Assembly: GCA_003141555.1 (NCBI GenBank)
Contig: PLMN01000009.1
Location: 103,497-167,496 of the forward strand
Direction of reading: 5' to 3'
Source of the DNA: Candidatus Aminicenantes bacterium
GTDB taxonomy: Bacteria > Acidobacteriota > Aminicenantia > Aminicenantales > UBA4085
DNA: 64,000 nt
Below, piece after piece: positions 1-64,000 of the stretch. The translations under genes and the position numbers were made by a program. A model generated the notes under the pieces. That model did not search any database, had not been told where the DNA came from, and saw only the letters and a list, made by a program, of their open reading frames with translations. How positions within the stretch are numbered: the first letter of the stretch is position 1; every line of letters starts with the position of its first letter.

Positions 1-704
1 ATCTGGTCCGTCGTCGACAGGGACCAGACCCGCTCGATGTTGGCCACCTCGCCCTTGGGCCGGTTGGCGTTCGCCGCGGCGAGCGACGCCCGGACATCCT
101 CGAGGCCGAGCCCGGTGCTGTTGAGGGCGACGGGATCGACGTCGACCCGGACGGCGGGCAGCGCGCCGCCGCCGACCGAGACCTGGCCGACGCCGGGGAC
201 CTGGGCCAGCTTCTGCTGGAGGATGGTCGCCGCGAGGTCGTACATCCGCGCCCGCTCGACGATGTCCGAGGACAGGGCGAGGAGGATGACGGGGGCATCC
301 GCCGGGTTCACTTTCCGGTAGCCGGGATTGCTCGGGAGGTTCTTGGGCAGCTGGCCTCGGGCGGCATTGATGGCTGCCTGGACGTCGCGGGCGGCAGCGT
401 CGATGTTGCGGTTGAGGTCGAACTGGATGGTAATGTTCGTCGAGCCCAGCCCGCTTGACGAGGTCATCTCGGTGATGCCGGCGATGCGGCCGAACTGGCG
501 CTCGAGGGGGGTCGCCACGGACGAAGCCATCGTCTCGGGGCTGGCCCCGGGCAGGCCGGCGAACACGCTGATGGTCGGGAACTCGACCTGGGGAAGCGGC
601 GAAACGGGCAGGAAGCGGAAGCCGACCACCCCGGCCAGGGCGATGGCCACGACCATCAGCGTCGTGGCCACCGGCCGGCGGATGAACGGCGCGGAGATGT
701 TCAT
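1..704 (-). CDS. mdtC: RND multidrug efflux permease MdtC-type (5' part; runs off the window start)
   Basis: Manual translation from ATG at 704 gives [45 protein letters not shown], paralogous to the MdtB N-terminus. ATGA overlap with the mdtB stop. Confidence 0.88.
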
Positions 705-3700
705 GCGGCTTCACGCGAGTTGGCGGCTGCCGGCCGGGACCGCTTGCGGCCCGCGACGCGGTGCGACAGGTGGTCGAAGGCGAGGTAGATCACGGGCGTC
801 GTGAAGAGCGTCAGCATCTGGCTGAAGATCAGGCCGCCGACGATGGCAATGCCCAGGGGATGGCGGAGCTCCGAGCCGATCCCGGAACCGACGGCCAGGG
901 GGATCCCGGCGAACAAGGCGGCCATAGTCGTCATCAGGATCGGCCGGAACCGCAGCAGGGCGGCCTGATGGATGGCCTCGAGAGCGGGTTTGCCCTCCTT
1001 GCGCTGGGCATCGAGGGCGAAATCGATCATCATGATGGCGTTCTTCTCGACGATGCCGATAAGGAGGATGATCCCGATCAGGGCAATGACCGAGAAGTCG
1101 ATGCCGAACAGCATCAGGGAGAGCAGGGCCCCGATCCCCGCCGAGGGCAGCGTGGAGAGGATGGTCACCGGGTGGATATAGCTCTCATAGAGCATGCCCA
1201 GGAGGAGATAGACCGTAATGATCGCGGCCAGCAGCAGGAACGGCGTATTGACCAAGGAGTTGCGGAAGGCCTGGGCGGTTCCCTGGAAGCTCCTCTGGAT
1301 GCTCTCCGGAAGGCCGAGCTCGAGCGCCGCCTTGTCGACGGCTTGGACGGCGGCGCCGAGCGAGGAGCCGGGGGCGAGGTTGAAGGAGACGGTGACCACC
1401 GGGAACTGCCCCTGGTGGTTCACGGCCAGCGGGACGTTGGAGAGCTGGACGGTAGTGAACGAGCCGAGGGGCACGGTGCCGCTCGCGCCGGCCTTCAGCC
1501 GGACGTGAGCGAGGTCGTCCGGCTTGGTCTGAAACTCCGGCTGGGTCTCGAGGACGACGCGGTACTGGTTGAGCTCCGTGAACATCGTGGAGACCTGACG
1601 CTGCCCATACGAGTCGTAGAGCGCGTCGTCGAGCATCTGGGGGGTGATGCCGAGCCGGGAGGCGGTCGTCCGGTCGAGGACAAGGCGCGCGTCGAGCCCC
1701 TCGGTCTGCTGGTCGCTGGCCACGTCGCGGAGCTCCGGGACCATCCGGAGCCGGTCTACGAAACGGGGGGCCCAGGCGGCGAGCTCCCGGGAGTCGGGAT
1801 CCTCGAGGGTGTACTGGAACTGCGTGCGGCTGACGCGGTCTTCGACGGTCAGCTCCTGGACGGGCTGCATGAAGAGGGTGATGCCCTCGACGCGGTCGAG
1901 CTCCGGCTGGAGGCGGCGGATGATCTCGCCGACGCCGGCCTTCCGCTTCCCGAGGGGGATGAGGTTGATCTGGATCCGGCCGCTGTTGACCGTGGTGTTG
2001 AGCCCGTCGATGCCGATGAACGAGGAAAGGCTCTCGACGGCGGGGTCCTTGAGGATCACCCGGGCCAGGGCCTGCTGGCGCTCGGCCATGGCCGTGAAGG
2101 ACACGGTCTGCGGAGCCTCGGAAATGCCGAGGATGACGCCCGTGTCCTGGACGGGGAAAAACCCCTTGGGGATGACGATGTAAAGGACGATCGTGAGGAC
2201 CAACGTCCCCACGGCGACGGCCAGCGTCTCCCCGCGGTGGCGGAGCACCCAGGTCAAAATCCGGTCATAGAAAGCGATCACCTTGTCGAAGGCGCGCTGC
2301 GACGTCCGATAAAAGCGGGTCTGCGCCGAAACCGGCTTAAGCCGCAGGAGACGGCTGCACATCATCGGCGTCAGGGTCAGGGAGACGGCCATCGAAATGA
2401 GGATCGTGACCGACAGCGTGACGGCGAATTCCCGGAAGAGGCGCCCGACCACGTCGCCCATGAAGAGGAGCGGGATGAGCACGGCGATCAGCGACACCGT
2501 CAGGGACATGATGGTGAAGCCGATCTGCTCCGAGCCTCGAAGAGCGGCCTCGAGCGGCGGGACCCCCTCCTCGATATAGCGCGTGATGTTCTCGATCATG
2601 ACGATCGCGTCGTCGACGACGAAGCCGGTGGCGATCGTCAGGGCCATCAGGGTCAGGTTGTTCAGGCTGAAGCCGAGGAGGTAGATCACCCCGAACGTGC
2701 CGACGAGGGAGAGGGGCACGGCGACGCTGGGGATCACGGTCCCGGCGGCCGTCCGGAGGAAGAGGAAGATGACCATGACCACGAGGGCGATGGTCAGCAT
2801 GAGCTCGAACTCGACGTCCCGGACCGAAGCCCGGATCGTCGTCGTCCGGTCGGTCAGGATCGACACCTTCACCGCCGCGGGCAGCGACGCCCGGAGCTGG
2901 GGCAGCAGCTGCTTGATCCGATCGACGACGGCGATGATGTTGGCCCCGGGCTGGCGCTGGATGTTGACGATGACGGCCGGCACCTGGTTCATCCAAGCGG
3001 CCAGCTTCACGTTCTCGGGAGCGTCGATGACCCGGGCGATGTCGGACAGGCGGACCGGCGCCCCGTTGCGGTAGGCGACGACGATCGGGCTATAGTCGGC
3101 GCTCGTCAGGAGCTGGTCGTTCGCCCAGATCGAATAGGCCTGTTGGCGGCCGTCGAACGAGCCCTTGGCCTGGTTGACATTGGCCGTGACGATGGCGCTC
3201 CTGACGTCTTCCATGTTGAGCCCGAGCGCGGAGAGGGCGACGGGGTTCACCTGGACGCGGACGGCCGGCTTCTGCCCGCCGCTGATGCTGACCAGGCCGA
3301 CGCCCGGCAGCTGCGAGATCTTCTGGGCGAAGCGGGTATCGGCGTAGTCCTCGACCTTGGACAAGGCCATCGAATCCGACGTCAGGGCCAGGGTCAGGAT
3401 CGGCGCGTCGGCGGGGTTGATCTTGCTGTAAATCGGGGGATTGGGCAGGTCGCGGGGGAGGTAGGTCCCCGAGGCGTTGATCGCCGCCTGGACTTCCTGC
3501 TCGGCGACGTCGATGTTCAGGTCGAGGACGAACTGGAGCGTCACGAGCGAGCTCCCCGAGGAGCTAGCCGACGTCATCTGATTCAGGCCCGGCATCTGTC
3601 CGAACTGGCGCTCGAGCGGCGCCGTGACGGCCGAGGCCATGACATCGGGGCTGGCCCCGGGATAGAAGGTCACGACCTGGATCGTGGGATAATCCACCTG

Positions 3701-3814
3701 GGGCAGGGCCGAGACCGGCAGCTGGCGGAACCCGATCGCGCCGGCGATCAGCAGCCCGACCATGAGCAGGGACGTGGCGATCGGCCGCTGGATGAAGGGC
3801 CGCGAGGGGTTCAT
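701..3814 (-). CDS. mdtB: RND multidrug efflux permease MdtB/MuxB
   Basis: 1037 aa; [43 protein letters not shown] and RFRPILMTT motifs. Confidence 0.93.
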
Positions 3815-5067
3815 GAGGAGCGCTTCCGGGTTCCGCTTCCGGTGGGATTGTCCTCCCCGGCCATGGTAACCCGGGTGCCGGCCTGAAGCTTGTCGACGCC
3901 GTCGACGACGACGATCTCTCCGGGAGAGAGGCCCTGGCGGATCGCGGAATCGTCGCCCTGAGTCAGCTGGACGTCGACGTTCCGGATCTCCACGGTCTGG
4001 TCCGGCTTGACGACGAAGACATAGGTCGACTGGGGGCTGCGCTGGAGCGCGGCGGTCGGGATGACGACCGCGTGGCGCAGGGTGTCCACGAGCAGCTTGG
4101 CGCTGATGGGCTGATTGGCGAAGAGGGCGAAATCGGTATTAAGGAACAGGGCTTTGATCCGGATGGTGAACGTGCCCGGGTCGATTTGGTTGTCGAGGGC
4201 CAGCACGGAGCCATCGGCGAGCTTGTGGGTGAGGTCCGTATCCCAGGCTTCGACCGCGAGCTTGGTCCCGGCCCGCAGGGGAGGCAGGATCTTGGAAAGA
4301 GAGCTGGCGACGAGGGTGAAGACGGCCGTAATCGGCTGCTGCTGGGTGATGACGAGGAGGCCGGTGGCGTCGCTGGCATGGACGATGTTCCCGAGATCGA
4401 CCAGCCTGAGCCCGACGATGCCAGGGATGGGCGCCGTGATGCGGCTGTAAGTGAGGCTGAGCTTGGCGCTGTCGACCTGGGCCTGATCGCTCTTGATGGC
4501 CGCCTCATACTGGGTTACGACGACCGCCTGGGTATCGAGCTGTTGGCGGGCGATCGAGTCGTCCTTGATCAGCGCCTCATAGCGCTTCAAGTCGACCTTG
4601 GCGTTAGCCAGGCCCGCCTGGTCTTTGGCCATCTGCCCTTCGGCCTGGTGGAGAAGGACCTCGAAAGGCCGGGGATCGATTTCCACCAAGAGGTCGCCTT
4701 CGCGGACGGATTGCCCTTCCCGAAAGGCGACGTTGACGATCTGGCCGTCCACCCGGGTCCGGATGGTGACCGTCTTGAGCGGGATCACCGAGCCCAGCCC
4801 GGTGAGGTAGACCGGGAAGTCCACGCTCCGCGCGGCGGCCCCGATGACCGGAACGGCGCGCGCGGCAGCTCCGGGCGCAGCCCCTCGGCCGCGCGGCGCT
4901 TGGGCGAAGACGGATCTCAGGCCGAAGAGCGACGCCCAGACAAAAAGGGCGGCCAAGCTCCAGAGCCAAAGCCGCGGGCGGCGGCGCAGCCCGGCCTGCG
5001 GTCTTCGGCCGCCCTTCGAGATTTCAACCTGACGGCCGTCCGGTGAGTCATTTGTTTCGAAATCCAT
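3811..5067 (-). CDS. mdtA: RND efflux periplasmic adaptor MdtA/MuxA
   Basis: N-terminal TM segment, lipoyl-like [22 protein letters not shown], alpha-hairpin, ITAPI.G.VGLR.VD.GN; overlaps the mdtB start. Confidence 0.92.
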
Positions 5068-5341
5068 GGATTATCCCTCCAAGCGATTCCCCGTCGCAGT
5101 CCGGGTGCTCTTTCTTGCGTAGGCTCTCAATATTCAATGACATGATAAGGTTTCGATTATAGGATTTTTGGCAAATATACTCCACCACAAAAATATTAGA
5201 CATCTGATAAGCCGGGATATTAGCGAGAAATTATAAAAATTATGAGACGGCCAAGTTGTTGAATTCATATGGCCTAACAAGGCCAATCTTTATTTCAGCG
5301 TTGAAAAAGCCGCGAGAAGATGTGAAAATACATAGCCGGTC

Positions 5342-5371
5342 TTGACATCCCCGCAAATCGGGCCATATGAT
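5342..5371 (+). promoter_or_regulatory. sigma70-like promoter for the beta-helix gene
   Basis: TTGACA-N18-TATGAT, 24 nt upstream of the TTG start at 5396. Confidence 0.55.
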
Positions 5372-5395
5372 CCGAGACGATAACAGAGGGCAGAA

Positions 5396-7360
5396 TTGGC
5401 AATAATAATTTCATGGAGCCGACGGATCCCGCTCATCCTTCTCCTCTCTGGATTTGTCGTTATCACCGGAAGCTTGTCATCCGGCCAGGGCGGCAGACCG
5501 GGGATGCTGCTCCCGGACGGACGGGAGTTCATATCCTGGGAGCGGCCGCTCCAGTTCGCCAAAACTTATTACGTCGACAATCGGAATGCGCGCGCGGCCG
5601 ATTCGAATGCCGGGACTCAAGAATCGCCCTTCCTCACCATCAACAAGGCCGCCCAGGTCCTCCAGCCCGGCGAGCGCGTGATCATCATGACGGGGATCTA
5701 TCGCGAGCGCGTCGACCCGGCGCGCGGAGGGGCCGGCCCCGACACGATGATCAGCTACGAAGCGGAACCCGGGGCGGACATCGTCGTCAAGGGCTCGCGA
5801 CTGGTCAAAACCGGCTGGCACCCCTCGACGGGGTTCAAGCTCGACCTGCCGGCACCGGCTCAAGTCCCGGTGAAGATCTACGAGCGCCGCTTGGACGACC
5901 TCGATTTCCAGGGCTACAACCCCTTCGGCATGGCCAGCATCATGCAGGACCGTGTCTACTTGATGCCCAAGCCGGAAGAGCTGTGGCGGCATCTCGTGCG
6001 CCGGGGCATGGTCTTCGTGGACGGACGGCGCCTCGCCCAGGTGGAGCTCTACCGGGATCTGGGCGCGAAGGACGGCGCCTTCTGGTGCGAGCACGACGGG
6101 CTCGCGATCCACGTCCGCCTGCCCGGCGACGCGGATCCGGCTCAGCGCGAAGTGGAGCTCGCGATCCAGGAGCAGGTGTTCGCGCCCCGGACGCGGGGTC
6201 TCGCCTACATCCGGATCAAGGGGATCACGTTCGAACACGCGGCCAACGGCTTCCCGGTGCCGCAGCGCGGCTTGATGTCGCTCAACCGGGGCCACCATTG
6301 GATCGTCGAGGACTGCGTCCTGCGGCACGCCAACGGCGTGGCGCTCGACCTCGGCGCCCAGGATTGGGACATGGAACGGCCCGCGATGGTCGGCTACGCG
6401 CTCATACGTCGCAATCGCATCGACGATGCCGGCGTGTGCGGGATCGCCGGGATGGCGGTCCAGGACACCCTGATCGACTCCAACCTGATCGAGCATGTGG
6501 GCGACCGGGACGTGGAGCTGGCCTGGGAGACGGGCGGGATCAAGCTGCACGCGGCGAAGGGCTGCCTGATCCGGCACAACGTCATCCGGCATACGATCCA
6601 CGCGGAGGCGATCTGGCTCGACTACGAGAACGCGAACACCCGCATCACCGGCAACGTCATGGGCGATAATCTCGAGACGCTCCGGGGCGGGATCTACCTC
6701 GAGGCCTCCCACGAGCCCAACATGATCGACGACAACATCATCTGGAAGGCGACCGCGGGCGCGGGAGGCGGTTCCTACAACATGCCGGGCCACGGGGGCT
6801 GGGGCATCACGGTGGACGGCAGCGACGAGACGGTCATCGCCCACAACCTGATCGGCGAGACCCAGGACGCGGCGATCAAGTTCCGCCACGTCGAGGACCG
6901 GATCGTGAGCGGCCGCGGCGGCACGACGCGCCGCAACAAGGTCCTGAACAACATCTTCTACCGCTGCGGCAAGGCGATCGATTTCTGTAACGTCGACAAT
7001 ACCGCCGACGGCAACCTCTATACGAAAGATTGGGGCGGCGTCAGCGAAGAAACTCAGTCCGTGGGCCGAGGCTTGAACTGGCTCCCCGACTCGGGCACGA
7101 CGCTGCGCCTCGATCTCGATTCGTGGAGAAAATTCTTCGGCTTCGACAAGAACGGCGCCTACGCCGATATGGCCATCGCCGTCGATCTCGACGCGCTGAC
7201 CATGACCTGGTCGATCAAAGGCGCCGGTCCGCAGGCGCCGCTCGGGGCGCCCTTCCAACATGATCTCCTCGGCCAGGCTGCGGACAAGGCCCGCCTGCCC
7301 GGTCCACTGGTCCGCGTGCCGGAGGCGCCGACCACGGTGAGCATCGATCCCCGGCGCTAA
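5396..7360 (+). CDS. Secreted right-handed beta-helix protein with DUF1565-like N-terminus, GH120 beta-xylosidase-like
   Basis: Signal-like N-terminus; YYVD..N..A.D.N.GT.E.PF.TI.KAA..L.PG..V.I..G.YRE; WETGGIKLH and IWLD motifs; Asn-ladder repeats. Confidence 0.7.
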   Translation: MAIIISWSRRIPLILLLSGFVVITGSLSSGQGGRPGMLLPDGREFISWERPLQFAKTYYVDNRNARAADSNAGTQESPFLTINKAAQVLQPGERVIIMTGIYRERVDPARGGAGPDTMISYEAEPGADIVVKGSRLVKTGWHPSTGFKLDLPAPAQVPVKIYERRLDDLDFQGYNPFGMASIMQDRVYLMPKPEELWRHLVRRGMVFVDGRRLAQVELYRDLGAKDGAFWCEHDGLAIHVRLPGDADPAQREVELAIQEQVFAPRTRGLAYIRIKGITFEHAANGFPVPQRGLMSLNRGHHWIVEDCVLRHANGVALDLGAQDWDMERPAMVGYALIRRNRIDDAGVCGIAGMAVQDTLIDSNLIEHVGDRDVELAWETGGIKLHAAKGCLIRHNVIRHTIHAEAIWLDYENANTRITGNVMGDNLETLRGGIYLEASHEPNMIDDNIIWKATAGAGGGSYNMPGHGGWGITVDGSDETVIAHNLIGETQDAAIKFRHVEDRIVSGRGGTTRRNKVLNNIFYRCGKAIDFCNVDNTADGNLYTKDWGGVSEETQSVGRGLNWLPDSGTTLRLDLDSWRKFFGFDKNGAYADMAIAVDLDALTMTWSIKGAGPQAPLGAPFQHDLLGQAADKARLPGPLVRVPEAPTTVSIDPRR

Positions 7361-7379
7361 ACATAAGGAGGATATACTC

Positions 7380-7694
7380 ATGGCCTTCAAAGCACTCTTT
7401 CTCGCCCATGCTCCGGACGGGGACCCATCGAAGTACCACTGTTTCATCGACACCGGGAAATACCAGCTGGACGTGGTGATCGTCAAGAACCAGGCTGAGG
7501 CCCTCGAGGTCAGCAAGCGCCTGTTCGCGGAGAAGAAGATCGACTCCATTCTCCTCTGTCCGGGATTCACCCATGAAAACATTGCCGAGCTCGTCCGCGC
7601 CACGGATCACAAGGTCGCGGTCTGCGTGTCCCGGGGCGACGGCCCGGGCAATGGGATCTCGCAGGCAGCCCTGAAGCAGGCGGGTTTTTTCTAA
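7380..7694 (+). CDS. Small conserved hypothetical protein (DUF6506-like)
   Basis: Strong SD AAGGAGGA; I.LCPGF motif. Confidence 0.65.
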   Translation: MAFKALFLAHAPDGDPSKYHCFIDTGKYQLDVVIVKNQAEALEVSKRLFAEKKIDSILLCPGFTHENIAELVRATDHKVAVCVSRGDGPGNGISQAALKQAGFF

Positions 7695-7746
7695 ATCGAC
7701 GGCACTTTTTAAAGAGCGCGGCCTCGCCGGCCGTTGCTCTCCTTCT

Positions 7747-9900
7747 CTACCGGACGACCCGGATATCGATCAGGCTGCCGACCCGGCCGTTCGGCTCGGA
7801 CTGGAATTTCACCGTGACGCGCTGCTTGCCCTCATAGAATCCCTGGTTGGAATTCTGCCCCTGGAAATTGTGCTCCTTTTCGCTCGGCGCGCTGTTGAGG
7901 TCGACCACGTCCACCGTCCGTTGGAACAGCTCGATCTGATGAATTTTCCGCTCCGTATCCTTGAGCACGCCCTGGCGCCACTCCGCCGCCGATTGGACAT
8001 TCCAATAGACCGTGTAGCGTTGGTCGAACGCCTTGTTCAAGGGAATCAGACGGACGTCCTGGGGCTGGGCGAGCTCGCTTGTCTGGAACGTGAGCGGCGC
8101 GCCCTGCTCCGGCGCGGCTTTGATGTGGGACAACACGTCCTTGACCTCGCCGATGAAGACGGGGACGGCGACCGAAGGGATCCGGTTCATCGGCGGCGCA
8201 TTCGGCCCATACCTCAGCGCCTCGGTCAGGCCCTCGCGGCCGAGGTCGCCGGCGAGCACGATCGGGCCATAGAGGACCGCGACCATCTTCGGATTGTCGG
8301 GCATGGCTTCGAGCCTCAAGCCCATCGGCCAGCGGACAAGGACCGTGTCGCCGCTCTTCCATTCCCGCTCGATCGAAGCATAGGATCCCGGCTTGGCGTT
8401 CACCGGCTCGATCTTCCCGTTGATCGTCACCGCCATGCCAGCCGCGAGCCAGGACGGGCACCGGATCTTCAACGCCAGCCGAACGGGATTTTGGGCCTTG
8501 ATCGACAACCGCGACGTGTCCTCGTCGGGGAACTTCGTCTCCTGGCGAACCACGAGCCCTTTCCCCTTCCAGGTCAGCTCGGAGGCGATGAAGAGGTTGA
8601 CGTAAAGGGAGGCGTCGTCGTGGAAGTAGACGGTGTCGGCGTACTTGGCGTGATTCTCCATGCCCGTGCCCACGCAGCACCAGAAGGATGCGTCCGGAGT
8701 CGAATACGTCTTCCATGCGCCCGGCCGGAGCGGGAGATAATAGCAGACCATCCCCGTCGCGGGGTCCTGGGAGGCAAGGATGTGGTTGAACAGGCCCCGC
8801 TCATAGAAATCCATCTTCTCGGCGGACGGCTCCAGGCCGAAGAGCTGGCGGGTCAGCTTGAGCATGTTGTAGGTATTGCACGTCTCGGTACTGGACGGGC
8901 CGAGATTCCGGGAGAAAGCGTCGATCGGGAAAAAGCTCTCGCCGTTCGTGTTCCCGCCGGTGACGAACGAGCGGTGGAGGGCGACCCGGTCCCAGAAGAA
9001 GGAGGCAATATCCAGGTACCGCTTGTCGCCGGTCAGCTGGTATTCGCGGAAGGCGCCGACGACCTTGGGAAACTGCGTGTTCCCGTGCAGGCCGTCGAGC
9101 TTGTCCACGCCGGCGGCCCATTGGTCGAACAGCTTCTTGTGGTTGAACTTGAAGGCCGTCTTCAGGAGATCCTCGTTTCCGGTTACGGCATAGAGATTGG
9201 CCAAGACCTCGTTCATGCCGCCGTGCTCGGTTTCGAGGGCGGCCTGCTGCTGCTCGTCAGTCAGCCGGTCCACGCGAAACTTGACCCAGGCGGCCATCTT
9301 GGTCACGACGTCCAGGGCCTGGGTGTTGCCGCAATGGAGAGACATGTCCAGGAGTCCGGCCATGATCTTGTGGAGGGTGTAATACGGCGCCCAGACCTGG
9401 ACGCGCTTGTCGACGCGGTCGAAGAACTCCTCCGGATACGCCGATAGGAATCCTTTATTGAAGCCCTTGGCCGGCATGGCCTCCTGGACCTTGGCCAGCT
9501 CGGCGACGATCAGGTCGCCCCGGGCCTTGAACCGAGCGTCGCCGGTCGCGGAGGACATCAGAGCCAAGGCCGTCAAGTAATGCCCGACGGTGTGGCCCCG
9601 CAGCTCCCCTTTCGGGTCTTCCCATCCGCCCAGGGGCTTGGCCGTCGAGGGCAGGCCCGCGGTCACCCGGAAGTTGTGGAGCAGCCGGTCCGCGTCGAGG
9701 CCGAGCAGGTATTTCTGATCGCGGAGCATGGCCTCCCGGAACGGCCCGTCAAGCAGGCGCACGTCCTCGAGCTCGAAGGGGAGAGCCTTGGACGGCACCT
9801 TGTCCGGGACCTTGATCTTGGCGCTTTGCGGCGCCGCGCTCAGTCTCGAAAACGCGCCGAGGACGGCCAGGACGAGGGCGATCAGAGTGTTTTTTTTCAT
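7747..9900 (-). CDS. Secreted GH127/GH146-type beta-L-arabinofuranosidase with shortened C-terminal domain
   Basis: Signal peptide; GGWE..ELRGH..GHYL, WAPYYTLHK, EHGGMNE, ETCNTYNMLKLT and FWCCVGTGME motifs; SD AGGAGG. Confidence 0.88.
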   Translation of the reverse strand: MKKNTLIALVLAVLGAFSRLSAAPQSAKIKVPDKVPSKALPFELEDVRLLDGPFREAMLRDQKYLLGLDADRLLHNFRVTAGLPSTAKPLGGWEDPKGELRGHTVGHYLTALALMSSATGDARFKARGDLIVAELAKVQEAMPAKGFNKGFLSAYPEEFFDRVDKRVQVWAPYYTLHKIMAGLLDMSLHCGNTQALDVVTKMAAWVKFRVDRLTDEQQQAALETEHGGMNEVLANLYAVTGNEDLLKTAFKFNHKKLFDQWAAGVDKLDGLHGNTQFPKVVGAFREYQLTGDKRYLDIASFFWDRVALHRSFVTGGNTNGESFFPIDAFSRNLGPSSTETCNTYNMLKLTRQLFGLEPSAEKMDFYERGLFNHILASQDPATGMVCYYLPLRPGAWKTYSTPDASFWCCVGTGMENHAKYADTVYFHDDASLYVNLFIASELTWKGKGLVVRQETKFPDEDTSRLSIKAQNPVRLALKIRCPSWLAAGMAVTINGKIEPVNAKPGSYASIEREWKSGDTVLVRWPMGLRLEAMPDNPKMVAVLYGPIVLAGDLGREGLTEALRYGPNAPPMNRIPSVAVPVFIGEVKDVLSHIKAAPEQGAPLTFQTSELAQPQDVRLIPLNKAFDQRYTVYWNVQSAAEWRQGVLKDTERKIHQIELFQRTVDVVDLNSAPSEKEHNFQGQNSNQGFYEGKQRVTVKFQSEPNGRVGSLIDIRVVR

Positions 9901-10001
9901 GGGCGGCCTCCTCCTGGAACTTCCGAGACCCTCATGCTACACTACAGGCGGGGTAAGTCAAGGTGGAAGGCGCCGCCTTCCCGCCCTTGGAAAAACAGAA
10001 T

Positions 10002-10044
10002 CCTGACACAATCTCCATTCAATCTTGACCTGGCCCGATATAAT
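10002..10044 (+). promoter_or_regulatory. Direct-repeat operator/promoter copy 1 (upstream of the histidine kinase)
   Basis: CCTGAC (10002) and CTTGAC (10024) 22 bp apart, then TATAAT at 10039. Confidence 0.6.
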
Positions 10045-10076
10045 CTTGGGAATCAACGCCGCCGGCAAGGCAACCC

Positions 10077-12007
10077 ATGAGATTAGCTGATTGGCTCCAC
10101 CCGCCCGGACGCCTCCTGGTGGTCTTTCTCTGCCTCATGGTCGTCCTCGGCGGCGCCTTGGGCTGGCTCGGCTGGCAATGGCTGAAGCAGGACCGCGCGC
10201 TCGAAGGGCAGCGCTTGCAGGAGCGCCTGGAGCAGACGGCCGACCAGATCGCCGCGGCGCTTCAGCTCAGCCTCGCCGATCTGGAAAGCTATCAGAGCTT
10301 CGTCCCGAGCCCCGGCACGAAGGAGCCGCCGGACGGGGTCATCGTCTTCCAAGCGACGAAATCCTCCGCCCGAGCTTTTCCCCCCGCCAGCCTTCTCTTC
10401 TATCCCCTGATCACGGACGTCGGAGAGCCGCCGGCGACGACCTTCGCCGCCGGGGAAAGCCTGGAATTTCAAGGCAATGATTCGGTCCGGGCGGCCGAGG
10501 TCTTCCGCTCCCTCGCCCGTTCCCCGGATCCGGGCGTGCGGGCCGGCGCCCTGCTGCGCTTGGGGCGAAACCTCCGCAAGATCGGCCGCAGCCAAGACGC
10601 CCTCCAGGCTTACGACGAGCTCGCCAAGCTCGGACAGACCTCCGTCCACGGACTGCCGGCGGAGCTGATGGCCCGGGAATCGCGCGGCACCGTGCTGGAA
10701 GCGATCGGGAACCGCGAAGAGCTGCGGAAGGAAGCGTCCCTCATGCATGCGGCCCTCTGGAGCGGCCGGTGGAGCCTGCTCCAGCCCGCATGGGAGTATT
10801 ATCGAGACGAGGCCCGACGCTGGCTGGGGACCGTTCTTCTGACGGAGCGCGAACAAAACGCGCTGGCCCTTTCGACCGCCGCGGAATCGCTCTTCCGCCA
10901 ATGGGTTGCCGAGCCGGAATCGAAAGGGCGCCGGATCCAGAAATTTGAAGATCGGCCGGTCCTGATCTCCTGGTCGGGAACGACGGACCGGCTCGTCGCC
11001 GTATTGGCCGGGCCCAGCTACCTCGAGTCGACGTGGACGGAGACCTTGCAGGGCCGGCGCGCACGGGGCGCCGTGCTCGACGCAGACGGGCAGGTCATGC
11101 TCGGATCAATCAATAAAAGCGGTCCGCAGGCGGTCCGGACGGCGGCGGCTACCCGACTCCCCGGGACTCTGCAAATCGCGCGGGCCGATACCGGCGCCGA
11201 CGAAGAAGGCGCGGCCGGGCGTCGCCGCCTTCTCTTCGCGGGATTCGCCGTTTTAGCCCTGACGCTCGTGGCCGGCTCCTATTTCATCATGCGCTCCATC
11301 AACCGCGAGCGGGCCGTAGCCAGGCTAAAGTCCGAGTTCGTATCGGCGGTGTCGCACGAATTCCGGACCCCGCTCACCTCGCTCCGCCAGCTTTCGGAGA
11401 TGCTCGCGAAAGGACGGGTCCCAACGGAGGACCTGAAGCAGAAGTCCTACGACATTCTATCCCACGAAAGTGAGCGGCTGCAGAGGCTCGTCGAGTCGCT
11501 GCTCGATTTCGGCCGCCTCGAGGCGCGCGCGTACCGCTACAGCTTCGATGACATCGATCCCGTCGCGTTGGTCCGCGACCTGGTTGCCGAATTTCAGGAG
11601 AAGGCCGCGGTCAAGGGCTTCCGCATCGAGATGAAGCTCGACGGGGAGTACGCGCTGATCCGGGCCGATCGGGATGCGCTCAGCCTGGCGCTGAGAAACC
11701 TGCTCGACAATGCGGTCAAGTATTCGCCGGACTGCCGCACCGTCTGGGTCGAGATGGCGCGCGAGGAAAGCCGCCTGGTCATCAGGGTCCGGGACCAGGG
11801 CATGGGCATTCCGGCATCCGAGCAGAAGGATATCTTCAAGGAATTCGTCCGCGGCACCGGCTCCCGGGCGGCCCACATCCAAGGGACCGGCATCGGCCTA
11901 GCCATGGCCCGCCAAATCGTCGAGGCTCATGGCGGAGAGATCCGCCTGGCGAGCGAACCCGGCAAAGGCAGCACGTTCAGCATCCTGCTGCCCATGGAGG
12001 AAAAGGC

Positions 12008-12011
<4 letters not shown>
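10077..12011 (+). CDS. Membrane sensor histidine kinase with TPR-like extracytoplasmic domain
   Basis: Two TM segments; H-box SHEFRTPL, N-box NLLDNAVKYS, D.G.GI and GTGIGL G-boxes. Confidence 0.93.
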
Positions 12012-12682
<671 letters not shown>

Positions 12683-12705
12683 CATGAGCTCGGGAAGGAC
12701 GCCGC

Positions 12706-15384
12706 ATGAAGCCGGCTAAGCTCATCCTTTTGGCAGTGCTGCTTTGGGCGCCCTTTTCCCTCGGGGATCAGGCGAACCCCGCGAACGACAACAAGGCGGA
12801 AGTGGCTCTCCAAGCCGCCATCAAGTCGGAAACGGTCGATGGAAATCTCCGGGCCGCGATCGAGCAGTATCGGAATCTCGCCGAGGGCAGCCATCGCGCC
12901 GTGGCGGCAAAGGCCCTGGTCCGTATGGGTCAATGTTATGAGAAGCTGGGCGATACGCAGGCGCGCCTCGCCTACGAACGAGTGGTGCGGGATTTCGCCG
13001 AGCAGAAAGAAACGGTGGCCGCCCAGGCGCGGCTAGCGGCGCTGAATCACGCGGGAAACGGACCTCCCATGACCGTGCGCCGGGTGTGGACGGGGCCCGA
13101 GGTGGACGCCGGGGGGGCACCGTCCTGGGACGGGCGATACCTCTCTTTCACGTCCTTCAAGGACCGAAACGCCGCCAACATCGCGCTTCGAAACCTGGCC
13201 ACTGGGGAGACTCGCGATCTGACGAAGAATTCCGACGTCCGCCAGTATCCGGCTTATCGCTCCATCATCTCCCCCGACGGCAAGCTCGTCGCGTACGGGT
13301 GGATCACCGAAGAGGCTTCTTGTGACATCCGGCTGATCGGCACCGACGGATTCGGGCAGCGCGTTCTTTACACGAACGAGCATCTGAGCCGCGTCGAGCT
13401 CGGCGCCTGGTCCCCGGACGGCGCCTGCCTTGTCGCCGCGCTCACCGTCAAAGACAAGACCGACAGGAGCGAGACCAACCAGATCGCCTCGATTTCCGTG
13501 GGGGACGGCGCCGTGCATATTCTGAAAACGCTGGGTTCGCGTTGGCCCGAGCCTCGCGCCTTTTCGCCGGACGGGCGCTACATCGCCTGTGATTATCCTC
13601 CGCAGGACGACGCGAACAACCGCGACATCTATCTCCTGGCGGCCGACGGGAGCCAGGAGGTTCCGTTGGTCCAGCATCCCGCCGACGATCAGCTGCTCGG
13701 CTGGATGCCCGACGGCAAGGGCATCCTCTTCGCCAGCGACCGGACGGGCCCCTGGGGAGCCTGGTTCGAACAGGTGGCGGACGGCAAACCGAAAGGAGCG
13801 CCCGAGCTGATCAAGCCGGAGCTGGGGGCCGCCGAGCCCTTGGGCTTCACGCGCGGCGGGTCGTTTATCTATGGAATCGAGACCGGCGGGATGGACGCGT
13901 ACGTCGCTACGCTCGATCCAACCGCATCGCAGCTTCTGGCCGCGCCGGCCCGGATCGACGAGCGCTTCATCGGCAAGAGCCGCTACCCTCTATTCTCCCC
14001 TGACGGGCAATATTTGGCCACCTTCTCGAATGGAGCCGGCGATCGATGGTTCCTTTGCGTCCGCTCCCTCAAAACCGGGGAGGAGCGCGAATTCCCTGTC
14101 CCGCCCGACCTGGAACGCTTGCAAACTCCGCGCTGGGGCTCAAACGGACGGGCGATTCTCGTTTCCGGAGTCGACAAGCAGCTTCTCCACACGGGATTCT
14201 ACCTGATCGATGTTCGAACCGGAGAGACCAGCGCCATCATGTCGAGCAATCCCGAAGCGGACGCGTTGGCCGGTCAATGGACCCCCGACGGGAAGTCGCT
14301 TTTCCTTGCCCGAGCCGGCATCGCCGCGGCCGATCAAGCTTCCCGCGTCCTGCAGCGCGACCCGGCCACCGGAAGAGAACGGGAAATCTATCGCGCCGCC
14401 TCAGGAGCGGACATCACCAACCTGACGCTCTCCCCCGACGGACAGGAGCTGGCGCTCACCCTCAGGTCTTCGAATGGGATCCGGTCCTTCGACGAGCTTT
14501 GGGTCATGTCAGCCCAAGGCGCGGACGCTCAAAAGCTCCTAAGTCTGAATGGTCGTGAAACCATCCGGCGTGACGGGCTGGTGTGGACACCGGACGGGCG
14601 AGCCCTGCTGTTCGCCAAAGCAATAGAAACATCAAGGCACGCGTCCAAGCTGGAGCTTTGGCGGGCTTCCCCATGGGAAAAAGAACCCCAAAAGGTGGGC
14701 GTCTTGGCTTCCGAGACGGCCATCGGCGACGGTTCCGCCGGATTGGCTATCCATCCCGACGGAAAGAGCATCGCCTTCCACGCCGGACAGCGGAAGCCGG
14801 AAGTCTGGACGATGGAGAACTTCCAACCGGCGCCAAAAGCCGCCGCGTACTTGAACATCTTGCATGAGTTGACTATGGAAGCCTGGATCAATACTTCAAG
14901 CATAGGCCCCTCTAATCAAACGATCTTGGCGAAGGGGAATATCAACTATGACGGAATCGCCTATGCTTTAAGCTTAACACCCCAGGGCAAAGTAGTGGGG
15001 GGGGTCAGACACAGTCATACTTTTTATGGCGACGGAGGGGACTGGAGTATCGACGGCATTGTTACCGATACGGTTCTTCGTCCGAACACCTGGTATCATC
15101 TGGCCTGCACGATCTATTCTTCCAGGAGTGCGAGCATTTATGTGAATGGCGCGTTATCAAAAACGGGGCCCATCACCCAATCGATACTTTCCAGGCCGAC
15201 GGAACCATTGCACATCGGTTCGTCGTTGAATTATGGGACGCCCGGTTTTCGCTTCAACGGTTTGATAGATGAGGTGGCGATCTATGATCATGTTCTTTCC
15301 GCGGATGAGATCCAGCAGAGCTATCTCGCCGGATTGCCAAGGCACAAGGGCCCGGCCGGGAATCCGAGCCCGACGGCTGAATAA
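12706..15384 (+). CDS. Secreted TPR + TolB/PD40-like beta-propeller protein with C-terminal LamG (ConA-like) domain
   Basis: Signal peptide, TPR-like helices, many (W/F)SPDG repeats; C-terminal WYHLACT...FNGLIDEVAIYDHVLSADEI (LamG_3-like). Confidence 0.82.
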   Translation: MKPAKLILLAVLLWAPFSLGDQANPANDNKAEVALQAAIKSETVDGNLRAAIEQYRNLAEGSHRAVAAKALVRMGQCYEKLGDTQARLAYERVVRDFAEQKETVAAQARLAALNHAGNGPPMTVRRVWTGPEVDAGGAPSWDGRYLSFTSFKDRNAANIALRNLATGETRDLTKNSDVRQYPAYRSIISPDGKLVAYGWITEEASCDIRLIGTDGFGQRVLYTNEHLSRVELGAWSPDGACLVAALTVKDKTDRSETNQIASISVGDGAVHILKTLGSRWPEPRAFSPDGRYIACDYPPQDDANNRDIYLLAADGSQEVPLVQHPADDQLLGWMPDGKGILFASDRTGPWGAWFEQVADGKPKGAPELIKPELGAAEPLGFTRGGSFIYGIETGGMDAYVATLDPTASQLLAAPARIDERFIGKSRYPLFSPDGQYLATFSNGAGDRWFLCVRSLKTGEEREFPVPPDLERLQTPRWGSNGRAILVSGVDKQLLHTGFYLIDVRTGETSAIMSSNPEADALAGQWTPDGKSLFLARAGIAAADQASRVLQRDPATGREREIYRAASGADITNLTLSPDGQELALTLRSSNGIRSFDELWVMSAQGADAQKLLSLNGRETIRRDGLVWTPDGRALLFAKAIETSRHASKLELWRASPWEKEPQKVGVLASETAIGDGSAGLAIHPDGKSIAFHAGQRKPEVWTMENFQPAPKAAAYLNILHELTMEAWINTSSIGPSNQTILAKGNINYDGIAYALSLTPQGKVVGGVRHSHTFYGDGGDWSIDGIVTDTVLRPNTWYHLACTIYSSRSASIYVNGALSKTGPITQSILSRPTEPLHIGSSLNYGTPGFRFNGLIDEVAIYDHVLSADEIQQSYLAGLPRHKGPAGNPSPTAE

Positions 15385-15392
15385 GACCAAAT

Positions 15393-15437
15393 CCTGACTA
15401 TAGCGCGGATACTAACCTGACAATGGAGCCGTAACAT
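15393..15437 (+). promoter_or_regulatory. Direct-repeat operator/promoter copy 2
   Basis: CCTGAC at 15393 and 15416, TAACAT at 15432; near-identical to copy 3. Confidence 0.7.
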
Positions 15438-15459
15438 GGGGGGGCGTGAGAGTATCCCT

Positions 15460-17487
15460 ATGAGGTTAGCGAGGGGGGGGGTCTTGGTTGGCCTTCTCTG
15501 CATCACACTCTCCGCGGGGTACTTGGCGAGCCAGACGAAGGACGACAAGGCGGAGGTGGCGCTCCAGGCCGCCATTAAAACAGAAATCGTAGATGGAGAC
15601 TTGAGGGGCGCCATCGAGCAATACAAGAAGATCGCCGCGCAGCCCGGCGCCGGCCGGGCCACGGTTGCGACCGCCCTGCTGCGAATGGGCCAGTGCTACG
15701 AAAAGCTGGGCGCCGCGGATACGCGAGAAGCTCGCAAGGCGTACGAGCAGGTGGTGCGCGAATACGCCGATCAGGCCGGGATTGTGGCCCAGGCGCGGGT
15801 AAGGCTCGTGGCGCTAAGCGGTCCCGGCGCCGGTGGACTCGTCACCCGCCGGGTTCTCACGGACGCCTCCGGAGTCGGCGGGGTCTTGACCGCGGACGGC
15901 AAATCCATCAGAGGCATGGACTGGGACACGGGTGACGTGGTCCAGTTCGAAGTTGCCGGCGGACAGACGAGGCGGATCACAAATAGGTTACCCTGGAGCG
16001 ATAAAGGGAACACCTTCGGTGACCAAGCGTTTTCACGCGACGGAAAACAAATCGCCTACGACTGCGTCGTCCTTTCGGATACGAAGGACTGGGTCCCTCA
16101 GCTGCGGATGAGAAACCTGGATGGTTCGGGTCTTCGCACGCTTTGCGCCGAGAAAGACACGTACATCTATCCCTTGGACTGGTCGCCTGACGCAGGGTCC
16201 ATCCTCGCCTATCGCGAGCGCAACAAGGCGAAAGAGCTAACGCTGATCTCGACAGCGGACGGCTCGATGCGCGTCCTGAGGAGTATGACATCGAACTGGG
16301 TCAGTGCCCGTTTCTCGCCCGACGGGCGATTTGTCGCATTCAGTTCCGTGCAAGAGGGCAGCCCACCCCAGGGCGATCTCTTCCTGATGGCCGCCGATGG
16401 CCGGAATGAGGTCGTTGTCGCCGGGCACCCCGCGAAGGATCAATTGCTTGGATGGACGCCGGGCGGGACGGGCCTTGTCTTCCTCAGCGACCGCTCGGGG
16501 ACATGGGACATCTGGACCGTTCCCATCATCGGGGGGAAGCAGCAAGGAGAGCCGGAGCTGCTGAAAGAGAACTTCGGCTATGATGCCGAGGTTCTCGGCT
16601 TTGCCCCCGATGGCTCCTGTTATTACAAGACGGACACCTCTTCAGGTCGCTTCTACAATGGTGAGCTCGACCTTGAAACCGGCAAGGTGCTCGTGTCCCC
16701 CACGCCGGTCACGACGCGATATACCGGCCCGCCGTCGCAGCCGACATGGTCGCCCGACGGCAGGAACCTGGCCTACATTTCTCGCCGGCGTACCGCCGTT
16801 CCCGGAAACAACATCCTTACGATCCGGTCCGGCGCAACCGGGAAAGAGCACTTTCTGTCGCCCCGTCTTCGTTTCGTGAACCAGATCTCCTGGGCGCCGG
16901 ACGGCCGGTCCGTCATCGCTCTCGGGATTTCGGAGACGGAATTGGGAATCTTCCGAATTGACGCGGAAACAAGCGAGATCACGAAGTTGGGAGTGCGGGC
17001 GGCGGCCCCCAAGCTCTGCCCGGATGGGAAGACCCTGGTGTTCGTGACGGATGGGCTAAGCATCAGGAAACGCAATATCGAAACCGGCGAGGAATCGGAA
17101 GTTATTAAAGCAGGGCAAATGTCCTACGACCTTTCGCCGGACGGCCGGGAAATCGTGTTCCAGGTGGATGGCGCCGTAAAGACCGCGCCCCTCAACGGAG
17201 GGGAACCGCGGGAGCTATTTCGCGGTTTGGCGAAGTCCTACGGCCTGAGGTGGACGCAGGACGGCCGTTACATCATCGCCCGGGCAGTCGGTACCGCGAG
17301 CAGTGAAATCTGGCGTGTTCGGGCGCAAGGCGGGACGCCGCTGAAGTTGGACCTCTCCGTTCCAAAGCTGCTGTTCTTCGCGCTTCATCCGGACAACCGC
17401 CGCTTTGTGTTCAGCGTCGATGAGGGGTCGAAGAGCGAGCTGTGGGTGATGGAGAACTTCCTGCCGCCGACGAAAATCGTCAAGTAG
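15460..17487 (+). CDS. Secreted TPR + TolB/PD40-like beta-propeller protein (paralogue of 12706..15384, no LamG)
   Basis: Shares KAEVALQAAIK.E.VDG.LR.AIEQY, LRMGQCYEKLG and W.MENF with the upstream gene. Start placed at 15460 because ATG 15436 overlaps the -10 box. Confidence 0.82.
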   Translation: MRLARGGVLVGLLCITLSAGYLASQTKDDKAEVALQAAIKTEIVDGDLRGAIEQYKKIAAQPGAGRATVATALLRMGQCYEKLGAADTREARKAYEQVVREYADQAGIVAQARVRLVALSGPGAGGLVTRRVLTDASGVGGVLTADGKSIRGMDWDTGDVVQFEVAGGQTRRITNRLPWSDKGNTFGDQAFSRDGKQIAYDCVVLSDTKDWVPQLRMRNLDGSGLRTLCAEKDTYIYPLDWSPDAGSILAYRERNKAKELTLISTADGSMRVLRSMTSNWVSARFSPDGRFVAFSSVQEGSPPQGDLFLMAADGRNEVVVAGHPAKDQLLGWTPGGTGLVFLSDRSGTWDIWTVPIIGGKQQGEPELLKENFGYDAEVLGFAPDGSCYYKTDTSSGRFYNGELDLETGKVLVSPTPVTTRYTGPPSQPTWSPDGRNLAYISRRRTAVPGNNILTIRSGATGKEHFLSPRLRFVNQISWAPDGRSVIALGISETELGIFRIDAETSEITKLGVRAAAPKLCPDGKTLVFVTDGLSIRKRNIETGEESEVIKAGQMSYDLSPDGREIVFQVDGAVKTAPLNGGEPRELFRGLAKSYGLRWTQDGRYIIARAVGTASSEIWRVRAQGGTPLKLDLSVPKLLFFALHPDNRRFVFSVDEGSKSELWVMENFLPPTKIVK

Positions 17488-17574
17488 GACATAACCAAGC
17501 CCTTCCGCCCGGGCGAGCTGCGCGAGCCCATCAAGATGGCGTTACGCAGGATGGAAGACCGTTTCGCCGGCTGA
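17488..17574 (+). pseudogene. Degenerate fragment of an OmpR-type response regulator
   Basis: Translates DITKPFRPGELREPIKMALRRMEDRFAG*, versus YVTKPFSPRELRARIKAALRR...YRFDG* in 12008..12682; DNA similarity to 12301-12365. Confidence 0.7.
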
Positions 17575-17586
17575 ATAAAACACAAT

Positions 17587-17631
17587 CCTGACAATAGCGC
17601 GGATAATACCCTGACAATGGAGCCGTAATAT
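17587..17631 (+). promoter_or_regulatory. Direct-repeat operator/promoter copy 3
   Basis: CCTGACAAT at 17587 and 17610, TAATAT at 17626. Confidence 0.7.
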
Positions 17632-17713
17632 GAGGGCAGGGGAAAATCCAGAAGGACATAAGGAGAAAAAAATGGGAAAAGAAAACGATCATCGCGATTC
17701 TAAAGGAGGAGTT

Positions 17714-18625
17714 ATGACCAAACACCGCACTTTGAAGGCCGTTGGATTCTTCGTCGTCTTGGTCGCCGTTCTGGCATTCTTAGCCCTTCCTAAAAGCCAG
17801 GCCGGTGCTGCAAAACCTATCAGGTGGCAGGCAACTATCTTGCCTGGCGGGAATTTGATAGGGTCTGGACCATTCGTCGGTGGCCAGGATCAGGTGAATA
17901 TCAACAATGGAGTGGGAACAAACAGCACCCCATGCAGTGCTACCGGAACCTCTGGCGCTTACTCTTACCTTGAGCTGCAGGTCTTCAATCCGAGTTTGCT
18001 GTTCAACATAGGTGGCTTTTTAAATTCGGGTAATCCTGCTCCTGCTTCTTACGGATTTCCAAATACCGACACCGCCTGGCCGAATTGCATCGCAAGTTTC
18101 TTAAACGCTTATCCTCAGCCAACCGCAGACTATCCGCATATCATCTTGAGATTCACGACATGTGGATGCGCTAACTCTATCACGGATTTAATGGCAATGA
18201 AGGATGGCGACATTCTCCCGGTCCACATGGAGCTCCTGTTCTTTTCTCATATCTGGGGTTGCCCGCCAAGCTCTCCATATACCCAAGAAACGTTTCTCAA
18301 TCTCGAGATGCATGCTCATGGGTATAAGGGAAGCATTCCTGCTGATATTAACGGTAGCACTTATGATGTTTACATCAAGAAAGTTGGCAACACATGGACA
18401 GCCTATGTGGATACAGTCTTCAATAATCCGACTTACCAGAAGTCCCTTGCTGATTACACTTCAGCTGACTGGCCCTTGACAATTAGCGATAATATCGTTG
18501 GACAATATGCCACGTGCGAGCAGGTCCCAGCAGCGAAGGGCAAAAAAGCGACCTGGACCACGACATATCATTACCCCTGGGCAAAAACACATTTGAATTT
18601 CCAGATCGCATTTACGAAATCTTGA
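17714..18625 (+). CDS. Secreted Cys-containing hypothetical protein, AT-rich
   Basis: SD AAAGGAGGAG before ATG 17714; signal peptide ending SQA/AGA; codon usage visibly more AT-rich than neighbours; followed by a hairpin. Confidence 0.72.
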   Translation: MTKHRTLKAVGFFVVLVAVLAFLALPKSQAGAAKPIRWQATILPGGNLIGSGPFVGGQDQVNINNGVGTNSTPCSATGTSGAYSYLELQVFNPSLLFNIGGFLNSGNPAPASYGFPNTDTAWPNCIASFLNAYPQPTADYPHIILRFTTCGCANSITDLMAMKDGDILPVHMELLFFSHIWGCPPSSPYTQETFLNLEMHAHGYKGSIPADINGSTYDVYIKKVGNTWTAYVDTVFNNPTYQKSLADYTSADWPLTISDNIVGQYATCEQVPAAKGKKATWTTTYHYPWAKTHLNFQIAFTKS

Positions 18626-18641
18626 CGCGAACGGTACGGAT

Positions 18642-18676
18642 CGAGTCCGGAGGCGGGGGGCCTCCGGACTCGGTTT
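18642..18676 (+). terminator. Rho-independent terminator-like hairpin
   Basis: CGAGTCCGGAGGC-loop-GCCTCCGGACTCG (13 bp stem) then GTTT, 16 nt after the stop. Confidence 0.7.
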
Positions 18677-18944
18677 GCCTGGGTCTTCGAATTGGCCAAA
18701 ATCTTGAGAACCTCTAACATCTTTTTTCGCGGCCTCGAGAAGATCTAAAAAGCCGGGGCCGGACGACCTGAAAATCGCCTGGAAGATGCAAGACACTCGC
18801 CCTCCTCATTCAATTGTGGCGGGCCAGGGGTGACGGCACGCTGGATCTGGCGATTAAAATAACTACCGAAAGAATCCTGGCGGCCGTTCAGAATATCTTG
18901 AAGTGAAAGAAAAGTCCCTGACGAGGACGGAAGGCTTAGTTCTG

Positions 18945-19062
18945 TATGAAAGCGCGACGCGGCCCGGCATCGGCCGGGCCGCGTTCGCGACCGCCCTCTT
19001 CCCCCCTGCGGGCGGTTCCCGCCTTTTCTGGTTCCGAGAAGTTCGTTAACACCTTAATTCTC
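18945..19062 (-). ncRNA. Candidate small RNA (or promoter-terminator scar of a deleted gene)
   Basis: Lies between promoter copy 4 and a 12-bp GC hairpin (18957-18984) followed on the minus strand by CGCGCTTTCAT; internal ACCGCCC/GGGCGGT stem; no credible ORF. Confidence 0.35.
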
Positions 19063-19068
19063 GCCTTC

Positions 19069-19112
19069 ATGTTACGACCCTCGTGTCAGGTTCTTATCGC
19101 TCTCTTGTCAGG
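19069..19112 (-). promoter_or_regulatory. Direct-repeat operator/promoter copy 4 (minus strand)
   Basis: Reverse complement CCAAATCCTGACAAGAGAGCGATAAGAACCTGACACGAGGGTCGTAACATG aligns with copy 2 CCAAATCCTGACTATAGCGCGGATACTAACCTGACAATGGAGCCGTAACATG. Confidence 0.68.
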
Positions 19113-19120
19113 ATTTGGCT

Positions 19121-20210
19121 TTATTTCGCGAACGACACGCGGATCTTGAAGGCCCCGCGCGGCGTTGAGAGGCTCAGCGTTTCCCCGGAGAAGGTCGTCA
19201 CGGCCGACCCGTTGACCTCTACGGCCCGGATGGGCTTCCCGTCCGGATGCCGAAACCGGATCATCATGTTGCGCGGCGATCTTCGGGCCGGGGCCGTCAC
19301 CTCGGCCAGAATCTCTCCCTTTTCGGCGCGCGATTCATAGGAAAAAGAAACTGGCCCGAACTTTGTCGGCGCACCGCTCACCTCGATCCTGTTCGCCGCC
19401 TTGAGCCAAGGCCTTGGCACGGCCTGGCCTATCCAGAGGTCGTCCCCATCCTCGCGGAGGAGCATCATCCTGAGGAGCCGGAGCTGTTGCGTGCACGAGT
19501 AAAGATGAGGGAGCGTCGACTCGTTGTCCCCGGTCACGTGGTGGGTCACCTCGACCCCCGAGAAGGTCTCCCGGGACATGCCATAGGCCAGGGAGCCGTA
19601 GAAGCCGAGGATGACCGGCTTCACCCGGTCGAGCTTGAGCGAATCAAGCCAGTAGCCGTAGGTGTAGGCGTGGTCGATGCCGCCGTCGAATTCGCTCATC
19701 CCAAGGCGCAGACCACCCCGATTTTCCATGAAATCCATGACCATCGCCGCCCGCGCGTCGGCCGCCGGCAGGAATTCGCTCTCCAGCATGCAGCTGGCGA
19801 TGAGGCCGTAACATCCCCCGCTCCGGTATTTAGAGTCCTTCAGAATCCGGTGCGTCTCGGGCTCCATCGGGAGGACCTTCCGTCCGTCGAGGACGAAGGC
19901 CGCAGCGTACTCCTTCTCCGGAATCTCCCGGAATGCCGCATTTTTCAGATCGAACGGGACCTTGAGGAATATTTTCGCCGGGCGGTTCTCGGCGGCTTTA
20001 ATCTCCCAGCTCTTTTCTGAATTCGCCCCGATCGGAGGCGTGACGCGGAATCGCGCGTCGATCGACCGGCCCTGGGGGCCGTCGGCTTTCGCTTCGAGCG
20101 CGACATACGCCCAGAGCTCGGCCTCCGGGCTCAAGGATCCCTATCGCGGCGATCCCGGCGATGGCGACAACAGCCTTCACGGGTGCGGTTCCATGGTGGG
20201 TGATCTTCAC
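19121..20210 (-). pseudogene. Probably disrupted secreted glycoside hydrolase-like (six-hairpin barrel C-terminus + beta-sandwich) gene
   Basis: SD AAAGGA + GTG 20210 gives signal-like VKITHHGTAPVKAVVAIAGIAAIGIL in one frame. The 337-aa frame 19121..20134 has only the C-terminal part (LLRMMLLREDGDDLWIGQAVPRPWL...APTKFGPVSF). Frameshift near 20135. Confidence 0.5.
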
Positions 20211-20400
20211 GTTCGAATCCTTTCGCCCGGTTCCCCCGGCGACCTTATTCACAGCGGATTGCCGAAAGCCCGTCAATCGAATCCGAACCTCAACGAAATT
20301 CTTTACACATCACGACTCCGCGTATTAAATTGACGTTCGGATCATGACGGGATCACCCGGATCGCGGGAGAAATGAAAAGGTCTCGACAGAGAGGCTCAC

Positions 20401-21321
20401 ATGTCGATCGTATGCATCGGACAGCTCGTCGCGGACATCGTCGTCCGGCCCATCGAGAAGCTCCCCTACCCCGGCCGGACGGAGGCGGTTGAGGACCTGG
20501 ACCTCCTTTCGGGAGGGTGCGCGGCCAACACGGCGGCGGTCCTGGCCAAGCTCGGCGCGGAGGCGAGCCTGGTCGCGCTCATCGGCCGGGATGCCTTCGG
20601 CGACGCGGCTCTCGCCGATCTCAAGCGGGCCGGCGTCGACGTCGAAGCCGTGAGGCGGGAGGCTGCCTGGCCGACGTCCGTGTCCATCGTCATGATCGAT
20701 CCCAAAGGCGAGCGATCCTTCTTTTATCGGTCCGGCGGGTGCGAACAGCTGACCGGCGATCACGTGCCCGATGCCGTCCTGAAGCGGGCCGAGATCGTCC
20801 ACATCGGCGGGGCGATGAAGCTCCTGAAGCTCGACCTGGAAAAGCTCGCGAGCCGGGCGAAATCCTTCGGCTGCCTCACCTCGCTCGACACGGATTGGGA
20901 TGTCTACGGCAACTGGATGAAGGTCCTCCAGGGCGCGCTCCCGAACATCGATTACCTCTTCACCAACGAGGAAGAGGCCGCCGTGCTGAGCGGGAAAGAC
21001 GATCCGCGAGAGGCGGCGAAGGAATTGCGGGGGCGCGGCCCCAAGGTCGTGGCGGTCAAGCGCGGGGAGCGGGGCGCCATCCTGGCCACGGGGGACGGCA
21101 TCTCGGATTTCCCGGCCTATCGCGTCGCGGTCAAGGACACGACCTGCGCCGGCGACGCCTTCGCGGCGGGGTTCCTGCGGGGCGTCAGCCTGGGTCGGCC
21201 CCTCGACGAATCGGCCCGCCTGGGCAATGCGGCCGGGGCCCTATGCACGACCCGGGTCAGCCACCGGGGGATTGCCTCGTTCGAGCAAGTGCGGCGGCTG
21301 GTCGACGAACAGGCCCCGTGA
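20401..21321 (+). CDS. PfkB-family carbohydrate kinase
   Basis: GG.AAN.A..LAKLG, N.EEA, VKRGERG and DTTCAGDAF motifs. Confidence 0.92.
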   Translation: MSIVCIGQLVADIVVRPIEKLPYPGRTEAVEDLDLLSGGCAANTAAVLAKLGAEASLVALIGRDAFGDAALADLKRAGVDVEAVRREAAWPTSVSIVMIDPKGERSFFYRSGGCEQLTGDHVPDAVLKRAEIVHIGGAMKLLKLDLEKLASRAKSFGCLTSLDTDWDVYGNWMKVLQGALPNIDYLFTNEEEAAVLSGKDDPREAAKELRGRGPKVVAVKRGERGAILATGDGISDFPAYRVAVKDTTCAGDAFAAGFLRGVSLGRPLDESARLGNAAGALCTTRVSHRGIASFEQVRRLVDEQAP

Positions 21322-21367
21322 CGACGCGCAGGCCGGTCCCGGCCGTCCCGGCGCTTCTCAGCCCTCC

Positions 21368-22144
21368 TCACTTGCGATGAAGTGATTCATCGACCTCATG
21401 TTTGGCGGCGATGGGGCTCAGGGGCGGCTCGATGCGACGGCCCTCTCCGAAATACGGCGAGCCGCTCGGCGCGGCCCAGCGCGCGGCATTGGCGATGATC
21501 CTTCGCACCCTGGAATCGTGATAGATGGGAAAAGTCTCGTGGCCCGGGCCGAAGTAGAAGATCTTTCCCTTTCCGCGGCGGAACGTGCAGCCCGAGCGGA
21601 ACACCTCTCCCCCTTCGTACCAGCTGAGGAAGATGATCTCGGCCGGCTGGGGGATGTCGAAGAATTCCCCGTACATCTCGGTGTGCGGCAGCTCGAAGAA
21701 TTCGCCCTCGAGCCCGTCGGCGATGGGGTGGGAGGGATCGATCGTCCAGATCCTCTCCTTTTCGGCGGCCTCGCGCCAGCGGAGCATGCAGCTCGTCCCC
21801 ATCAGGCGGCGAAAGATCTTGGAAGCATGGGCCGAATGAAGCACCAGGAGTCCCATCCCTTCCAGCACGCGTTGGTGGACCCGGTCGACGACGGCCTCGC
21901 TCACCCGGTCGTGAGCTGCATGTCCCCACCAGGTGAGAACGTCGGTCTGGGAGAGGACGTCAGGGGATAAGCCGTGCTCGGGCTGGTCGAGCGTGGCCGT
22001 GCGGACATCCACCGCCCCGCCGAGCTGCTCCCTCAGCGCTTCGGCGAGAACCGCGTGAATCCCCCGGGGATAGATCTCCATAGGCCGGGCGGCGGTCCGC
22101 TCGTGGATGAATTCATTCCAGACGGTGACATGGAGACGTTTCAT
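21368..22144 (-). CDS. thuA: ThuA (trehalose utilisation)-domain protein
   Basis: VTVWNEF.HE, WWGH.AH, LHSAH.SK.F, EMYGEFFDIP and YF.PGHET motifs; start at ATG 22144. Confidence 0.88.
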   Translation of the reverse strand: MKRLHVTVWNEFIHERTAARPMEIYPRGIHAVLAEALREQLGGAVDVRTATLDQPEHGLSPDVLSQTDVLTWWGHAAHDRVSEAVVDRVHQRVLEGMGLLVLHSAHASKIFRRLMGTSCMLRWREAAEKERIWTIDPSHPIADGLEGEFFELPHTEMYGEFFDIPQPAEIIFLSWYEGGEVFRSGCTFRRGKGKIFYFGPGHETFPIYHDSRVRRIIANAARWAAPSGSPYFGEGRRIEPPLSPIAAKHEVDESLHRK

Positions 22145-22284
22145 GACCCTTCGTTCGCGTGGGCGGCGCGTCCAGAAAATAACGCCGTTCGGCGGGGAAG
22201 TCAAGGATTGACAGGATGGAAGCAAGTGAGATAAAAACACAAAAGGGCCTTCAGGCTATCCCGGGAAACAAGGGAGAAAAGACG

Positions 22285-23463
22285 ATGAAGAAAATGACGG
22301 CCGTCGCGGCGCTCATGTCCGTATTTTCGCTTGCCATCTGTTTCATCATCCTCGGCACCATCTCGCTCGAGCTCATGAAATCCCTGAATATCGACGAGGG
22401 CCGATTCGGGTCCCTGGTCATGGGCCTGTTCCTGACGAGCTGCATCGTCCAGCTCATCATCGGCCCTTCGGTCGATAAATTCGGCTACAAGCCGGTGGCG
22501 ATCATCGGCTTCCTGGTGACCAGCGGCAGCTTGTTCCTCCTGGCCTTCGCGGCGAGCTATTCCCTCGTTATGCTGGCTTGCATTCTGCTTGGGATCGGGG
22601 CCATGAGCTTGAACACCGTAGGCAACACGCTTCTCCCCGTGGTGCTGTTCAACGGCCAGGATCCGGCCCGGGCCAGCAACCTGGGCAATGCCTTTTTTGG
22701 GCTGGGCTATGTTCTGACGCCCCTGCTGTTCCTCTTCTTCCGCGAGACCCTGGGCCTGAGCTACAGCGTCTCTCTGTCCATTTTTGCGGCGCTCATGTTG
22801 ATCTTCCTGCTCTTCGCCCTCGCCACGAGCTTCCCCCGGGTGGCGACCGGCTACAAATTCTCGATGGCCGTCAAGCTCCTGGGCAAGGCGGCGGTGCTGG
22901 TGGCCGCCTTGGCCCTGTTCTGCTACATGGCCCTGGAAATCACCATGGCGACCTGGATCAAGCCCCTCATGACCGAGCTGTTCACCAAGGCCCAGAACGG
23001 CCATCCGGCCAACAACGCCGCCCTGGCCCTCAGCGTTTTCGGCGTCGCGATGATGATCGGCCGGTTCCTGGCTTCGACCATGAAGAATTTGACCACCAAG
23101 GGCGGCATGGTCTTGACGCTCATGTCGTTCCTGTCCATCCTGGCGATCGGGGCGATGATCCTGACCCAGAGCCCGGTGCTGGCCATCGCCGCCGTCGTCA
23201 TTACGGGCCTGGCGTTCGCGCCGATCTTCCCGACGATCACGGGCGTGACTTTCGCCAAATTCACCCCGAATCTCTACGGCAGCATCTTCGGGATCATTTT
23301 CGCCCTCGGGTTGCTCGGCGGGACGTTCGTGCCCAAGATCATCGGCAACGTGAGCGTGGGACGGTCGGTCCAGGGAAGCCTGGTCATCGCCGCAGTGATG
23401 GCCGGCATCCTGTTCGTCATTTCCCTGTTCATCACGAAGGTCGGCCGGCCGGCCAAGTCCTGA
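22285..23463 (+). CDS. MFS transporter (sugar permease-like)
   Basis: About 12 TM segments; GPSVDKFGYK motif A; LAFAPIFPT. Confidence 0.85.
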   Translation: MKKMTAVAALMSVFSLAICFIILGTISLELMKSLNIDEGRFGSLVMGLFLTSCIVQLIIGPSVDKFGYKPVAIIGFLVTSGSLFLLAFAASYSLVMLACILLGIGAMSLNTVGNTLLPVVLFNGQDPARASNLGNAFFGLGYVLTPLLFLFFRETLGLSYSVSLSIFAALMLIFLLFALATSFPRVATGYKFSMAVKLLGKAAVLVAALALFCYMALEITMATWIKPLMTELFTKAQNGHPANNAALALSVFGVAMMIGRFLASTMKNLTTKGGMVLTLMSFLSILAIGAMILTQSPVLAIAAVVITGLAFAPIFPTITGVTFAKFTPNLYGSIFGIIFALGLLGGTFVPKIIGNVSVGRSVQGSLVIAAVMAGILFVISLFITKVGRPAKS

Positions 23464-23517
23464 CGACGGAACATCCAAGGAATCAAAAATCATTTCAAAA
23501 TGTCGGAGGAGGAATCC

Positions 23518-24273
23518 GTGTTCAGATATGGCCGAATAGGGTTGGTTTTATTGCTGTTCGCCGCCGCGAGCGCGCAGGCGTTCACGGTCGACGAGCTCAT
23601 TGCCAGGAACGTCAAAGCGCGGGGGGGCCTGGAAAAGATACGCGCCATCCAATCCCTGCGCACAAGCGGCAGGATGTTCGTCGGGGACGGCGGTTCCTCC
23701 CTCGAGCTGACCTATGCCCAGATGATCAAGCGCCCCGGATTGATCCGGCAGGAGGCCGGCATGCAGGGGCTCACCTCGGTGAGCGCCTACGACGGCGCCG
23801 TGGGGTGGCAGATCCAGCCGTTCGGGGGGCGCCTCGACCCGGAAAAGCTGTCCGCCGACGATCTCAAGGGCTACAAGCTTCTTGCTGATCTGGACGGGCC
23901 GCTGGTCGACTATGAGACCAAAGGCCACAAGGTGGAATACCTGGGCACCGAAGATGTGGACGGCACCGACGCCCACAAGCTCAGGGTCACGCTCAAGGAC
24001 GGGGATGTCGTCTTCATCTACCTCGATCCGGATTACTTCCTTCAGATCCGGATGATCGTCCAATTCAAGATCCGCGGCACCGAATTCGTGGAGGAGGATG
24101 ATCTGGGCAACTACGAGCGGGTCGACGGGGTGATGTTGCCCTTCTCGATCGAGTCCGGCCCCAAAGGCCAAGCCAAGACCACGAAGATCACCATCGAAAA
24201 GGCCGAAATCAACGGGGCGATGGACGCGAAGCTCTTCCATTATCCGGCGCCGCCGGCGGCCGCGGGCAAGTAG
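23518..24273 (+). CDS. Secreted hypothetical protein (LolA-like / outer-membrane lipoprotein-sorting fold)
   Basis: SD GGAGGAGG + GTG; signal peptide AQA; T.DELIARN..ARGG, G..VEYLG.E.VDG..AHKL pattern. Confidence 0.65.
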   Translation: MFRYGRIGLVLLLFAAASAQAFTVDELIARNVKARGGLEKIRAIQSLRTSGRMFVGDGGSSLELTYAQMIKRPGLIRQEAGMQGLTSVSAYDGAVGWQIQPFGGRLDPEKLSADDLKGYKLLADLDGPLVDYETKGHKVEYLGTEDVDGTDAHKLRVTLKDGDVVFIYLDPDYFLQIRMIVQFKIRGTEFVEEDDLGNYERVDGVMLPFSIESGPKGQAKTTKITIEKAEINGAMDAKLFHYPAPPAAAGK

Positions 24274-24292
24274 ACGCCCGGAGGGAATCCGC

Positions 24293-27200
24293 ATGAAACA
24301 ATCCGCTTTGATCCTCATCCTCCTGGCGGCTCTTCTCGTTTCGGCGCCCGTCCTCCGGACGCAAACGCAGGCCCCGGCTCCGGCCACGCCCGCGCGCTTC
24401 GACGCCGGTACGATCTCCGGCCTGGGGGCCCGCAATATCGGCTCCGCGCGCATGAGCGGCCGCATCGCGGCCATCGCCGCCGCGCCCGTCGACGGCAAGA
24501 CATTGATCTACGTCGGCGCGGCCAGCGGCGGCGTCTGGAAGTCGGACGACGGCGGCACGACCTTCAAGCCGGTCTTCGACAAGAACCCCGTCCAATCCAT
24601 CGGCGCCCTGGCCCTCGACCCCTCCAACCCGAAGACCGTCTGGGCGGGAACGGGTGAAGCGTGGACCCGCAATTCCGTATCCGTGGGCGACGGCATCTAC
24701 AAGTCCGTCGACGGCGGCGAGACGTGGACCAACATGGGCCTCGCGGCGTCCGAGCGGATCAGCCAGATCCTGGTCCATCCCCGAAACGGCGACGTGGTCT
24801 ACGCCTGCGTTCCGGGCAGGCTATGGAGCGATTCCGCCGACCGCGGCCTGTACAAGACCGTCGACGGCGGCAAGACCTGGGGCCTGATTCTCAAGGGGGC
24901 GAACCTGTCCACGGGCTGTTCCTCGATCGCCATGGATCCGCGGAATCCCGAGGTGATCTACGCGGGGCTGTGGGACTTTCGCCGCCAGGGTTGGACGTTC
25001 CGCTCCGGCGGGGACGGCCCCGAGGCCGCGAGCGGGAGCGGCCTGTTCCGCTCCGAGGACGGCGGCCGGACCTGGGCGGAGCTCGAGGCGGGGAAGAACG
25101 GCCTGCCATCCAAGCCATACGGCCGCATCGAGGTCCGGTTCGCGCCGTCCAACGGCGCGATCGTCTACGCGTTTATCGAGGGCGTGGACTCCGCCCTGTA
25201 TCGCTCCGACGACGGCGGCCGGACCTGGGACAAGCGCGACAAAAGCCAGCAGATGGTCTGGCGGCCCTTCTACTTCGCCAGGCTGGCGGTCGACCCGACC
25301 AATCCCGACCGCCTCTTCAAGGTGGACTTGGGCCTGATCGTCAGCGAGGACGGGGGCAAAAGCTTCAGCTCCGCCAGCGGCAGCTCTCACGGCGACTGGC
25401 ACGATGTCTGGATCGATCCCTCCAATCCCAAGCACCTGGTCGGCGGCGACGACGGGGGTCTCTGGATCTCCCATGATGGCGGTAGCCGCTGGTGGATGGC
25501 CCAGAACCTGCCGATCTCCCAGTTCTACCACGTGAGTCTCGATGACCGGAACCCTTACCAGGTCTACGGCGGGCTGCAGGACAACGGCAACTGGATGGCC
25601 GACTCCGAGTATCCGGGCGGAATTTCCAACGCGCGCTGGGAATCGATACCCGGCGGCGACGGCTTCTGGGTCTTTTCCGATCCGGCCGATCCCGATTATG
25701 TCTACGCCGAGAGCCAGGGCGGCGCGATCGAGCGCTACAACCGCAGGACCCATGCGGGGCGCGACATCCAGCCCAAGGCCGGCTACCGCGAGAAGCTGCG
25801 CTTCAACTGGAACACGCCGGTCCATATGAGCCCGAATGAAAAAGGCACGATCTACATCGGCGCCCAGTTCCTGTTCCGCTCGCGGGACCACGGCCAGAGC
25901 TGGGAGCGCATCTCGCCGGACCTGACAACCAACGATCCGGCGAAGCAGAAGCAGGAGCAGTCGGGAGGCATCACCGTCGACAATTCGTCGGCCGAGATGC
26001 ACACCACGATCTATTCGATCAGCGAGTCGCCTAAAAACGGACGGGTCATTTGGGTCGGAACGGATGACGGCAACGTGCAGCTGACCCAGGACGGCGGGGC
26101 GACGTGGCGGAATCGGGTGGGCAACATCAAGGGCCTGCCCAAGGCCTCCTGGGTGTCGTGGGTCGAAGCTGGCCGCTTCGATGCGGCCACCGCCTACGCG
26201 GCTTTCGATCGCCACACGTTCGGCGATCTGACGCCCTACGTGTATAAGACCGCCGATGCGGGCGAGACGTGGATTCGCATCGCCGGTCCGGAGCAGGGGC
26301 TCCGGGGCTGGGCGCATGTGATCAAGGAGGATGCGATCAAGCCCGACCTTTTATTCATCGGCACCGAATTCGGCTTGTGGGTCTCTCCCGACGGCGGGAA
26401 GGCGTGGGCGGAATTCAAAGGCGGCAATTTCCCGAGCGTGGCGGTCCGGGACATCATGGTCCACCCCCGGACCGACGATCTCGTCCTGGCGACGCATGGG
26501 CGCGGGATCTGGATCGTCGATGACATCAGCCCGCTCCGCGGATTGAGCGAAGAGGTGCTGCAGAAAGAGGCGGCTTTCCTCGAGGCGCGGCCGACGGTCC
26601 AGCGGATCGAAGGCCAGGGGGGCTATGTCGAAGGCGATGCGACGTTCTTCGGCCCGAATCCACCCGGCGGCGCCGTGATCACATACTGCCAGCGGACGCG
26701 GCATTTATTCGGACCGATCAAGATCGAGATCCTGGGGCCGGACGGCAAGCTCGTGAACACCATCCCGGCCGGCAAACGCCGCGGCATCAACCGCGTGAGC
26801 TGGTCCATGCGGGTGGCGCCGCCCCGAGTGCCCAAGGCCGCTTCGGTCGCCGGCAGCTCTCTTCAAGGCCCGCGCGTCCTTCCGGGCGCTTATGTTGTGC
26901 GGCTGACCAAGGGCCGGGACGTTTACGAAACCAAGCTCGAGATCGGTCTCGACCCTCGCGCCGATTTCACGGCCGCCGACCGCAAAGCGCAGTTTGAAGC
27001 CGCTATGCGGGTCCACGGCATGTTCAACGCCATGTCCACCCTGGTCGACAAGATCACCCTGGTGCGCGCCCGGGCTGATCAGGCCGCCGCCCCGCTGCCC
27101 GCGAAGGAAGCCCTGCGTCGGCAATTGGAGGCCGTCTCGACCGAGGCCGACGGATTCCGCAAGAAGATCGTGGCCACGAAAGAGGGCGGGGCCATCACCG

Positions 27201-27412
27201 GCGAGGAGCGCCTGCGCGAGCGGATGGACGCGATTTATGGGACGATCCTGTCCTACGAGGGGCGTCCGGCGCAGTACCAGCTGGAAAATATCGACGCGCT
27301 CCAGCGGGAGATGGATGACGTGAGCCGGGAGTTCGATGCCTACACGGCCAAGACTCTGCCCAAGATCAACGAAGGCCTGAAGGCCAAAGGCCTGCGTCCG
27401 ATCGGGGGTTGA
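24293..27412 (+). CDS. VPS10/sortilin-like BNR-repeat (Asp-box) beta-propeller protein, putative glycosyl hydrolase
   Basis: Signal peptide; RNIG...SGRI, repeated S.DGG.TW boxes, YGGLQDNG, ATHGRGIWI. Confidence 0.85.
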   Translation: MKQSALILILLAALLVSAPVLRTQTQAPAPATPARFDAGTISGLGARNIGSARMSGRIAAIAAAPVDGKTLIYVGAASGGVWKSDDGGTTFKPVFDKNPVQSIGALALDPSNPKTVWAGTGEAWTRNSVSVGDGIYKSVDGGETWTNMGLAASERISQILVHPRNGDVVYACVPGRLWSDSADRGLYKTVDGGKTWGLILKGANLSTGCSSIAMDPRNPEVIYAGLWDFRRQGWTFRSGGDGPEAASGSGLFRSEDGGRTWAELEAGKNGLPSKPYGRIEVRFAPSNGAIVYAFIEGVDSALYRSDDGGRTWDKRDKSQQMVWRPFYFARLAVDPTNPDRLFKVDLGLIVSEDGGKSFSSASGSSHGDWHDVWIDPSNPKHLVGGDDGGLWISHDGGSRWWMAQNLPISQFYHVSLDDRNPYQVYGGLQDNGNWMADSEYPGGISNARWESIPGGDGFWVFSDPADPDYVYAESQGGAIERYNRRTHAGRDIQPKAGYREKLRFNWNTPVHMSPNEKGTIYIGAQFLFRSRDHGQSWERISPDLTTNDPAKQKQEQSGGITVDNSSAEMHTTIYSISESPKNGRVIWVGTDDGNVQLTQDGGATWRNRVGNIKGLPKASWVSWVEAGRFDAATAYAAFDRHTFGDLTPYVYKTADAGETWIRIAGPEQGLRGWAHVIKEDAIKPDLLFIGTEFGLWVSPDGGKAWAEFKGGNFPSVAVRDIMVHPRTDDLVLATHGRGIWIVDDISPLRGLSEEVLQKEAAFLEARPTVQRIEGQGGYVEGDATFFGPNPPGGAVITYCQRTRHLFGPIKIEILGPDGKLVNTIPAGKRRGINRVSWSMRVAPPRVPKAASVAGSSLQGPRVLPGAYVVRLTKGRDVYETKLEIGLDPRADFTAADRKAQFEAAMRVHGMFNAMSTLVDKITLVRARADQAAAPLPAKEALRRQLEAVSTEADGFRKKIVATKEGGAITGEERLRERMDAIYGTILSYEGRPAQYQLENIDALQREMDDVSREFDAYTAKTLPKINEGLKAKGLRPIGG

Positions 27413-27452
27413 GGGCCGTTGCCCCCTCAAATTCGGGGGTGACGGGCGGCCT

Positions 27453-29252
27453 CTAGGCCTCCGGCGGGACGATCTCGAGCCAAGAAAACCAGATCGGATG
27501 GCTTTTCTTATACCAGGTCAGGATTTTCAGCAATTTCGTCTGGTTTTCGCGCGAAATGACCTCGGGCAGAATGCGGCCGAAATGGATGCGGATCACCCCG
27601 TTCTTGCGGAACTCCAGGGCCTCCGAGCACAGCGTCTGGAGCTCGTTGCGGATACGCCCCGAATCGGAAATGCGAACCGGACGCGTCTCATAGTCCTCGC
27701 CCGAGAGGAAGCGGATCAGCAATGGGTTGAAGATGAACCGGCTCGCGGCGATCGATTCCTGGAGCTTCAGCGTCAGGGTGATCAGCTTCTCGCCGCATCT
27801 CGACGACAAGCGGACGCGGACGCGATAGCCGTCGTCGGCCAGCTTTTCCACGCCGGGAGCGCCCGTATACGGGTCGGGATTCATGTAGCCCGTGACGGCG
27901 AGGACATCCCAGTCCTTTTCGGGGAAGAAATCGTCGGCTTCGAGCGATGTCTTTTGGAGCGGGATCCCGGCCTCGACCGCTGCGCGGATCATGGCCTTGT
28001 GCTCGTCGACGGTCTTCCCGTCGACGGGCCGCCCCAAAAGCGTCCCGAGCCGGGACGGGAAATCCGGCGCTTCGGGGTCCAGCCTCATCAGCTGGTTTTC
28101 CTTGTCATAGGAGAGTTTGAAGCTGGAGGTGAAGACGGATAGAAAAGCTCGCAGATTGTGGAGAGGAGCCAGGCTGGCGGCCTGCACGGCCTCGGCCGAG
28201 GCGGCATAGCCGTCGCAGAGAAAGACGTGCCGTTCCCCACGCTCGTCCTTCCAGGCTCCGATGCCGTAGGTCGGCGCGTAGGTTCCCGACTCGGTAAACG
28301 CGCCCATTCCCGTGGGCAGCTTCCAATCGTCATCGATCAGATGAGCGCCCAGAGCTTCCCACTCCTTCCACAGGCCGCCGATTCGATCCGCGCGGCTCTT
28401 GCCGCGGAGAGTCCAAATATGGATATTCCCCGGTTTGATCCCGGGGTAAGTCTTGCGGATGATCTCCCAGACCAGCGCGCGCGGCGTGCGGTAGTCGATG
28501 AGGACGGAATCCTCCTCGGCCCTTGCCACGACGGCCTGGGGCAGGATAAAGGTCCCCATATAGCCCTCATAGGGCTTACTGATGCGCAGCGGCTGGTCGA
28601 AGACGTGCAGGACGGTCATCGGGCCGGTGGGATCGCCCTTGGCGAAGCGGGAGGTATTTTCCAGGGTATCAATGGCCGCTCCCCATATGGTGACGCCCGC
28701 CGAGTTGATCTCTTTGTAGAATTCACCCCATCCGTAAGCCGGATCGTTCAGCAGCCTTACGACGCGCTGGTCCAGCGCCTTGGCCACCTCGGGCCGAGCA
28801 TAGACGCGGCCGAAGCCCAGTTGCGGATTGGAGCCCATTTCGGGCGTCTCGCCGGCCTTGGGCATCAGACCTTCGCCCAGGCAGACCATGACGGCATGGT
28901 TCTCGGGCACTTGGCGGGTCAGATACCAAAGGCATTCGCTCATGACGTAGGCGGAGATGGCGTCGGCGTCCTTTTTAACCTGGTTGATTCCGGCCTTGTC
29001 CAACGAGGCGCCTTCTCCGAACCGGCCGAAGAGGCGCGTGCCCAGCGCCGTCAGGGCGCCGGTCAGGGCGAATTGCCGTTCCAAGGACCCGTTCAAAAAG
29101 GACAAGTGCGAGGTGAATTCCGAATGCGACTGGCCCCGGACCCACGCGACTTCGACGTCTTCCAGCCAGATGTGGAACCGTCCCAGGATGGATTTGGTGT
29201 CATAGGCCCACTGGGCGATACGGTTTTTCCGGTCCTGACTCATGAGATTCAT
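27453..29252 (-). CDS. Large divergent GlpX (class II fructose-1,6-bisphosphatase)-like protein
   Basis: KKDADAIS, VCLGEG, PQLGFG, AIDTLENTSRFAKG and GYAASAEAVQAA occur in the same order as GlpX K..AD.AA, VIGEGE, PMLYIG, AVDPLEGT...AKG and GGAPEGVLAA. Confidence 0.55.
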   Translation of the reverse strand: MNLMSQDRKNRIAQWAYDTKSILGRFHIWLEDVEVAWVRGQSHSEFTSHLSFLNGSLERQFALTGALTALGTRLFGRFGEGASLDKAGINQVKKDADAISAYVMSECLWYLTRQVPENHAVMVCLGEGLMPKAGETPEMGSNPQLGFGRVYARPEVAKALDQRVVRLLNDPAYGWGEFYKEINSAGVTIWGAAIDTLENTSRFAKGDPTGPMTVLHVFDQPLRISKPYEGYMGTFILPQAVVARAEEDSVLIDYRTPRALVWEIIRKTYPGIKPGNIHIWTLRGKSRADRIGGLWKEWEALGAHLIDDDWKLPTGMGAFTESGTYAPTYGIGAWKDERGERHVFLCDGYAASAEAVQAASLAPLHNLRAFLSVFTSSFKLSYDKENQLMRLDPEAPDFPSRLGTLLGRPVDGKTVDEHKAMIRAAVEAGIPLQKTSLEADDFFPEKDWDVLAVTGYMNPDPYTGAPGVEKLADDGYRVRVRLSSRCGEKLITLTLKLQESIAASRFIFNPLLIRFLSGEDYETRPVRISDSGRIRNELQTLCSEALEFRKNGVIRIHFGRILPEVISRENQTKLLKILTWYKKSHPIWFSWLEIVPPEA

Positions 29253-29474
29253 GATAGCCCCCTCCTCTCCATTTTAATCCATTTTTCTTGTTGATTTCAT
29301 CTTTTTGTCTTGGCCCGGCCCTCCCCGCGGTCATGAAATTGATAATGCGTTCCTCTACTGGAGGAAGGAGCGGATATTCGTCGCTTCGCGGAAAAAAATA
29401 TTTTTTCTACGCTCTTGAGTGGACGCCAAGACTATGATATAGAAAACTCGAATCTTCATTGGAGGGGAGGAAAA

Positions 29475-29900
29475 ATGAAAAAGCTGTTGATTCTCTGCGT
29501 CATCATCGTCATGGTCTTGTCCGTGACCGCTTGCAAGGGCGGCGATGGGGGGAAGTACGCCGACGTCCAAAAGGTGATGGACAAGTACATCGGGGCGAAC
29601 GAGAATTTCTCCACGGCCCTGGAAGGCGCCAAGTCCGCGGACGACGTCGTTAAAGCTTTGAACGCGCTGACCGAGACGACCAAGGAGGTCGCTCCGAAGC
29701 TCAAGGCGTTCGAGACGAAATATCCCGAATTCAAGAACCAGGACAATCCGCCCGCGGAGCTGAAGCCTATCATGGACCGGATGATGGCCGCGGCGGGCAA
29801 GATGATGAATGCCATGGCGAAGATCGCCCCGTTCGCCTCGGATCCCAAAGTCGTGGAAGCCCAGACCAAATTCCAGGAAGCCATGGCCCTGATGAAATAA
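29475..29900 (+). CDS. Helical lipoprotein of unknown function
   Basis: SD GGAGG; lipobox VTAC after a hydrophobic stretch. Confidence 0.78.
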   Translation: MKKLLILCVIIVMVLSVTACKGGDGGKYADVQKVMDKYIGANENFSTALEGAKSADDVVKALNALTETTKEVAPKLKAFETKYPEFKNQDNPPAELKPIMDRMMAAAGKMMNAMAKIAPFASDPKVVEAQTKFQEAMALMK

Positions 29901-29926
29901 GGGCGGCTGGATCCTAGAATACGGCG

Positions 29927-30298
29927 ATGGACAATACTTCTCTATCGGCCGGGGAGGAAATCCTCGGGTCCTGGTCCGTTTTTCTCGGCGAACCGCGGCC
30001 CAATTCCGAAAAGCTCGCCGGCAAGCTTCATGTGACTAATCAGAACCTCTATTTTGAGTCGAGCATCTCCCTGGATGAGAGCGCGGGCTTGCTCATCTCG
30101 CACAGGCTCCAGGCCTTCGAAAAAGTCAAGAAGCTCGTGGCCCTTCCCTACGCCGAGATCGGCTCGGTAGCCGGCGTCAAGAAGTCCCTGTTCCAGAAGG
30201 CCCTGGCCGTCAAGCTGAAATCGGGCGAGGAGTTCGAATTCCAGTTCGGAGCGGCTTCGCCTCAAAAAGCCTTGGACGCCATCCTGCCGAGACTCTGA
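29927..30298 (+). CDS. Hypothetical protein, PH/GRAM-like
   Basis: GKLHVTNQNLYF ... LPY.EI..V ... L.VKLKSGEEFEF pattern typical of bacterial PH-fold proteins. Confidence 0.55.
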   Translation: MDNTSLSAGEEILGSWSVFLGEPRPNSEKLAGKLHVTNQNLYFESSISLDESAGLLISHRLQAFEKVKKLVALPYAEIGSVAGVKKSLFQKALAVKLKSGEEFEFQFGAASPQKALDAILPRL

Positions 30299-30345
30299 TT
30301 TCGCCCCGGGACTCTCAGGGACATGGGAAAAGAAGGAGGCTCCTC

Positions 30346-30837
30346 ATGAAAAATTCATTTTTCACGGCGATCGTCCTCGTTGTCGCCCTTGTCGGCGGGT
30401 CTCAGGGAGCTCTCGCCTCAGCCAATCCGCAAGCCGGCGAGAAGCTCGCGCCCATCGATCTCTCCAAAGCGTCCACGTCGTTCGCCGTCGTCATGATGGC
30501 CCCCCAAGGAGCGACGGCGGCCGAGGATTTCGGGACTGTCCTCGTCAAGAAGGGCGCGATTTTCCAGGTCGAAGTCAGCTCGAGCGCCAAAGACATCGCC
30601 GCTCTCAAGAAAGAGATCCTGGCCAACACCCTCAATAAGCTCAAAAAGTTCTACGTCGAAACGGCCGACACCCTGCTCTATGAATCGGCGCTCATGGGCA
30701 AATCGGAGTTCCATTTCGTGGCCAACCTCAAGGTCGGAGCTTCCACATACGGCGCCGAAGACACGAAGGGCCCCGTTTATGGCAAGGCCGACGTCGAGCT
30801 GATGTTAAAGTGCTTCCAGACGCTGAAGGCTAAATAA
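30346..30837 (+). CDS. Secreted hypothetical protein
   Basis: SD AAGGAGG; signal peptide ending ALA; host-like codon usage. Confidence 0.72.
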   Translation: MKNSFFTAIVLVVALVGGSQGALASANPQAGEKLAPIDLSKASTSFAVVMMAPQGATAAEDFGTVLVKKGAIFQVEVSSSAKDIAALKKEILANTLNKLKKFYVETADTLLYESALMGKSEFHFVANLKVGASTYGAEDTKGPVYGKADVELMLKCFQTLKAK

Positions 30838-31016
30838 GCGACGATCTCCTTTACCAAAGGACGCAAGCGCCACCCCGGCGAATTTATGGACCATTTCTGT
30901 CGTCTTCTTTGCCTCGTATTTTCTGGTGCTTGCCTATAAAAAAAATTGGGATCGGGCCAAAGGAAGGCTTGTTTTTTGCTTGACTATTGGCCTCGATTCG
31001 TCCATAAAATCAGGTC

Positions 31017-31742
31017 ATGAAAGATCATTTTGAGATCATCCTTCTCCTCGGGCGTCCCGCTTCGGGGAAATCGGAAGTCATTGATTTTTTGAAAAAGACC
31101 CCGATTCCGGAACGATCGAAGCGCTATCACATCCGCGAGTTTGAGGAAATCGACGATTTCCCCATGCTGTGGACCTGGTTCGAGGAAGACGCCATCCTGG
31201 AAAAGATCCTGCACGAGCCGCGCGTCCACTCCGATGCCGAAGGCTATTTCCTCCATTCGTATCAGTGGGATCTGTTGATCGAACGCATCTCCATTGAATA
31301 CGGGAAGAAATTGCGCGACCCGGGCTATGCCGAGAAGATGACGACCCTGATCGAATTCAGCCGGGGCTCCGAGCACGGCGGCTACGAATCGGCCTTCCGC
31401 CACCTCTCGAAGGAAATCCTTGAAAAAGCCTGCATTCTCTATATCGACGTTCCCTATGAGGAATCCCTGCGCAAGAACCGCCGCCGCTTCAACCCGAGCC
31501 GGCCGGATTCGATCCTGGAGCACGGTCTTCCGGACAGCAAATTGGAGCGCTTGTACAAGGAGGTGGACTGGGGGCGGTTCAAGGGAAAAGACCCCGAATT
31601 CATCCATTTTTCCGGACGCAGGATCCCCTACGCGGTTTTCGACAACATGCCCGAAATCACCGACAAGCCCGACGTGCTGGGTGCCCGCCTGGAAAGCGCC
31701 CTGAACAAGCTGTGGTCCAACCGTCAGGAGGTCCGATCGTGA
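31017..31742 (+). CDS. P-loop NTPase, nucleoside/nucleotide-kinase-like fold
   Basis: Walker A GRPASGKS at the N-terminus; IEFSRG; lid-like RKNRRR. Confidence 0.7.
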   Translation: MKDHFEIILLLGRPASGKSEVIDFLKKTPIPERSKRYHIREFEEIDDFPMLWTWFEEDAILEKILHEPRVHSDAEGYFLHSYQWDLLIERISIEYGKKLRDPGYAEKMTTLIEFSRGSEHGGYESAFRHLSKEILEKACILYIDVPYEESLRKNRRRFNPSRPDSILEHGLPDSKLERLYKEVDWGRFKGKDPEFIHFSGRRIPYAVFDNMPEITDKPDVLGARLESALNKLWSNRQEVRS

Positions 31743-33106
31743 GCCTGCTCTCGCGCAACCCGGTCCATCATTCGGCCGCGTTCCGGCGCCGGCGTTTTCT
31801 GAACTGGTTCCCCCTGGGGTTGACCTATGCGACCATGTACATGGGCCGCTACAACTTCAACATTGTCAAGAACGACATCGGCGCCTTGTATCACCTGGAC
31901 AAAGCCCAGATGGGGCTGATCGCCACTCTTGGCTTCTGGACCTATGGGCTGAGCGTCCTCATCAACGGCCCGCTGGCCGACCGATTCGGCGGGCGCAAGG
32001 CGATCCTGATCGGAGCACTGGGGGCCGGGACGCTCAACCTGGGCGTCGGCCTGATGTTCTTCAACGGCTGGACGGGCCACGTCCTCTGGAACATGAGCTG
32101 GCTCTGGAGCCTGAACATGTATTTCCAGAGCTTCGGCGCGCTCTCCGTGGTCAAGGTCAACAGCACCTGGTTCCACGTGCGCGAGCGCGGCATCTTCGGC
32201 GGCATCTTCGGGATCATGATCTCGTCCGGCTATTTCCTGGCCACCACCGTCGGCTCGGTGCTGCTGGCCACCTTCGCCAACTGGAACGTCATCTGGTTCG
32301 TGCCGGCCGCGGCCATGGTCGTGATGTTCCTGGTCGACCTGGTCCTGGTGCGCAACCGCCCCAGCCATGCCGGATACGCCGACTTCGACACCGGCGACGG
32401 CTCCAACGCCCACCTGGCCGAGGACAAGCCGCTGGCCATCAAGGCTTTGCTGGCCAGGGTTTTCAGCAACCCGGTGATCATTTTCCTGATCTGCGCCGAA
32501 TTCTGCACCGGATTCGTCCGCCAGAGCGTGATGCTCTACTTCACCGAATACCTGGCCGAGGTCTATCACCTGCCGAAGACGAACGTGCTCTTCTGGTGGA
32601 CCGGCGTGGCCTTCATGCTGGGCGGGATCTTCGGCGGCCTGTTGTGCGGGTGGATGAGCGACAATCTGTTCCAGTCCCGGCGCCCGCCCGTGGCCTTCTT
32701 CTTCTATCTGGTCCAGGTGGTCATGCTGGCCCTGCTGGGCTTCAGCCTGGGCCGCGGCACGTGGCTCGGACAGCTCTGGGCGGTCGTTCTGCTGGGCCTG
32801 ACGGCCATGTTCATCTTCGGCGTCCATGGGATGCTTTCGGGAACCGCCTCCATGGACTTCGGCGGCCGCAAGGCGGCGGCCACGGTGGCCGGATTGCTCG
32901 ACGGCGTGCAATATGTCGGCAGCGGTTTGACCGGCTTCGGATTGGGCTGGGTGCTGAAGACCTACGGCTGGGACGGCGTCGCCGCCGCGGGCCATGCTCC
33001 CGCGAATGCCTGGATCTGGGTGGTCTGCATCATCCCCTTCAGCCTGGTGGGGGCCTTCATCATGACCCGCATCTGGAAGGCCAAACCCAGCTCCGCGGCT
33101 CATTGA
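31739..33106 (+). CDS. MFS transporter, organophosphate:Pi antiporter (GlpT/UhpT)-like
   Basis: Y.GRYNF, GPLADRFGGRK, WF..RERG, GWMSD....RR; GTGA overlap with the upstream gene. Confidence 0.85.
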   Translation: MSLLSRNPVHHSAAFRRRRFLNWFPLGLTYATMYMGRYNFNIVKNDIGALYHLDKAQMGLIATLGFWTYGLSVLINGPLADRFGGRKAILIGALGAGTLNLGVGLMFFNGWTGHVLWNMSWLWSLNMYFQSFGALSVVKVNSTWFHVRERGIFGGIFGIMISSGYFLATTVGSVLLATFANWNVIWFVPAAAMVVMFLVDLVLVRNRPSHAGYADFDTGDGSNAHLAEDKPLAIKALLARVFSNPVIIFLICAEFCTGFVRQSVMLYFTEYLAEVYHLPKTNVLFWWTGVAFMLGGIFGGLLCGWMSDNLFQSRRPPVAFFFYLVQVVMLALLGFSLGRGTWLGQLWAVVLLGLTAMFIFGVHGMLSGTASMDFGGRKAAATVAGLLDGVQYVGSGLTGFGLGWVLKTYGWDGVAAAGHAPANAWIWVVCIIPFSLVGAFIMTRIWKAKPSSAAH

Positions 33107-33146
33107 CGAACGGCGGGCGCCGCCGAATAATGCCCCCCCTGAGGGC

Positions 33147-33752
33147 CTAGAATCCCTTGCGGCTGTTGTAGACCGTTCCCCGCCGACCTTTGTAGAGCTC
33201 CAAGACGGCGACGGCTTCGGCGCGCAAGCGGCCACCTTCGACCTCGATCCCGCGGTTCGACAGCTCCTGCGGCCAAGCCGCGGGCAGCGGCCCTTCGTCG
33301 AAGCCCAGGATCGAGGTCACGTCGACGGCCGTCGCGCCGTAGACGAGCTTCGTGACGCCCGACCATAAGACGGCGCCCAGGCACATCAAACAGGGTTGAG
33401 AGCTGGTCAGCAGCTCGGTGGGAAGGGCGGCGTCATGGCCCAGGTCCCAGTGCCCCAGGCGCTTCTGGGCGAAGGCGATGGCCATGATCTCCGCATGGGC
33501 CGGCGACAAGGTCAGCGGTTCGACGCGGTTGACCCCGGCGGCCAGCAGCCGCCCGCTCGAGGCGGCGAAGACCCCGGCCGCGAACGGCCCGCCGCTCTCC
33601 TCCTCGACGTTTCTCCGCGACAGCCCGATGACCCAGCGCAGGCGCTCTTCGGGATCGGGAAGGACGATGTTCCGGCCGGACGTCATGTCCTCGAGCCACG
33701 CAGGCAGGGTCAGCAGGACGCCGTCCGCCGGATGAGAGGCTTTATTCATCAC
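33147..33752 (-). CDS. Zn-dependent nucleoside/nucleobase deaminase (guanine deaminase-like, CDA fold)
   Basis: GGPFAA, HAE, PCLMC and GFDEG motifs. Confidence 0.85.
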   Translation of the reverse strand: MMNKASHPADGVLLTLPAWLEDMTSGRNIVLPDPEERLRWVIGLSRRNVEEESGGPFAAGVFAASSGRLLAAGVNRVEPLTLSPAHAEIMAIAFAQKRLGHWDLGHDAALPTELLTSSQPCLMCLGAVLWSGVTKLVYGATAVDVTSILGFDEGPLPAAWPQELSNRGIEVEGGRLRAEAVAVLELYKGRRGTVYNSRKGF

Positions 33753-33858
33753 TGATCATTATAGCATGATAGCATGGTCCCGGGCCGGGCGGGAGATCCC
33801 AGGCTACGCTCGGGACAAGGGGCACCTCCCCGTGCCTTTCGGAGTGTTGCCCATCGCC

Positions 33859-33887
33859 TTGACAACACCCGGCGAGTCCCCTAGAAT
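33859..33887 (+). promoter_or_regulatory. sigma70-like promoter of the nucleotidase/tdk operon
   Basis: TTGACA-N17-TAGAAT. Confidence 0.7.
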
Positions 33888-33920
33888 CAACTCCCGATTC
33901 TTCGAAAAAGGGCGCCTGAC

Positions 33921-34139
33921 ATGCAAATACGAGTCAACAGCCAAATGATCGAGATCTTCGCCGGAGCCACGGTCAAGGATGTCCTGCGCAAATACTCCCG
34001 CGAGGAATGGAAGCGCGTCCGGAGCGGCGAGAATACGGTCAGGGACGGGCAAGGCCACGAGGTCGGCCTGGACGGCGAGCTCGGCGGCGGCGAAGAGCTG
34101 TTCATCAAACCCCGCGCCGCCGCGGAGCCCCGCTCATGA
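33921..34139 (+). CDS. Small beta-grasp (ThiS/ubiquitin-like) protein lacking terminal Gly-Gly
   Basis: MQIRVN...EI..GATVKDVL...L.GGEELFI; ATGA-coupled to the nucleotidase. Confidence 0.55.
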   Translation: MQIRVNSQMIEIFAGATVKDVLRKYSREEWKRVRSGENTVRDGQGHEVGLDGELGGGEELFIKPRAAAEPRS

Positions 34140-35668
34140 GACGCGTCGGCTTCGCCTCCCTTCCGATCGTCCTGGTCTTCGCCGCTCTTATCGGCGCATC
34201 GGCGACATGGGCGACGTCTTCGACGCCGGCGACGACCAGACCGTCTTTGACGGGCGAGTCGTCTGCGACAACCAGGCCGGCTCAACCGGCCGAGTCGCAT
34301 GTCGTCATATTCCATACCAACGACGTTCACGGCAGGATCGATAACTTCGCCAAGGTCGCGGCGATCCTCGATGCCGAGAGGAAGACCGGCGCCGACGTCT
34401 TTTTCTTTTCCGCCGGCGACAATTTCACCGGCGATCCGGTCATCGACCGCTACGACCCGCCCGGCGAGCCGATCGTGGAGCTGCTCGACCGCCTGCACGT
34501 CGACGTCATTTCCATCGGCAACCACGAGTTCGATTACGGACTCGAGGCGGTCCGCAAGCTGACGGCCCGCTTCCGCACGGTCTCGGCCAACATCGAAACC
34601 AAGGGCCTGCTTCCGGGGCTGCAGCCGTATATCGTCCTGACCGCCAAGGACGGGATCAAGATCGTCGTCTTCGGAATCATCCAGATCGAACCCGGCAACG
34701 GCCTGCCCTCGACCCATCCCGACAAGGTCAAGGGCCTGAGCTTCAGCGAGCCGCTGGCCAAGGCCCTGGAGCTGAAGAATCTCCGCGCCCAGGGTCAGAT
34801 CTTCGTCGGATTGACCCATATCGGCTTCGACCAGGACCTTCTCTTGGCCAAGGAGATGCCGGAGATCGACGTGATCATCGGCGGCCATTCCCATACGCGC
34901 GTCGACCCCGCGGAAACCGTCAACGGCGTGCTGGTCGCCCAAGCGGGAGCCGAAAACCAGTTCCTGGGCCGCATCGACCTGCTGCTCAGGGACGGCAAAG
35001 TGGTCGAAAAGAAAGGCCGGCTGATCGATTTGAGCAAGGTCCGGGACGAGGACCCGGAAATCAAGGCCCTGATCGCCAAGTTCCATCAGAGCCCGGCGAT
35101 GGCCCGCGTCATCGCCCATGCTCCTGTGGAAATCACCGGCAAGAACGCCCTGGGGAGCCTGATGACCGACGCCATCTGCAAGATGCACGGCCTGGACATC
35201 GCCTTCCAGAACAACGGCGGCATCCGGATCAACCGCCTGCCCCGGGCCATCACCCTCAATGACGTGTACACCCTCGATCCGTTCGGCAACCAGATCGTCC
35301 GCATCGATATGACCCCGGACGAAATCCGCGGCCTGATCTGGAGCTCGTGCGAAAGGCGGCATGACATCGATCTGCAGGTCTCGGGAATATCCTATTTCGT
35401 CCGGGACGAAGGAGTTCTCCGGCTCCAGGACATCGAGCTTCGCCGTCCGGATGGGTCCCCGCTGCCGGAAGACCGGACCTACAAGGTCGGATTGTCCAGC
35501 TACATCGCCAGCTCCTACCAATTCGCCCACAAGGACCCCGGCCGGACGCTGGGAATCACGACCGCCGAGGCCCTGATCAGCTACTTGGAGAGCAGCCCGG
35601 ACTTGAGCGTTTACCGCGAAGTGCAGCGGGCGCACTATCAGAAATCCGCCGGATCCCCCCGGGATTGA
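34136..35668 (+). CDS. Secreted bifunctional metallophosphatase / 5'-nucleotidase
   Basis: HTNDVHG, AGD, GNHEFDYG, LTH.G, GGHSH, N.GGIR and PFGN motifs; signal peptide. Confidence 0.92.
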   Translation: MRRVGFASLPIVLVFAALIGASATWATSSTPATTRPSLTGESSATTRPAQPAESHVVIFHTNDVHGRIDNFAKVAAILDAERKTGADVFFFSAGDNFTGDPVIDRYDPPGEPIVELLDRLHVDVISIGNHEFDYGLEAVRKLTARFRTVSANIETKGLLPGLQPYIVLTAKDGIKIVVFGIIQIEPGNGLPSTHPDKVKGLSFSEPLAKALELKNLRAQGQIFVGLTHIGFDQDLLLAKEMPEIDVIIGGHSHTRVDPAETVNGVLVAQAGAENQFLGRIDLLLRDGKVVEKKGRLIDLSKVRDEDPEIKALIAKFHQSPAMARVIAHAPVEITGKNALGSLMTDAICKMHGLDIAFQNNGGIRINRLPRAITLNDVYTLDPFGNQIVRIDMTPDEIRGLIWSSCERRHDIDLQVSGISYFVRDEGVLRLQDIELRRPDGSPLPEDRTYKVGLSSYIASSYQFAHKDPGRTLGITTAEALISYLESSPDLSVYREVQRAHYQKSAGSPRD

Positions 35669-35686
35669 CGGGCGCAGGAGACCCCC

Positions 35687-36256
35687 ATGGCTCAGCTCTA
35701 TTTCCGCTACTCGACCATGAACGCCGGCAAGTCTACCGAGATCCTCAAGATCGCCCACAACTACGAGGAGCAGAACAAGCACGTCCTCCTGTTCACCCCG
35801 GCCCTCGACGACCGATTCGGCCGCGGCCAGATCACCTCGCGGATGGGCTTCCAGCGCGAGGCGCAGATCATCGACGCCGGCACCGACATGCTCGGCCTGG
35901 CCCGGGAGGCCAAGCCCGATTGCTTGCTGGTCGACGAGGGCCAGTTCCTGACCCGCGCCCAGGTGATCCTCTTGACCCGCATCGTCGACGAGCTGAACAT
36001 CCCGGTCATCGTCTACGGCCTGAAAAACGACTACCGCAACCGCCTCTTCAGCGGGAGCGAAGCGCTCCTCCTCCTCGCCGACAAGATCGAGGAAGTGAAA
36101 GCCGTCTGCTGGTACTGCACCAAGAAGGCGACCATGCTCCTCAAGCTCAAGGACGGCCGGCCGGTGGGCGAAGGCCCCCAGATCGAGATCGGCGGCAACG
36201 ACAAGTACATCTCGGTCTGCCGCAAGTGCTACGGGCAGAAGCTGGAGATCAAGTAG
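35687..36256 (+). CDS. tdk: Thymidine kinase
   Basis: [30 protein letters not shown]; Zn-site CxxC pairs. Confidence 0.95.
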
Positions 36257-36325
36257 ATCACCGCTCCCGCGCCGGACGCCGCCGCCTTTGACTATCTTCC
36301 GGCCCTGTGTTAATTGTCTTAGGGC

Positions 36326-37516
36326 ATGGCTAAAACCGAAATCGACCGCGTCTTCCTGATCGTTCTCGATTCCGTGGGCGTCGGCAGCCTGCCCGATGCC
36401 GCCGCATACGGCGACGAAGGGGCCGACACCCTGGGCCACATCGCCGAGCGCCTCGGCGGATTGAAGCTGCCCCATCTGGCGGCGTTCGGGTTGGGGAACA
36501 TCCTCCCTCTCCCGGGAGTCCCCCCCGCCCCGGCTCCGCGGGCCTCCTGGGGACGCATGGCCGAAATGGCGCGCGGCAAGGATACCCTGGCCGGCCACTG
36601 GGAGATGATGGGCCTCCCCCTGGACAAGCCGTTTTCCCTGTTCCCCCAGGGGTTCCCGCCGGAGCTGCTCTCCGAATTCAAGCGGCGGACGGGGGCGGCC
36701 GGCATCCTGGGCAACAAGGCCGCCTCGGGCACGGAGATCATCGCCGAGCTCGGAGCCGAACACGTGCGCACCGGCTTCCCCATCGTTTACACCTCGGCCG
36801 ACAGCGTGTTCCAGATCGCGGCGCACGAGGACGTCATCCCCCTCGTGGAGCTCTACGAGATGTGCCGGCAGGCGAGAACTCTCTGCGACGCTTGGCTGAT
36901 CGGCCGGGTCATCGCCCGGCCCTTTGTCGGCCGGCCCGGGAATTTCAGCCGCACGGCCAACCGCCGCGACTTTTCGATGCGCCCGCCCGGAAAAACGGCG
37001 TTGGACATCCTCCAAGAGGGCGGATGGACCGTGACGGGCATCGGCAAGATCGAGAACATCTTCGCCGGGCAGGGCATCAGCCGCTCGCGGCCCAGCCACG
37101 ACAATGCCGAAGGGATGAGGCTGGTGCGCGAGGAAGCGGCGGCCGCGGGACGGGGATTGATCTTCGCCAACCTGGTCGATTTCGACATGCTCTACGGCCA
37201 CCGCAACGACGTCGCCGGCTACGGGGCGGCCCTGGAGGCGTTCGATCGCGAGCTCGGCGGCCTGCTGCCCGCGCTCGGCCCCCGCGACCTGCTGATCATC
37301 ACGGCCGACCATGGCTGCGATCCGACCTATCCCGGCACCGACCACACCCGGGAATACGTCCCCCTCCTGGTCTACGGCCCGGATCTTCCGGCCCGGCCGC
37401 TCGGCGTGCGGGGCACGTTCGCCGACGTCGGCGCGTCCGTCTTGGACGCGTTCGGATTGAAACCCGTTTTTCCCGGAGCGAGCTTTATGCCCGAAATACG
37501 CTCCGCCCGGGCCTGA
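36326..37516 (+). CDS. deoB: Phosphopentomutase
   Basis: [54 protein letters not shown]. Confidence 0.96.
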
Positions 37517-37525
37517 GGAGGCAGC

Positions 37526-38347
37526 ATGGATCTCTACGAGCGCATCACGGAAGCGGCCGGCTTCATCAAGTCGAGGGATCCCCGGATTCCCCAGGTCGGG
37601 GTGGTCTTAGGCTCGGGGCTGGGCATTTTCGCCGAATCGGTCGCCGAGCCGGTCATCCTCCCTTATGTCGATATCCCCCACTTCAAAAAGGCGGGGGTGG
37701 CCGGCCACGCCGGCCGGCTGGTGCTGGGCAGGGTCGGCCCGGCCTCCGTCGCCGTCCTGCAGGGCCGCATCCACTATTATGAAGGCCATGAGATCGGGGA
37801 GGTCGTCTTCCCCCTGCGCGTTCTGGCCGGGCTGGGCATACGCAGCCTGCTGCTGACCAACGCCGCCGGGGGAATCAACCGCGAGTTCAAGTCCGGGGAT
37901 CTCATGATCATCCGCGACCACCTCAACCTGACGGGCCTCAACCCGCTGCGCGGGGTCAACGACGAGCGCCTCGGGCCCCGCTTCCCGGACATGAGCGCCG
38001 CCTACGACCCGGCCTTCCAGGAGATCATCGCCGCAGCGCTCGTGGCGGACGGCCGCCCGGCGCGCCGCGGGGTCTATGCCGGCCTGATCGGGCCGTCTTA
38101 CGAAACCCCGGCCGAAATCCGCATGCTCGCGACCCTGGGGGCCGACGCGGTGGGTATGTCCACCGTTTCCGAGGCCATCTGCGCCCGCCACCTGGGACTG
38201 CGCCTGGCGGGCATTTCCTGCATCACCAATCTGGCCGCGGGCATCTCGGCGACCCCCCTCAGCCACCGGGAAGTGACCGAGACCGGCGAACGGGTGGAAG
38301 CCGATTTCATCCGTCTGCTGAACCAGGTCGTCCCCCGGATGGCCTGA
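37526..38347 (+). CDS. punA: Purine-nucleoside phosphorylase (trimeric PunA/XapA type)
   Basis: LGSGLG, QGR.HYYEG, TNAAGG, GPSYETPAE, VGMSTV, ITNLAAG. Confidence 0.93.
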   Translation: MDLYERITEAAGFIKSRDPRIPQVGVVLGSGLGIFAESVAEPVILPYVDIPHFKKAGVAGHAGRLVLGRVGPASVAVLQGRIHYYEGHEIGEVVFPLRVLAGLGIRSLLLTNAAGGINREFKSGDLMIIRDHLNLTGLNPLRGVNDERLGPRFPDMSAAYDPAFQEIIAAALVADGRPARRGVYAGLIGPSYETPAEIRMLATLGADAVGMSTVSEAICARHLGLRLAGISCITNLAAGISATPLSHREVTETGERVEADFIRLLNQVVPRMA

Positions 38348-38351
38348 GCCG

Positions 38352-38386
38352 AAAAAAAAGCCCCCCGGCCGTTCGGCCGGGGGGCT
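38352..38386 (-). terminator. Rho-independent terminator (U-tract on the minus strand) between convergent punA and TonB receptor
   Basis: AGCCCCCCGGCC-GTTC-GGCCGGGGGGCT preceded by an A8 run. Confidence 0.85.
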
Positions 38387-38425
38387 GTAAAAAACGTATT
38401 CTTTGAGGTCGGCCTAGGGCTTACC

Positions 38426-41400
38426 TCAATTGAACTTGTAGCGCACGCCGATCTGGATCTGCCACCGCGAGCCGAGCTGGCTCATCGCGTAGCGGTTGGG
38501 GCGCGGCGTCCAGACGATTCTCTGCTGGCCGGTAGTAGGGTCGACGCCGAAGTTGGTGCCGTAGAGCGCCCAGGGAACGTCGTTCTGGCTGCTGACGTAC
38601 CAGGACTTGCCCCAGTCGCTGTTGATCAGGTTGAGGACGTTGATGACGTCGACGGTGAGCTGGAGAGCATTGTTGTCCAGCGCCGGAACCGGGATGTCCT
38701 GGGCAAGGCGCGCATCGAGGCCGTTGTACCAAGGAGTGCGGCTCGAGTTGCGCGGGACGATCTTGCCGCGGTAGTCGTTCAAGCCCGGATCACCTTTGAT
38801 GAACGAGTCGAACGTCGCCCACAAGCCGGCCTGGTCGGCCATGACCGCGCCGCTGCTGCTCACGAAGACAACCTCGCTCTGGCTGGCGGGCACATAGACC
38901 AGATCGTTGCCCGTGGCGCCGTCGCCGTTGGCGTCGAAGTAGTTGTACGTGGTCGAATACGGCCGGCCGGAAACTCCGGTGTAGAACATGCTGAGGCTGG
39001 TCGGGGCGTTCTTGATGAAATGGAATTCCCAGTTGAAGGCGATGCCGATCCGATGGCGGACGTCGTAGTTGGACCAGGTCAGCTCGGGGTCGTTGACGTT
39101 GTAGCGGATCGGGTTGTAGACGAAGTTGGACGCAGCCTGCGACGACGTGCCGGAGTTGACGTCCTTGGACTGGCCGTAGGTGTAGTAGGCGCTGATCCAG
39201 GAGCGGTTGCTGAAGCTCTTCTGCAGCTGGGCCGACAGGGTATACTGGTAGCCCTTGTTGGTATTGGTCAGGTAGATGACATCGGTATAATACGACGTCC
39301 CGAGGGCCACCTTATCGACGTCGCGGGCATAGGTGGTGCGCCCGCCCGCGGTCGTCGTCCCGAGGTTGCGCTCGTTAAGATCCTGGTAGAGGATTTCGTT
39401 CAGGTTCTTGGAGTAGATGAACTCCAGCGTCCCGATAATTCCGAAGGGCAGCTCGTGGTCGACGGCCAAGTTGGTCCGCAGAAGCTGGGGATAGGTGAAA
39501 TTCTTGTCGATCAGGTCGACTTCGGTGGTGAGCGCGGCGACCCCCGTGGGAACAGGCTGGTTCAAGGGATCCGCCACGAAGGGGAAGGACGGGTTCCTGA
39601 TGGCGAGCCGGGTGAAGTCCATCCCCGAGTTGGAGAACTGGTTGGAGATCCAGACATAGGGCGTCCGGCCGGAGAAGAGGCCGATGCCGCCGCGAATCTG
39701 GGTAATCTTGTCATTGAACACGTCCCAGTTGAAGCCGACGCGGGGCGACCAGAGGACATTGCCCGTCGCCGCCTGGTTGGTCGGGACGCCGTAGACGCTC
39801 TGGACCGTCGGGTTAGCGGTCGGCGTGCTGTTGATGATGGGCACGTCGACGCGCACGCCGTAGGTCAGGCTGAAATTGGGCAGGAGCGCCCACTTGTCGC
39901 CGATGTAGCCGCCGAGCTGGGCGACGCTGAACTTGGCCCACCATTGCTGGGCGGGCGCGTTCGTGTAGAAGTCATGGTAGTAATACGACGAAATGCCGTT
40001 CTCGAAGTTGTCCAGGCTCGCAAACTCCCAGTAGCCGTAGAGGTTGCGGATGTAGAGGTTGGCGAACTGGTAGAACTCGTTGTGCGTCCCGACGGTGATC
40101 ATGTGATCGCCGACCGCCCAGGTCAGGTTGTCGGTGAGCTCGAGGACGTCCTGGTTCAGGCCGTTGGCGCCCGAATACTGCTCGGTGCCGGCCGTCAGGC
40201 GGTAGCCGCCGTTGACGAGGACGTTGACCTGCGGGAAGAGCGTGCTGCCGACCTCGCGATGGTCGCGGATAGTGGTGTAGTTGAAGATCAGTTCGTTGAA
40301 AAGCGAATTGCTGATCGTGCTCTGCAGCTGCAGGACGGTGGAATTGGTCTTGTTCACCAGGCGGTAGTAGTCGTCTCCAAAGGGGAAGACGGAGCTCGAC
40401 GCCTTGGAGGGCTGGTTGTCCTGGAGACCGCTGATATAATTGTTGCGGATCGTCAGCCGGTTCTTGTTGTCGATGTTGTAGTCGAGGCGGAAGAAGATCT
40501 TGTCGTTGTTGGCCAGGATGCTCTTGTAGCCGTTGCCGAAGCCGGTCGTGGTATAGCCGTATTTGTTCTTCAGGATGTCGACGAACCGCTGGGCGTCGGC
40601 GACGCTGATGTTGGCCCCGCCGAAATCGTTGGACGAACCGCTGTCGTTGATGACATAGGTCGTCGGGTTCGTCTGCCGGCCGGATTCGACGCTGAGGAAG
40701 AAGAAGAGCTTGTCCTTGATGATCGGCCCGCCCAGGCGGAGCCCGTACTGCGATTGGGAGAAGGTGCCGTACTTCGTATTATCGGGGCCGTTGCCGACGT
40801 AGTTTTGGTTGCGGCCGTAGAAATAGGCCGAGCCGGAGAAGGAGTTGGTGCCGTAGCGGGTGATCGCGTTCAGGCCGCCCCCGGTGAAGCCGCCATAGCG
40901 GACGTCGTACGGCGCGAGGACGAGCTGGAATTCCTGGACGGCGTCGAGCGAGATCGGGGCGGACAAGCCGGGCGTGCCGCTGCTGTTCAGGCCGAACAGG
41001 TCGTTGTCTACGGCGCCGTCGATCTGGATGCTGTTGTACTTGTTGTTCCGGCCGGCCACATTGAAGCCGCTGCCGTTCGAGTCGACCTGCGGGGACAGGC
41101 GGGCGAAGTCGCCGAACGTGCGGGAGATCGAGGGCATGCTCTCGATGACGGCCGTGCTCACGTTCTGGGCGGCGCCCGTGCGCGATTGGCTGATCACGGG
41201 ATTGGGCGCGGTGACGGTGACGCCGACTTCGATCTTGGCCTGCTCCAGCTTGAAGGTGAGGCTGCGGTTTTCACCCAGCTTGAGGGTGATGTCGGTCAGC
41301 GTTTGGGGGGCGAAGCCGGTGAGCGTCGCCGAGATCGTGTAGGGACCGCCGACCAGGGCCGCGGGGATGTCGAATCGCCCGTCGAGCCGGGTCGTCGTTT

Positions 41401-41572
41401 CCAGCACGGTTCCGGTCGGCACGTGCCTGGCCGAGACCGTGACGCCCGGGAGCCCCTTGCCCTCGGCGTCGACGACCGTGCCGCTGATGGCGGCGCTGGT
41501 CACGCCTTGGGCCAGGATCAGCGTGGGTAGGATCAGCAAACTCAGGATGACCGCGACGAACAGTTTTTTCAT
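38426..41572 (-). CDS. TonB-dependent receptor, Oar-like, with carboxypeptidase-regulatory-like N-domain
   Basis: Signal peptide; ISGTVVD..G..LPGVTV; plug IDGA..NDLFG..ISLDAVQEFQ; terminal QIGVRYKFN; SD GGAGGG. Confidence 0.92.
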   Translation of the reverse strand: MKKLFVAVILSLLILPTLILAQGVTSAAISGTVVDAEGKGLPGVTVSARHVPTGTVLETTTRLDGRFDIPAALVGGPYTISATLTGFAPQTLTDITLKLGENRSLTFKLEQAKIEVGVTVTAPNPVISQSRTGAAQNVSTAVIESMPSISRTFGDFARLSPQVDSNGSGFNVAGRNNKYNSIQIDGAVDNDLFGLNSSGTPGLSAPISLDAVQEFQLVLAPYDVRYGGFTGGGLNAITRYGTNSFSGSAYFYGRNQNYVGNGPDNTKYGTFSQSQYGLRLGGPIIKDKLFFFLSVESGRQTNPTTYVINDSGSSNDFGGANISVADAQRFVDILKNKYGYTTTGFGNGYKSILANNDKIFFRLDYNIDNKNRLTIRNNYISGLQDNQPSKASSSVFPFGDDYYRLVNKTNSTVLQLQSTISNSLFNELIFNYTTIRDHREVGSTLFPQVNVLVNGGYRLTAGTEQYSGANGLNQDVLELTDNLTWAVGDHMITVGTHNEFYQFANLYIRNLYGYWEFASLDNFENGISSYYYHDFYTNAPAQQWWAKFSVAQLGGYIGDKWALLPNFSLTYGVRVDVPIINSTPTANPTVQSVYGVPTNQAATGNVLWSPRVGFNWDVFNDKITQIRGGIGLFSGRTPYVWISNQFSNSGMDFTRLAIRNPSFPFVADPLNQPVPTGVAALTTEVDLIDKNFTYPQLLRTNLAVDHELPFGIIGTLEFIYSKNLNEILYQDLNERNLGTTTAGGRTTYARDVDKVALGTSYYTDVIYLTNTNKGYQYTLSAQLQKSFSNRSWISAYYTYGQSKDVNSGTSSQAASNFVYNPIRYNVNDPELTWSNYDVRHRIGIAFNWEFHFIKNAPTSLSMFYTGVSGRPYSTTYNYFDANGDGATGNDLVYVPASQSEVVFVSSSGAVMADQAGLWATFDSFIKGDPGLNDYRGKIVPRNSSRTPWYNGLDARLAQDIPVPALDNNALQLTVDVINVLNLINSDWGKSWYVSSQNDVPWALYGTNFGVDPTTGQQRIVWTPRPNRYAMSQLGSRWQIQIGVRYKFN

Positions 41573-41738
41573 CAAATATACCCTCCAATAATATAGATCA
41601 AGGGAGATAATATTATAGGAAAAGAGGAAAATCAACCTGAATGTGAAAGAATTTTTTCATCAATATCTCCAACCTGCGCCTGAATAAATAAAAAACGATT
41701 TTTTTGCCTCGCCACGGCCGTTGTGCTATCCTGTCGCC

Positions 41739-42407
41739 ATGAAGAGAAAGCCGCTGATCATCGGGGTTGCCGGCGGAACGGCCTCGGGGAAGACCACGAT
41801 TGCCAATGCCATCATGGAGTCCATCAACCATCCCCAGATGGTGGTAATCCAGCACGACTCCTATTATAAAGACGTCAGCCATATGCCCTTGGTCGAGAGG
41901 GCCAAGATCAATTTCGACCATCCCGACGCCCTGGAAACCGATCTGATGGTTCGCCATCTGCGGGAGCTGATCGCCGGCCGCTCGATCGAAATGCCGGTCT
42001 ATGATTTCTCCACCCATACCCGCCTGTCCAAGGGGATCGTCAAGAACCCGGCCAAAGTGATCATCCTCGAGGGGATCCTGATCTTTTGCGAACAGGCCCT
42101 CCGCGAGCTGATGGACGTCAAGATCTTCGTGGACACGGACAGCGACCTGCGCTTCATCCGCCGGCTGAAGCGCGATATCCAGGAGCGCCAGCGCAGCCTG
42201 GAGTCGGTGATCGGCCAATACCTCGGAACGGTGCGGCCCATGCACATCGCCTTCGTCGAGCCGAGCCGCAAGTACGCCGACATCATCATCCCCGAGGGCC
42301 ACAACCCGGTTTCCACGGCCCTGGTCGTCACCATGATCCGCCAGCGCCTGCGCAAGGGAAACCAGGAGGAGAGCTTCAAACCCGGCCCGGAGATCGCCCA
42401 TGGCTGA
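41739..42407 (+). CDS. udk: Uridine kinase
   Basis: IGVAGGTASGKTT, DSYYKD, NFDHPDA, EGIL, RFIRRL.RD..ER, PMH..FVEPS. Confidence 0.95.
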   Translation: MKRKPLIIGVAGGTASGKTTIANAIMESINHPQMVVIQHDSYYKDVSHMPLVERAKINFDHPDALETDLMVRHLRELIAGRSIEMPVYDFSTHTRLSKGIVKNPAKVIILEGILIFCEQALRELMDVKIFVDTDSDLRFIRRLKRDIQERQRSLESVIGQYLGTVRPMHIAFVEPSRKYADIIIPEGHNPVSTALVVTMIRQRLRKGNQEESFKPGPEIAHG

Positions 42408-42966
42408 AAAGCAGTACATCGAGGCCCAGGACCTGCTGGACGATTCCTTCCGGCTCGGCCTCAAGGTCCTGGACAGCGGGTTCCTGCCCGATTTCATCGT
42501 CGGCATCTGGCGGGGCGGCACGCCGGTGGGCATCGCCGTCCAGGAGCTGTTCGAGCATCGAGGCATCGCCAGCGATCACATCGCCATCCGGACATCGTCC
42601 TACGAAAGCATCGAGCAGCGGGGCAAGACGATCCGGGTCCACGGCCTGAACTATATCGTCAAGAAGGCCGACGCGGGGGACCGCCTCCTGATCGTGGACG
42701 ACGTCTACGATACCGGCTTGAGCATCCAGGCCGTGATCGATGCCCTGAACCGCCTTTCGCGGCGCAACGCGCCCCGCGACATCCGCATCGCCACGGTCTA
42801 CTTCAAGCCCGGCAACAACCGCACCGACCGCCGGCCCGATTACTATATCCATGAAACCGACAAATGGCTGGTCTTTCCCCATGAATTGAAAGGTCTCACC
42901 CCGGAGGAGATCGCCCAAAACAAGCCCGAGATCGCCCGGATCATCCAAGGACACGGCCCCAAATGA
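42400..42966 (+). CDS. Type I purine phosphoribosyltransferase (hypoxanthine/xanthine-guanine PRT-like)
   Basis: WRGG, PRPP loop LIVDDVYDTGLS, WLVFPHE. Confidence 0.88.
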   Translation: MAEKQYIEAQDLLDDSFRLGLKVLDSGFLPDFIVGIWRGGTPVGIAVQELFEHRGIASDHIAIRTSSYESIEQRGKTIRVHGLNYIVKKADAGDRLLIVDDVYDTGLSIQAVIDALNRLSRRNAPRDIRIATVYFKPGNNRTDRRPDYYIHETDKWLVFPHELKGLTPEEIAQNKPEIARIIQGHGPK

Positions 42967-44207
42967 TCATCAGCCAGGAATTCATCCAAAAGATCCCCAA
43001 GACAGATCTGCACCTGCATCTGGACGGCTCGCTCCGCCTTTCGACCCTGATCGAGCTCGCCCGGGAACAGAAGGTCAAGCTGCCGGCCTATGACGAGAAG
43101 GGCCTGCTCCGGCTGGTGTTCAGGAAGAAATATGCCAACCTGAACGAATATCTGGAGGGGTTCAAGTACACGACGGCGGTCCTCCAGACCGCTTCCGCCC
43201 TGGAGCGGGTGGGCTACGAGCTGGCCCAGGACAACCAGGCCGAAGGAGTGCGCTACATCGAGGTCCGCTTCGCCCCCCAGCTGCATCAGAACGCCAACCT
43301 GACGTGCATCGAGGCCATGGCCGCGCTCAATGCCGGCCTCGTCCGGGCCAAGGAGGAATTCAACGCCCGGCCGGAAGTGGCGAGCGGGACCGAACCGCCC
43401 TTCGAATACGGCATCATCGCCTGCGCCATGCGGATGTTCGATTACGGATTCTCCTACTATTACGACACCCTCCTTCGCGTCCACGCCCATTCCGGGCGCA
43501 AGGAAGTATTTTCCCTGGCCTCACAGGAGCTGGTTCGCGCGGCGGTGGTAGCCAAAACGCAGCTCAAGCTGCCCATCGTCGGGTTCGATCTGGCCGGCGC
43601 CGAGGCCGGGTTCCCGGCCGAGGACCACGCCCAAGCTTACGCCCTGGCCCACAAGAACTTCCTGAACAAGACCGTTCACGCCGGTGAAGCCTACGGGCCG
43701 GAGAGCATCTTCCAGGCCATCACCGACCTGCACGCCGACCGCCTGGGCCATGCCGTCTATCTCTTCGACGCGGACATGATCAAGAGCGCGGAGATCAAGG
43801 ACAAGAAGGCCTACGTCGCCAACCTGGTTCAGTTCATCGCCAACCACCGGATCACCATCGAAGTCTGCCTGACCTCGAACATGCAGACGAACCCGGCCAT
43901 TCGCCGTCTATCCCAGCACTCGTTCCGTCTCATGCGCAAGGCGAAGCTCTCGGCGACGTTCTGCACCGACAACCGGACCGTGTCGCGCACCACGGTCAGC
44001 GCCGAGATCCTCAAGGCGGTCCGGGCCTTCGACATCACCCCCCACGAGCTCAAGAATTTCATCATCTACGGTTTCAAGCGCAGCTTTTTCCCCGGGACCT
44101 ACATCAAGAAAAGGGAATATGTCCGCCAGATCATCGACTACTATGAGAAGATCGAGAGGCAATTCGCGAAAGTGCGGCGCGGCCGGCCGATGAAAATCAA
44201 GGGCTGA
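42963..44207 (+). CDS. add: Adenosine deaminase family protein
   Basis: PKTDLHLHLDGS, EVRFAP, GFDLAGAE, HAGE, TDN. Confidence 0.9.
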   Translation: MIISQEFIQKIPKTDLHLHLDGSLRLSTLIELAREQKVKLPAYDEKGLLRLVFRKKYANLNEYLEGFKYTTAVLQTASALERVGYELAQDNQAEGVRYIEVRFAPQLHQNANLTCIEAMAALNAGLVRAKEEFNARPEVASGTEPPFEYGIIACAMRMFDYGFSYYYDTLLRVHAHSGRKEVFSLASQELVRAAVVAKTQLKLPIVGFDLAGAEAGFPAEDHAQAYALAHKNFLNKTVHAGEAYGPESIFQAITDLHADRLGHAVYLFDADMIKSAEIKDKKAYVANLVQFIANHRITIEVCLTSNMQTNPAIRRLSQHSFRLMRKAKLSATFCTDNRTVSRTTVSAEILKAVRAFDITPHELKNFIIYGFKRSFFPGTYIKKREYVRQIIDYYEKIERQFAKVRRGRPMKIKG

Positions 44208-44245
44208 TCGCCCCGCCGGGCGGGAGCCGTTTTCCGGAGCGATTC

Positions 44246-45511
44246 CTAAGGATGGATGTTCTGCATCTGCCGGCCGTCGTGCTTGTGCCGGAATAGCACG
44301 GCAAACAGGACCGCCACCACGAGCGAATACGCGGCGAACGTCGTCCAAATCGCCTTCCAGTTGAACTGGACGGCGTTGGGATCGGCGCTGATCTTGAAAT
44401 ATTTGTCGATGAGGATTCCGCTGATCCGGCCGCCGAAGAAAGCGCCGAAGCCGTTCGTCATCATCATGAACAGCCCCTGGGCGCTGGCCCTGATCCTCGG
44501 CTCGCTCTGCGTTTCCACGAAAAGAGAGCCCGAGATATTAAAAAAGTCGAAGGCCATTCCGTAGATGATGCAGGACAGGACGATCATCCACAGTCTTTGG
44601 GCGGGATCGCCGTAGGCGAACAGGCCGAACCTCAAGACCCAGGCGATCATGCTGAAGAGCATCACTCTCTTGATCCCGAATTTCCTGAGGAAGAAGGGAA
44701 TGGCCAGGATGAAGAGCGTCTCGGATATTTGGGAAATAGACATGATGATGGCCGGAAACCGGACGGCGATGGTGTTCTTGAAGATGTCGATCTTCGCGAA
44801 GTCGTGCAAAAACGTGTCCCCGTAGGCGTTCGTCAGCTGCAGGGACGCGCCGAGGAGCATGGCGAAGATGAAGAACAGGGCCATTTTCGAGCTCTTGAAC
44901 AATTTGAACGCGTCCAGCCCCAGGGCCTGGACGAAGGACCTCTTGTGGCCCTTCCCCAGGGGGGGGCACTTCGGCAGGCTGAACGCATACAAGCCCAGGA
45001 AGAGCGACGCGGCCGAAGCCACGTAAAACTGGGCCGGCGATTTTTCGAAGCCCGCGAGGCTGATGATCCACAAGGCGACGATGAAGCCGATCGTCCCGAA
45101 GACCCGGATGGGAGGGTACTCCTTGATGATATCCAGGCCCTGGGCTTTCAGGGAGGAATACCCGACCGTAATCGCGAGGGCGATGGTCGGCATGTAGAAG
45201 ATCATGCTGGCCAGCATCACCCAGAAGAAAAGCGACGGATCGTTGATGAGGGGGATGCAAAAGAGAATGACCGCGCCGATCAAATGGAAGCAGCCGTACA
45301 GCCGTTCGGCATTGACCCACCGGTCGGCGATGATGCCGGCGATCGCGGGCATGAACAGGGAGGCGATGCCCATGGTCGAGAAAATCGCGCCGAATTCCGT
45401 GCCGGACCAATGCTTCGTCTGGAACCAATAGGCCCCGACCGTCAGAAGCCAGGTCCCCCAGATGAAGAACTGCAGGAAATTCATGGCGATCAATCTTGTT
45501 TTGAGTTTCAT
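44246..45511 (-). CDS. nupG: Nucleoside:H+ symporter NupG/XapB
   Basis: L..MNFLQFFIWG.W, YMPTIAL, PPIRVFGTIGF, SQISE, YGMAFDFFNISGS. Confidence 0.92.
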   Translation of the reverse strand: MKLKTRLIAMNFLQFFIWGTWLLTVGAYWFQTKHWSGTEFGAIFSTMGIASLFMPAIAGIIADRWVNAERLYGCFHLIGAVILFCIPLINDPSLFFWVMLASMIFYMPTIALAITVGYSSLKAQGLDIIKEYPPIRVFGTIGFIVALWIISLAGFEKSPAQFYVASAASLFLGLYAFSLPKCPPLGKGHKRSFVQALGLDAFKLFKSSKMALFFIFAMLLGASLQLTNAYGDTFLHDFAKIDIFKNTIAVRFPAIIMSISQISETLFILAIPFFLRKFGIKRVMLFSMIAWVLRFGLFAYGDPAQRLWMIVLSCIIYGMAFDFFNISGSLFVETQSEPRIRASAQGLFMMMTNGFGAFFGGRISGILIDKYFKISADPNAVQFNWKAIWTTFAAYSLVVAVLFAVLFRHKHDGRQMQNIHP

Positions 45512-46236
45512 GGAACCCTCTTTTCTCGGATTTGCCATCCTTCGATCAACCCGGGAAGCTCTTTGATGTCGGCGATGATGAACCGGGCCGCCTGGCCGGG
45601 GGGCACGGGCGCCCTGTGCGGGTTGAGCCAGCAGAAATCCATGCCCGCGTTGCGGGCGGCGGCCATGTCGGAGGTCACGCTGTCGCCGACGTAGAGGACG
45701 TCGCCGGCGGCGACGCCGACCGCCTTCAGGGCGGGGGCGAAAATCCGCGGATCGGGCTTGGCGATGCCGACCTCCTCGGAGATGACCACGGCCTGAAAAT
45801 GGCGGGTGATGGGCGAAGCGGCGAAGCGCTTCCGCTGCACCAGGGCGATCCCGTTGGTGATCAGGGCCAGGGGGTATTTCTTCGCCAGGGCTCGGACCGT
45901 GGCCAGGGCGCCGGGATACAGCTGCGGTTGGCCGGCCAAGGTTTCGAGGTAAAAGGCGCTGACCCTCTCCACGGGCAGATCCGGGAGGCTGAATTCGGCG
46001 GCCACCCGGCGGAAGCGCTCGACGCGGAGCGTGGCCTGGTCGGTCTCACCCCGCTCGAAGGCCCGCCACACGTCGCGGTTGTGGCGGCGGTAGGCGTCGA
46101 TGAAAATTCCCGAGGCGATGCGAACCCGGAATTCCCGGAGGCAGGCCCGCACGGCCGCCCGTTCGGCCCGGGGATAATCGAAGAGGGTATCGTCGGCGTC
46201 AAAAAAGACCGCCTTGTATTTCGCCCCCATCGTCAT
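45508..46236 (-). CDS. HAD-family pyrimidine 5'-nucleotidase (YjjG-like)
   Basis: FFDADDTLFDY, ITNG, KPDPRIF, VGDS..SD; ATGA overlap with pdp. Confidence 0.88.
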   Translation of the reverse strand: MTMGAKYKAVFFDADDTLFDYPRAERAAVRACLREFRVRIASGIFIDAYRRHNRDVWRAFERGETDQATLRVERFRRVAAEFSLPDLPVERVSAFYLETLAGQPQLYPGALATVRALAKKYPLALITNGIALVQRKRFAASPITRHFQAVVISEEVGIAKPDPRIFAPALKAVGVAAGDVLYVGDSVTSDMAAARNAGMDFCWLNPHRAPVPPGQAARFIIADIKELPGLIEGWQIREKRVP

Positions 46237-47576
46237 GAATACGTCCAAGGACGGGCGCCGTCCTTGTCCACCAGATGCAAAATCATTTTCGGCTCGGCCA
46301 CGGGCCGGGGTCCGATCCGGATCGCCTCGCTCAGCCGTTCCAGGACGATCGGCGTCTGTTCGGGGCGGTCGCTGTGGACGGTCACGATCGTCCGGCCTTT
46401 TTCGACCCTATCGCCGACCTTGGCTTGGAAGACGAAACCGCTTCCGTAGCCGACCGCATCTTCTTTCTTGCGCCGGCCGGCCCCGGTATCTATGGCCGCC
46501 ATGCCGACGAGCAACGAATCGATGGCCTCGATGAACCCGGACGCCGGCGCCGCCCATTCCACCTGTTGGGGGCTGGCGGGCAGCAACGAATAATCGTCGC
46601 AGACGCGCGGGTCGCCGCCCTGGGCGGCGATGAACCGCCGGAAGACGCTCAAAGCCCGGCCCGAGGCGATGGCCTCCCCGAACCGATCGATCGCCTGGGC
46701 ATAGCTCGTCTCGATGCCGGCCGCCCGCAGCATGCAGAAGCCGAGGGCAGAGGTGACCTGCATGATGTCCTCGGGCCCCTTCCCTTTCAGAGCTTCGATG
46801 GATTCGATGATCTCCAGGCTGTTGCCCACGGCCCGGCCGAGGGGCTGGTCCATGTTGGAAATGATGCCCAGCGTGGGGCGGCCGGTCTTTTCGCCGATGG
46901 CGACCATGGCCCGGCATAAGCGCAGGGCGTCCTGTTCGTCTTTCATGAAGGCGCCGCTGCCGGTCTTTACGTCGAGGACGATGCCGTCCGTGCCCAGGGC
47001 CAGCTTCTTGCTCATGATCGAGGAGGCGATGAGGGGGATCGAGGAGACCGTGGCCGTGGCATCGCGCAGGGCGTAAAGCTTCTTGTCGGCCGGCACGATG
47101 CTGTCCGTCTGGCCGCAGATGACCATGCCGGTCTCGGCCAGGACGCTGCGGAGTTGGGCGGGAATGAGGAAGACATTCATGCCCGGGATGGCTTCCAGCT
47201 TGTCGAGGGTGCCGCCGGTGTGGCCCAGGCCGCGGCCGGACAGCATGGGCACGCGCACGCCGCAGGCGGCGACCAGGGGGGCCACGACGAAGCTGATCTT
47301 GTCGCCGACCCCTCCGGTGCTGTGCTTGTCGATCTTGATGCCGGGCACCCCGTCCAGGGGGATGCGATCGCCGGAGGCGAGCATGATTTCGGTCAGGTCG
47401 GCCAGCTCCCGCTCGTTCAGGCCGCGGATATAGATGGCCATCAGCCAGGCCGCGATCTGGTAGTCGGGGATTCCGCCCCCGACGTAGCCGGAGATTACGT
47501 AGGAGATCTCTTCCCGGGTGAGCTCCAAGCCGTCCCGCTTTTTGGAGATGATTTCGTACATTCCGTTGGTCATCAT
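46233..47576 (-). CDS. pdp: Pyrimidine-nucleoside/thymidine phosphorylase
   Basis: KKRDG, DKHSTGGVGDK, SGRGLGHTGGTLDKLE, SIMSKK, DVKTGSGAFMK. Confidence 0.95.
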   Translation of the reverse strand: MMTNGMYEIISKKRDGLELTREEISYVISGYVGGGIPDYQIAAWLMAIYIRGLNERELADLTEIMLASGDRIPLDGVPGIKIDKHSTGGVGDKISFVVAPLVAACGVRVPMLSGRGLGHTGGTLDKLEAIPGMNVFLIPAQLRSVLAETGMVICGQTDSIVPADKKLYALRDATATVSSIPLIASSIMSKKLALGTDGIVLDVKTGSGAFMKDEQDALRLCRAMVAIGEKTGRPTLGIISNMDQPLGRAVGNSLEIIESIEALKGKGPEDIMQVTSALGFCMLRAAGIETSYAQAIDRFGEAIASGRALSVFRRFIAAQGGDPRVCDDYSLLPASPQQVEWAAPASGFIEAIDSLLVGMAAIDTGAGRRKKEDAVGYGSGFVFQAKVGDRVEKGRTIVTVHSDRPEQTPIVLERLSEAIRIGPRPVAEPKMILHLVDKDGARPWTYS

Positions 47577-47577
47577 G

Positions 47578-47865
47578 TCACCCGCCGCCCGCCGGGGAAA
47601 AAAGGTCGAGGCGATCGCCGGCCTTGACCATGGTCTGGAGGGCCTGCCGCAAACGGATATTCTCCCCATTGATCAGGATGATGGTCCCGGCGAGCAGGCC
47701 CGTCTCCCGGTCGAGCAGCTCGTCCATGAAGCTTTGCCCGGACTGCTCCTCGGTCCGGCGCAACAGGGCCAAGACCGTCAGATCCTCGCCGGCGACCTCG
47801 ACGGTCGCGGCCCGCAGGCGCCGGCGGAGCAGCCCGTAGAACTTGACCACGATCGTCCCCGCCAA
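47578..47865 (-). CDS. MoaD/ThiS-family sulfur carrier
   Basis: VKFYG.LR, ILING, C-terminal FSPAGGG; directly after the AOR gene. Confidence 0.85.
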   Translation of the reverse strand: MAGTIVVKFYGLLRRRLRAATVEVAGEDLTVLALLRRTEEQSGQSFMDELLDRETGLLAGTIILINGENIRLRQALQTMVKAGDRLDLFSPAGGG

Positions 47866-47866
47866 A

Positions 47867-49636
47867 TTACAGCCCCAGCTCCGCCAGAGTTTCCGGCCGC
47901 GGCGCGCCGTTCCGGTCCCAGCCGCGCACGGCGTAATAGTCGTCCAGCATCTCCTCGAGCCGGACCCGGCGGTGGCGCGACGGCCCGGTCTGGAATTCCT
48001 CGTTGAAAAAGCGGGGCGGCAGGGTGTCGTCGCCCCGATTGAATCCGGCCCGGTTGTTGAAGAGCCGCTCCAGGGTGTAAATGCGGCGGCCGATCGTCAT
48101 CAGCTCCTCGTCGCTGAAATCCAGGCCCGTGACCGTGCGCAGCATCTCGGTGAAGGTGGAGATCCCCACGGCAAACTGCAGGAAGCGGCAGAGGACGGCC
48201 GAATCCACCACGGCCGAGACGTCCTGGAACAGGGCCACGAGCTCGGCCTTGCCCGCGGTGGAGAAACGGTCCAGGAAGACGGGATGGCCGAGGATCTCGG
48301 GGCCGATCATGTAGGCCCGCATATGGCAGCCGCCGCGGTTGGACGTCGCGTAGGACAAGGCCATGCCCTGCGCGCCGCGCGGATCATAAGCCGGGATCTC
48401 CAGGCCCTTGACTTGCATGGCCAGCTCGGGACGGCCGTATTTGGCCGCCAGCCGCTTCGAGCCCAGGGCGAGCTCGGCCCCGATCCCCCGCCGGTAGGCC
48501 GTATCCGTCACCCATTCCAGCAGCTTGCCGGACTCGCCCCAGCGCAAGGTTTCCTTCCAGGCTCCCGTTTCGCTGAGCTCCATGGCGCAGCCGAGGGTGC
48601 TGCCCATGGTGATGGTATCGAGCCCCAGCTCATTGCAGGCGTAATTGGCCTCGGTAATGGCCGGGAGGTCGCTGATGCCCAGGTGGGCCCCGAACGCCCA
48701 GACCGTCTCGTATTCGGGCCCTTCGCCCTGCTTGTCCCGGGTCCGGGTGGTGCGGCCGCAGCCGATCGGGCACTTATAGCAGGCGCTCTGGCGCTGCAGC
48801 AGCGTTTCGGCGATCTTCTCCCCGCTCGTGCCCTCGGCATCGTTGAACACGCCCCGGCGGAAGTTCTCGACCGGGAACATGCCGTGGGCGTTGATGATGT
48901 TGACCAGGACCGATGTCCCCAGGACCTGAAGCGATTTCCCGGTTACCGGGTTCTTGTCGACGATGCGCTCGAGGCGGTCCGCCAACGCCTTGTACTCTTC
49001 CGGATCGCTGATGGCCACGGGCCGGCTGCCGGAGGCGGCGATGGCCTTCAAGTTCTTGCCGCCCATGATCGCGCCCAATCCGCCGCGTCCCGCGGCCCGG
49101 TCCTTGTCGTTCATGATGGCGGCGAAGAGGATCCGGTTTTCGCCGGCCGGGCCGATGCAAGCCACCGACGCCTTGGACGAGAGCTCCGCTTGGATGCCCT
49201 TTTGGGTCTTCTGGGTATCGAGCCCCCAAAACGCCGAAGCGTTGCGGACGTCGACCTCGCCGTCATGGACCGAGAGGTAGACGGGCCCCGCCGCCCGGCC
49301 CTGGATGATCAGCCCGTCGATTCCGGCTCCCTTGAGCGCCGCGCCGAACTGGCCGCCGGAGCTCGAATCGCAGATGGTCCCGGTCAGGGGCGAGCGCGAA
49401 ACGACCTGGTAGCGGCCGGAGGTCATCAGCGTGCCGGTCAGCGGACCGGTCATGAAGATCAGGGCATTGTCGTCGTCGAAGGGATCCGTCGCGCTCGAGC
49501 ACAGATCACTGTACAGCTTGACGCCCAGCCCCCGGCCGCCGAGGTAACGGCGCCGCATCTCGTCGCTGACGGCAACGGTCTCCCGCTTCAAATTGCCCAG
49601 GTCGATCCTGACGATTTTCCCCATCCAGCCGTTCAT
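47867..49636 (-). CDS. aor: Aldehyde:ferredoxin oxidoreductase (W-dependent AOR family)
   Basis: MNGWMGKI.RIDL, YLGGRGLG, SPLTG, IGPAGEN, GRGG.GA.MG.KNLKAI, C..CPIGC, GPEYE, GLDTI, RGGCH. Confidence 0.93.
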   Translation of the reverse strand: MNGWMGKIVRIDLGNLKRETVAVSDEMRRRYLGGRGLGVKLYSDLCSSATDPFDDDNALIFMTGPLTGTLMTSGRYQVVSRSPLTGTICDSSSGGQFGAALKGAGIDGLIIQGRAAGPVYLSVHDGEVDVRNASAFWGLDTQKTQKGIQAELSSKASVACIGPAGENRILFAAIMNDKDRAAGRGGLGAIMGGKNLKAIAASGSRPVAISDPEEYKALADRLERIVDKNPVTGKSLQVLGTSVLVNIINAHGMFPVENFRRGVFNDAEGTSGEKIAETLLQRQSACYKCPIGCGRTTRTRDKQGEGPEYETVWAFGAHLGISDLPAITEANYACNELGLDTITMGSTLGCAMELSETGAWKETLRWGESGKLLEWVTDTAYRRGIGAELALGSKRLAAKYGRPELAMQVKGLEIPAYDPRGAQGMALSYATSNRGGCHMRAYMIGPEILGHPVFLDRFSTAGKAELVALFQDVSAVVDSAVLCRFLQFAVGISTFTEMLRTVTGLDFSDEELMTIGRRIYTLERLFNNRAGFNRGDDTLPPRFFNEEFQTGPSRHRRVRLEEMLDDYYAVRGWDRNGAPRPETLAELGL

Positions 49637-49646
49637 CGTCGCATCT

Positions 49647-50477
49647 CTACTCGTAGAATTTGTTGTATTTGTCCACGTTCGGACAGGCCAGGCACTTTTT
49701 TTTGTAATACGCGTAAACGGCCTTGGGTTGCTTGTCGAGGTTGGCGAAGCGCGCCGGGCAGATGTGGCAGGGAATTTCCTCCTCCAGCCAAGCGGTCGGG
49801 GCGAATTTGTAAAGCGACAGCCCTTCGACAACGCCCACGCTGGAGCTGAGCCCCAGGCGCGAGGCCCCGGCCTGGATCAGCCGCCAGGCGTCCTTGAAGT
49901 TTCGGATCCCGCCCGCCGCCTTGACCCCGATCTCCGGCCCCACGGTCTGGCGCATGAGCCGGACGTGGGCCGGGAAAGCCCCGAACGGCCCGAACCCCGT
50001 CGAAGTCTTCACGAATCCGGCCCCGGCCTCGACGGAGAGCTTGCAGCCGGTTATGATCTCCTCGTCGGTCAGGTAGCACGTTTCCAGGATGACTTTGACC
50101 AGCGCCGGCCGGCTGGCTTCGACCACGGCCCGGACGTCGTCGCGGACCAGGTCGTGCCTCTTGTCCCGCAGGGCGCCGACGTTGATCACCATGTCGACCT
50201 CGGCGGCCCCGTTCCGCACGGCGTCCCCGGCTTCAAACGCTTTGGCCGCGCTCGTGCCGGCCCCGAGCGGGAAGCCGGCCACGGTGCAGACCAGGACGCC
50301 GCTGCCCGCGAGCAGCTCCTTGGCGTAGCGCGTGTAGGCGCCGTTGATGCAGACGGTATAGAAGCCGAAGCTGCGCGCCTCGCTGCAGAGGTTGGCGATC
50401 TTCTTTTCGCCGGAGTGGGCGTTGAGCTCGGTATGGTCGATCATCTTGACCAGCGTTTCCCGGTCTAGATCGATCAT
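49647..50477 (-). CDS. deoC: Deoxyribose-phosphate aldolase with Cys-rich C-terminal extension
   Basis: IDHTEL, GFPLGA, EVDMVIN.G, KVILET, FVKTSTGF, VKAAGGIR; extra tail CHICP...CLACP. Confidence 0.94.
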   Translation of the reverse strand: MIDLDRETLVKMIDHTELNAHSGEKKIANLCSEARSFGFYTVCINGAYTRYAKELLAGSGVLVCTVAGFPLGAGTSAAKAFEAGDAVRNGAAEVDMVINVGALRDKRHDLVRDDVRAVVEASRPALVKVILETCYLTDEEIITGCKLSVEAGAGFVKTSTGFGPFGAFPAHVRLMRQTVGPEIGVKAAGGIRNFKDAWRLIQAGASRLGLSSSVGVVEGLSLYKFAPTAWLEEEIPCHICPARFANLDKQPKAVYAYYKKKCLACPNVDKYNKFYE

Positions 50478-50519
50478 GGTCGTTCTTCTCGGTATCCTAT
50501 TCTTAACGGCGCGGCTTGG

Positions 50520-50921
50520 CTAAGAGCCTTTTTTCAGGTGGAAGGTAAACGGCATCAGCTCGGCCACGGTGGCGTCGCGGCAGGCGCCCGCCTTGTTGCA
50601 CATGTGGATGACGGCGGAAGGGGGCGCGAATTCGGCGATGACCTGCCGGCAGGCGCCGCAGGGCGGGAGGAAGTCTTCGATGTCGCCGATGACCAGGATC
50701 TCCCGGATCTCCCTTTCGCCCGCGGCGACCATGGCGAAAATGGCGTTGCGCTCTGCGCAGCAGGTCAGCCCCAAGGAGGAGTTCTCCACGTTGCAGCCGC
50801 TGTAGATCCGGCCATTGGAGCCGAGGACGGCCGCGCCCACGGGGAAATTCGAATGCGGGGCATAGGCTTTATCGCGCGCCCGCCTAGCCGCGGCCAGTAA
50901 TTCCTTTTTTTTATCAGCCAT
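50520..50921 (-). CDS. cdd: Cytidine deaminase (homotetrameric type)
   Basis: AYAPHS.FPVGAA, GCNVEN, CAERNA, PCGACRQV. Confidence 0.95.
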   Translation of the reverse strand: MADKKKELLAAARRARDKAYAPHSNFPVGAAVLGSNGRIYSGCNVENSSLGLTCCAERNAIFAMVAAGEREIREILVIGDIEDFLPPCGACRQVIAEFAPPSAVIHMCNKAGACRDATVAELMPFTFHLKKGS

Positions 50922-50956
50922 GTTCCTCCGGCGCCTTTAAAGGGCTGCAGGCAACG

Positions 50957-50985
50957 ATTTTAGATGCACGGAGAGAATAAATCAA
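50957..50985 (-). promoter_or_regulatory. sigma70-like promoter of the cdd-deoC-aor operon
   Basis: TTGATT-N17-TAAAAT on the minus strand; SD GGAGG before cdd. Confidence 0.6.
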
Positions 50986-51168
50986 GCGACGGCCTACCGG
51001 ATTTCAGGTAATCTTGAAGCGACTTCAGGCGCGGAGGAGCGAATATGCCGGACAAAGCGGCCCAAAATTCCGATTCCACTCAGCGCTTCAATGACGGCGA
51101 AGGCGAACGTCCGACAGGCTGGCCCTACGACCGTTTCCGGATGTGCTACGACAAGCACTCCTGTCATC

Positions 51169-51288
51169 AAGTGGATTCTCGAAAATACCTTCAACGGGCG
51201 ATTCATCGCCAATATCGAACAAAAGGGAAAGCCGAGCAAGTGGATTACGCTTAAAGCCTTGCAGGTTTTGAAGTTTTATCGGGGTTGA
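51169..51288 (+). pseudogene. Orphan C-terminal fragment of a prenyltransferase/squalene-cyclase-repeat-like protein
   Basis: KWILENTFNGRFIANIEQKGKPSKWITLKALQVLK resembles the conserved E..G.PSKW.TL.AL.VL C-terminus of that family; no matching upstream body; AT-rich. Confidence 0.5.
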
Positions 51289-51313
51289 CATCATCCGGCC
51301 CCGAATTTATGCT
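51285..51313 (+). promoter_or_regulatory. sigma70-like promoter of the nucleobase degradation operon
   Basis: TTGACA-N17-TATGCT. Confidence 0.62.
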
Positions 51314-51393
51314 TGTCAAAAGCCATTTTTGATCCGCGGCCGGATTCGTGACCAGGAGCGTCGCCGGCCGGCGGCAAAGGACGGAAGACACGC

Positions 51394-53880
51394 ATGAGGC
51401 AAAACGGCGAATTCCTGACCGAGGCCCAGCTCAGGGCCGAGATCGAAGCGTGTGAATACTGCCGGGAGAAGCCCTGCCGCGAGGCCTGCCCGGCCGACGT
51501 CTCCCCGGCCGACTTCATCATGGCCGTGCGATTAGGCGCGCCCTCCGATTATCGGCGCGCCGCGGCCCTGATCCTGGGCGCCAACCCCCTCGGCGGCGTG
51601 TGCGGCGCCGTCTGCCCCGATAAGTACTGCGTCCAGGCCTGCGCCAAAGCACCCGTGGACCGCCCGGTTCGCATCCCGGCGGTCCAAGCCGAGATCGTCC
51701 GCCGGGCCAAAAAGCTGAAGGCCCTGCCCAGTTTCCCTGCCGCGCCGGAATCGGGCCAGCGCGCCGCCGTGATCGGCGCCGGGCCGGCCGGGCTCGCGGC
51801 GGCGGCCCTTCTGGCCCGGAGCGGGCTGGCCGTGGACGTCTTTGAGCGCGAAGCCCGCGCCGGCGGCATGGCCAACCTCATTCCCGACGACCGGCTGCCC
51901 AAGGAAGTCCTGCGCTCGGACATCCGCTTCCTTGCCGGGCTGGGCCGCATCCGCATCCGCTTCCGCCGGCCCGTGGACGATCCCCGCTCCCTCCTTGAGC
52001 AGGGCTTCGCCGCCGTCGTCGTCGCCACCGGGCTGGACGTTCCTCTGCGCCTGGGGATTCCCGGCGAAGAGCAGGCCCAAGACTGGATCCGCTTTTTATC
52101 CCAATCGACCCGCAAGTCCCCGGCCGGCCGCCGACTGGCCGTCATCGGCGGCGGAGCCGTGGCCGCCGACTGTGCCGAGACGGCCGCCCGTCAGAGAGCC
52201 TCGGTCGAGATGATCTGCCTGGAAACCCCCGGGGAGATGCCCCTGACGCCCGAGGAGCGAGACGGTCTGCTGAAGGCCGGCGTGCTGATCACCGGCCGCT
52301 CCGCCGTGACCGCGATCCGCGCCGCCGCCGGCGGGAATCTCGCCCGCATCCAGCCGATGCGCCTGCCGCCGGGCCGGACTTTCAGCCCTCGCCTCATGAC
52401 CCCTGATCCCCGCCAGCCGGCCTTTTCTCGGAGCTACGACGAGATCGTCGTCGCCATCGGCGCCCGCTCCCGGCTCACCGTTCAGGATGGCCCCGGGCTC
52501 TATTATGCCGGGGACATGGCCGAGGGGCCGGGCACGGTCGTCGCCGCCGTGGCCTCGGGCAAGAACGCCGCCCAACGCGCGCTCGACGGGCTCGCCCGCA
52601 AGCGCACTCCGAAGCAAACCGCGGGCAAGAGCCGCATCATCCTGCCCGGCCACAACCTGCGACCCGTCCCCCTCGATGCGGATTTCTTCGGCCGGACGAT
52701 CCTTTCGCCGTTCCTGCTCTCGGCCTCGCCGGCCAGCGACGGCGCCGACCAGCTCCGCCTCGCCTATCGGGCCGGCTGGGCGGGCGGCGTCCTGAAGACG
52801 GCCTTTGACGGCGTGCCGATCCACATTCCCGCCGACTATATGTTCGTCTTTAACCAAGGCACCTACGGTAATTGCGATAACGTCTCGGGGCACGCTCTGG
52901 ACCGCGTCTGCCGCGAGATTGAAGAGCTCGGCCGCGAGTTCCCCGAGCGGCTGACCGTGGCTTCGACCGGCGGCCCGGTCACGGGAGCCGCCGAGGCCGA
53001 CCGCGCGGTCTGGCAGGCCAATACGCGAAAGTTCGAGGCGGCGGGAGCCATGGCCATCGAATACAGCCTGTCCTGCCCCCAAGGCGGGGACGGCACGCGC
53101 GGCGATATCGTCTCCCAGGACGCCGATTTGACCGCCCAAATCATCGAATGGGTTCTGTCGGGGGCTTCGCGGCCGGAGGTGCCGAAGCTCTTCAAACTGA
53201 CCGGGGCGGTGACGGCTATCGCCCCGATCCTGAAGGCCATCCGGGCCGTTTTCGACCGCCACCCCCAGCATAGCGCCGGGGTGACGCTGGCCAACTCCTT
53301 CCCCGGCCTCGCCTTCCGGCCGGGAGCGAAGAAAAAATGGGACGAGGGGATCGTCATCGGCATGTCCGGCGAGGGTATCCTTCCCATCAGTTGCCTGACC
53401 CTGGCCAAGGCGGCCGGCCTCGGCGTCCCCATTTCGGGCAACGGCGGCCCGATGAACTATCGCCAGGCCGCCGATTTCCTAGCCCTCGGGGCCGAAACGG
53501 TCCAGTTCTGCACGCTCGTCCTGCACTATGGAGTCGAGATCGTCGAGGACCTGCACGCCGGGCTGAGCGGCCTCCTGGAAAGCCTGGGCCTCGGCTCCGT
53601 CTCCGAGCTGATCGGGCGGGCCCTGCCCCATCCGATCCGCGATTTCCCCGACCTGACTGCGGAGAAACGGATTTCGACCGTTGAGCGCCGCCTCTGCGTC
53701 CACTGCGGCAATTGCAGCCGCTGCCCCTATCAGGCGATCGAGCTCAGCCGCCGCGGGATCCCTCATACCGATCCGGCGCGCTGCATCGGCTGCTCGCTCT
53801 GCGTTCAGCGCTGCTTCGCCGGGGCGCTTTCGATGCGCGAGCGGAGCGCCGCCGAGCGCGCCGCACTTCGGGAGGATTAA
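51394..53880 (+). CDS. Fused PreT-PreA-like Fe-S flavoenzyme (dihydropyrimidine dehydrogenase-like reductase)
   Basis: N-terminal CxxC...PC..ACP and CGAVCP...C, GAGPAG and GGGAVA Rossmann motifs; DHOD-like barrel (GW.GGVLKT, SLSCP, KLT); C-terminal 2x[4Fe-4S] ferredoxin. Confidence 0.85.
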   Translation: MRQNGEFLTEAQLRAEIEACEYCREKPCREACPADVSPADFIMAVRLGAPSDYRRAAALILGANPLGGVCGAVCPDKYCVQACAKAPVDRPVRIPAVQAEIVRRAKKLKALPSFPAAPESGQRAAVIGAGPAGLAAAALLARSGLAVDVFEREARAGGMANLIPDDRLPKEVLRSDIRFLAGLGRIRIRFRRPVDDPRSLLEQGFAAVVVATGLDVPLRLGIPGEEQAQDWIRFLSQSTRKSPAGRRLAVIGGGAVAADCAETAARQRASVEMICLETPGEMPLTPEERDGLLKAGVLITGRSAVTAIRAAAGGNLARIQPMRLPPGRTFSPRLMTPDPRQPAFSRSYDEIVVAIGARSRLTVQDGPGLYYAGDMAEGPGTVVAAVASGKNAAQRALDGLARKRTPKQTAGKSRIILPGHNLRPVPLDADFFGRTILSPFLLSASPASDGADQLRLAYRAGWAGGVLKTAFDGVPIHIPADYMFVFNQGTYGNCDNVSGHALDRVCREIEELGREFPERLTVASTGGPVTGAAEADRAVWQANTRKFEAAGAMAIEYSLSCPQGGDGTRGDIVSQDADLTAQIIEWVLSGASRPEVPKLFKLTGAVTAIAPILKAIRAVFDRHPQHSAGVTLANSFPGLAFRPGAKKKWDEGIVIGMSGEGILPISCLTLAKAAGLGVPISGNGGPMNYRQAADFLALGAETVQFCTLVLHYGVEIVEDLHAGLSGLLESLGLGSVSELIGRALPHPIRDFPDLTAEKRISTVERRLCVHCGNCSRCPYQAIELSRRGIPHTDPARCIGCSLCVQRCFAGALSMRERSAAERAALRED

Positions 53881-55233
53881 ATGGCGAAACCGACGGACCG
53901 GCAACCCGAACGCCTGCTGATCATTAACGGCCCGATCTTCACCGGCGGCGCGGATTTCGCCCTGCTCGAAGGGCACGGCCTCCTGCTCGAGGAGGGCCGT
54001 ATCGCCAAGATCGCCCCGCTGCGCAAGCTTCGGTCCCAGGGCACGCGCCAGATCGACGCCCGGGGCAAGCTGATCATGCCCGGCCTGATCAACGCCCATA
54101 TGCATTTCTATAGCACGCTGGTGCGCGGGCTGGGCAAGGCCGCGCCGGCCCACGATTTCGACGGCGTGCTGCACAACCTCTGGTGGCGGCTCGACCGCAA
54201 GCTGACGCTCGAAGACACCTACTACAGCGCCTTGATCATGATGCTGGCCGCCGTGCGCAGCGGTACGACGACCTTGATCGACCACCACGCCAGCCCCGGG
54301 GCGATCCCGGGCTCCCTGAAGCGGATCGCCCGGGCGGGATCGGAGACCGGCCTGCGCATCGGCTTGGCATACGAAATTTCGGACCGGGACGGCGCTAAAG
54401 CCGCCGCTGAAGGACTAACCGAGAACGCCGAAGCCGTGCTCTATTGCCGTGATCACGGCGGCGAACACCTGCGGGCCTTGGTCGGCCTGCACGCCTCGTT
54501 CACCCTCTCGGATCTGACCCTGGCGCGCGCCGCAACCCTGGCCGCCGATTTGGGCGTAGGCTGCCATATCCACTGCGCCGAGGCGGCGAGCGACCAGGAG
54601 GACTGCCTGGCGAAGCACAAGATGCGCGTCGTTGAGCGCCTGAAGCGCCGCGGCATCCTCGGCCCGAAGACGATCGCCGCTCATGCCGTGCATGTCGACA
54701 GGATCGAAATCGAGACGCTGGCCGACTCCGACACCATGGTCGTCCACAACCCGCAGTCCAACCTGAACAACGCCGTGGGCATCGCCGACATCGTGGCCAT
54801 GAAGGCCGCCGGGGTCCTGGTCGGGCTGGGCACGGACGCCATGACCGTGGATATGCTCGAAGAGCTGCGGGTGGCGCTCTGGGCCCAGCATTACGGCCGG
54901 CGCGACCCCGCCCAGGGCTTTGCGGAGGCGACCGGAGCCCTGTTCTCGGGCAACCCGGCCATCGCCGAGCGCATCTGGGGACTGCCTTTGGGCAGGATCC
55001 GCGAGGGAGGGCCGGCCGACGTGATCCTGGTCGACTACGATCCGCCCACGCCGCTCGACGCCGGCTCCGTCCTGGGACATATCGTCTTCGGCGTGTCTCA
55101 GTCGGCGGTGGACACCACGATCGTCGCCGGGCGCGTCCTGATGGAAAACAAGGCCTTGAAGCTGGACATCGACGAGGGGCGCGTCGCCGCCCGCAGCCGC
55201 GAGCTGGCGACGGCCCTCTGGCAGCGTTTCTGA
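53881..55233 (+). CDS. ssnA: SsnA-like aminohydrolase
   Basis: PGLINAHMHFYS, LWWRLDR.L, GTTTLIDHHASP, GLHASFTLSD, HNPQSNLNNAVG, GLGTD. Confidence 0.9.
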   Translation: MAKPTDRQPERLLIINGPIFTGGADFALLEGHGLLLEEGRIAKIAPLRKLRSQGTRQIDARGKLIMPGLINAHMHFYSTLVRGLGKAAPAHDFDGVLHNLWWRLDRKLTLEDTYYSALIMMLAAVRSGTTTLIDHHASPGAIPGSLKRIARAGSETGLRIGLAYEISDRDGAKAAAEGLTENAEAVLYCRDHGGEHLRALVGLHASFTLSDLTLARAATLAADLGVGCHIHCAEAASDQEDCLAKHKMRVVERLKRRGILGPKTIAAHAVHVDRIEIETLADSDTMVVHNPQSNLNNAVGIADIVAMKAAGVLVGLGTDAMTVDMLEELRVALWAQHYGRRDPAQGFAEATGALFSGNPAIAERIWGLPLGRIREGGPADVILVDYDPPTPLDAGSVLGHIVFGVSQSAVDTTIVAGRVLMENKALKLDIDEGRVAARSRELATALWQRF

Positions 55234-55249
55234 AAGGCGAGGCGAAGCA

Positions 55250-56518
55250 ATGATCGATTATGCGGCGATCCTGGAGCGGGCCCATAAAGGCGAACAAGAG
55301 CTGGTCGATTTCCTGGTCGACCTGTTGGCCATCCCCTCCCCTTCCGGCAAGGAAGGGCGGGTCACGGAGCGGATCGCCGCCGAAATGCGCCGGCTCGGCT
55401 TCGACGAGGCGCGCATCGACGGGCTGGGCAACGTGATCGGCCGCATCGGGAACGGCCCGCGCCTTGTCGCCTTCGATGCCCACGTGGATACCGTCGAGGC
55501 CGGCGACCGGACGCAGTGGTCGTTCGATCCCTTCCAGCCGCGCGTCTCCGAGGGCAAAGTCTGGGGACGCGGTGCCGCCGACCAGAAGAGCGGCCTGGCG
55601 AGCATGGTCCACGCCGGACGCATCATCCGGGAGCTGGGCCTGGGTCGGAGTTTCACCCTGCTCTTCGTCGGCAGCGTCCAGGAAGAAGATTGCGAAGGGA
55701 TGGCCTGGAAATACCTGGTCGAGGAGGAGAAAATCCGGCCGGAGCTGGTCGTGCTCACCGAGCCGACCAGCCTCGCCATCTACCGCGGCCACCGCGGCCG
55801 GATGGAGATCGAGGTCGAGGTCCGCGGCCGGAGCTGCCACGCCTCGGCGCCGGAGCGTGGCGACAACGCCGCTTACAAGGGCGCCCGTATCGCCTTGGAG
55901 ATCGAGAAGTTGAACGAGAGGCTGGCAACCGACGTCTTCCTCGGCAAGGGCACGGTCGCCGTGACCGAGATCGCCTCCGGCTCGCCTTCGCTCTGCGCCG
56001 TGCCCGACACCACCCGCCTGCACCTCGACCGGCGCCTGACCGCCGGCGAGACCAAGACGAGCGCCGTCGCCGAAGTGCGCGAAGCGGCCGGCCGGGCCGG
56101 CATCCCCGAGGCCGAAGTGATCGTGCCCGAGTATCGCGTTCCCTCCTACACGGGGAAGATCGTTCCTTATGAAAAGTATTTTCCCACGTGGGTTCTCGAG
56201 GAAAGCTCCTCCTGGCTGAAGTCCGCCGCCGCGGCCTACGCCAGTCTCTTCGGAAAGGAGCCGAAAATCGACAAGTGGACCTTCAGCACCAACGGCGTCG
56301 GCATCATGCCCGTCTATGGCATCCCCTGCCTGGGATTCGGCCCCGGACACGAGCCGCAGGCACACGCCGCCGACGAGTACTGCCCCGTCCGGCATCTCCC
56401 CCTCGCCGCGGCCTTCTATGCGGCCCTGGTGGCTGCACTATCGGATAAAAGCGCGGCGCTTTCGGGCAAAGCCGCGCCGATGCCGGCTAAAGACCCGGCA
56501 TCGGTGGGCAAGGGCTGA
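55250..56518 (+). CDS. ygeY: YgeY-family M20 hydrolase
   Basis: DAHVDTV, GRGAADQK, VQEEDCEG, TEPT, GHRGRMEI, SCHASAPERGDNA, WTFSTNGV, GFGPG.E..AH. Confidence 0.9.
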   Translation: MIDYAAILERAHKGEQELVDFLVDLLAIPSPSGKEGRVTERIAAEMRRLGFDEARIDGLGNVIGRIGNGPRLVAFDAHVDTVEAGDRTQWSFDPFQPRVSEGKVWGRGAADQKSGLASMVHAGRIIRELGLGRSFTLLFVGSVQEEDCEGMAWKYLVEEEKIRPELVVLTEPTSLAIYRGHRGRMEIEVEVRGRSCHASAPERGDNAAYKGARIALEIEKLNERLATDVFLGKGTVAVTEIASGSPSLCAVPDTTRLHLDRRLTAGETKTSAVAEVREAAGRAGIPEAEVIVPEYRVPSYTGKIVPYEKYFPTWVLEESSSWLKSAAAAYASLFGKEPKIDKWTFSTNGVGIMPVYGIPCLGFGPGHEPQAHAADEYCPVRHLPLAAAFYAALVAALSDKSAALSGKAAPMPAKDPASVGKG

Positions 56519-56529
56519 TCCCGCACATC

Positions 56530-57756
56530 ATGACCGAATTTCAATATCGCTGCAGCCGCTGCGGCCGGACCTACGGACGGGACGAGGTCCGCTACTTGTG
56601 TCCCGAGTGCGGCCGCGACTATGCGCCCGGGATGCCGCTCATCGGCGTGCTCGAGGTCGAATTCGACTACCGCGACATCGCCAGACGCTTCGATCGCTCC
56701 AGGCCCGACTGGGACCTCTTCTCTCCGGTGGAGTGGGAATATTTCCCCGTCTATCCGGCGGGCAACACGCCCTTCGCCCCGGCGCCGCGGCTGGGCGAAC
56801 GCCTGGGCCGGCCGCGGCTCTGGATCAAGAACGACGGCCTCAATCCCAGCGGCTCGCTCAAGGACCGCGCCTCGCTCCTCGTCGTGGCCGAGGCGGCGCG
56901 CCTCAACGAAACGAAGGTCGTCTGCGCCTCGACCGGCAATGCCGCGAGCTCCCTGGCCGCCGTCTGCGCCGCCGCCGGCCGCCGGGCCGTCATCTTCGTC
57001 CCCCAGTCGGCGCCCCGGGCCAAGCTCATCCAGATGCTGATCTGCGGCGCCCGCGTCATTCCGGTGCGCGGCAGCTACGACGACGCCTTCCGGTTATCCC
57101 TTGAATACACGCAGCTGCGCGGCGGCCTGAACCGCAACACCGCTTATCACCCGCTGACGATCGAGGGCAAGAAGACCGCCGGCCTGGAGATTTTCGCCCA
57201 GAACGGGTTGCGCGTTCCCGATGCCATTCTGGTGCCCGTGGGCGACGGCGTCATCATCAGCGGTATTTACAAGGCCTTCCACGACCTGCGCGCCGCCGGG
57301 CTCTGCGAGCATCTGCCGCGGCTCGTCGCCGTGCAGGCCGAGACCTCGGCCGCGATCCATGACTACATCGTCAGCGGGATCTTCCGTCCGGCGGTCTCCC
57401 CCACGACCATCGCCGATTCGATTTCCGTCTCCGTGCCGAGCAACCCGGACTTGGCCCGCCGCGCCGTGCTGGAGAGCGGCGGGTTTTCGCTCACGGTCAG
57501 CGACGAGCGCATCCTGGAGGCGCAGGCGCTGCTGGCCGGCCGGACGGGGGTTTTCGCCGAGCCCGCCGCGGCGGCGGCTGCAGCCGCCCTCCTCTCCGAC
57601 GAAGCCCGCCAACGGCTCGATCCCGATTGGCAGGTCGTCCTCCTGGTCACCGGCCACGGATTGAAAGACATCGAAGCTCCGCTTTCGCGCTTACGCATTC
57701 CCGAGGCGGTGCCGGCCGATTTCGCGGCGCTGCCCGAAGACATGCCGGAGAATTAG
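56530..57756 (+). CDS. Threonine synthase-like PLP (fold type II) enzyme with N-terminal Zn ribbon
   Basis: CSRC/CPEC; NPSGSLKDR (PLP Lys), ASTGNA, EGKKT, PVGDG, TGHGLKD. Confidence 0.85.
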   Translation: MTEFQYRCSRCGRTYGRDEVRYLCPECGRDYAPGMPLIGVLEVEFDYRDIARRFDRSRPDWDLFSPVEWEYFPVYPAGNTPFAPAPRLGERLGRPRLWIKNDGLNPSGSLKDRASLLVVAEAARLNETKVVCASTGNAASSLAAVCAAAGRRAVIFVPQSAPRAKLIQMLICGARVIPVRGSYDDAFRLSLEYTQLRGGLNRNTAYHPLTIEGKKTAGLEIFAQNGLRVPDAILVPVGDGVIISGIYKAFHDLRAAGLCEHLPRLVAVQAETSAAIHDYIVSGIFRPAVSPTTIADSISVSVPSNPDLARRAVLESGGFSLTVSDERILEAQALLAGRTGVFAEPAAAAAAAALLSDEARQRLDPDWQVVLLVTGHGLKDIEAPLSRLRIPEAVPADFAALPEDMPEN

Positions 57757-59112
57757 ATGAAGACCCTGGTGCGCGGCGGCACGATCTATTCGCGGGGGCA
57801 AGCGGCTTCCGGAGACGTGCTGATCGAGGACGGCGTCATCGTCGCCGTCGGAGACTGCCGCGGATTGACCGGAGGCGCGCGCATCGTCGAGGCCGGCGGT
57901 TGCCATGTGCTGCCGGGGCTCATCGACCTGCACGTCCATATCGACGACACCATCGGCCGCTTTCGCCTGGCGGACACCTGGGCAAGCGCGAGCCGCACCG
58001 CGGCTGCCGCGGGGATCACCACCCTCGGCGGCTTCATCACCCAAAGGCCGGAAGAGTCGCTCTCCTCGGCCGTCGAGCGCGCCTTCGAACGGGCCGCCGG
58101 CCGCTCCTTCTGCGACTACCTCTGGCACCTGACGCCGACCCGCTTTGCCGCGGACGATTGGACGGAAATCGAGCGGCACCTCGAGTCGGGCTGGCTCACC
58201 TTCAAGTTCTACACGACCTACCGCGAGATCGGCCTCTACACGTCCTACGAGCGTCTGGCCGAGATCGCCGAGCGCCTGTCGCCGGGCGGGGCGCGCCTCC
58301 TGGTCCACGCCGAGGACGAGGATATCCTGGCCGAGGCACGGGCTTTGATCGGCAACGGGCCGCTTCGCGCGGCGGACCACGGCCGTCTGCGACCGCCCGA
58401 GGCCGAGCTGCGGGCGGTCGAGCTCGTGGCCGAAATCGCGGATGAGACCGGGGCCTGGTTCCACATCGTCCACGTTTCGACGCCGGAGGCGGCGGAGGCC
58501 ATCGGCCCCGGCCGCGACGGGGCGCGCCTCACTTGCGAGACCGCGCCGCACTATCTTTTTCTCGACGACTCCTGGCTGAAGCGCCCCGACGGCCACCGCT
58601 GGCTGTGCACTCCGCCGCTGCGCGACGCGGCCCGCGCCGCCCGCCTGCGCGAGATGGCGCGCGAGGGCGCCTTCGACACCTTCGCCACCGACCACTGCCC
58701 CTACACCCTCGAGGACAAGGACAGCGGCCGAGGGGACCTGCGCTCCGCGCCGATGGGCTTGGCCGGGATCGGGGCGATGCCCCGGCTGATCTTCGCCCTG
58801 GATCGGGAGCTCCCGGAGCAGGCCTTCGCCAGGATGAGCCTCCATCTGGCGGATAATCCCGCGCGCCTGGCCGGCCTCGAGGGACGCAAGGGCGCGCTGG
58901 CCCCGGGCTTGGACGCGGACGTGGCCGTGTTCGAGGTGGCGGACCGCGAAGAGCCCTTGCATTCGGGAGGCGTCGGCAGCCCGGAAACGTACCCCGGTTT
59001 CCACAGCCCGTTGTGGCTGCGCCATCTTTTCCTGCGCGGCCGGCCGCTGGTCTCCGACGGCGCATGGAGCGGGACCGATCCGGCCCCGGGTAGGTGCCTA
59101 TGGACGATCTGA
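57757..59112 (+). CDS. Cyclic amidohydrolase (dihydropyrimidinase/hydantoinase HyuA-like)
   Basis: PGLIDLHVH, FKFYTTY (carbamylated Lys), VHAE, HIVHVS, ETAPHYL, PPLR, TDHCPY. Confidence 0.85.
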   Translation: MKTLVRGGTIYSRGQAASGDVLIEDGVIVAVGDCRGLTGGARIVEAGGCHVLPGLIDLHVHIDDTIGRFRLADTWASASRTAAAAGITTLGGFITQRPEESLSSAVERAFERAAGRSFCDYLWHLTPTRFAADDWTEIERHLESGWLTFKFYTTYREIGLYTSYERLAEIAERLSPGGARLLVHAEDEDILAEARALIGNGPLRAADHGRLRPPEAELRAVELVAEIADETGAWFHIVHVSTPEAAEAIGPGRDGARLTCETAPHYLFLDDSWLKRPDGHRWLCTPPLRDAARAARLREMAREGAFDTFATDHCPYTLEDKDSGRGDLRSAPMGLAGIGAMPRLIFALDRELPEQAFARMSLHLADNPARLAGLEGRKGALAPGLDADVAVFEVADREEPLHSGGVGSPETYPGFHSPLWLRHLFLRGRPLVSDGAWSGTDPAPGRCLWTI

Positions 59113-61346
59113 AGGACAAGGCCTGGAGGAACGACGCCGCGGCCAAGGTAACCGGGCGCGCCCGCTACACCGATGACCTCAAGCTGCCGGGCATGCTCCA
59201 TGCCGTTCCCGTCTACAGCGAATTCGTCCACGCCAGGCTGATCGAGGTCGACTCGGCGGCCGCGGCGAAATCGCCCGGCGTCGTGCGCATCATCACCGCG
59301 CGCGACGTCCCCGGCGTCAACCGGTGCGGACAGATCCTGAAGGACCTCCATGTTCTGGCCGACGACAAGATCCGCTACAACGGCGACGTCGCGGCCGTGG
59401 TCGTAGCCGAAACTCGGGCCCAGGCCGTCGCCGCCGCGCGGCGCGTGCGCGTGCTCGCCGCGCCGTGGCCGGAGGTCCTCGATCCCGAGCAGGCCCTGCT
59501 TCCGGGCGCGCCGCTCGTCCACGAGGAGCACGGCTCGAACCTCATCCACCGCCACGTGATCCGACGCGGCGACATCGACCGCGGTTTCGCTGAGTCGGCC
59601 CACATCATCGAACAGGAGTTCCGCACGCCTTTCGTCGAGCACGCCTATCTCGAGCCCGAGGCCGCACTCTGCCGCGTGCGCGGCGACGGCATCGTCGAGG
59701 TGCGGGGCAGCATGCAGCACCCCTATTCCACCCGCCGTTTCGTCTCCGAATTCCTCGGCTTGCCCCTGGCCCGCGTCGAGGTCGTGGGCACGCCCATGGG
59801 CGGCGGCTTCGGCGGCAAGGACGACACGGCGGCGCTCGTCTGCGCCCGAACCGCCCTCGCCGCGCTCCTGACCGGGCGGCCGGTCAAAATGACCTACGAC
59901 CGCGAGTGGTCGATGCGCGAGAGCTACAAGCGGCATCCTTATCTTATGCGCTACCGCATGGGCGTCGGTGCCGACGGCCTCATCAAAGCCGTGTACGTCC
60001 GCATGGTGGCCGACGGCGGCGCCTACTGCTCGGTCTCGCCCTGGGTGACCTGGCGCTCGACCGTGCAGTGCTGCGGCCCCTACGTCGTCCCAAACGTGGA
60101 CGGCGAGGTCTCGAGCGTCTACACGAATAACGTCTTCACCGGCGCCATGCGCGGCTTCGGCTCGCCGCAGGTGAATTTTGCGATCGAGCAGCTCGTCGAG
60201 ATGGCAGCCGAGAAGGCGGGCCTGTCCGGCGTCGAATTCCGCCGGCGGAACATGGTCCGCCAGGGCAGCACGACGATCACGGGCCAGGTCCTCGAGGGCC
60301 ACGTCGTCAGCCTGTCCCAGGTCTTCGACCGCGTGCTGGCCGAGAGCGGCTACGAAGAGAAGCTCAAGCGCGCGTCCCGCGGCCGGGGCGAGGACGATTA
60401 TTACGGCATCGGCCTGGCCCTGAGCTACCGGGGCGTCAGCCTCGGCGCCGAGGGTACGGATTTCTGCGCCGCCGTGGTCAGCGTCCAGTATGACGGCTCG
60501 GTCCTTCTCGAGACCGGGGTCCACGAAAACGGCCAGGGCGCCGAGAGCGCCATGATCCTGATCCTGGCCGAAGAGCTTGGCGTGGAGCGCGGCCGCATCG
60601 TCTATCGCCGCTCGTCGACCTCGAGCGTCCCCGACAGCGCCACGACGGTCGCTTCGCGGGGGACGATCATGGGCGGCGGGGCCGTCAGCCGCGCTGCAGC
60701 CGCAGTGCGCTTGCAGATGGCGGGCGCCATCGCCGCCGAGCTCGGCTGCGCGCCCGAAGAAGTTCGATTTGCCGGCGGCCGCCTGACCGCGCCGAACGGT
60801 AAGAGCGTCGATTTCACCGAAGCGGCGCGGCGCCTCTACCGCGACCAGAAATATCCCTACGCGCTCGGCGTTTTCCCCGCCCCGCACGTGACCTGGGACG
60901 AGCACACGGGCCAGGGCAAAGCCTATTTCACCTGGGTCTATGGCTGCCAGGCCGTGGAATTGACGGTCGGCCGCCGAACCGGCCGGATCAAGCTCCTCAA
61001 CGCCTGGGCCGCACACGATGTCGGCCGGGCCGTCAACAGCGCCGCGCTCCTCGGCCAGTTCTATGGCGGCATGGCCATGGGTGCCGGCTATGGCCTGTTC
61101 GAGGAACTGGCGATGAAAGACGGCCATCTGACTTCCCTCAACTACGACACCTACCGCATCCCGCGCGCGACCGACATGCCCGAGATGACGGCCATCATCC
61201 TCGAAAACCGCGATCCCCTGTCGCCCTCGGGCGCGAAGAGCATCGGCGAGCCGGCCAACGAACTCATGGCGCCGGCCATCGCCAACGCCTATTTCCACGC
61301 CACGGGGCAAAGGCGCTTCGAGCTCCCCGTCGGGAGGGTCAGATGA
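59100..61346 (+). CDS. Xanthine dehydrogenase-family molybdopterin-binding subunit
   Basis: KVTGRARYTDD, EHAYLEPE, GGGFGGK, AMRGFGSPQ, GQG, ASR, KSIGE. Confidence 0.92.
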   Translation: MDDLKDKAWRNDAAAKVTGRARYTDDLKLPGMLHAVPVYSEFVHARLIEVDSAAAAKSPGVVRIITARDVPGVNRCGQILKDLHVLADDKIRYNGDVAAVVVAETRAQAVAAARRVRVLAAPWPEVLDPEQALLPGAPLVHEEHGSNLIHRHVIRRGDIDRGFAESAHIIEQEFRTPFVEHAYLEPEAALCRVRGDGIVEVRGSMQHPYSTRRFVSEFLGLPLARVEVVGTPMGGGFGGKDDTAALVCARTALAALLTGRPVKMTYDREWSMRESYKRHPYLMRYRMGVGADGLIKAVYVRMVADGGAYCSVSPWVTWRSTVQCCGPYVVPNVDGEVSSVYTNNVFTGAMRGFGSPQVNFAIEQLVEMAAEKAGLSGVEFRRRNMVRQGSTTITGQVLEGHVVSLSQVFDRVLAESGYEEKLKRASRGRGEDDYYGIGLALSYRGVSLGAEGTDFCAAVVSVQYDGSVLLETGVHENGQGAESAMILILAEELGVERGRIVYRRSSTSSVPDSATTVASRGTIMGGGAVSRAAAAVRLQMAGAIAAELGCAPEEVRFAGGRLTAPNGKSVDFTEAARRLYRDQKYPYALGVFPAPHVTWDEHTGQGKAYFTWVYGCQAVELTVGRRTGRIKLLNAWAAHDVGRAVNSAALLGQFYGGMAMGAGYGLFEELAMKDGHLTSLNYDTYRIPRATDMPEMTAIILENRDPLSPSGAKSIGEPANELMAPAIANAYFHATGQRRFELPVGRVR

Positions 61347-61825
61347 AGCCCGCCGCCCCTCCCGCCCTCGTCGTCAACGGCCGCGGCATGCGCGTCTCCG
61401 CCGCGGATAAGCGCAAGAACCTCCTGACGTTCCTCCGCGAGGACCTGGACCTGACCGGCGCCAAGCGCGGCTGCGGCATCGGCCAATGCGGGGCATGCAC
61501 CGTCCTCGCCGACAACCGGCCGCTGCGCTCCTGCCACGCGCTCGTGGCCGATGTCCTCGGCCGCAGCCTGACGACCATCGAGGGGCTGGCCGCGCCGGAC
61601 GGCAGCCTGCATCCGTTGCAGCAGGCGTTCATCGATCACGGCGCGATCCAGTGCGGCTTCTGCACGCCGGGGATGGTCCTCACCGCCCACGCCTTCCTGC
61701 TCAAGCACCCCGCGCCGACCCGCGAGGAAGCTCGCAAGGCCATCGGCTCCAACCTTTGCCGCTGCACTGGCTACCAGCAGATCATCGACGCCATCCTGGC
61801 CGCCGCCCCCCACTACAAGAAATAG
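61343..61825 (+). CDS. Xanthine dehydrogenase-family 2x[2Fe-2S] subunit
   Basis: GCGIGQCGACTV, SC, QCGFCTPG, NLCRCTGY. Confidence 0.94.
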   Translation: MKPAAPPALVVNGRGMRVSAADKRKNLLTFLREDLDLTGAKRGCGIGQCGACTVLADNRPLRSCHALVADVLGRSLTTIEGLAAPDGSLHPLQQAFIDHGAIQCGFCTPGMVLTAHAFLLKHPAPTREEARKAIGSNLCRCTGYQQIIDAILAAAPHYKK

Positions 61826-61834
61826 GAGTCATTC

Positions 61835-63037
61835 ATGAAGGATATCCCTCTCGACGCCGCACTGCGGGAGCTCGACGGATTGAAGGCCGATCTCAATCTC
61901 TCCAACCGCGATTTTCTGCTGACCTGGGAACACTCCCTGGCCGAGCTCCGTTCGGTCCTGCTCACGGCCCGCATCCTCCGCGCCCTCCACGACGCTGGAC
62001 GCTCCCTGCGCGTGTTCGACACGGGGCTCGCCGTCTCGATCTTCCGCGACCAGTCGACGCGCACCCGCTTCAGCTTCGCCTCGGCCGCGAGCGCCCTGGG
62101 GCTTACGGTCTCCGACCTCGACGAGACCAAATCGCAGATCGCCCACGGCGAGACCGTGCGCGAAACGGCCGTCATGATCTCCTTCCTGGCCGAGGCCATC
62201 GGCATCCGCGATGATATCTATCTCGGGGAGGGCGACCGCTACATGCGCGAGGTGGCTGCCGCCCTGCAGGAGGCACACGAGCAAGGCGTGCTTTCCCGGC
62301 GGCCGGCGGTGATCAACCTCCAGTCCGACCTCGACCACCCCACGCAGACGCTGGCCGACCTGCTGCATCTCGAGGACCGCTTCGGCGGGCTCGACAAGTT
62401 GCGGGGCCGGAAGTTCGTCATCTCCTGGGCCTATTCACCGAGCTACGGCAAGCCGCTCTCCGTGCCGCAGGGCCTGATCGGCCTCTTCCCCCGCTTCGGG
62501 ATGGACGTGACGCTCGCTTATCCCGAAGGCTACGACCTGCTGCCCGAGGTCGTGGAACTGGCTGAAAAACAGGCGGCGGCCGCGGGCGGCGGCGCGCTCC
62601 GCATCAGCCACGACATGGCCGAGGCTTTCGACGACGCCGAGATCGTCTATCCCAAGTCCTGGGCGCCGATGCAAGTCGCGCGGCGGCGGACCGAGCTGCT
62701 GAAGAAAGGCGACAAAGCCGGGCTGCAGGCGCTCGAGAAGGAGTGCCTGGCGGAGAACGCGAAGCACGCGGACTGGGAGTGCGATGCGGCCAGGATGAAG
62801 CGCACGGCCAAAGGCGCCGCGCTCTACATGCACTGCCTGCCGGCGGACATCAGCGGCGTGTCGTGCGAGCGGGGCGAGGTGAGCAAGGACGTTTTCGAGC
62901 GCTATCGCCTCGAGACCTACCGCGAGGCGGCCTGGAAGCCCTTCGTCATCGCCGCCCTGATTTTCCTGACGCGCGTCCCGGATCCGCAGGCGGCGCTGCG
63001 GCGGCTGGTCGAGAACGGCGCGCCGCGCATCCGTTGA
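61835..63037 (+). CDS. ygeW: Knotted carbamoyltransferase YgeW
   Basis: FRDQSTRTRFS, SQIAHGETVRETA.MISF, HPTQ, WAYSPSYGKPLSVPQG, YPKSW, YMHCLPADI. Confidence 0.93.
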   Translation: MKDIPLDAALRELDGLKADLNLSNRDFLLTWEHSLAELRSVLLTARILRALHDAGRSLRVFDTGLAVSIFRDQSTRTRFSFASAASALGLTVSDLDETKSQIAHGETVRETAVMISFLAEAIGIRDDIYLGEGDRYMREVAAALQEAHEQGVLSRRPAVINLQSDLDHPTQTLADLLHLEDRFGGLDKLRGRKFVISWAYSPSYGKPLSVPQGLIGLFPRFGMDVTLAYPEGYDLLPEVVELAEKQAAAAGGGALRISHDMAEAFDDAEIVYPKSWAPMQVARRRTELLKKGDKAGLQALEKECLAENAKHADWECDAARMKRTAKGAALYMHCLPADISGVSCERGEVSKDVFERYRLETYREAAWKPFVIAALIFLTRVPDPQAALRRLVENGAPRIR

Positions 63038-63045
63038 GGTATGAC

Positions 63046-64000
63046 ATGTCGAAAATCATCAAGCATATGAACGAGGCGGTCATCAAGAAGACGGCGGCCC
63101 GCTGCCGCGAGCGGGGCATCGTCATCCCCACGTTCGCCGAGCTCCGCGATCCGGAGAAGATTCCGGCGGCGATCAAGAAGCGACTGCCGGCCGTCGGCAT
63201 GGACGACATCAATCCGCTCAACCTCTTCCGCATCAGCTGGAAGAACGATGTCCGCTCGGGGCTCTACGGACCGGTCAATGCCCTCGAGCTTCCGCCCGCG
63301 GTCACCGGCGTGGCGGCCCGGATCGTCGGCTTGGTCGGCAAGCATTTTCCCACCGGCGCCCACAAGGTCGGCGCCGCCTTCGGCTGCCTGGTGCCGCGCC
63401 TCGTCTCGGGCGAGTTCGATCCCCAGGTCCACAAGGCGGTCTGGCCGTCGACCGGCAACTACTGCCGCGGCGGGGCGTTCGACTGTGCCCTGCTCGGCTG
63501 CCGGGCCGTGGCCATCCTCCCGGAAGAGATGTCCCGGGAGCGCTTCGAGTGGCTGAAGGCCATCGGCGCCGAGGTCATCGCCACCCCCGGTTGCGAGTCC
63601 AACGTCAAGGAGATCTACGACAAGTGCGACGAGCTTGCCGCCGATCCCTTGAACATGATCTTCAACCAGTTCGCCGAGTTCGGCAATCCGATCTTCCACT
63701 ACCAGGTCACCGGCCCCGCGGCCGAGGAGGCTTATCCGGCGCGCCGGAAGGACAAGGCGCGCCTGGCGGCGTTCATCAGCGCGACCGGATCGGCCGGGAC
63801 CATCGCCGCCGGCGACTATCTCAAAACCCTGCACCCGCAGCTGCGCATCGTCGCCACCGAGGCGAAGCAGTGCCCGACGCTCTTTCTGAACGGCTTCGGC
63901 GGCCACCGCATCGAGGGCATCGGCGACAAACACGTGCCCTGGGTGCACAACGTGCGGAACACGGACGCCGTGGCCGCGATCGACGACGAGGACTGCCTGC
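63046..64000 (+). CDS. PLP-dependent fold type II enzyme (CysK/TrpB-superfamily, purine-cluster associated); runs off the window end
   Basis: Manual translation MSKIIKHMNEAVIKK...NPLNLFRISWKN...FPTGAHKVGAAFGCL...WPSTGNYCRGG...TPGCESNVKEI...ATGSAGT...GGHRIEGIGDKH; SD GAGGT. Absent from the ORF track because it has no stop in the window. Confidence 0.85.
   Translation, partial: MSKIIKHMNEAVIKKTAARCRERGIVIPTFAELRDPEKIPAAIKKRLPAVGMDDINPLNLFRISWKNDVRSGLYGPVNALELPPAVTGVAARIVGLVGKHFPTGAHKVGAAFGCLVPRLVSGEFDPQVHKAVWPSTGNYCRGGAFDCALLGCRAVAILPEEMSRERFEWLKAIGAEVIATPGCESNVKEIYDKCDELAADPLNMIFNQFAEFGNPIFHYQVTGPAAEEAYPARRKDKARLAAFISATGSAGTIAAGDYLKTLHPQLRIVATEAKQCPTLFLNGFGGHRIEGIGDKHVPWVHNVRNTDAVAAIDDEDCL

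Follow-up and report, generated by a model that had tools for sequence, protein, structure and literature searches.

In Escherichia coli, nucleosides are used through a system of Tsx, NupG/NupC, deoCABD, udp, cdd, and add, in which, according to the available part of PMC11658791, the genes lie scattered and passage of the outer membrane is passive, through the Tsx channel. The rus PUL of Bacteroides thetaiotaomicron consists of SusC/D homologues, two ribokinases, a nucleoside hydrolase, and a permease, and in the available text of bioRxiv 10.1101/574913 its SusC/D was dispensable for a diet-specific competition phenotype. In the Pus systems of Flavobacterium, as presented in the accessible sections of PMC8115612, TonB-dependent transporters are found alongside phosphoesterases and organophosphate transporters of the inner membrane. 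The reductive uric-acid/2,8-dioxopurine cluster of E. coli and Clostridia comprises XdhD, YgfK or UacX, SsnA, HyuA, YgeY, YgeW/YqeA, and YgeX. The Oar of Myxococcus xanthus, the one Oar studied so far, secretes the protease PopC and imports no nutrient, as far as the available part of PMC11658791 goes.

The genome studied here is a MAG of an uncultured anaerobic peat bacterium of the class Aminicenantia (Acidobacteriota). Based on Pfam, NCBIfam, and an extension past the window (the whole stretch of 64,000 nucleotides that was analysed), 26 genes were found in an unbroken series from 31017 to about 64500, the final gene, encoding a 488-aa PLP enzyme, overrunning the window end by about 500 bases (Table 1). 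Genes left of 31017 were unrelated to the island, and GmrSD, a methylase, and a PIN protein were encoded past its right end. The recurrence of this arrangement across many genomes puts it far from chance. We consider it probable that the locus is an accessory island for catabolism and salvage, allowing anaerobic life on exogenous nucleosides and nucleotides, with the Oar-type receptor as the outer-membrane entry.

Table 1. Genes and signals of the island, with positions in the window
Feature	Position	Strand	Basis
P-loop kinase-like protein, 241 aa	31017..31742	+	no Pfam or NCBIfam family
MFS transporter, organophosphate:phosphate antiporter (GlpT/UhpT/PgtP) type	31712..33106	+	PF07690
CDA-fold deaminase, 201 aa	33147..33752	-	PF00383 + PF14437
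Exported 5'-nucleotidase, UshA-like	34007..35668	+	PF00149 + PF02872
Thymidine kinase (tdk)	35687..36256	+	PF00265; NF003300 237 bits vs cut-off 195
Phosphopentomutase DeoB	36326..37516	+	NF003766 535 bits vs cut-off 256
Purine nucleoside phosphorylase (PNP-I type)	37526..38347	+	NF006054 349 bits vs cut-off 218
Terminator hairpin between convergent PNP and receptor	38359..38386	-	12-pair stem, 11 G-C pairs, then T run
Oar-type TonB-dependent receptor, 1048 aa	38426..41572	-	PF13620 + PF25183
Receptor promoter-like site	41607..41635	-	TTGATT-17-TATTAT
Uridine kinase (udk)	41721..42407	+	NF004018 291 bits vs cut-off 180
Purine-type phosphoribosyltransferase (PRT), 188 aa	42400..42966	+	PF00156; HGPRT, XPRT matches weak
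Adenosine deaminase (add)	42963..44207	+	PF00962 215 bits; NCBIfam models below cut-offs
Nucleoside:H+ symporter NupG	44246..45538	-	PF03825 441 bits; TIGR00889 496 vs cut-off 446
YjjG-type HAD pyrimidine 5'-nucleotidase	45508..46248	-	TIGR02254 188 bits vs cut-off 160
Pyrimidine-nucleoside/thymidine phosphorylase (pdp)	46233..47669	-	TIGR02644 537 bits vs cut-off 409
Aldehyde:ferredoxin oxidoreductase (AOR), tungsten-type AOR family	47867..49650	-	PF02730 + PF01314
Deoxyribose-phosphate aldolase DeoC	49647..50477	-	TIGR00126 266 bits vs cut-off 117
Cytidine deaminase (cdd), tetrameric type	50520..50921	-	TIGR01354 140 bits vs cut-off 114
Fused GltD-like FAD/NAD(P) + PreA/PydA-like FMN domain with Fe-S clusters	51394..53880	+	Pfam
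SsnA amidohydrolase	53881..55233	+	NF005540 485 bits vs cut-off 444
YgeY M20 hydrolase	55250..56518	+	NF009555 519 bits vs cut-off 321
PLP fold-type II enzyme, threonine-synthase-like	56530..57756	+	PF00291; NCBIfam all below cut-offs
Cyclic amidohydrolase, hydantoinase/HyuA-like	57757..59112	+	TIGR02033 248 bits, below cut-off 393
Xanthine-dehydrogenase-family molybdenum subunit	59094-61346	+	PF01315, PF02738, PF20256; xdh models below cut-offs
Xanthine-dehydrogenase-family 2Fe-2S subunit	61343-61825	+	PF00111, PF01799; xdh models below cut-offs
Knotted carbamoyltransferase YgeW	61835..63037	+	NF005538 608 bits vs cut-off 453
PLP enzyme, cysteine-synthase-like, 488 aa as listed	63030..64000 and beyond window	+	PF00291; cysK matches weak

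The earlier note on this DNA had counted about 27 consecutive genes; the cluster itself was recovered with 26, and all gene items that it listed were present by Pfam and NCBIfam. Its three deaminases are add, cdd, and the 201-aa CDA-fold protein, its two phosphorylases are PNP and pdp, accompanied by deoB and deoC, and its salvage set is tdk, udk, and the purine-type PRT. NupG exceeded its TIGR00889 cut-off. For purine ring breakdown, ssnA, ygeY, and ygeW were above their NCBIfam cut-offs and the hyuA-like and xdh-like genes were below theirs. The first gene (31017-31742) of the series described as nearly all for nucleotide metabolism encodes no recognisable nucleotide enzyme. The AOR gene between deoC and pdp was missing from that list; its family match starts at residue 71 of the listed ORF, placing the true start near the deoC stop, and AOR adjoins deoC in relatives too.

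The cytoplasmic logic of the island is the same as that of the E. coli nucleoside system, with NupG, DeoB, DeoC, pyrimidine and purine nucleoside phosphorylases, cdd, and add as common families. Unlike in E. coli, the genes form a single block with a TonB-dependent receptor at the outer-membrane position, without a CytR or DeoR-type regulator and with AOR after deoC, and no Tsx nucleoside channel was found in the 97%-complete genome. The island and rus both combine a TonB-dependent outer-membrane transporter with enzymes and a permease for ribose- or nucleoside-derived nutrients (bioRxiv 10.1101/574913, available text). However, the island receptor is of the Oar and not the SusC type, and rus has a SusD partner, a regulator, and a hydrolase with ribokinases, whereas the island has no SusD and carries phosphorylases, DeoB, DeoC, and base catabolism. 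The label PUL-like applies loosely but not strictly, since a SusD-like protein, a polymer-degrading nuclease, and a regulator were all absent among the 26 island genes (Pfam). The receptor has the same domain architecture by Pfam names as M. xanthus Oar, namely a carboxypeptidase-regulatory-like N-terminal domain and a large barrel, and both are expected to depend on a Ton system. Its context points to nutrient import, unlike the export by Oar.

An Oar-like receptor (PF13620 and PF25183) divergent from udk, as first described, was confirmed. It consists of a signal peptide, a CarboxypepD_reg domain, a plug region, and a large barrel. We placed its start at 41572, which is M22 of the listed ORF and opens MKKLFVAV..., in preference to 41635, which was rejected. 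The AF2 model had a pLDDT of 72.8, with 70-90 in the barrel; the plug stretch (residues 112-242) was conserved in sequence and modelled below pLDDT 50, and no Pfam match to a plug domain was found in the receptor. All Foldseek matches at the listed ranks 1-50 were TonB-dependent transporters or complexes, headed by FusA and YddB and including the metal/cofactor transporters ZnuD, OprC, BtuB, and PqqU. The receptor gene is its own transcription unit, with a promoter-like site and a strong terminator, and a weak Rfam match (ncS54, 38352-38411) corresponds to the terminator hairpin. When 13 orthologous intergenic regions were read by eye and unscored, a TTGATT-type element was seen in all 13, followed by a TATAAT-like run in 11. 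No shared operator was found among the four main promoter regions of the island, and Rfam yielded no riboswitch in the island. Eight TonB_C and three ExbD matches were identified in the genome. A functional receptor gene is also favoured by contigs from peat and wetland RNA libraries, in which DNA carry-over is possible; they spanned most of the receptor (0-8 differences per piece in X15) and pieces of the MFS, 5'-nucleotidase, tdk, udk, PRT, add, nupG, AOR, and deoC genes.

Of the 339 class genomes, 63 had a receptor match (E<=1e-100); 25 loci were examined. Orthologues in unrelated contexts would have spoken against the earlier note, and the opposite was found within Aminicenantia: all 21 loci at 59-70% identity (families f4 and f15) had udk, PRT and/or PNP beside the receptor, which stood between udk-PRT-add and PNP-deoB, and the four loci at about 50% identity showed nothing inside their 1.5-kb flanks. 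In family f1, the receptor adjoins PNP-deoB-tdk and the 5'-nucleotidase gene, and also udk-PRT-add where the contig includes that flank; synteny held in 5/5 genomes fetched, one of which (G019) has a contig starting inside the receptor and udk on another contig. Among 14 metagenome loci with 62-87% identity, udk and/or PNP lay directly beside the receptor in 13, the fourteenth being a 1.3-kb contig with no readable flank. A further locus from a genome collection (best segment 69%) had the same udk/receptor/PNP arrangement.

In a distant set of 20 class loci (42-51% identity, about 8 kb each side), nucleoside genes or the kinase-MFS pair stood by the receptor in 15, again in line with the claimed linkage: the P-loop kinase, MFS, and receptor followed in one orientation in seven loci, and PNP, deoB, udk, cdd, deoC, or pdp occurred within 8 kb in eight. 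The other loci had ssnA, xdh, and a MocA-like gene (one), a MocA-like gene alone (two), or neither (two, one a 5-kb contig). Outside the class the link did not hold, as it was gone in Acidobacteriota homologues at 39% identity, whose neighbours were unrelated, and replaced in Ignavibacteria homologues at 33%, where an NPP-type phosphodiesterase gene was adjacent in 10/11 loci and a PhoD-like gene was present in 10/11.

Within the class, the tree had two starred clades of receptors: the udk|receptor|PNP context was shared by all 28 rows of one, whereas the 18 rows of the other had mixed, mostly nucleoside-related contexts. Receptors of f1 nest among those of f4 and f15, the distribution of the island within f1 is patchy, the genomes are related, and the island appears to travel as one unit; much of the synteny is therefore inherited and not independent. 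Among 61 relatives, the receptor occurred in six, pdp in seven, and ygeW in six, in nearly identical genome sets, and a smaller search found PNP in 3/28 genomes. In the 339 class genomes, receptor and P-loop kinase occurred together in 55, the receptor alone in 8, the kinase alone in 11, and neither in 265. The earlier interpretation was partly supported: the results favour a locus devoted to breakdown products of nucleic acids from outside the cell, with the receptor as a member.

The synteny counts are inflated by genome relatedness, which would also suit a receptor that is only a passenger, i.e., an Oar-type transporter with an unrelated role (protein export, or peptide/protein import) captured by and inherited with the island. 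The ferredoxin importer FusA and YddB as top fold matches, the secretion of PopC by Myxococcus Oar (PMC11658791, available part), and the receptor's own promoter and terminator are consistent with this. We nevertheless regard it as very unlikely, as repeated rearrangement has left the receptor beside some subset of udk-PRT-add, PNP-deoB, cdd-deoC-pdp, or kinase-MFS in at least four families and in both receptor clades, its presence or absence follows the island and the kinase, and no candidate protein cargo gene is conserved next to it.

The first two island genes overlap, the 3' end of the P-loop kinase-like gene running into the MFS start, and they adjoin in 12/12 loci where both were found. 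The kinase-like protein contains the Walker A motif GRPASGKS and had 5521 homologues (E<=0.001). Its AF2 model (pLDDT 87.7) has an NMP-kinase-like fold, the best Foldseek PDB matches being UMP-CMP kinase, adenylate kinase, APS kinase, dCK, and thymidylate kinase (TM about 0.5-0.6). The MFS protein scored 178 bits against TIGR00881, below the cut-off of 407; GlpT 1PW4 was its closest solved relative (E 5e-18), in agreement with its earlier description as GlpT-like, and it has arginines aligned with both R45 and R269 of GlpT, which we take to be the phosphate-binding pair. A GlpT/UhpT-type MFS with both arginines kept suits the reading that the receptor and the kinase-MFS pair take up organophosphates, or phosphate esters in general, for phosphorus and not for carbon or energy, the link to nucleoside catabolism being secondary. 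The phosphodiesterase genes of the Ignavibacteria loci and a TPM phosphatase gene adjoining the receptor in one class locus (L085) point the same way, as does the induction of TonB-dependent transporters and SusCD-like Pus complexes in phosphate-depleted Flavobacterium (PMC8115612, accessible sections). The likeness to Pus is strongest in the kinase-MFS-receptor triads and in the NPP- and PhoD-bearing Ignavibacteria loci. However, Pus is a SusCD-based Pho response, whereas the island is mostly catabolic enzymes and was found to contain neither a Pho-type regulator nor a PstS-like gene. In Aminicenantia, the neighbours seen most often are not phosphatases but enzymes of cytoplasmic catabolism and salvage (udk, PRT, add, PNP, and deoB), and the whole island is built to ferment sugar and purine rings, so phosphorus scavenging appears unlikely as the main role.

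The receptor is treated as a candidate importer of nucleosides or nucleotides, and we infer its substrate to be a nucleoside, a nucleotide, or another organophosphate; the oligonucleotides proposed earlier gained no specific support. Within this main reading, the arginine pair of the MFS, the NMP-kinase-like fold, and the phosphodiesterase neighbours in Ignavibacteria hint at an organophosphate. Nucleosides are small enough to pass porins in other bacteria, and a TonB-dependent route is therefore not obviously required. In the flow that we propose, in which gene identities and gene linkage are observed and each transport step is inferred, the receptor, energised by TonB-ExbBD encoded elsewhere, would take nucleotides and/or nucleosides to the periplasm, where the exported 5'-nucleotidase would convert nucleotides to nucleosides for import via NupG. 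The earlier call of a secreted 5'-nucleotidase holds once the start is shifted, giving a Sec-type signal peptide: a signal-peptide-like stretch, MRRVGFASLPIVLVFAALIGASA, lies past M44 without a lipobox cysteine, relatives align no earlier than residue 83-97, and M44 (about position 34136) is the likely start judging from the sequence. The GlpT-like antiporter and the P-loop kinase may form a second inner-membrane route, the cargo being an organophosphate, possibly a nucleoside monophosphate or pentose phosphate, that the kinase would phosphorylate in the cell.

Deamination in the cytoplasm would fall to add, cdd, and the CDA-fold deaminase, which matched TadA only weakly and possibly has guanine or nucleoside deaminase specificity. 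PNP and pdp would then release free bases and (deoxy)ribose-1-phosphate, which DeoB and DeoC could lead to glycolysis, and AOR might oxidise the acetaldehyde from DeoC to acetate with reduced ferredoxin. Part of the flux would be sent to salvage by tdk, udk, and PRT. Purine bases would be degraded to pyruvate, ammonia, and carbamoyl phosphate by the xdh-like enzyme and a variant reductive uric-acid (2,8-dioxopurine) pathway, and ATP could be formed by a carbamate kinase, whose gene was found elsewhere in the genome on another contig.

The island physically joins this pathway, described in the available parts of PMC12507026 and bioRxiv 10.1101/2025.04.24.650524, to nucleoside uptake and cleavage genes. 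It shares SsnA, YgeY, and YgeW with the known cluster, in one operon with the xdh-like molybdenum enzyme and the hydantoinase-like amidohydrolase. The reductase is an 828-aa GltD-like/PreA-like fusion, neither YgfK nor the short UacX (PreA 181 bits and YgfK 151 bits, both below cut-offs); it appears to stand at the YgfK/UacX place, the reductive dearomatisation step, with the roles of both as given in the available part of PMC12507026. No YgeX-family lyase was recognised in the island by Pfam and NCBIfam, and of the two other PLP enzymes in the operon the threonine-synthase-like one is a possible stand-in. Acidobacteriota is absent from the phyla named for SsnA in section 9 of PMC12507026.

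With a molybdenum hydroxylase and a tungsten-type AOR among the island's enzymes, the receptor could instead import what these two require, such as molybdenum, tungsten, or selenium in some form or a pterin-type cofactor. A MobA/MocA-like NTP transferase gene divergent from the receptor in three distant loci, once near xdh and ssnA, and the fold matches to ZnuD, OprC, BtuB, and PqqU fit this idea. It is very improbable in our judgement, given that seven loci have kinase and MFS alone before the receptor and no metalloenzyme in 8-kb flanks, that four others (L086, L088, L094, and L097) pair the receptor with PNP-deoB or cdd-deoC-pdp in a flank without xdh or AOR, and that no ABC-type molybdate or tungstate transporter was found in the island.

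The stretch (contig C20, 103497-167496) comes from a genome of 3.79 Mb, 97% complete, whose closest named relatives are 'Candidatus Aminicenantes' MAGs. It carried 26 consecutive genes between 31017 and ~64500, which were identified by Pfam and NCBIfam scans, with real genes told from shadow ORFs by their high GC3. We regard it as virtually certain that this island is real and directed at nucleosides and purines. The gene description of the earlier note proved accurate overall and needed three corrections: the receptor starts at 41572 (MKKLFVAV..., with a signal peptide), the 5'-nucleotidase probably begins at M44, a start that exposes a predicted signal peptide, and the block also includes an aldehyde:ferredoxin oxidoreductase (AOR) and a P-loop protein without a family.

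Features of the nucleoside/purine island and its surroundings (island families by Pfam and NCBIfam; window positions unless a locus is named)
Feature	Position	Strand	Remark
RND efflux pump (two AcrB-type genes, membrane-fusion protein), GH127 beta-L-arabinofuranosidase, histidine kinase/response regulator pair, two large PD40/WD40 propeller proteins	1-5067, 5396-17487		unrelated to island
PfkB-family sugar kinase	20401-21321		10 kb left of island
Left flanking gene	27453-29252		
P-loop protein without family (241 aa)	31017-31742	+	first island gene
GlpT-like MFS transporter	31712-33106	+	
CDA-fold deaminase		-	after MFS
5'-nucleotidase, tdk, deoB, PNP		+	after CDA-fold deaminase
Oar-type TonB-dependent receptor	38426-41572	-	after PNP
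udk, purine-type PRT, add		+	after receptor
cdd, deoC		-	after add
AOR	47867-49650	-	
pdp, yjjG, nupG		-	
GltD/PreA-fusion reductase	51394-53880	+	nine-gene operon
ssnA, ygeY, PLP enzyme, hydantoinase-like amidohydrolase		+	nine-gene operon
xdh Mo and Fe-S subunits, ygeW, second PLP enzyme		+	nine-gene operon
GmrSD restriction endonuclease, DNA methylase-like protein, PIN-domain protein	L055, 1734-7571		defence-type block abutting right end of island

Small unknown ORFs and genes unrelated to the island were found to the left of 31017, and the defence-type block directly followed the last island gene. No insertion site could be cleanly defined by comparing the flanks with two relatives that lack the island (G001 and G018), which had only the left flanking gene in common, its neighbors mapping to other contigs of the source genome. 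The DNA sequencing runs containing the stretch carry peat-metagenome labels (habitat shares below 0.2 being disregarded). The receptor, pdp, and ygeW were detected in 6, 7, and 6 of 61 relatives, respectively, in a nearly identical set of genomes, and none of the three was found in the 98%-complete G001, a member of the same genus; in a smaller search, PNP was present in 3 of 28 relatives. The island is an accessory element that seems to come and go as one block.

TonB-dependent receptors of the Oar type abound in Acidobacteriota, Myxococcota, Ignavibacteria, and related groups, and to our knowledge almost none has a known substrate. The receptor of the island is assigned to this type by its domain architecture, in which a carboxypeptidase-regulatory-like domain (PF13620, 69 bits, residues 29-110) stands ahead of a putative plug and an OMP_b-brl_4 barrel (PF25183, 200 bits, residues 237-984). 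The PF25183 score, an AlphaFold2 model built with 22 homologues (barrel pLDDT 70-90, N-terminal domain confident), and Foldseek comparison together predict a 22-strand barrel of the TonB-dependent transporter type; the PDB matches listed (ranks 1-50) consisted of TonB-dependent transporters or complexes of these, with FusA (E 1e-23) and YddB (E 1.5e-21) at the top. The Pfam plug domain PF07715 gave no match in the receptor even at E 0.05, but two homologues (52-53% identity) carry it in precomputed annotation. The plug stretch (residues ~112-242) is conserved across the 22 homologues, was modeled with pLDDT below 50, and includes a VTVTA stretch that we read as TonB-box-like. A TonB-ExbB-ExbD energising system is indicated in the genome by eight TonB_C and three ExbD matches above curated cut-offs, all of them outside the window. 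The Ton system of E. coli is reported to have energised Myxococcus Oar (PMC11658791). The known outer-membrane route for nucleosides is the passive Tsx channel, which was not found in this genome.

The earlier note had proposed examining the neighborhoods of the receptor's homologues for nucleoside genes, and within the class the outcome favored such a link. The arrangement around the receptor was retained in all five family genomes fetched, of which one (G019) has a contig starting inside the receptor that leaves only the PNP side readable, and in a locus from a genome collection (L001). Among 14 metagenome loci at 62-87% identity, udk and/or PNP stood directly beside the receptor in 13, and the fourteenth contig was too short to show its flanks. 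These pattern-based locus scans detect only relatives with common 8-residue words, and an apparent gap between 62% and 44% identity was a scan artefact that a class-wide search filled. At E ≤ 1e-100, the receptor was matched in 63 of 339 class genomes, with carriers in 52 of 72 genomes of family f15, 5 of 87 of f4, 1 of 6 of f10, and, not counting the source genome, 4 of 26 of its own family. Twenty-five class loci were read with 1.5-kb flanks: udk, PRT, and/or PNP adjoined the receptor in 21 of 21 at 59-70% identity, and the four loci at ~50% identity had no nucleoside neighbor within these flanks.

A more distant set of 20 loci (42-51% identity) was read with flanks of ~8 kb per side. The order P-loop gene, MFS gene, receptor, all codirectional, was seen in seven of them, and PNP, deoB, udk, cdd, deoC, or pdp occurred in a flank in eight. 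A MocA-like gene was accompanied by ssnA and xdh genes in one locus and stood alone in two, and the other two loci, one being a 5-kb contig, had no link in the flanks read. The divergent neighbor of the receptor in L095, L096, and L099 (xdh and ssnA being nearby once) is a MobA/MocA-like NTP transferase, of the molybdenum cofactor nucleotidyl-transferase type. A maximum-likelihood tree of 52 receptor sequences, from which two partial sequences and one duplicate were omitted, placed the class receptors in two well-supported clades, one of 28 rows that all read udk, receptor, PNP, and one of 18 rows with mixed contexts. For the other Oar-like genes of the source genome, similarity to the receptor was confined to its first 300 residues (28-29% identity), which argues that the homologues compared here belong to the same subfamily and are not random paralogues.

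The receptor has thus kept varying subsets of one gene set beside it despite repeated rearrangement. This fits selection for a functional link and is not predicted by simple hitch-hiking. We consider it probable that the receptor is functionally part of the island, and we lean slightly toward nucleosides and/or nucleotides as its specific cargo. For this clade, the genomic hint is clear, conserved, and open to testing, and it gives a so far orphan receptor family a hypothesis that experiments can address.

Beyond the class, Acidobacteriota homologues at 39% identity had unrelated neighbors. In Ignavibacteria (33% identity), an NPP-type nucleotide pyrophosphatase/phosphodiesterase and a PhoD-like gene each occurred in 10 of 11 loci, which are close kin and were counted as one lineage. 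In loci of this type (L003-L011, L044-L048), the PhoD-like gene precedes the receptor homologue, and an operon made up of the NPP-type gene and two M16 peptidase genes is divergent from it. Within the family, one receptor orthologue was in pieces with in-frame TGA stops (G002:C12:73337-76505; L017, L019-L021, L030), and the adjoining island genes looked intact; it may be a decaying copy or reflect assembly errors in this 60%-complete MAG.

The P-loop gene directly preceded the GlpT-like MFS gene in every locus examined. Across the class, 55 genomes had both the receptor and the P-loop kinase, 8 the receptor alone, 11 the kinase alone, and 265 neither, counts that describe the pattern without testing it, given the kinship of the genomes. 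A Walker A motif is present in the P-loop protein, for which Pfam and NCBIfam gave no match. A search at E ≤ 0.001 returned 5521 homologues, of which the best 120 (P0122-P0241) were 72-100% identical, including some at 73-74% identity labeled Marinimicrobia. Its confident model (pLDDT 87.7) shows the generic NMP-kinase-like fold, with similarity (TM ~0.5-0.6) to UMP-CMP, adenylate, and thymidylate kinases, dCK, and APS kinase. A protein atlas gave leads only (e.g., 'NadR/Ttd14 AAA', AAA_18/33), and a profile search against PDB sequences gave nothing useful, with a P-loop match at E 1.5 only. The MFS protein scored 178 bits against TIGR00881 (cut-off 407) and was closest to GlpT and SLC37A4. 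GlpT was its best solved relative, and arginines aligned at both pair positions, which we take to be the phosphate-binding pair R45 and R269 of GlpT.

In view of these arginines and the exported 5'-nucleotidase, the substrate crossing the outer membrane may plausibly be phosphorylated. One such path would carry NMPs intact, by TonB-driven uptake at the outer membrane, phosphate exchange at the inner membrane, and trapping by phosphorylation. If it operates, it would skip dephosphorylation and save phosphate-ester energy in an energy-starved anaerobe; we think passage of intact NMPs through the MFS and kinase improbable. It is likewise doubtful that the clade is the first TonB-dependent family dedicated to nucleotides, with antiporter and kinase completing a three-part route. 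Were this true, the P-loop family, which lacks a Pfam model and counts thousands of members among uncultured anaerobes, would represent a new kinase of nucleotides or nucleosides. The analysis also draws attention to this P-loop kinase family as a large and highly conserved one that accompanies a GlpT-like transporter.

A sigma-70-like site (TTGATT-17-TATTAT) was located 35 bases upstream of the receptor ATG. Downstream of the receptor stop codon, a G+C-rich hairpin of 12 pairs is followed by a T run. By eye, in the printed sequences, a TTGATT-type element was seen in 13 of 13 orthologous intergenic regions, followed in 11 by a TATAAT-like run. When the main promoter regions, four in number, were compared in pairs for 16-mers agreeing at 13 or more positions, no convincing common palindrome emerged; the comparison yielded only the word TTTGCCTCG, common to the regions upstream of udk and the kinase, plus -35 similarity. 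An Rfam search (E ≤ 1) gave no riboswitch in 28000-64000, and the sole weak sRNA match was the terminator hairpin. Nearly identical contigs from peat and wetland RNA libraries covered most of the receptor and parts of nine or more further genes of the island, which shows presence in RNA libraries, not levels or co-induction, DNA carry-over being possible. In two contig sets (X15 and X17), the receptor flanks had little or no cover, which by itself is no sign of silence. A loose end that X15 has at 41578 resembles adapter sequence and was too weak to be accepted as a transcript start.

The earlier note had called the locus PUL-like, a description that holds only loosely: the locus works like one for substrate utilisation, equipped with a TonB-dependent transporter of its own. 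The defining features of a PUL, an adjacent SusC/SusD pair and polymer-degrading enzymes with a regulator, are absent: no SusD family match was obtained among the 26 island proteins or the flanking ORFs scanned, no lipoprotein gene follows the receptor, and neither a nuclease nor a regulator is among the island genes. The 97%-complete genome as a whole gave no match for Endonuclease_NS or SNase. The closest published analogues are the rus PUL of Bacteroides and the Pus systems of Flavobacterium, neither of which, in the available parts of their descriptions, has proven TonB-dependent import of nucleosides or nucleotides. Where the available text of a 2024 review of TonB-dependent transporters mentions nucleosides, only Tsx appears (PMC11658791). 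Our literature searches turned up neither a TonB-dependent importer of nucleosides or nucleotides nor an account of the receptor clade or the island; supplementary neighborhood tables (PMC12507026, PMC8115612) might list similar clusters.

The cytoplasmic enzymes of the island are of textbook families, and two points exceed the E. coli pattern, namely the AOR after deoC and the purine operon. The AOR-family gene lies directly after deoC (47867-50477) and is kept in relatives where the flank is readable. The enzyme would oxidise the acetaldehyde formed by DeoC and reduce ferredoxin, which could in turn supply a reductive purine pathway. In peat and sediments, extracellular nucleic acids make up a large store of carbon, nitrogen, and phosphorus. 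The island lays out the full gene set with which an abundant anaerobe that is still uncultured could ferment them, coupling deoxyribose cleavage with a ferredoxin-reducing aldehyde oxidoreductase and purines with the recently solved reductive uric-acid pathway. Regarding the PfkB-family kinase outside the island, its best NCBIfam matches, all under cut-off, were ATP-dependent ribose-1-phosphate kinase and ribokinase; a pentose-bisphosphate route through it is unlikely, as RuBisCO was not found in the genome.

The purine operon appears to match the reductive uric-acid/2,8-dioxopurine pathway described in 2025 (PMC12507026; bioRxiv 10.1101/2025.04.24.650524), with a different fusion as its reductase. 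The trio of that cluster, SsnA, YgeY, and YgeW, is predicted from NCBIfam scores above cut-off (485 vs 444, 519 vs 321, and 608 vs 453 bits, respectively). The xdh-family subunits, the PreA/GltD fusion, and the hydantoinase-like protein of the operon all scored under specific cut-offs. No YgeX-family lyase was recognisable and no diaminopropionate ammonia-lyase match passed its cut-off, two other PLP enzymes being present in the operon, and carbamate kinase is located on another contig. In section 9 of PMC12507026, Acidobacteriota are absent from the list for the pathway marker SsnA. The 828-aa reductase joins a GltD-like FAD/NAD(P) part to a PreA/PydA-like FMN part that carries Fe-S clusters, an architecture intermediate between E. 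coli YgfK and clostridial UacX.

What the first reader, a model, noticed from the sequence alone, without database searches (positions are those of the whole stretch)
47578..50921. Tungsten-type AOR + MoaD placed inside the deoxyribose (cdd-deoC-pdp) operon
Seen: cdd-deoC-aor-moaD-pdp-yjjG-nupG on one strand, with gaps of 10 nt or less from deoC onward. Established: DeoC yields glyceraldehyde-3-P plus acetaldehyde, and AOR-family enzymes oxidise aldehydes to acids while reducing ferredoxin. Inference: deoxyribose-derived acetaldehyde is oxidised to acetate with reduced ferredoxin rather than via NAD-linked AdhE. This would couple detoxification with energy conservation, and I do not recognise it as a described deo operon layout.
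Basis: partly seen in the sequence, partly recalled or inferred. Interest (0 to 1): 0.75.

Follow-up and report, generated by a model that had tools for sequence, protein, structure and literature searches.

The report
Deoxyribose aldolase paired with tungsten-type aldehyde oxidoreductase
A nucleoside-breakdown operon of an uncultured sediment bacterium carries a two-gene unit, found in both bacteria and archaea, that joins the enzyme splitting deoxyribose to an enzyme that probably burns the toxic acetaldehyde it releases.

Summary
The operon cdd-deoC-aor-moaD-pdp-yjjG-nupG lies on the minus strand, and every junction from deoC onward is 10 nt or less.

The adjacency is not unique. Of 80 related AOR loci, 45 have deoC directly upstream. 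In a tree these AORs form one clade (SH-aLRT 99) that spans Aminicenantes, Cloacimonadota, Armatimonadota, Planctomycetota, Myxococcota and three archaeal groups. None of the 34 AORs outside the clade has deoC beside it.

Every linked DeoC carries a roughly 55-residue C-terminal tail with four invariant cysteines. No solved DERA and no Pfam model has it.

The DeoC and AOR trees mirror each other. A complex prediction passes its controls, 0.66 against 0.00.

The AOR belongs with broad-substrate AORs, not with GAPOR or FOR.

MoaD-like genes accompany AOR genes in general.

Best reading: a dedicated, probably physically coupled, DERA-AOR module that oxidises DERA-derived acetaldehyde to acetate with ferredoxin. 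The substrate, the metal and the complex are inferred, not shown. I rate it a new variant of known kinds, of moderately high interest.

The parts
50520..50921 (-). cdd, cytidine deaminase (133 aa); first gene of the operon
   Evidence: TIGR01354 140 bits (cut-off 113.65); PF00383
49818..50477 (-). deoC catalytic core (residues 1-220), class I deoxyribose-phosphate aldolase; the only deoC in the genome
   Evidence: TIGR00126 266 bits over residues 9-215. Best solved relatives are DERAs that all end at query residue about 220. Single tblastn hit in the genome.
49647..49817 (-). deoC C-terminal tail (residues 221-276 plus stop): an unclassified Cys4 module with invariant W230, E234, P236, C237, C240, P241, P251, C262 and C265
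   Evidence: Alignment of 33 DeoCs that sit beside the AOR clade. No Pfam family at E<=0.001 in 0 of 23 tails. A tail profile finds only 15 proteins at E<=0.001 among 1.84 billion representatives; the seven I fetched (ranks 1-3, 7-9, 14) are DeoC C-termini or fragments, and ranks 4-6 end like DeoC. pLDDT is 77-94 inside the full-length model.
47867..49636 (-). aor, aldehyde:ferredoxin oxidoreductase family protein (589 aa), member of a deoC-linked clade
   Evidence: AFOR_N plus AFOR_C. Best solved relatives 9mqx (E 4e-184), 1aor (2e-175), 9g7j and 8c0z. Clade of 46 rows, SH-aLRT 99.
47578..47865 (-). ThiS/MoaD-like beta-grasp protein (95 aa, C-terminal GG), probable accessory for AOR cofactor maturation
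   Evidence: PF02597 42 bits. Below the cut-offs of SAMP1 and moaD_arch. Three such genes in the genome, each near an AOR paralogue.
46233..47576 (-). pdp, pyrimidine-nucleoside phosphorylase
   Evidence: TIGR02644 537 bits (cut-off 409)
45508..46236 (-). yjjG-type pyrimidine 5'-nucleotidase (HAD)
   Evidence: TIGR02254 188.5 bits (cut-off 159.9)
44246..45538 (-). nupG-type nucleoside:H+ symporter; last gene (true start probably the ATG at 45511)
   Evidence: TIGR00889 496 bits (cut-off 446); PF03825 from residue 10
50957..50985 (-). promoter-like site (TTGATT-17-TAAAAT) about 36 nt upstream of cdd
   Evidence: Consensus scan only; not evidence of function
44200..44214 (-). terminator-like hairpin just after nupG
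   Evidence: Consensus scan only
36326..38347 (+). deoB (phosphopentomutase, 36326-37516) and purine nucleoside phosphorylase (37526-38347); they supply dRib-5-P to DeoC from outside the operon
   Evidence: NF003766 535 bits and NF006054 349 bits; TIGR01696 in the genome only here
34007..36256 (+). 5'-nucleotidase-like protein (34007-35668) and thymidine kinase (35687-36256)
   Evidence: Thymidine kinase: NF003300, 236.6 bits against a cut-off of 195. 5'-nucleotidase-like: best hits NF006934 127.8 against 1646 and UshA NF007109 108.9 against 600, so it is named by resemblance only.
41721..44207 (+). udk, a phosphoribosyltransferase and adenosine deaminase
   Evidence: udk is over its cut-off (NF004018, 290.7 against 180). 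Adenosine deaminase is named from PF00962 (214.8 against 27); its NCBIfam equivalogs are all below cut-off (best NF006847, 258.6 against 412). The phosphoribosyltransferase is named from PF00156 (40.2 against 26.3).
51394..63037 (+). divergent purine/pyrimidine-degradation genes: PreT/PreA-like fusion, ssnA, ygeY, PLP enzyme, hydantoinase-like protein, xanthine-dehydrogenase-like Mo and FeS subunits, ygeW
   Evidence: Over their cut-offs: ssnA, ygeY, ygeW. Below cut-off, named by best resemblance only: PreT/PreA-like fusion (NF009410 217.2 against 516; PreA NF006183 181.1 against 335), hydantoinase-like (TIGR02033 248.3 against 393.25), XDH Mo subunit (TIGR03196 462 against 783.65), FeS subunit (NF043084 173.6 against 217).

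Best explanation
deoC and aor form a dedicated two-gene catabolic module.

The tailed DeoC splits 2-deoxyribose-5-phosphate into glyceraldehyde-3-phosphate and acetaldehyde. The partner AOR, a member of an AOR subclade found only next to such DeoCs, oxidises the acetaldehyde to acetate and passes two electrons through its [4Fe-4S] cluster to ferredoxin. The two proteins probably form a complex, with DeoC's catalytic face and the start of its tail lying on AOR domains 2 and 3. In that arrangement the toxic, volatile aldehyde would be handed over rather than released.

In this genome the module sits inside a nucleoside uptake and phosphorolysis operon (cdd, pdp, yjjG, nupG), which itself lies in a larger nucleotide, purine and pyrimidine degradation island.

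The MoaD-like gene belongs to the AOR as a cofactor-sulfur carrier, not to the deoxyribose pathway.

Shown: gene identities, operon layout, conservation, clade structure, the tail, and the co-diversification of the two genes. Inferred: the substrate (acetaldehyde rather than G3P), tungsten, ferredoxin as acceptor, the physical complex, and any energy conservation.
For: 1. Linkage. deoC lies directly upstream of the AOR in 45 of 80 related loci, with a gap of 8-17 nt in most.

2. One clade. In the tree of 80 AORs, the 44 deoC-adjacent rows plus 2 rows cut by contig ends form one clade, SH-aLRT 99. None of the 34 rows outside it has deoC nearby.

3. Among 21 genomes of the window's own order, 4 have a tailed DeoC and all 4 have the AOR immediately downstream. 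Two have a tail-less DeoC with no AOR within 1.5 kb. Fifteen have neither.

4. Co-diversification. The DeoC-core tree reproduces the AOR branching order, including one archaeon that groups with the bacteria. Pairwise identities correlate at r=0.95 over 528 pairs. Kinship alone inflates this figure.

5. The tail. Nine residues are invariant, including 4 Cys, across bacteria and archaea. The tail was found only on DeoC: of the 15 hits I fetched seven, all DeoC C-termini or fragments, and hits 4-6 (306, 286 and 316 aa) match at their C-terminal end.

6. Complex prediction. The score was 0.66, 0.66 and 0.64 in three runs, and the best of 3 controls scored 0.00. That mark was reached by 116 of 157 solved complexes and 2 of 215 mismatched pairs. 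The runs agree in at least 86% of contacts and the partner's pLDDT is at least 89. The tool warns that these counts hold only roughly, because my own alignments and a riding Zn were used. No solved DERA chain lies in an AOR entry, so a pass from memory is unlikely.

7. Enzyme class. The best solved relatives are 9mqx and P. furiosus AOR (1aor). The CxxCxxxC, EGPEYE, GGCH and DSxxLC stretches are aligned and kept. A. aromaticum AOR oxidises acetaldehyde at 19.9 U/mg (PMC6365974, passages read).

8. Pathway completeness. deoB, two nucleoside phosphorylases, nucleotidases and a nucleoside permease all lie in the same 30 kb.
Against: No biochemical data exist for any member of this AOR clade, so the substrate is a guess between the two aldehydes that DeoC makes.

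Several clade-specific residues are basic, notably R484 beside the cluster-ligand Cys, where outgroup AORs have L. That could fit a phosphorylated substrate.

The strict test for clade-specific residues at the predicted interface was not significant (2 of 28, p=0.30). The looser tests are only modest. Diverged positions number 13 of 28 at the interface against 134 of 561 elsewhere (p=0.009), but p rises to 0.068 against a background of variable positions only. The hydropathy shift has p=0.028. The sequences are not independent.

The four tail cysteines are not in the predicted interface, so the tail's role is open.

Outside Aminicenantes the pair is not embedded in catabolic genes. In Cloacimonadota it lies beside thyX.

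The module is patchy: 4 of 21 genomes of the order carry it, and it was not found in the same-genus genome.

No ferredoxin gene is in the operon, and no [FeFe] hydrogenase was found in the genome. How reduced ferredoxin is re-oxidised is therefore unknown.
Confidence: 0.68

Rival explanations
1. The AOR acts on the other DeoC product. It would oxidise glyceraldehyde-3-phosphate to 3-phosphoglycerate with ferredoxin, as GAPOR does, bypassing GAPDH and PGK. Acetaldehyde would be handled elsewhere.
For: G3P is released from the same active site that the model docks onto the AOR. The AOR superfamily includes GAPOR. Some clade-specific substitutions are basic: L to R at 484, E to K at 234, T to K at 274, H to R at 556. 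The genome has four Aldedh-family matches at three loci, about three genes, that could take the acetaldehyde.
Against: The archaeal GAPOR model scores 37.9 bits against a cut-off of 1300. The closest solved enzymes are broad-substrate AORs, with FOR, WOR5 and BamB far behind. Oxidising G3P this way forfeits the PGK ATP and leaves the toxic product unaddressed.
Confidence: 0.12
2. The module runs in the anabolic direction. AOR reduces acetate to acetaldehyde with reduced ferredoxin, and DeoC condenses it with G3P to deoxyribose-5-phosphate. That feeds deoxynucleoside and dTMP synthesis (deoB, pdp, tdk, thyX) independently of ribonucleotide reductase.
For: In the three Cloacimonadota loci scanned (L020, L031, L043) the pair is followed by thyX, and the upstream genes read in L031 are housekeeping genes. 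L014 and L040 have neighbouring open reading frames of the same sizes, which I did not scan. DERA, phosphopentomutase and the phosphorylases are reversible (established knowledge). AORs reduce acids (PMC6365974 discussion; PMC9295118, abstract only). tdk lies in the island.
Against: A class I/II RNR is present in this genome and in 11 of 12 other genomes carrying the module. In this genome the neighbours are uptake and degradative genes: nupG, cdd, nucleotidases and an XDH cluster. Acid reduction is uphill, with E0' about -0.6 V (PMC6365974).
Confidence: 0.06
3. There is no specific coupling. The AOR is a general aldehyde scavenger that is merely co-located with deoC, and the predicted complex is an artefact.
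For: AORs are broad-substrate enzymes, and this genome has four of them. Complex predictors give false passes: 2 of 215 mismatched pairs in the tool's calibration. The interface statistics are weak.
Against: The evidence against is exclusive, clade-wide adjacency across at least five bacterial phyla and three archaeal groups, mirrored trees, and a DeoC tail that occurs only with this AOR clade.
Confidence: 0.08
4. The AOR oxidises the open-chain aldehyde of deoxyribose or deoxyribose-5-phosphate to the corresponding deoxyribonate, as a side branch parallel to DeoC.
For: Oxidative deoxyribose pathways exist in aerobes (recalled, not looked up here). The substrate is at hand.
Against: No downstream deoxyribonate genes are in the operon. 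Strict pairing with DeoC argues for action on a DeoC product.
Confidence: 0.04

Closest known systems
E. coli-type deo operon (deoCABD) with nupG and cdd
   Same: It uses the same enzymes for nucleoside uptake, deamination, phosphorolysis and DERA cleavage. deoC and a pyrimidine nucleoside phosphorylase share one operon.
   Different: Here aor and moaD are inserted between deoC and pdp. deoB and the purine nucleoside phosphorylase lie about 10 kb away on the other strand. DeoC carries a Cys4 tail. In the E. coli layout acetaldehyde goes to NAD- or CoA-linked enzymes; that statement and the E. coli layout are recalled, not looked up.
Tungsten aldehyde:ferredoxin oxidoreductases (P. furiosus AOR, 1aor; A. 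aromaticum AorB, 8c0z)
   Same: Full-length homology, E 2e-175 to 1aor. The cofactor and cluster motifs are aligned. MoaD-like genes sit beside aor, as with aorD and aorE (PMC6365974).
   Different: This protein belongs to a separate clade defined by a DeoC neighbour. There is no AorA/AorC-type electron-transfer subunit in the operon. The physiological substrate would be one specific pathway intermediate rather than a pool of amino-acid-derived aldehydes.
Aldolase-dehydrogenase channelling complexes (DmpFG, BphIJ)
   Same: It would work alike: an aldolase releases acetaldehyde directly into a partner oxidoreductase encoded by the adjacent gene.
   Different: The proteins are not homologous. 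Those partners are NAD/CoA-dependent acylating dehydrogenases that yield acetyl-CoA, whereas this partner is a pterin/FeS enzyme that would yield acetate and reduced ferredoxin. This comparison is recalled, not looked up, and channelling here is only predicted.
Microcompartment and encapsulin loci containing DERA (Atribacteria and Auribacterota BMCs; Family 4B encapsulin DeoC operons)
   Same: They address the same problem of containing DERA-derived acetaldehyde. The authors of those genome reconstructions also suggest AORs as cytosolic aldehyde sinks (PMC6281690; PMC9324843; PMC8346489; passages read in each).
   Different: Containment there is by a protein shell. Here there are no shell genes, and the predicted solution is direct enzyme-enzyme docking with a dedicated AOR.

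Membership tests
AOR family (Pfam AFOR_N plus AFOR_C) | Both Pfam domains over their gathering scores, at full length | tested here: met
   PF02730 248.8 bits (cut-off 29.8), residues 6-203; PF01314 482 bits (cut-off 27), residues 220-589
AOR family | Cysteines for the [4Fe-4S] cluster (CxxCxxxC plus a distal Cys) and the active-site Glu and His | tested here: met
   C286/C289/C293, C483, E308-region EGPEYE and H438 align with the same residues of 1aor and are invariant in 33 clade members. Which residues are ligands in 1aor is recalled, not from a call.
AOR family | Tungsten in the pterin cofactor; ferredoxin as electron acceptor; aldehyde oxidation activity | not testable with these tools
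   Sequence cannot tell W from Mo or name the acceptor. No ferredoxin gene is in the operon.
AOR sensu stricto (broad-substrate clade) as against FOR, WOR5, BamB | Closest to characterised AORs | tested here: met
   9mqx 617 bits, 1aor 588, 9g7j 572, 8c0z 496, against FOR 313, WOR5 227 and BamB 177
GAPOR (NF040818) | Score over the equivalog cut-off | tested here: not met
   37.9 bits against a cut-off of 1300
YdhV-type AOR (NF007354) | Score over the equivalog cut-off | tested here: not met
   218.8 bits against 868, N-terminal domain only
Class I deoxyribose-phosphate aldolase (TIGR00126) | Equivalog score, with the lysines of the VKTSTG and VKAxGG stretches kept | tested here: met
   266 bits against 117.3. 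K157 and K186 are invariant. Their catalytic roles are recalled. The tail (221-276) lies outside the model.
MoaD (small subunit of molybdopterin synthase) | ThiS/MoaD fold with a C-terminal Gly-Gly | tested here: met
   PF02597 42.3 bits against 22.5. The sequence ends ...AGGG.
MoaD (small subunit of molybdopterin synthase) | Score over a MoaD-specific cut-off | tested here: not met
   TIGR01687 34 bits against 49.5; SAMP1 37.9 against 60
MoaD (small subunit of molybdopterin synthase) | A MoaE partner in the genome | tested here: not met
   PF02391 was not found in the own genome (97.4% complete) or in any of the 21 genomes of the order searched.
deo operon (deoCABD type) | deoC, deoA, deoB and deoD in one transcription unit | tested here: not met
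   Only deoC and the deoA-like pdp are in the operon. deoB and the purine nucleoside phosphorylase are at 36326-38347 on the plus strand.
Acetaldehyde-channelling aldolase/oxidoreductase complex (works-like class) | A stable heteromer with a path from the aldolase site to the oxidoreductase site | tested here: inconclusive
   The prediction passes at 0.66 against 0.00. No coordinates were available to trace a path, and no experiment exists.

The most novel reading that the evidence does not exclude
The tailed-DeoC/AOR pair is a reversible machine that, when ferredoxin is highly reduced, makes deoxyribose-5-phosphate from acetate and glyceraldehyde-3-phosphate. That would be a route to DNA sugar that does not depend on ribonucleotide reductase. 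It would explain why Cloacimonadota keep the pair next to thyX rather than next to catabolic genes.
Probability: 0.06. Interest if true: 0.9.

Novelty: new variant of a known kind. Interest (0 to 1): 0.62.

Why it matters
The physiological roles of most AOR-family enzymes are still unclear. Here one AOR clade is tied to one pathway step by strict gene linkage across two domains of life, which yields a directly testable function.

If the predicted DERA-AOR complex is real, it would be a third way of containing DERA's toxic acetaldehyde, alongside microcompartments and NAD/CoA-linked aldolase-dehydrogenase pairs. It would also convert the aldehyde's very low redox potential into reduced ferredoxin.

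It would mark Aminicenantes, Cloacimonadota and several archaeal lineages of anoxic sediments and digesters as consumers of the sugar of DNA and deoxynucleosides.

The conserved Cys4 tail is a simple sequence marker for finding the module in metagenomes.

Tried and rejected
- Rfam found no riboswitch or other family in the window at gathering score, nor in the cdd upstream region at E<=1.
- The protein-atlas look-alikes of the tail scored 0.80-0.83, which is chance level.
- Pfam on 23 tails gave nothing at E<=0.001. The weak LRV_FeS and Zn-ribbon hints (E 0.045-0.24) are not usable.
- The tail folded alone reached only pLDDT 69, so I ran no fold search on it.
- RNA-library contigs of four wetland runs hold pieces of the operon at 99-100% identity but are too short to bridge deoC-aor. 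Contigs cannot show strand, ends or level, and DNA carry-over is possible.
- The strict test for clade-specific residues at the predicted interface was not significant.
- The paper on the A. aromaticum AOR structure gave no list of channel residues, so I could not check whether the predicted interface covers the substrate channel.
- Literature search was badly framed (any 2 of 4 terms) and returned only unrelated zinc papers.
- Earlier notes of this scan held nothing for this place.
- I rejected an RNR-replacement reading as the main explanation because RNR is present.
- I rejected chance adjacency.

Full report
**What is there**

The window has about 65% G+C. On the minus strand between 44246 and 50921 lie seven genes. 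Pfam and NCBIfam identify them as follows:

| Gene | Coordinates | Note |
|---|---|---|
| cytidine deaminase (cdd) | 50921..50520 | |
| deoxyribose-phosphate aldolase (deoC) | 50477..49647 | 276 aa |
| AOR-family protein | 49636..47867 | 589 aa, AFOR_N plus AFOR_C |
| ThiS/MoaD-like protein | 47865..47578 | 95 aa, ends in Gly-Gly |
| pyrimidine-nucleoside phosphorylase (pdp) | 47576..46233 | |
| YjjG-type nucleotidase | 46236..45508 | |
| NupG-type permease | to 44246 | |

The gaps read from the sequence are 42 nt for cdd-deoC, 10 nt for deoC-aor, 1 nt for aor-moaD and 1 nt for moaD-pdp. The last two junctions are ATGA-type overlaps.

A consensus scan finds a promoter-like site upstream of cdd and a terminator-like hairpin after nupG. 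It finds no promoter-like site inside deoC-aor-moaD-pdp. This is weak evidence.

**Surroundings**

The operon sits in a nucleotide-degradation island.

- Upstream on the plus strand are a 5'-nucleotidase-like protein, thymidine kinase, phosphopentomutase (deoB, the only one in the genome), purine nucleoside phosphorylase, uridine kinase, a phosphoribosyltransferase and adenosine deaminase.
- Divergent from cdd are a PreT/PreA-like fusion, ssnA, ygeY, a PLP enzyme, a hydantoinase-like protein, xanthine-dehydrogenase-like subunits and ygeW.
- Some of these names rest on scores below the curated cut-offs, as given in the parts list. ssnA, ygeY, ygeW, tdk, deoB, the purine nucleoside phosphorylase and udk are over theirs.

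Every step from nucleotide to deoxyribose-5-phosphate is therefore encoded within 30 kb. The related contigs are mostly labelled Candidatus Aminicenantes or Acidobacteria.

**Is the adjacency conserved?**

A scan of one genome per species found 393 stretches encoding a relative of the AOR, and the best 80 were kept. tblastn with the window's proteins gave these results:

- deoC is directly upstream of the AOR in 45 of the 80 loci.
- Three loci are cut at a contig end.
- 32 loci have no deoC. Two or three of these have too little upstream sequence to judge.

The full cdd-deoC-aor-moaD-pdp-yjjG order is seen in loci labelled Aminicenantes or Acidobacteria, and in a few close relatives filed under other names. 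Elsewhere only deoC-aor is kept.

I built a tree of 80 AORs. It holds the window, 76 loci and the 3 other paralogues of this genome. I dropped three partial rows (L013, L026, L041) and one with a stop (L069). In this tree all 44 deoC-adjacent rows plus 2 undetermined rows fall in one clade with SH-aLRT 99. None of the 34 rows outside it has deoC nearby.

The clade includes contigs labelled:
- Aminicenantes/Acidobacteria
- Cloacimonadota
- Armatimonadota
- Planctomycetia
- a Kofleriaceae MAG
- Hadesarchaea
- Bathyarchaeia
- Thermoplasmata
- an unnamed archaeon

In two Cloacimonadota loci a roughly 200-aa open reading frame with an HxH motif separates the two genes. By recall it looks like a REP-associated or IS200-like transposase. 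I ran no family search on it.

**Inside the window's own order**

Among 21 genomes:

| Genomes | DeoC | AOR |
|---|---|---|
| 4 | tailed | immediately downstream (in one, cut by the contig end after 57 codons) |
| 2 | tail-less, 41-44% identical | none within 1.5 kb, and no clade AOR in the genome |
| 15 | none | no clade AOR |

The module is thus an accessory, all-or-none trait. It was not found in the same-genus genome.

The DERA model ends at residue 215, and every solved DERA aligns only up to about residue 220. Residues 221-276 form a tail present in every DeoC that sits next to the AOR clade.

- Across 33 sequences from bacteria and archaea, W230, E234, P236, C237, C240, P241, P251, C262 and C265 are invariant.
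- A word-indexed search with the tail found 126 proteins. Of the 120 listed, 117 carry the DeoC Pfam domain and the other three are short fragments of 159-180 aa. Identity to the tail is 67-100%.
- A profile of 23 tails scored against 1.84 billion cluster representatives found only 15 proteins at E<=0.001. I fetched seven of them (ranks 1-3, 7-9 and 14) and all are DeoC C-termini or fragments of them. Ranks 4-6 (306, 286 and 316 aa) match at their C-terminal end. The weak multi-stretch hits at ranks 10-13 and 15 I did not look at.
- Pfam has no family for it.
- In a full-length AlphaFold model (mean pLDDT 92.9) the tail is a small, mostly helical unit with pLDDT 77-94.

Whether it binds Zn or Fe cannot be told from sequence.

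**Co-inheritance**

The tree of the DeoC core, with the tail columns removed, shows the same order as the AOR tree. Hadesarchaea, Bathyarchaeia and Thermoplasmata lie on one side. Then come the unnamed archaeon, the Planctomycetia contig and the Kofleriaceae contig. Cloacimonadota and Aminicenantes follow. Pairwise identities of the two proteins correlate at r=0.95 over 528 pairs. Shared descent inflates such numbers. The matching odd placements nevertheless argue that the two genes travel as a unit.

**Do they bind?**

I sent the AOR and the full DeoC, each with its 33-row alignment, plus one Zn.

- The score was 0.66, 0.66 and 0.64 in three runs, and the best of three controls scored 0.00.
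- That mark was reached by 116 of 157 solved complexes and 2 of 215 mismatched pairs.
- The runs share at least 86% of their contacts, and the partner's pLDDT is at least 89.
- The tool warns that these counts hold only roughly with my own alignments and a riding ligand.

The model supports binding but does not show it.

Confident contacts are AOR 217-229, 450-473, 489-496, 509 and 513, and DeoC 6, 32-37, 193-196 and 212-235.

- On DeoC these are the loops after strands 7 and 8 of the barrel, which is the catalytic face by what is known of DERAs (recalled), plus the first part of the tail. The four cysteines are not included.
- On the AOR they lie in domains 2 and 3, close in sequence to the active-site His438 and the cluster ligand Cys483.

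I had no coordinates, so I could not check whether the interface covers the substrate channel.

Sequence statistics give only modest backing:

| Test | Result |
|---|---|
| Strict clade-specific residues at the interface | 2 of 28, p=0.30 |
| Interface positions diverged from outgroup AORs | 13 of 28 against 134 of 561, p=0.009 (0.068 with a variable-position background) |
| Hydropathy shift, clade minus outgroup | +0.80 against -0.09, p=0.028 |

**What kind of AOR?**

The nearest solved proteins are 9mqx, P. furiosus AOR (1aor), 9g7j and A. aromaticum AorB (8c0z). FOR, WOR5 and BamB are far weaker. The archaeal GAPOR model scores 37.9 bits against a cut-off of 1300. The cluster and active-site stretches are kept. 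A. aromaticum AOR oxidises acetaldehyde at high rate (PMC6365974, passages read). This fits acetaldehyde as the substrate, but it cannot exclude G3P.

**MoaD**

MoaD-like genes beside aor are already described: aorD and aorE are called putative W-cofactor maturation factors (PMC6365974). In this genome there are three ThiS/MoaD genes, each near one of three AOR paralogues. In other loci such genes also accompany AORs outside the deoC-linked clade. In Cloacimonadota a ThiF-ThiS pair lies a few kb away. MoaD therefore belongs to the AOR, not to the deoxyribose pathway.

**Direction of the pathway**

The operon's partners are a permease, a deaminase, a nucleotidase and a phosphorylase. Together with the degradative island, they point to catabolism. 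An anabolic reading would run acetate to acetaldehyde to deoxyribose-5-P. It is suggested by the thyX neighbour in Cloacimonadota. However, RNR is present here and in 11 of 12 other genomes with the module, so I keep that reading as a low-probability case.

**Novelty**

Six full-text searches found no paper describing a deoC-aor operon, a DeoC tail or a DERA-AOR complex. Papers of subscription journals are not covered.

The metabolic idea that AORs might take aldehydes derived from DERA or from microcompartments appears in passing in reconstructions from metagenome-assembled genomes:
- PMC9324843
- PMC6281690
- by implication PMC3543383

I read passages only in each.

**Verdict**

The finding is stronger than stated, because it is a conserved, co-evolving DERA-AOR module with a diagnostic tail. 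I rate it a new variant of known kinds. The substrate, the metal, the acceptor and the complex remain to be shown.

Noticed in passing
whole genome G000 and 20 relatives; Moco genes at G000:C17:4893-8478: No MoaE (PF02391) match was found in any of the 21 genomes of the order searched, 16 of them at least 90% complete. This genome nevertheless has MoaC, MoeA, four AOR paralogues and a xanthine-dehydrogenase-like enzyme, and three MoaD-like genes each beside an AOR. How molybdopterin gets its dithiolene sulfur here is unexplained.
   Followed up: partly
L020, L031, L043 (Cloacimonadota), about 9780-11350 in each locus: In Cloacimonadota the deoC-aor pair is followed by a roughly 500-aa double-domain ThyX. 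In L031 a ThiF-ThiS pair follows on the other strand. The upstream genes read in L031 are housekeeping genes (rlmN, PSP1, a nucleotidyl transferase), not nucleoside catabolism genes. L014 and L040 have open reading frames of matching sizes, which I did not scan.
   Followed up: partly
L036:7342-7917 and L039:987-1607: An open reading frame of 191-206 aa with an HxH motif (PNHFHFF) is inserted between deoC and aor in two Cloacimonadota contigs. By recall it looks like a REP-associated or IS200-like transposase. I ran no family search.
   Followed up: no
L054:4995-6227 (Thermoplasmata): Upstream of deoC-aor is a PfkB-family sugar or nucleoside kinase with a 4Fe-4S dicluster (ferredoxin-like) domain inserted at residues about 237-293. 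Downstream in three Thermoplasmata loci is a roughly 590-aa protein with a weak PEPCK_ATP match.
   Followed up: no
window 38426-41635 (-): A 1069-aa open reading frame with coding-like GC3 (0.90) and no NCBIfam match at E<=1e-10 sits between the purine nucleoside phosphorylase and udk, in the middle of the nucleoside island.
   Followed up: no
G000:C7:144252-147963: Another AOR paralogue forms its own small cluster: an Rrf2-like regulator (named by recall, no family search), AOR (611 aa), a MoaD-like gene (75 aa) and an aldehyde-dehydrogenase-family protein (539 aa).
   Followed up: no
G000:C5:15194-20492: The closest paralogue (48% identical) is preceded by a 155-aa poly-ferredoxin-like protein and followed by a 1000-aa membrane protein. 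That layout is unlike the deoC-linked one.
   Followed up: no
window 51394-53880 (+): A single 828-aa protein fuses PreT-like (FAD/FeS) and PreA-like (DHODH-fold plus 2x4Fe-4S) halves of dihydropyrimidine dehydrogenase. It is divergent from cdd and conserved in that position in related Aminicenantes loci.
   Followed up: no
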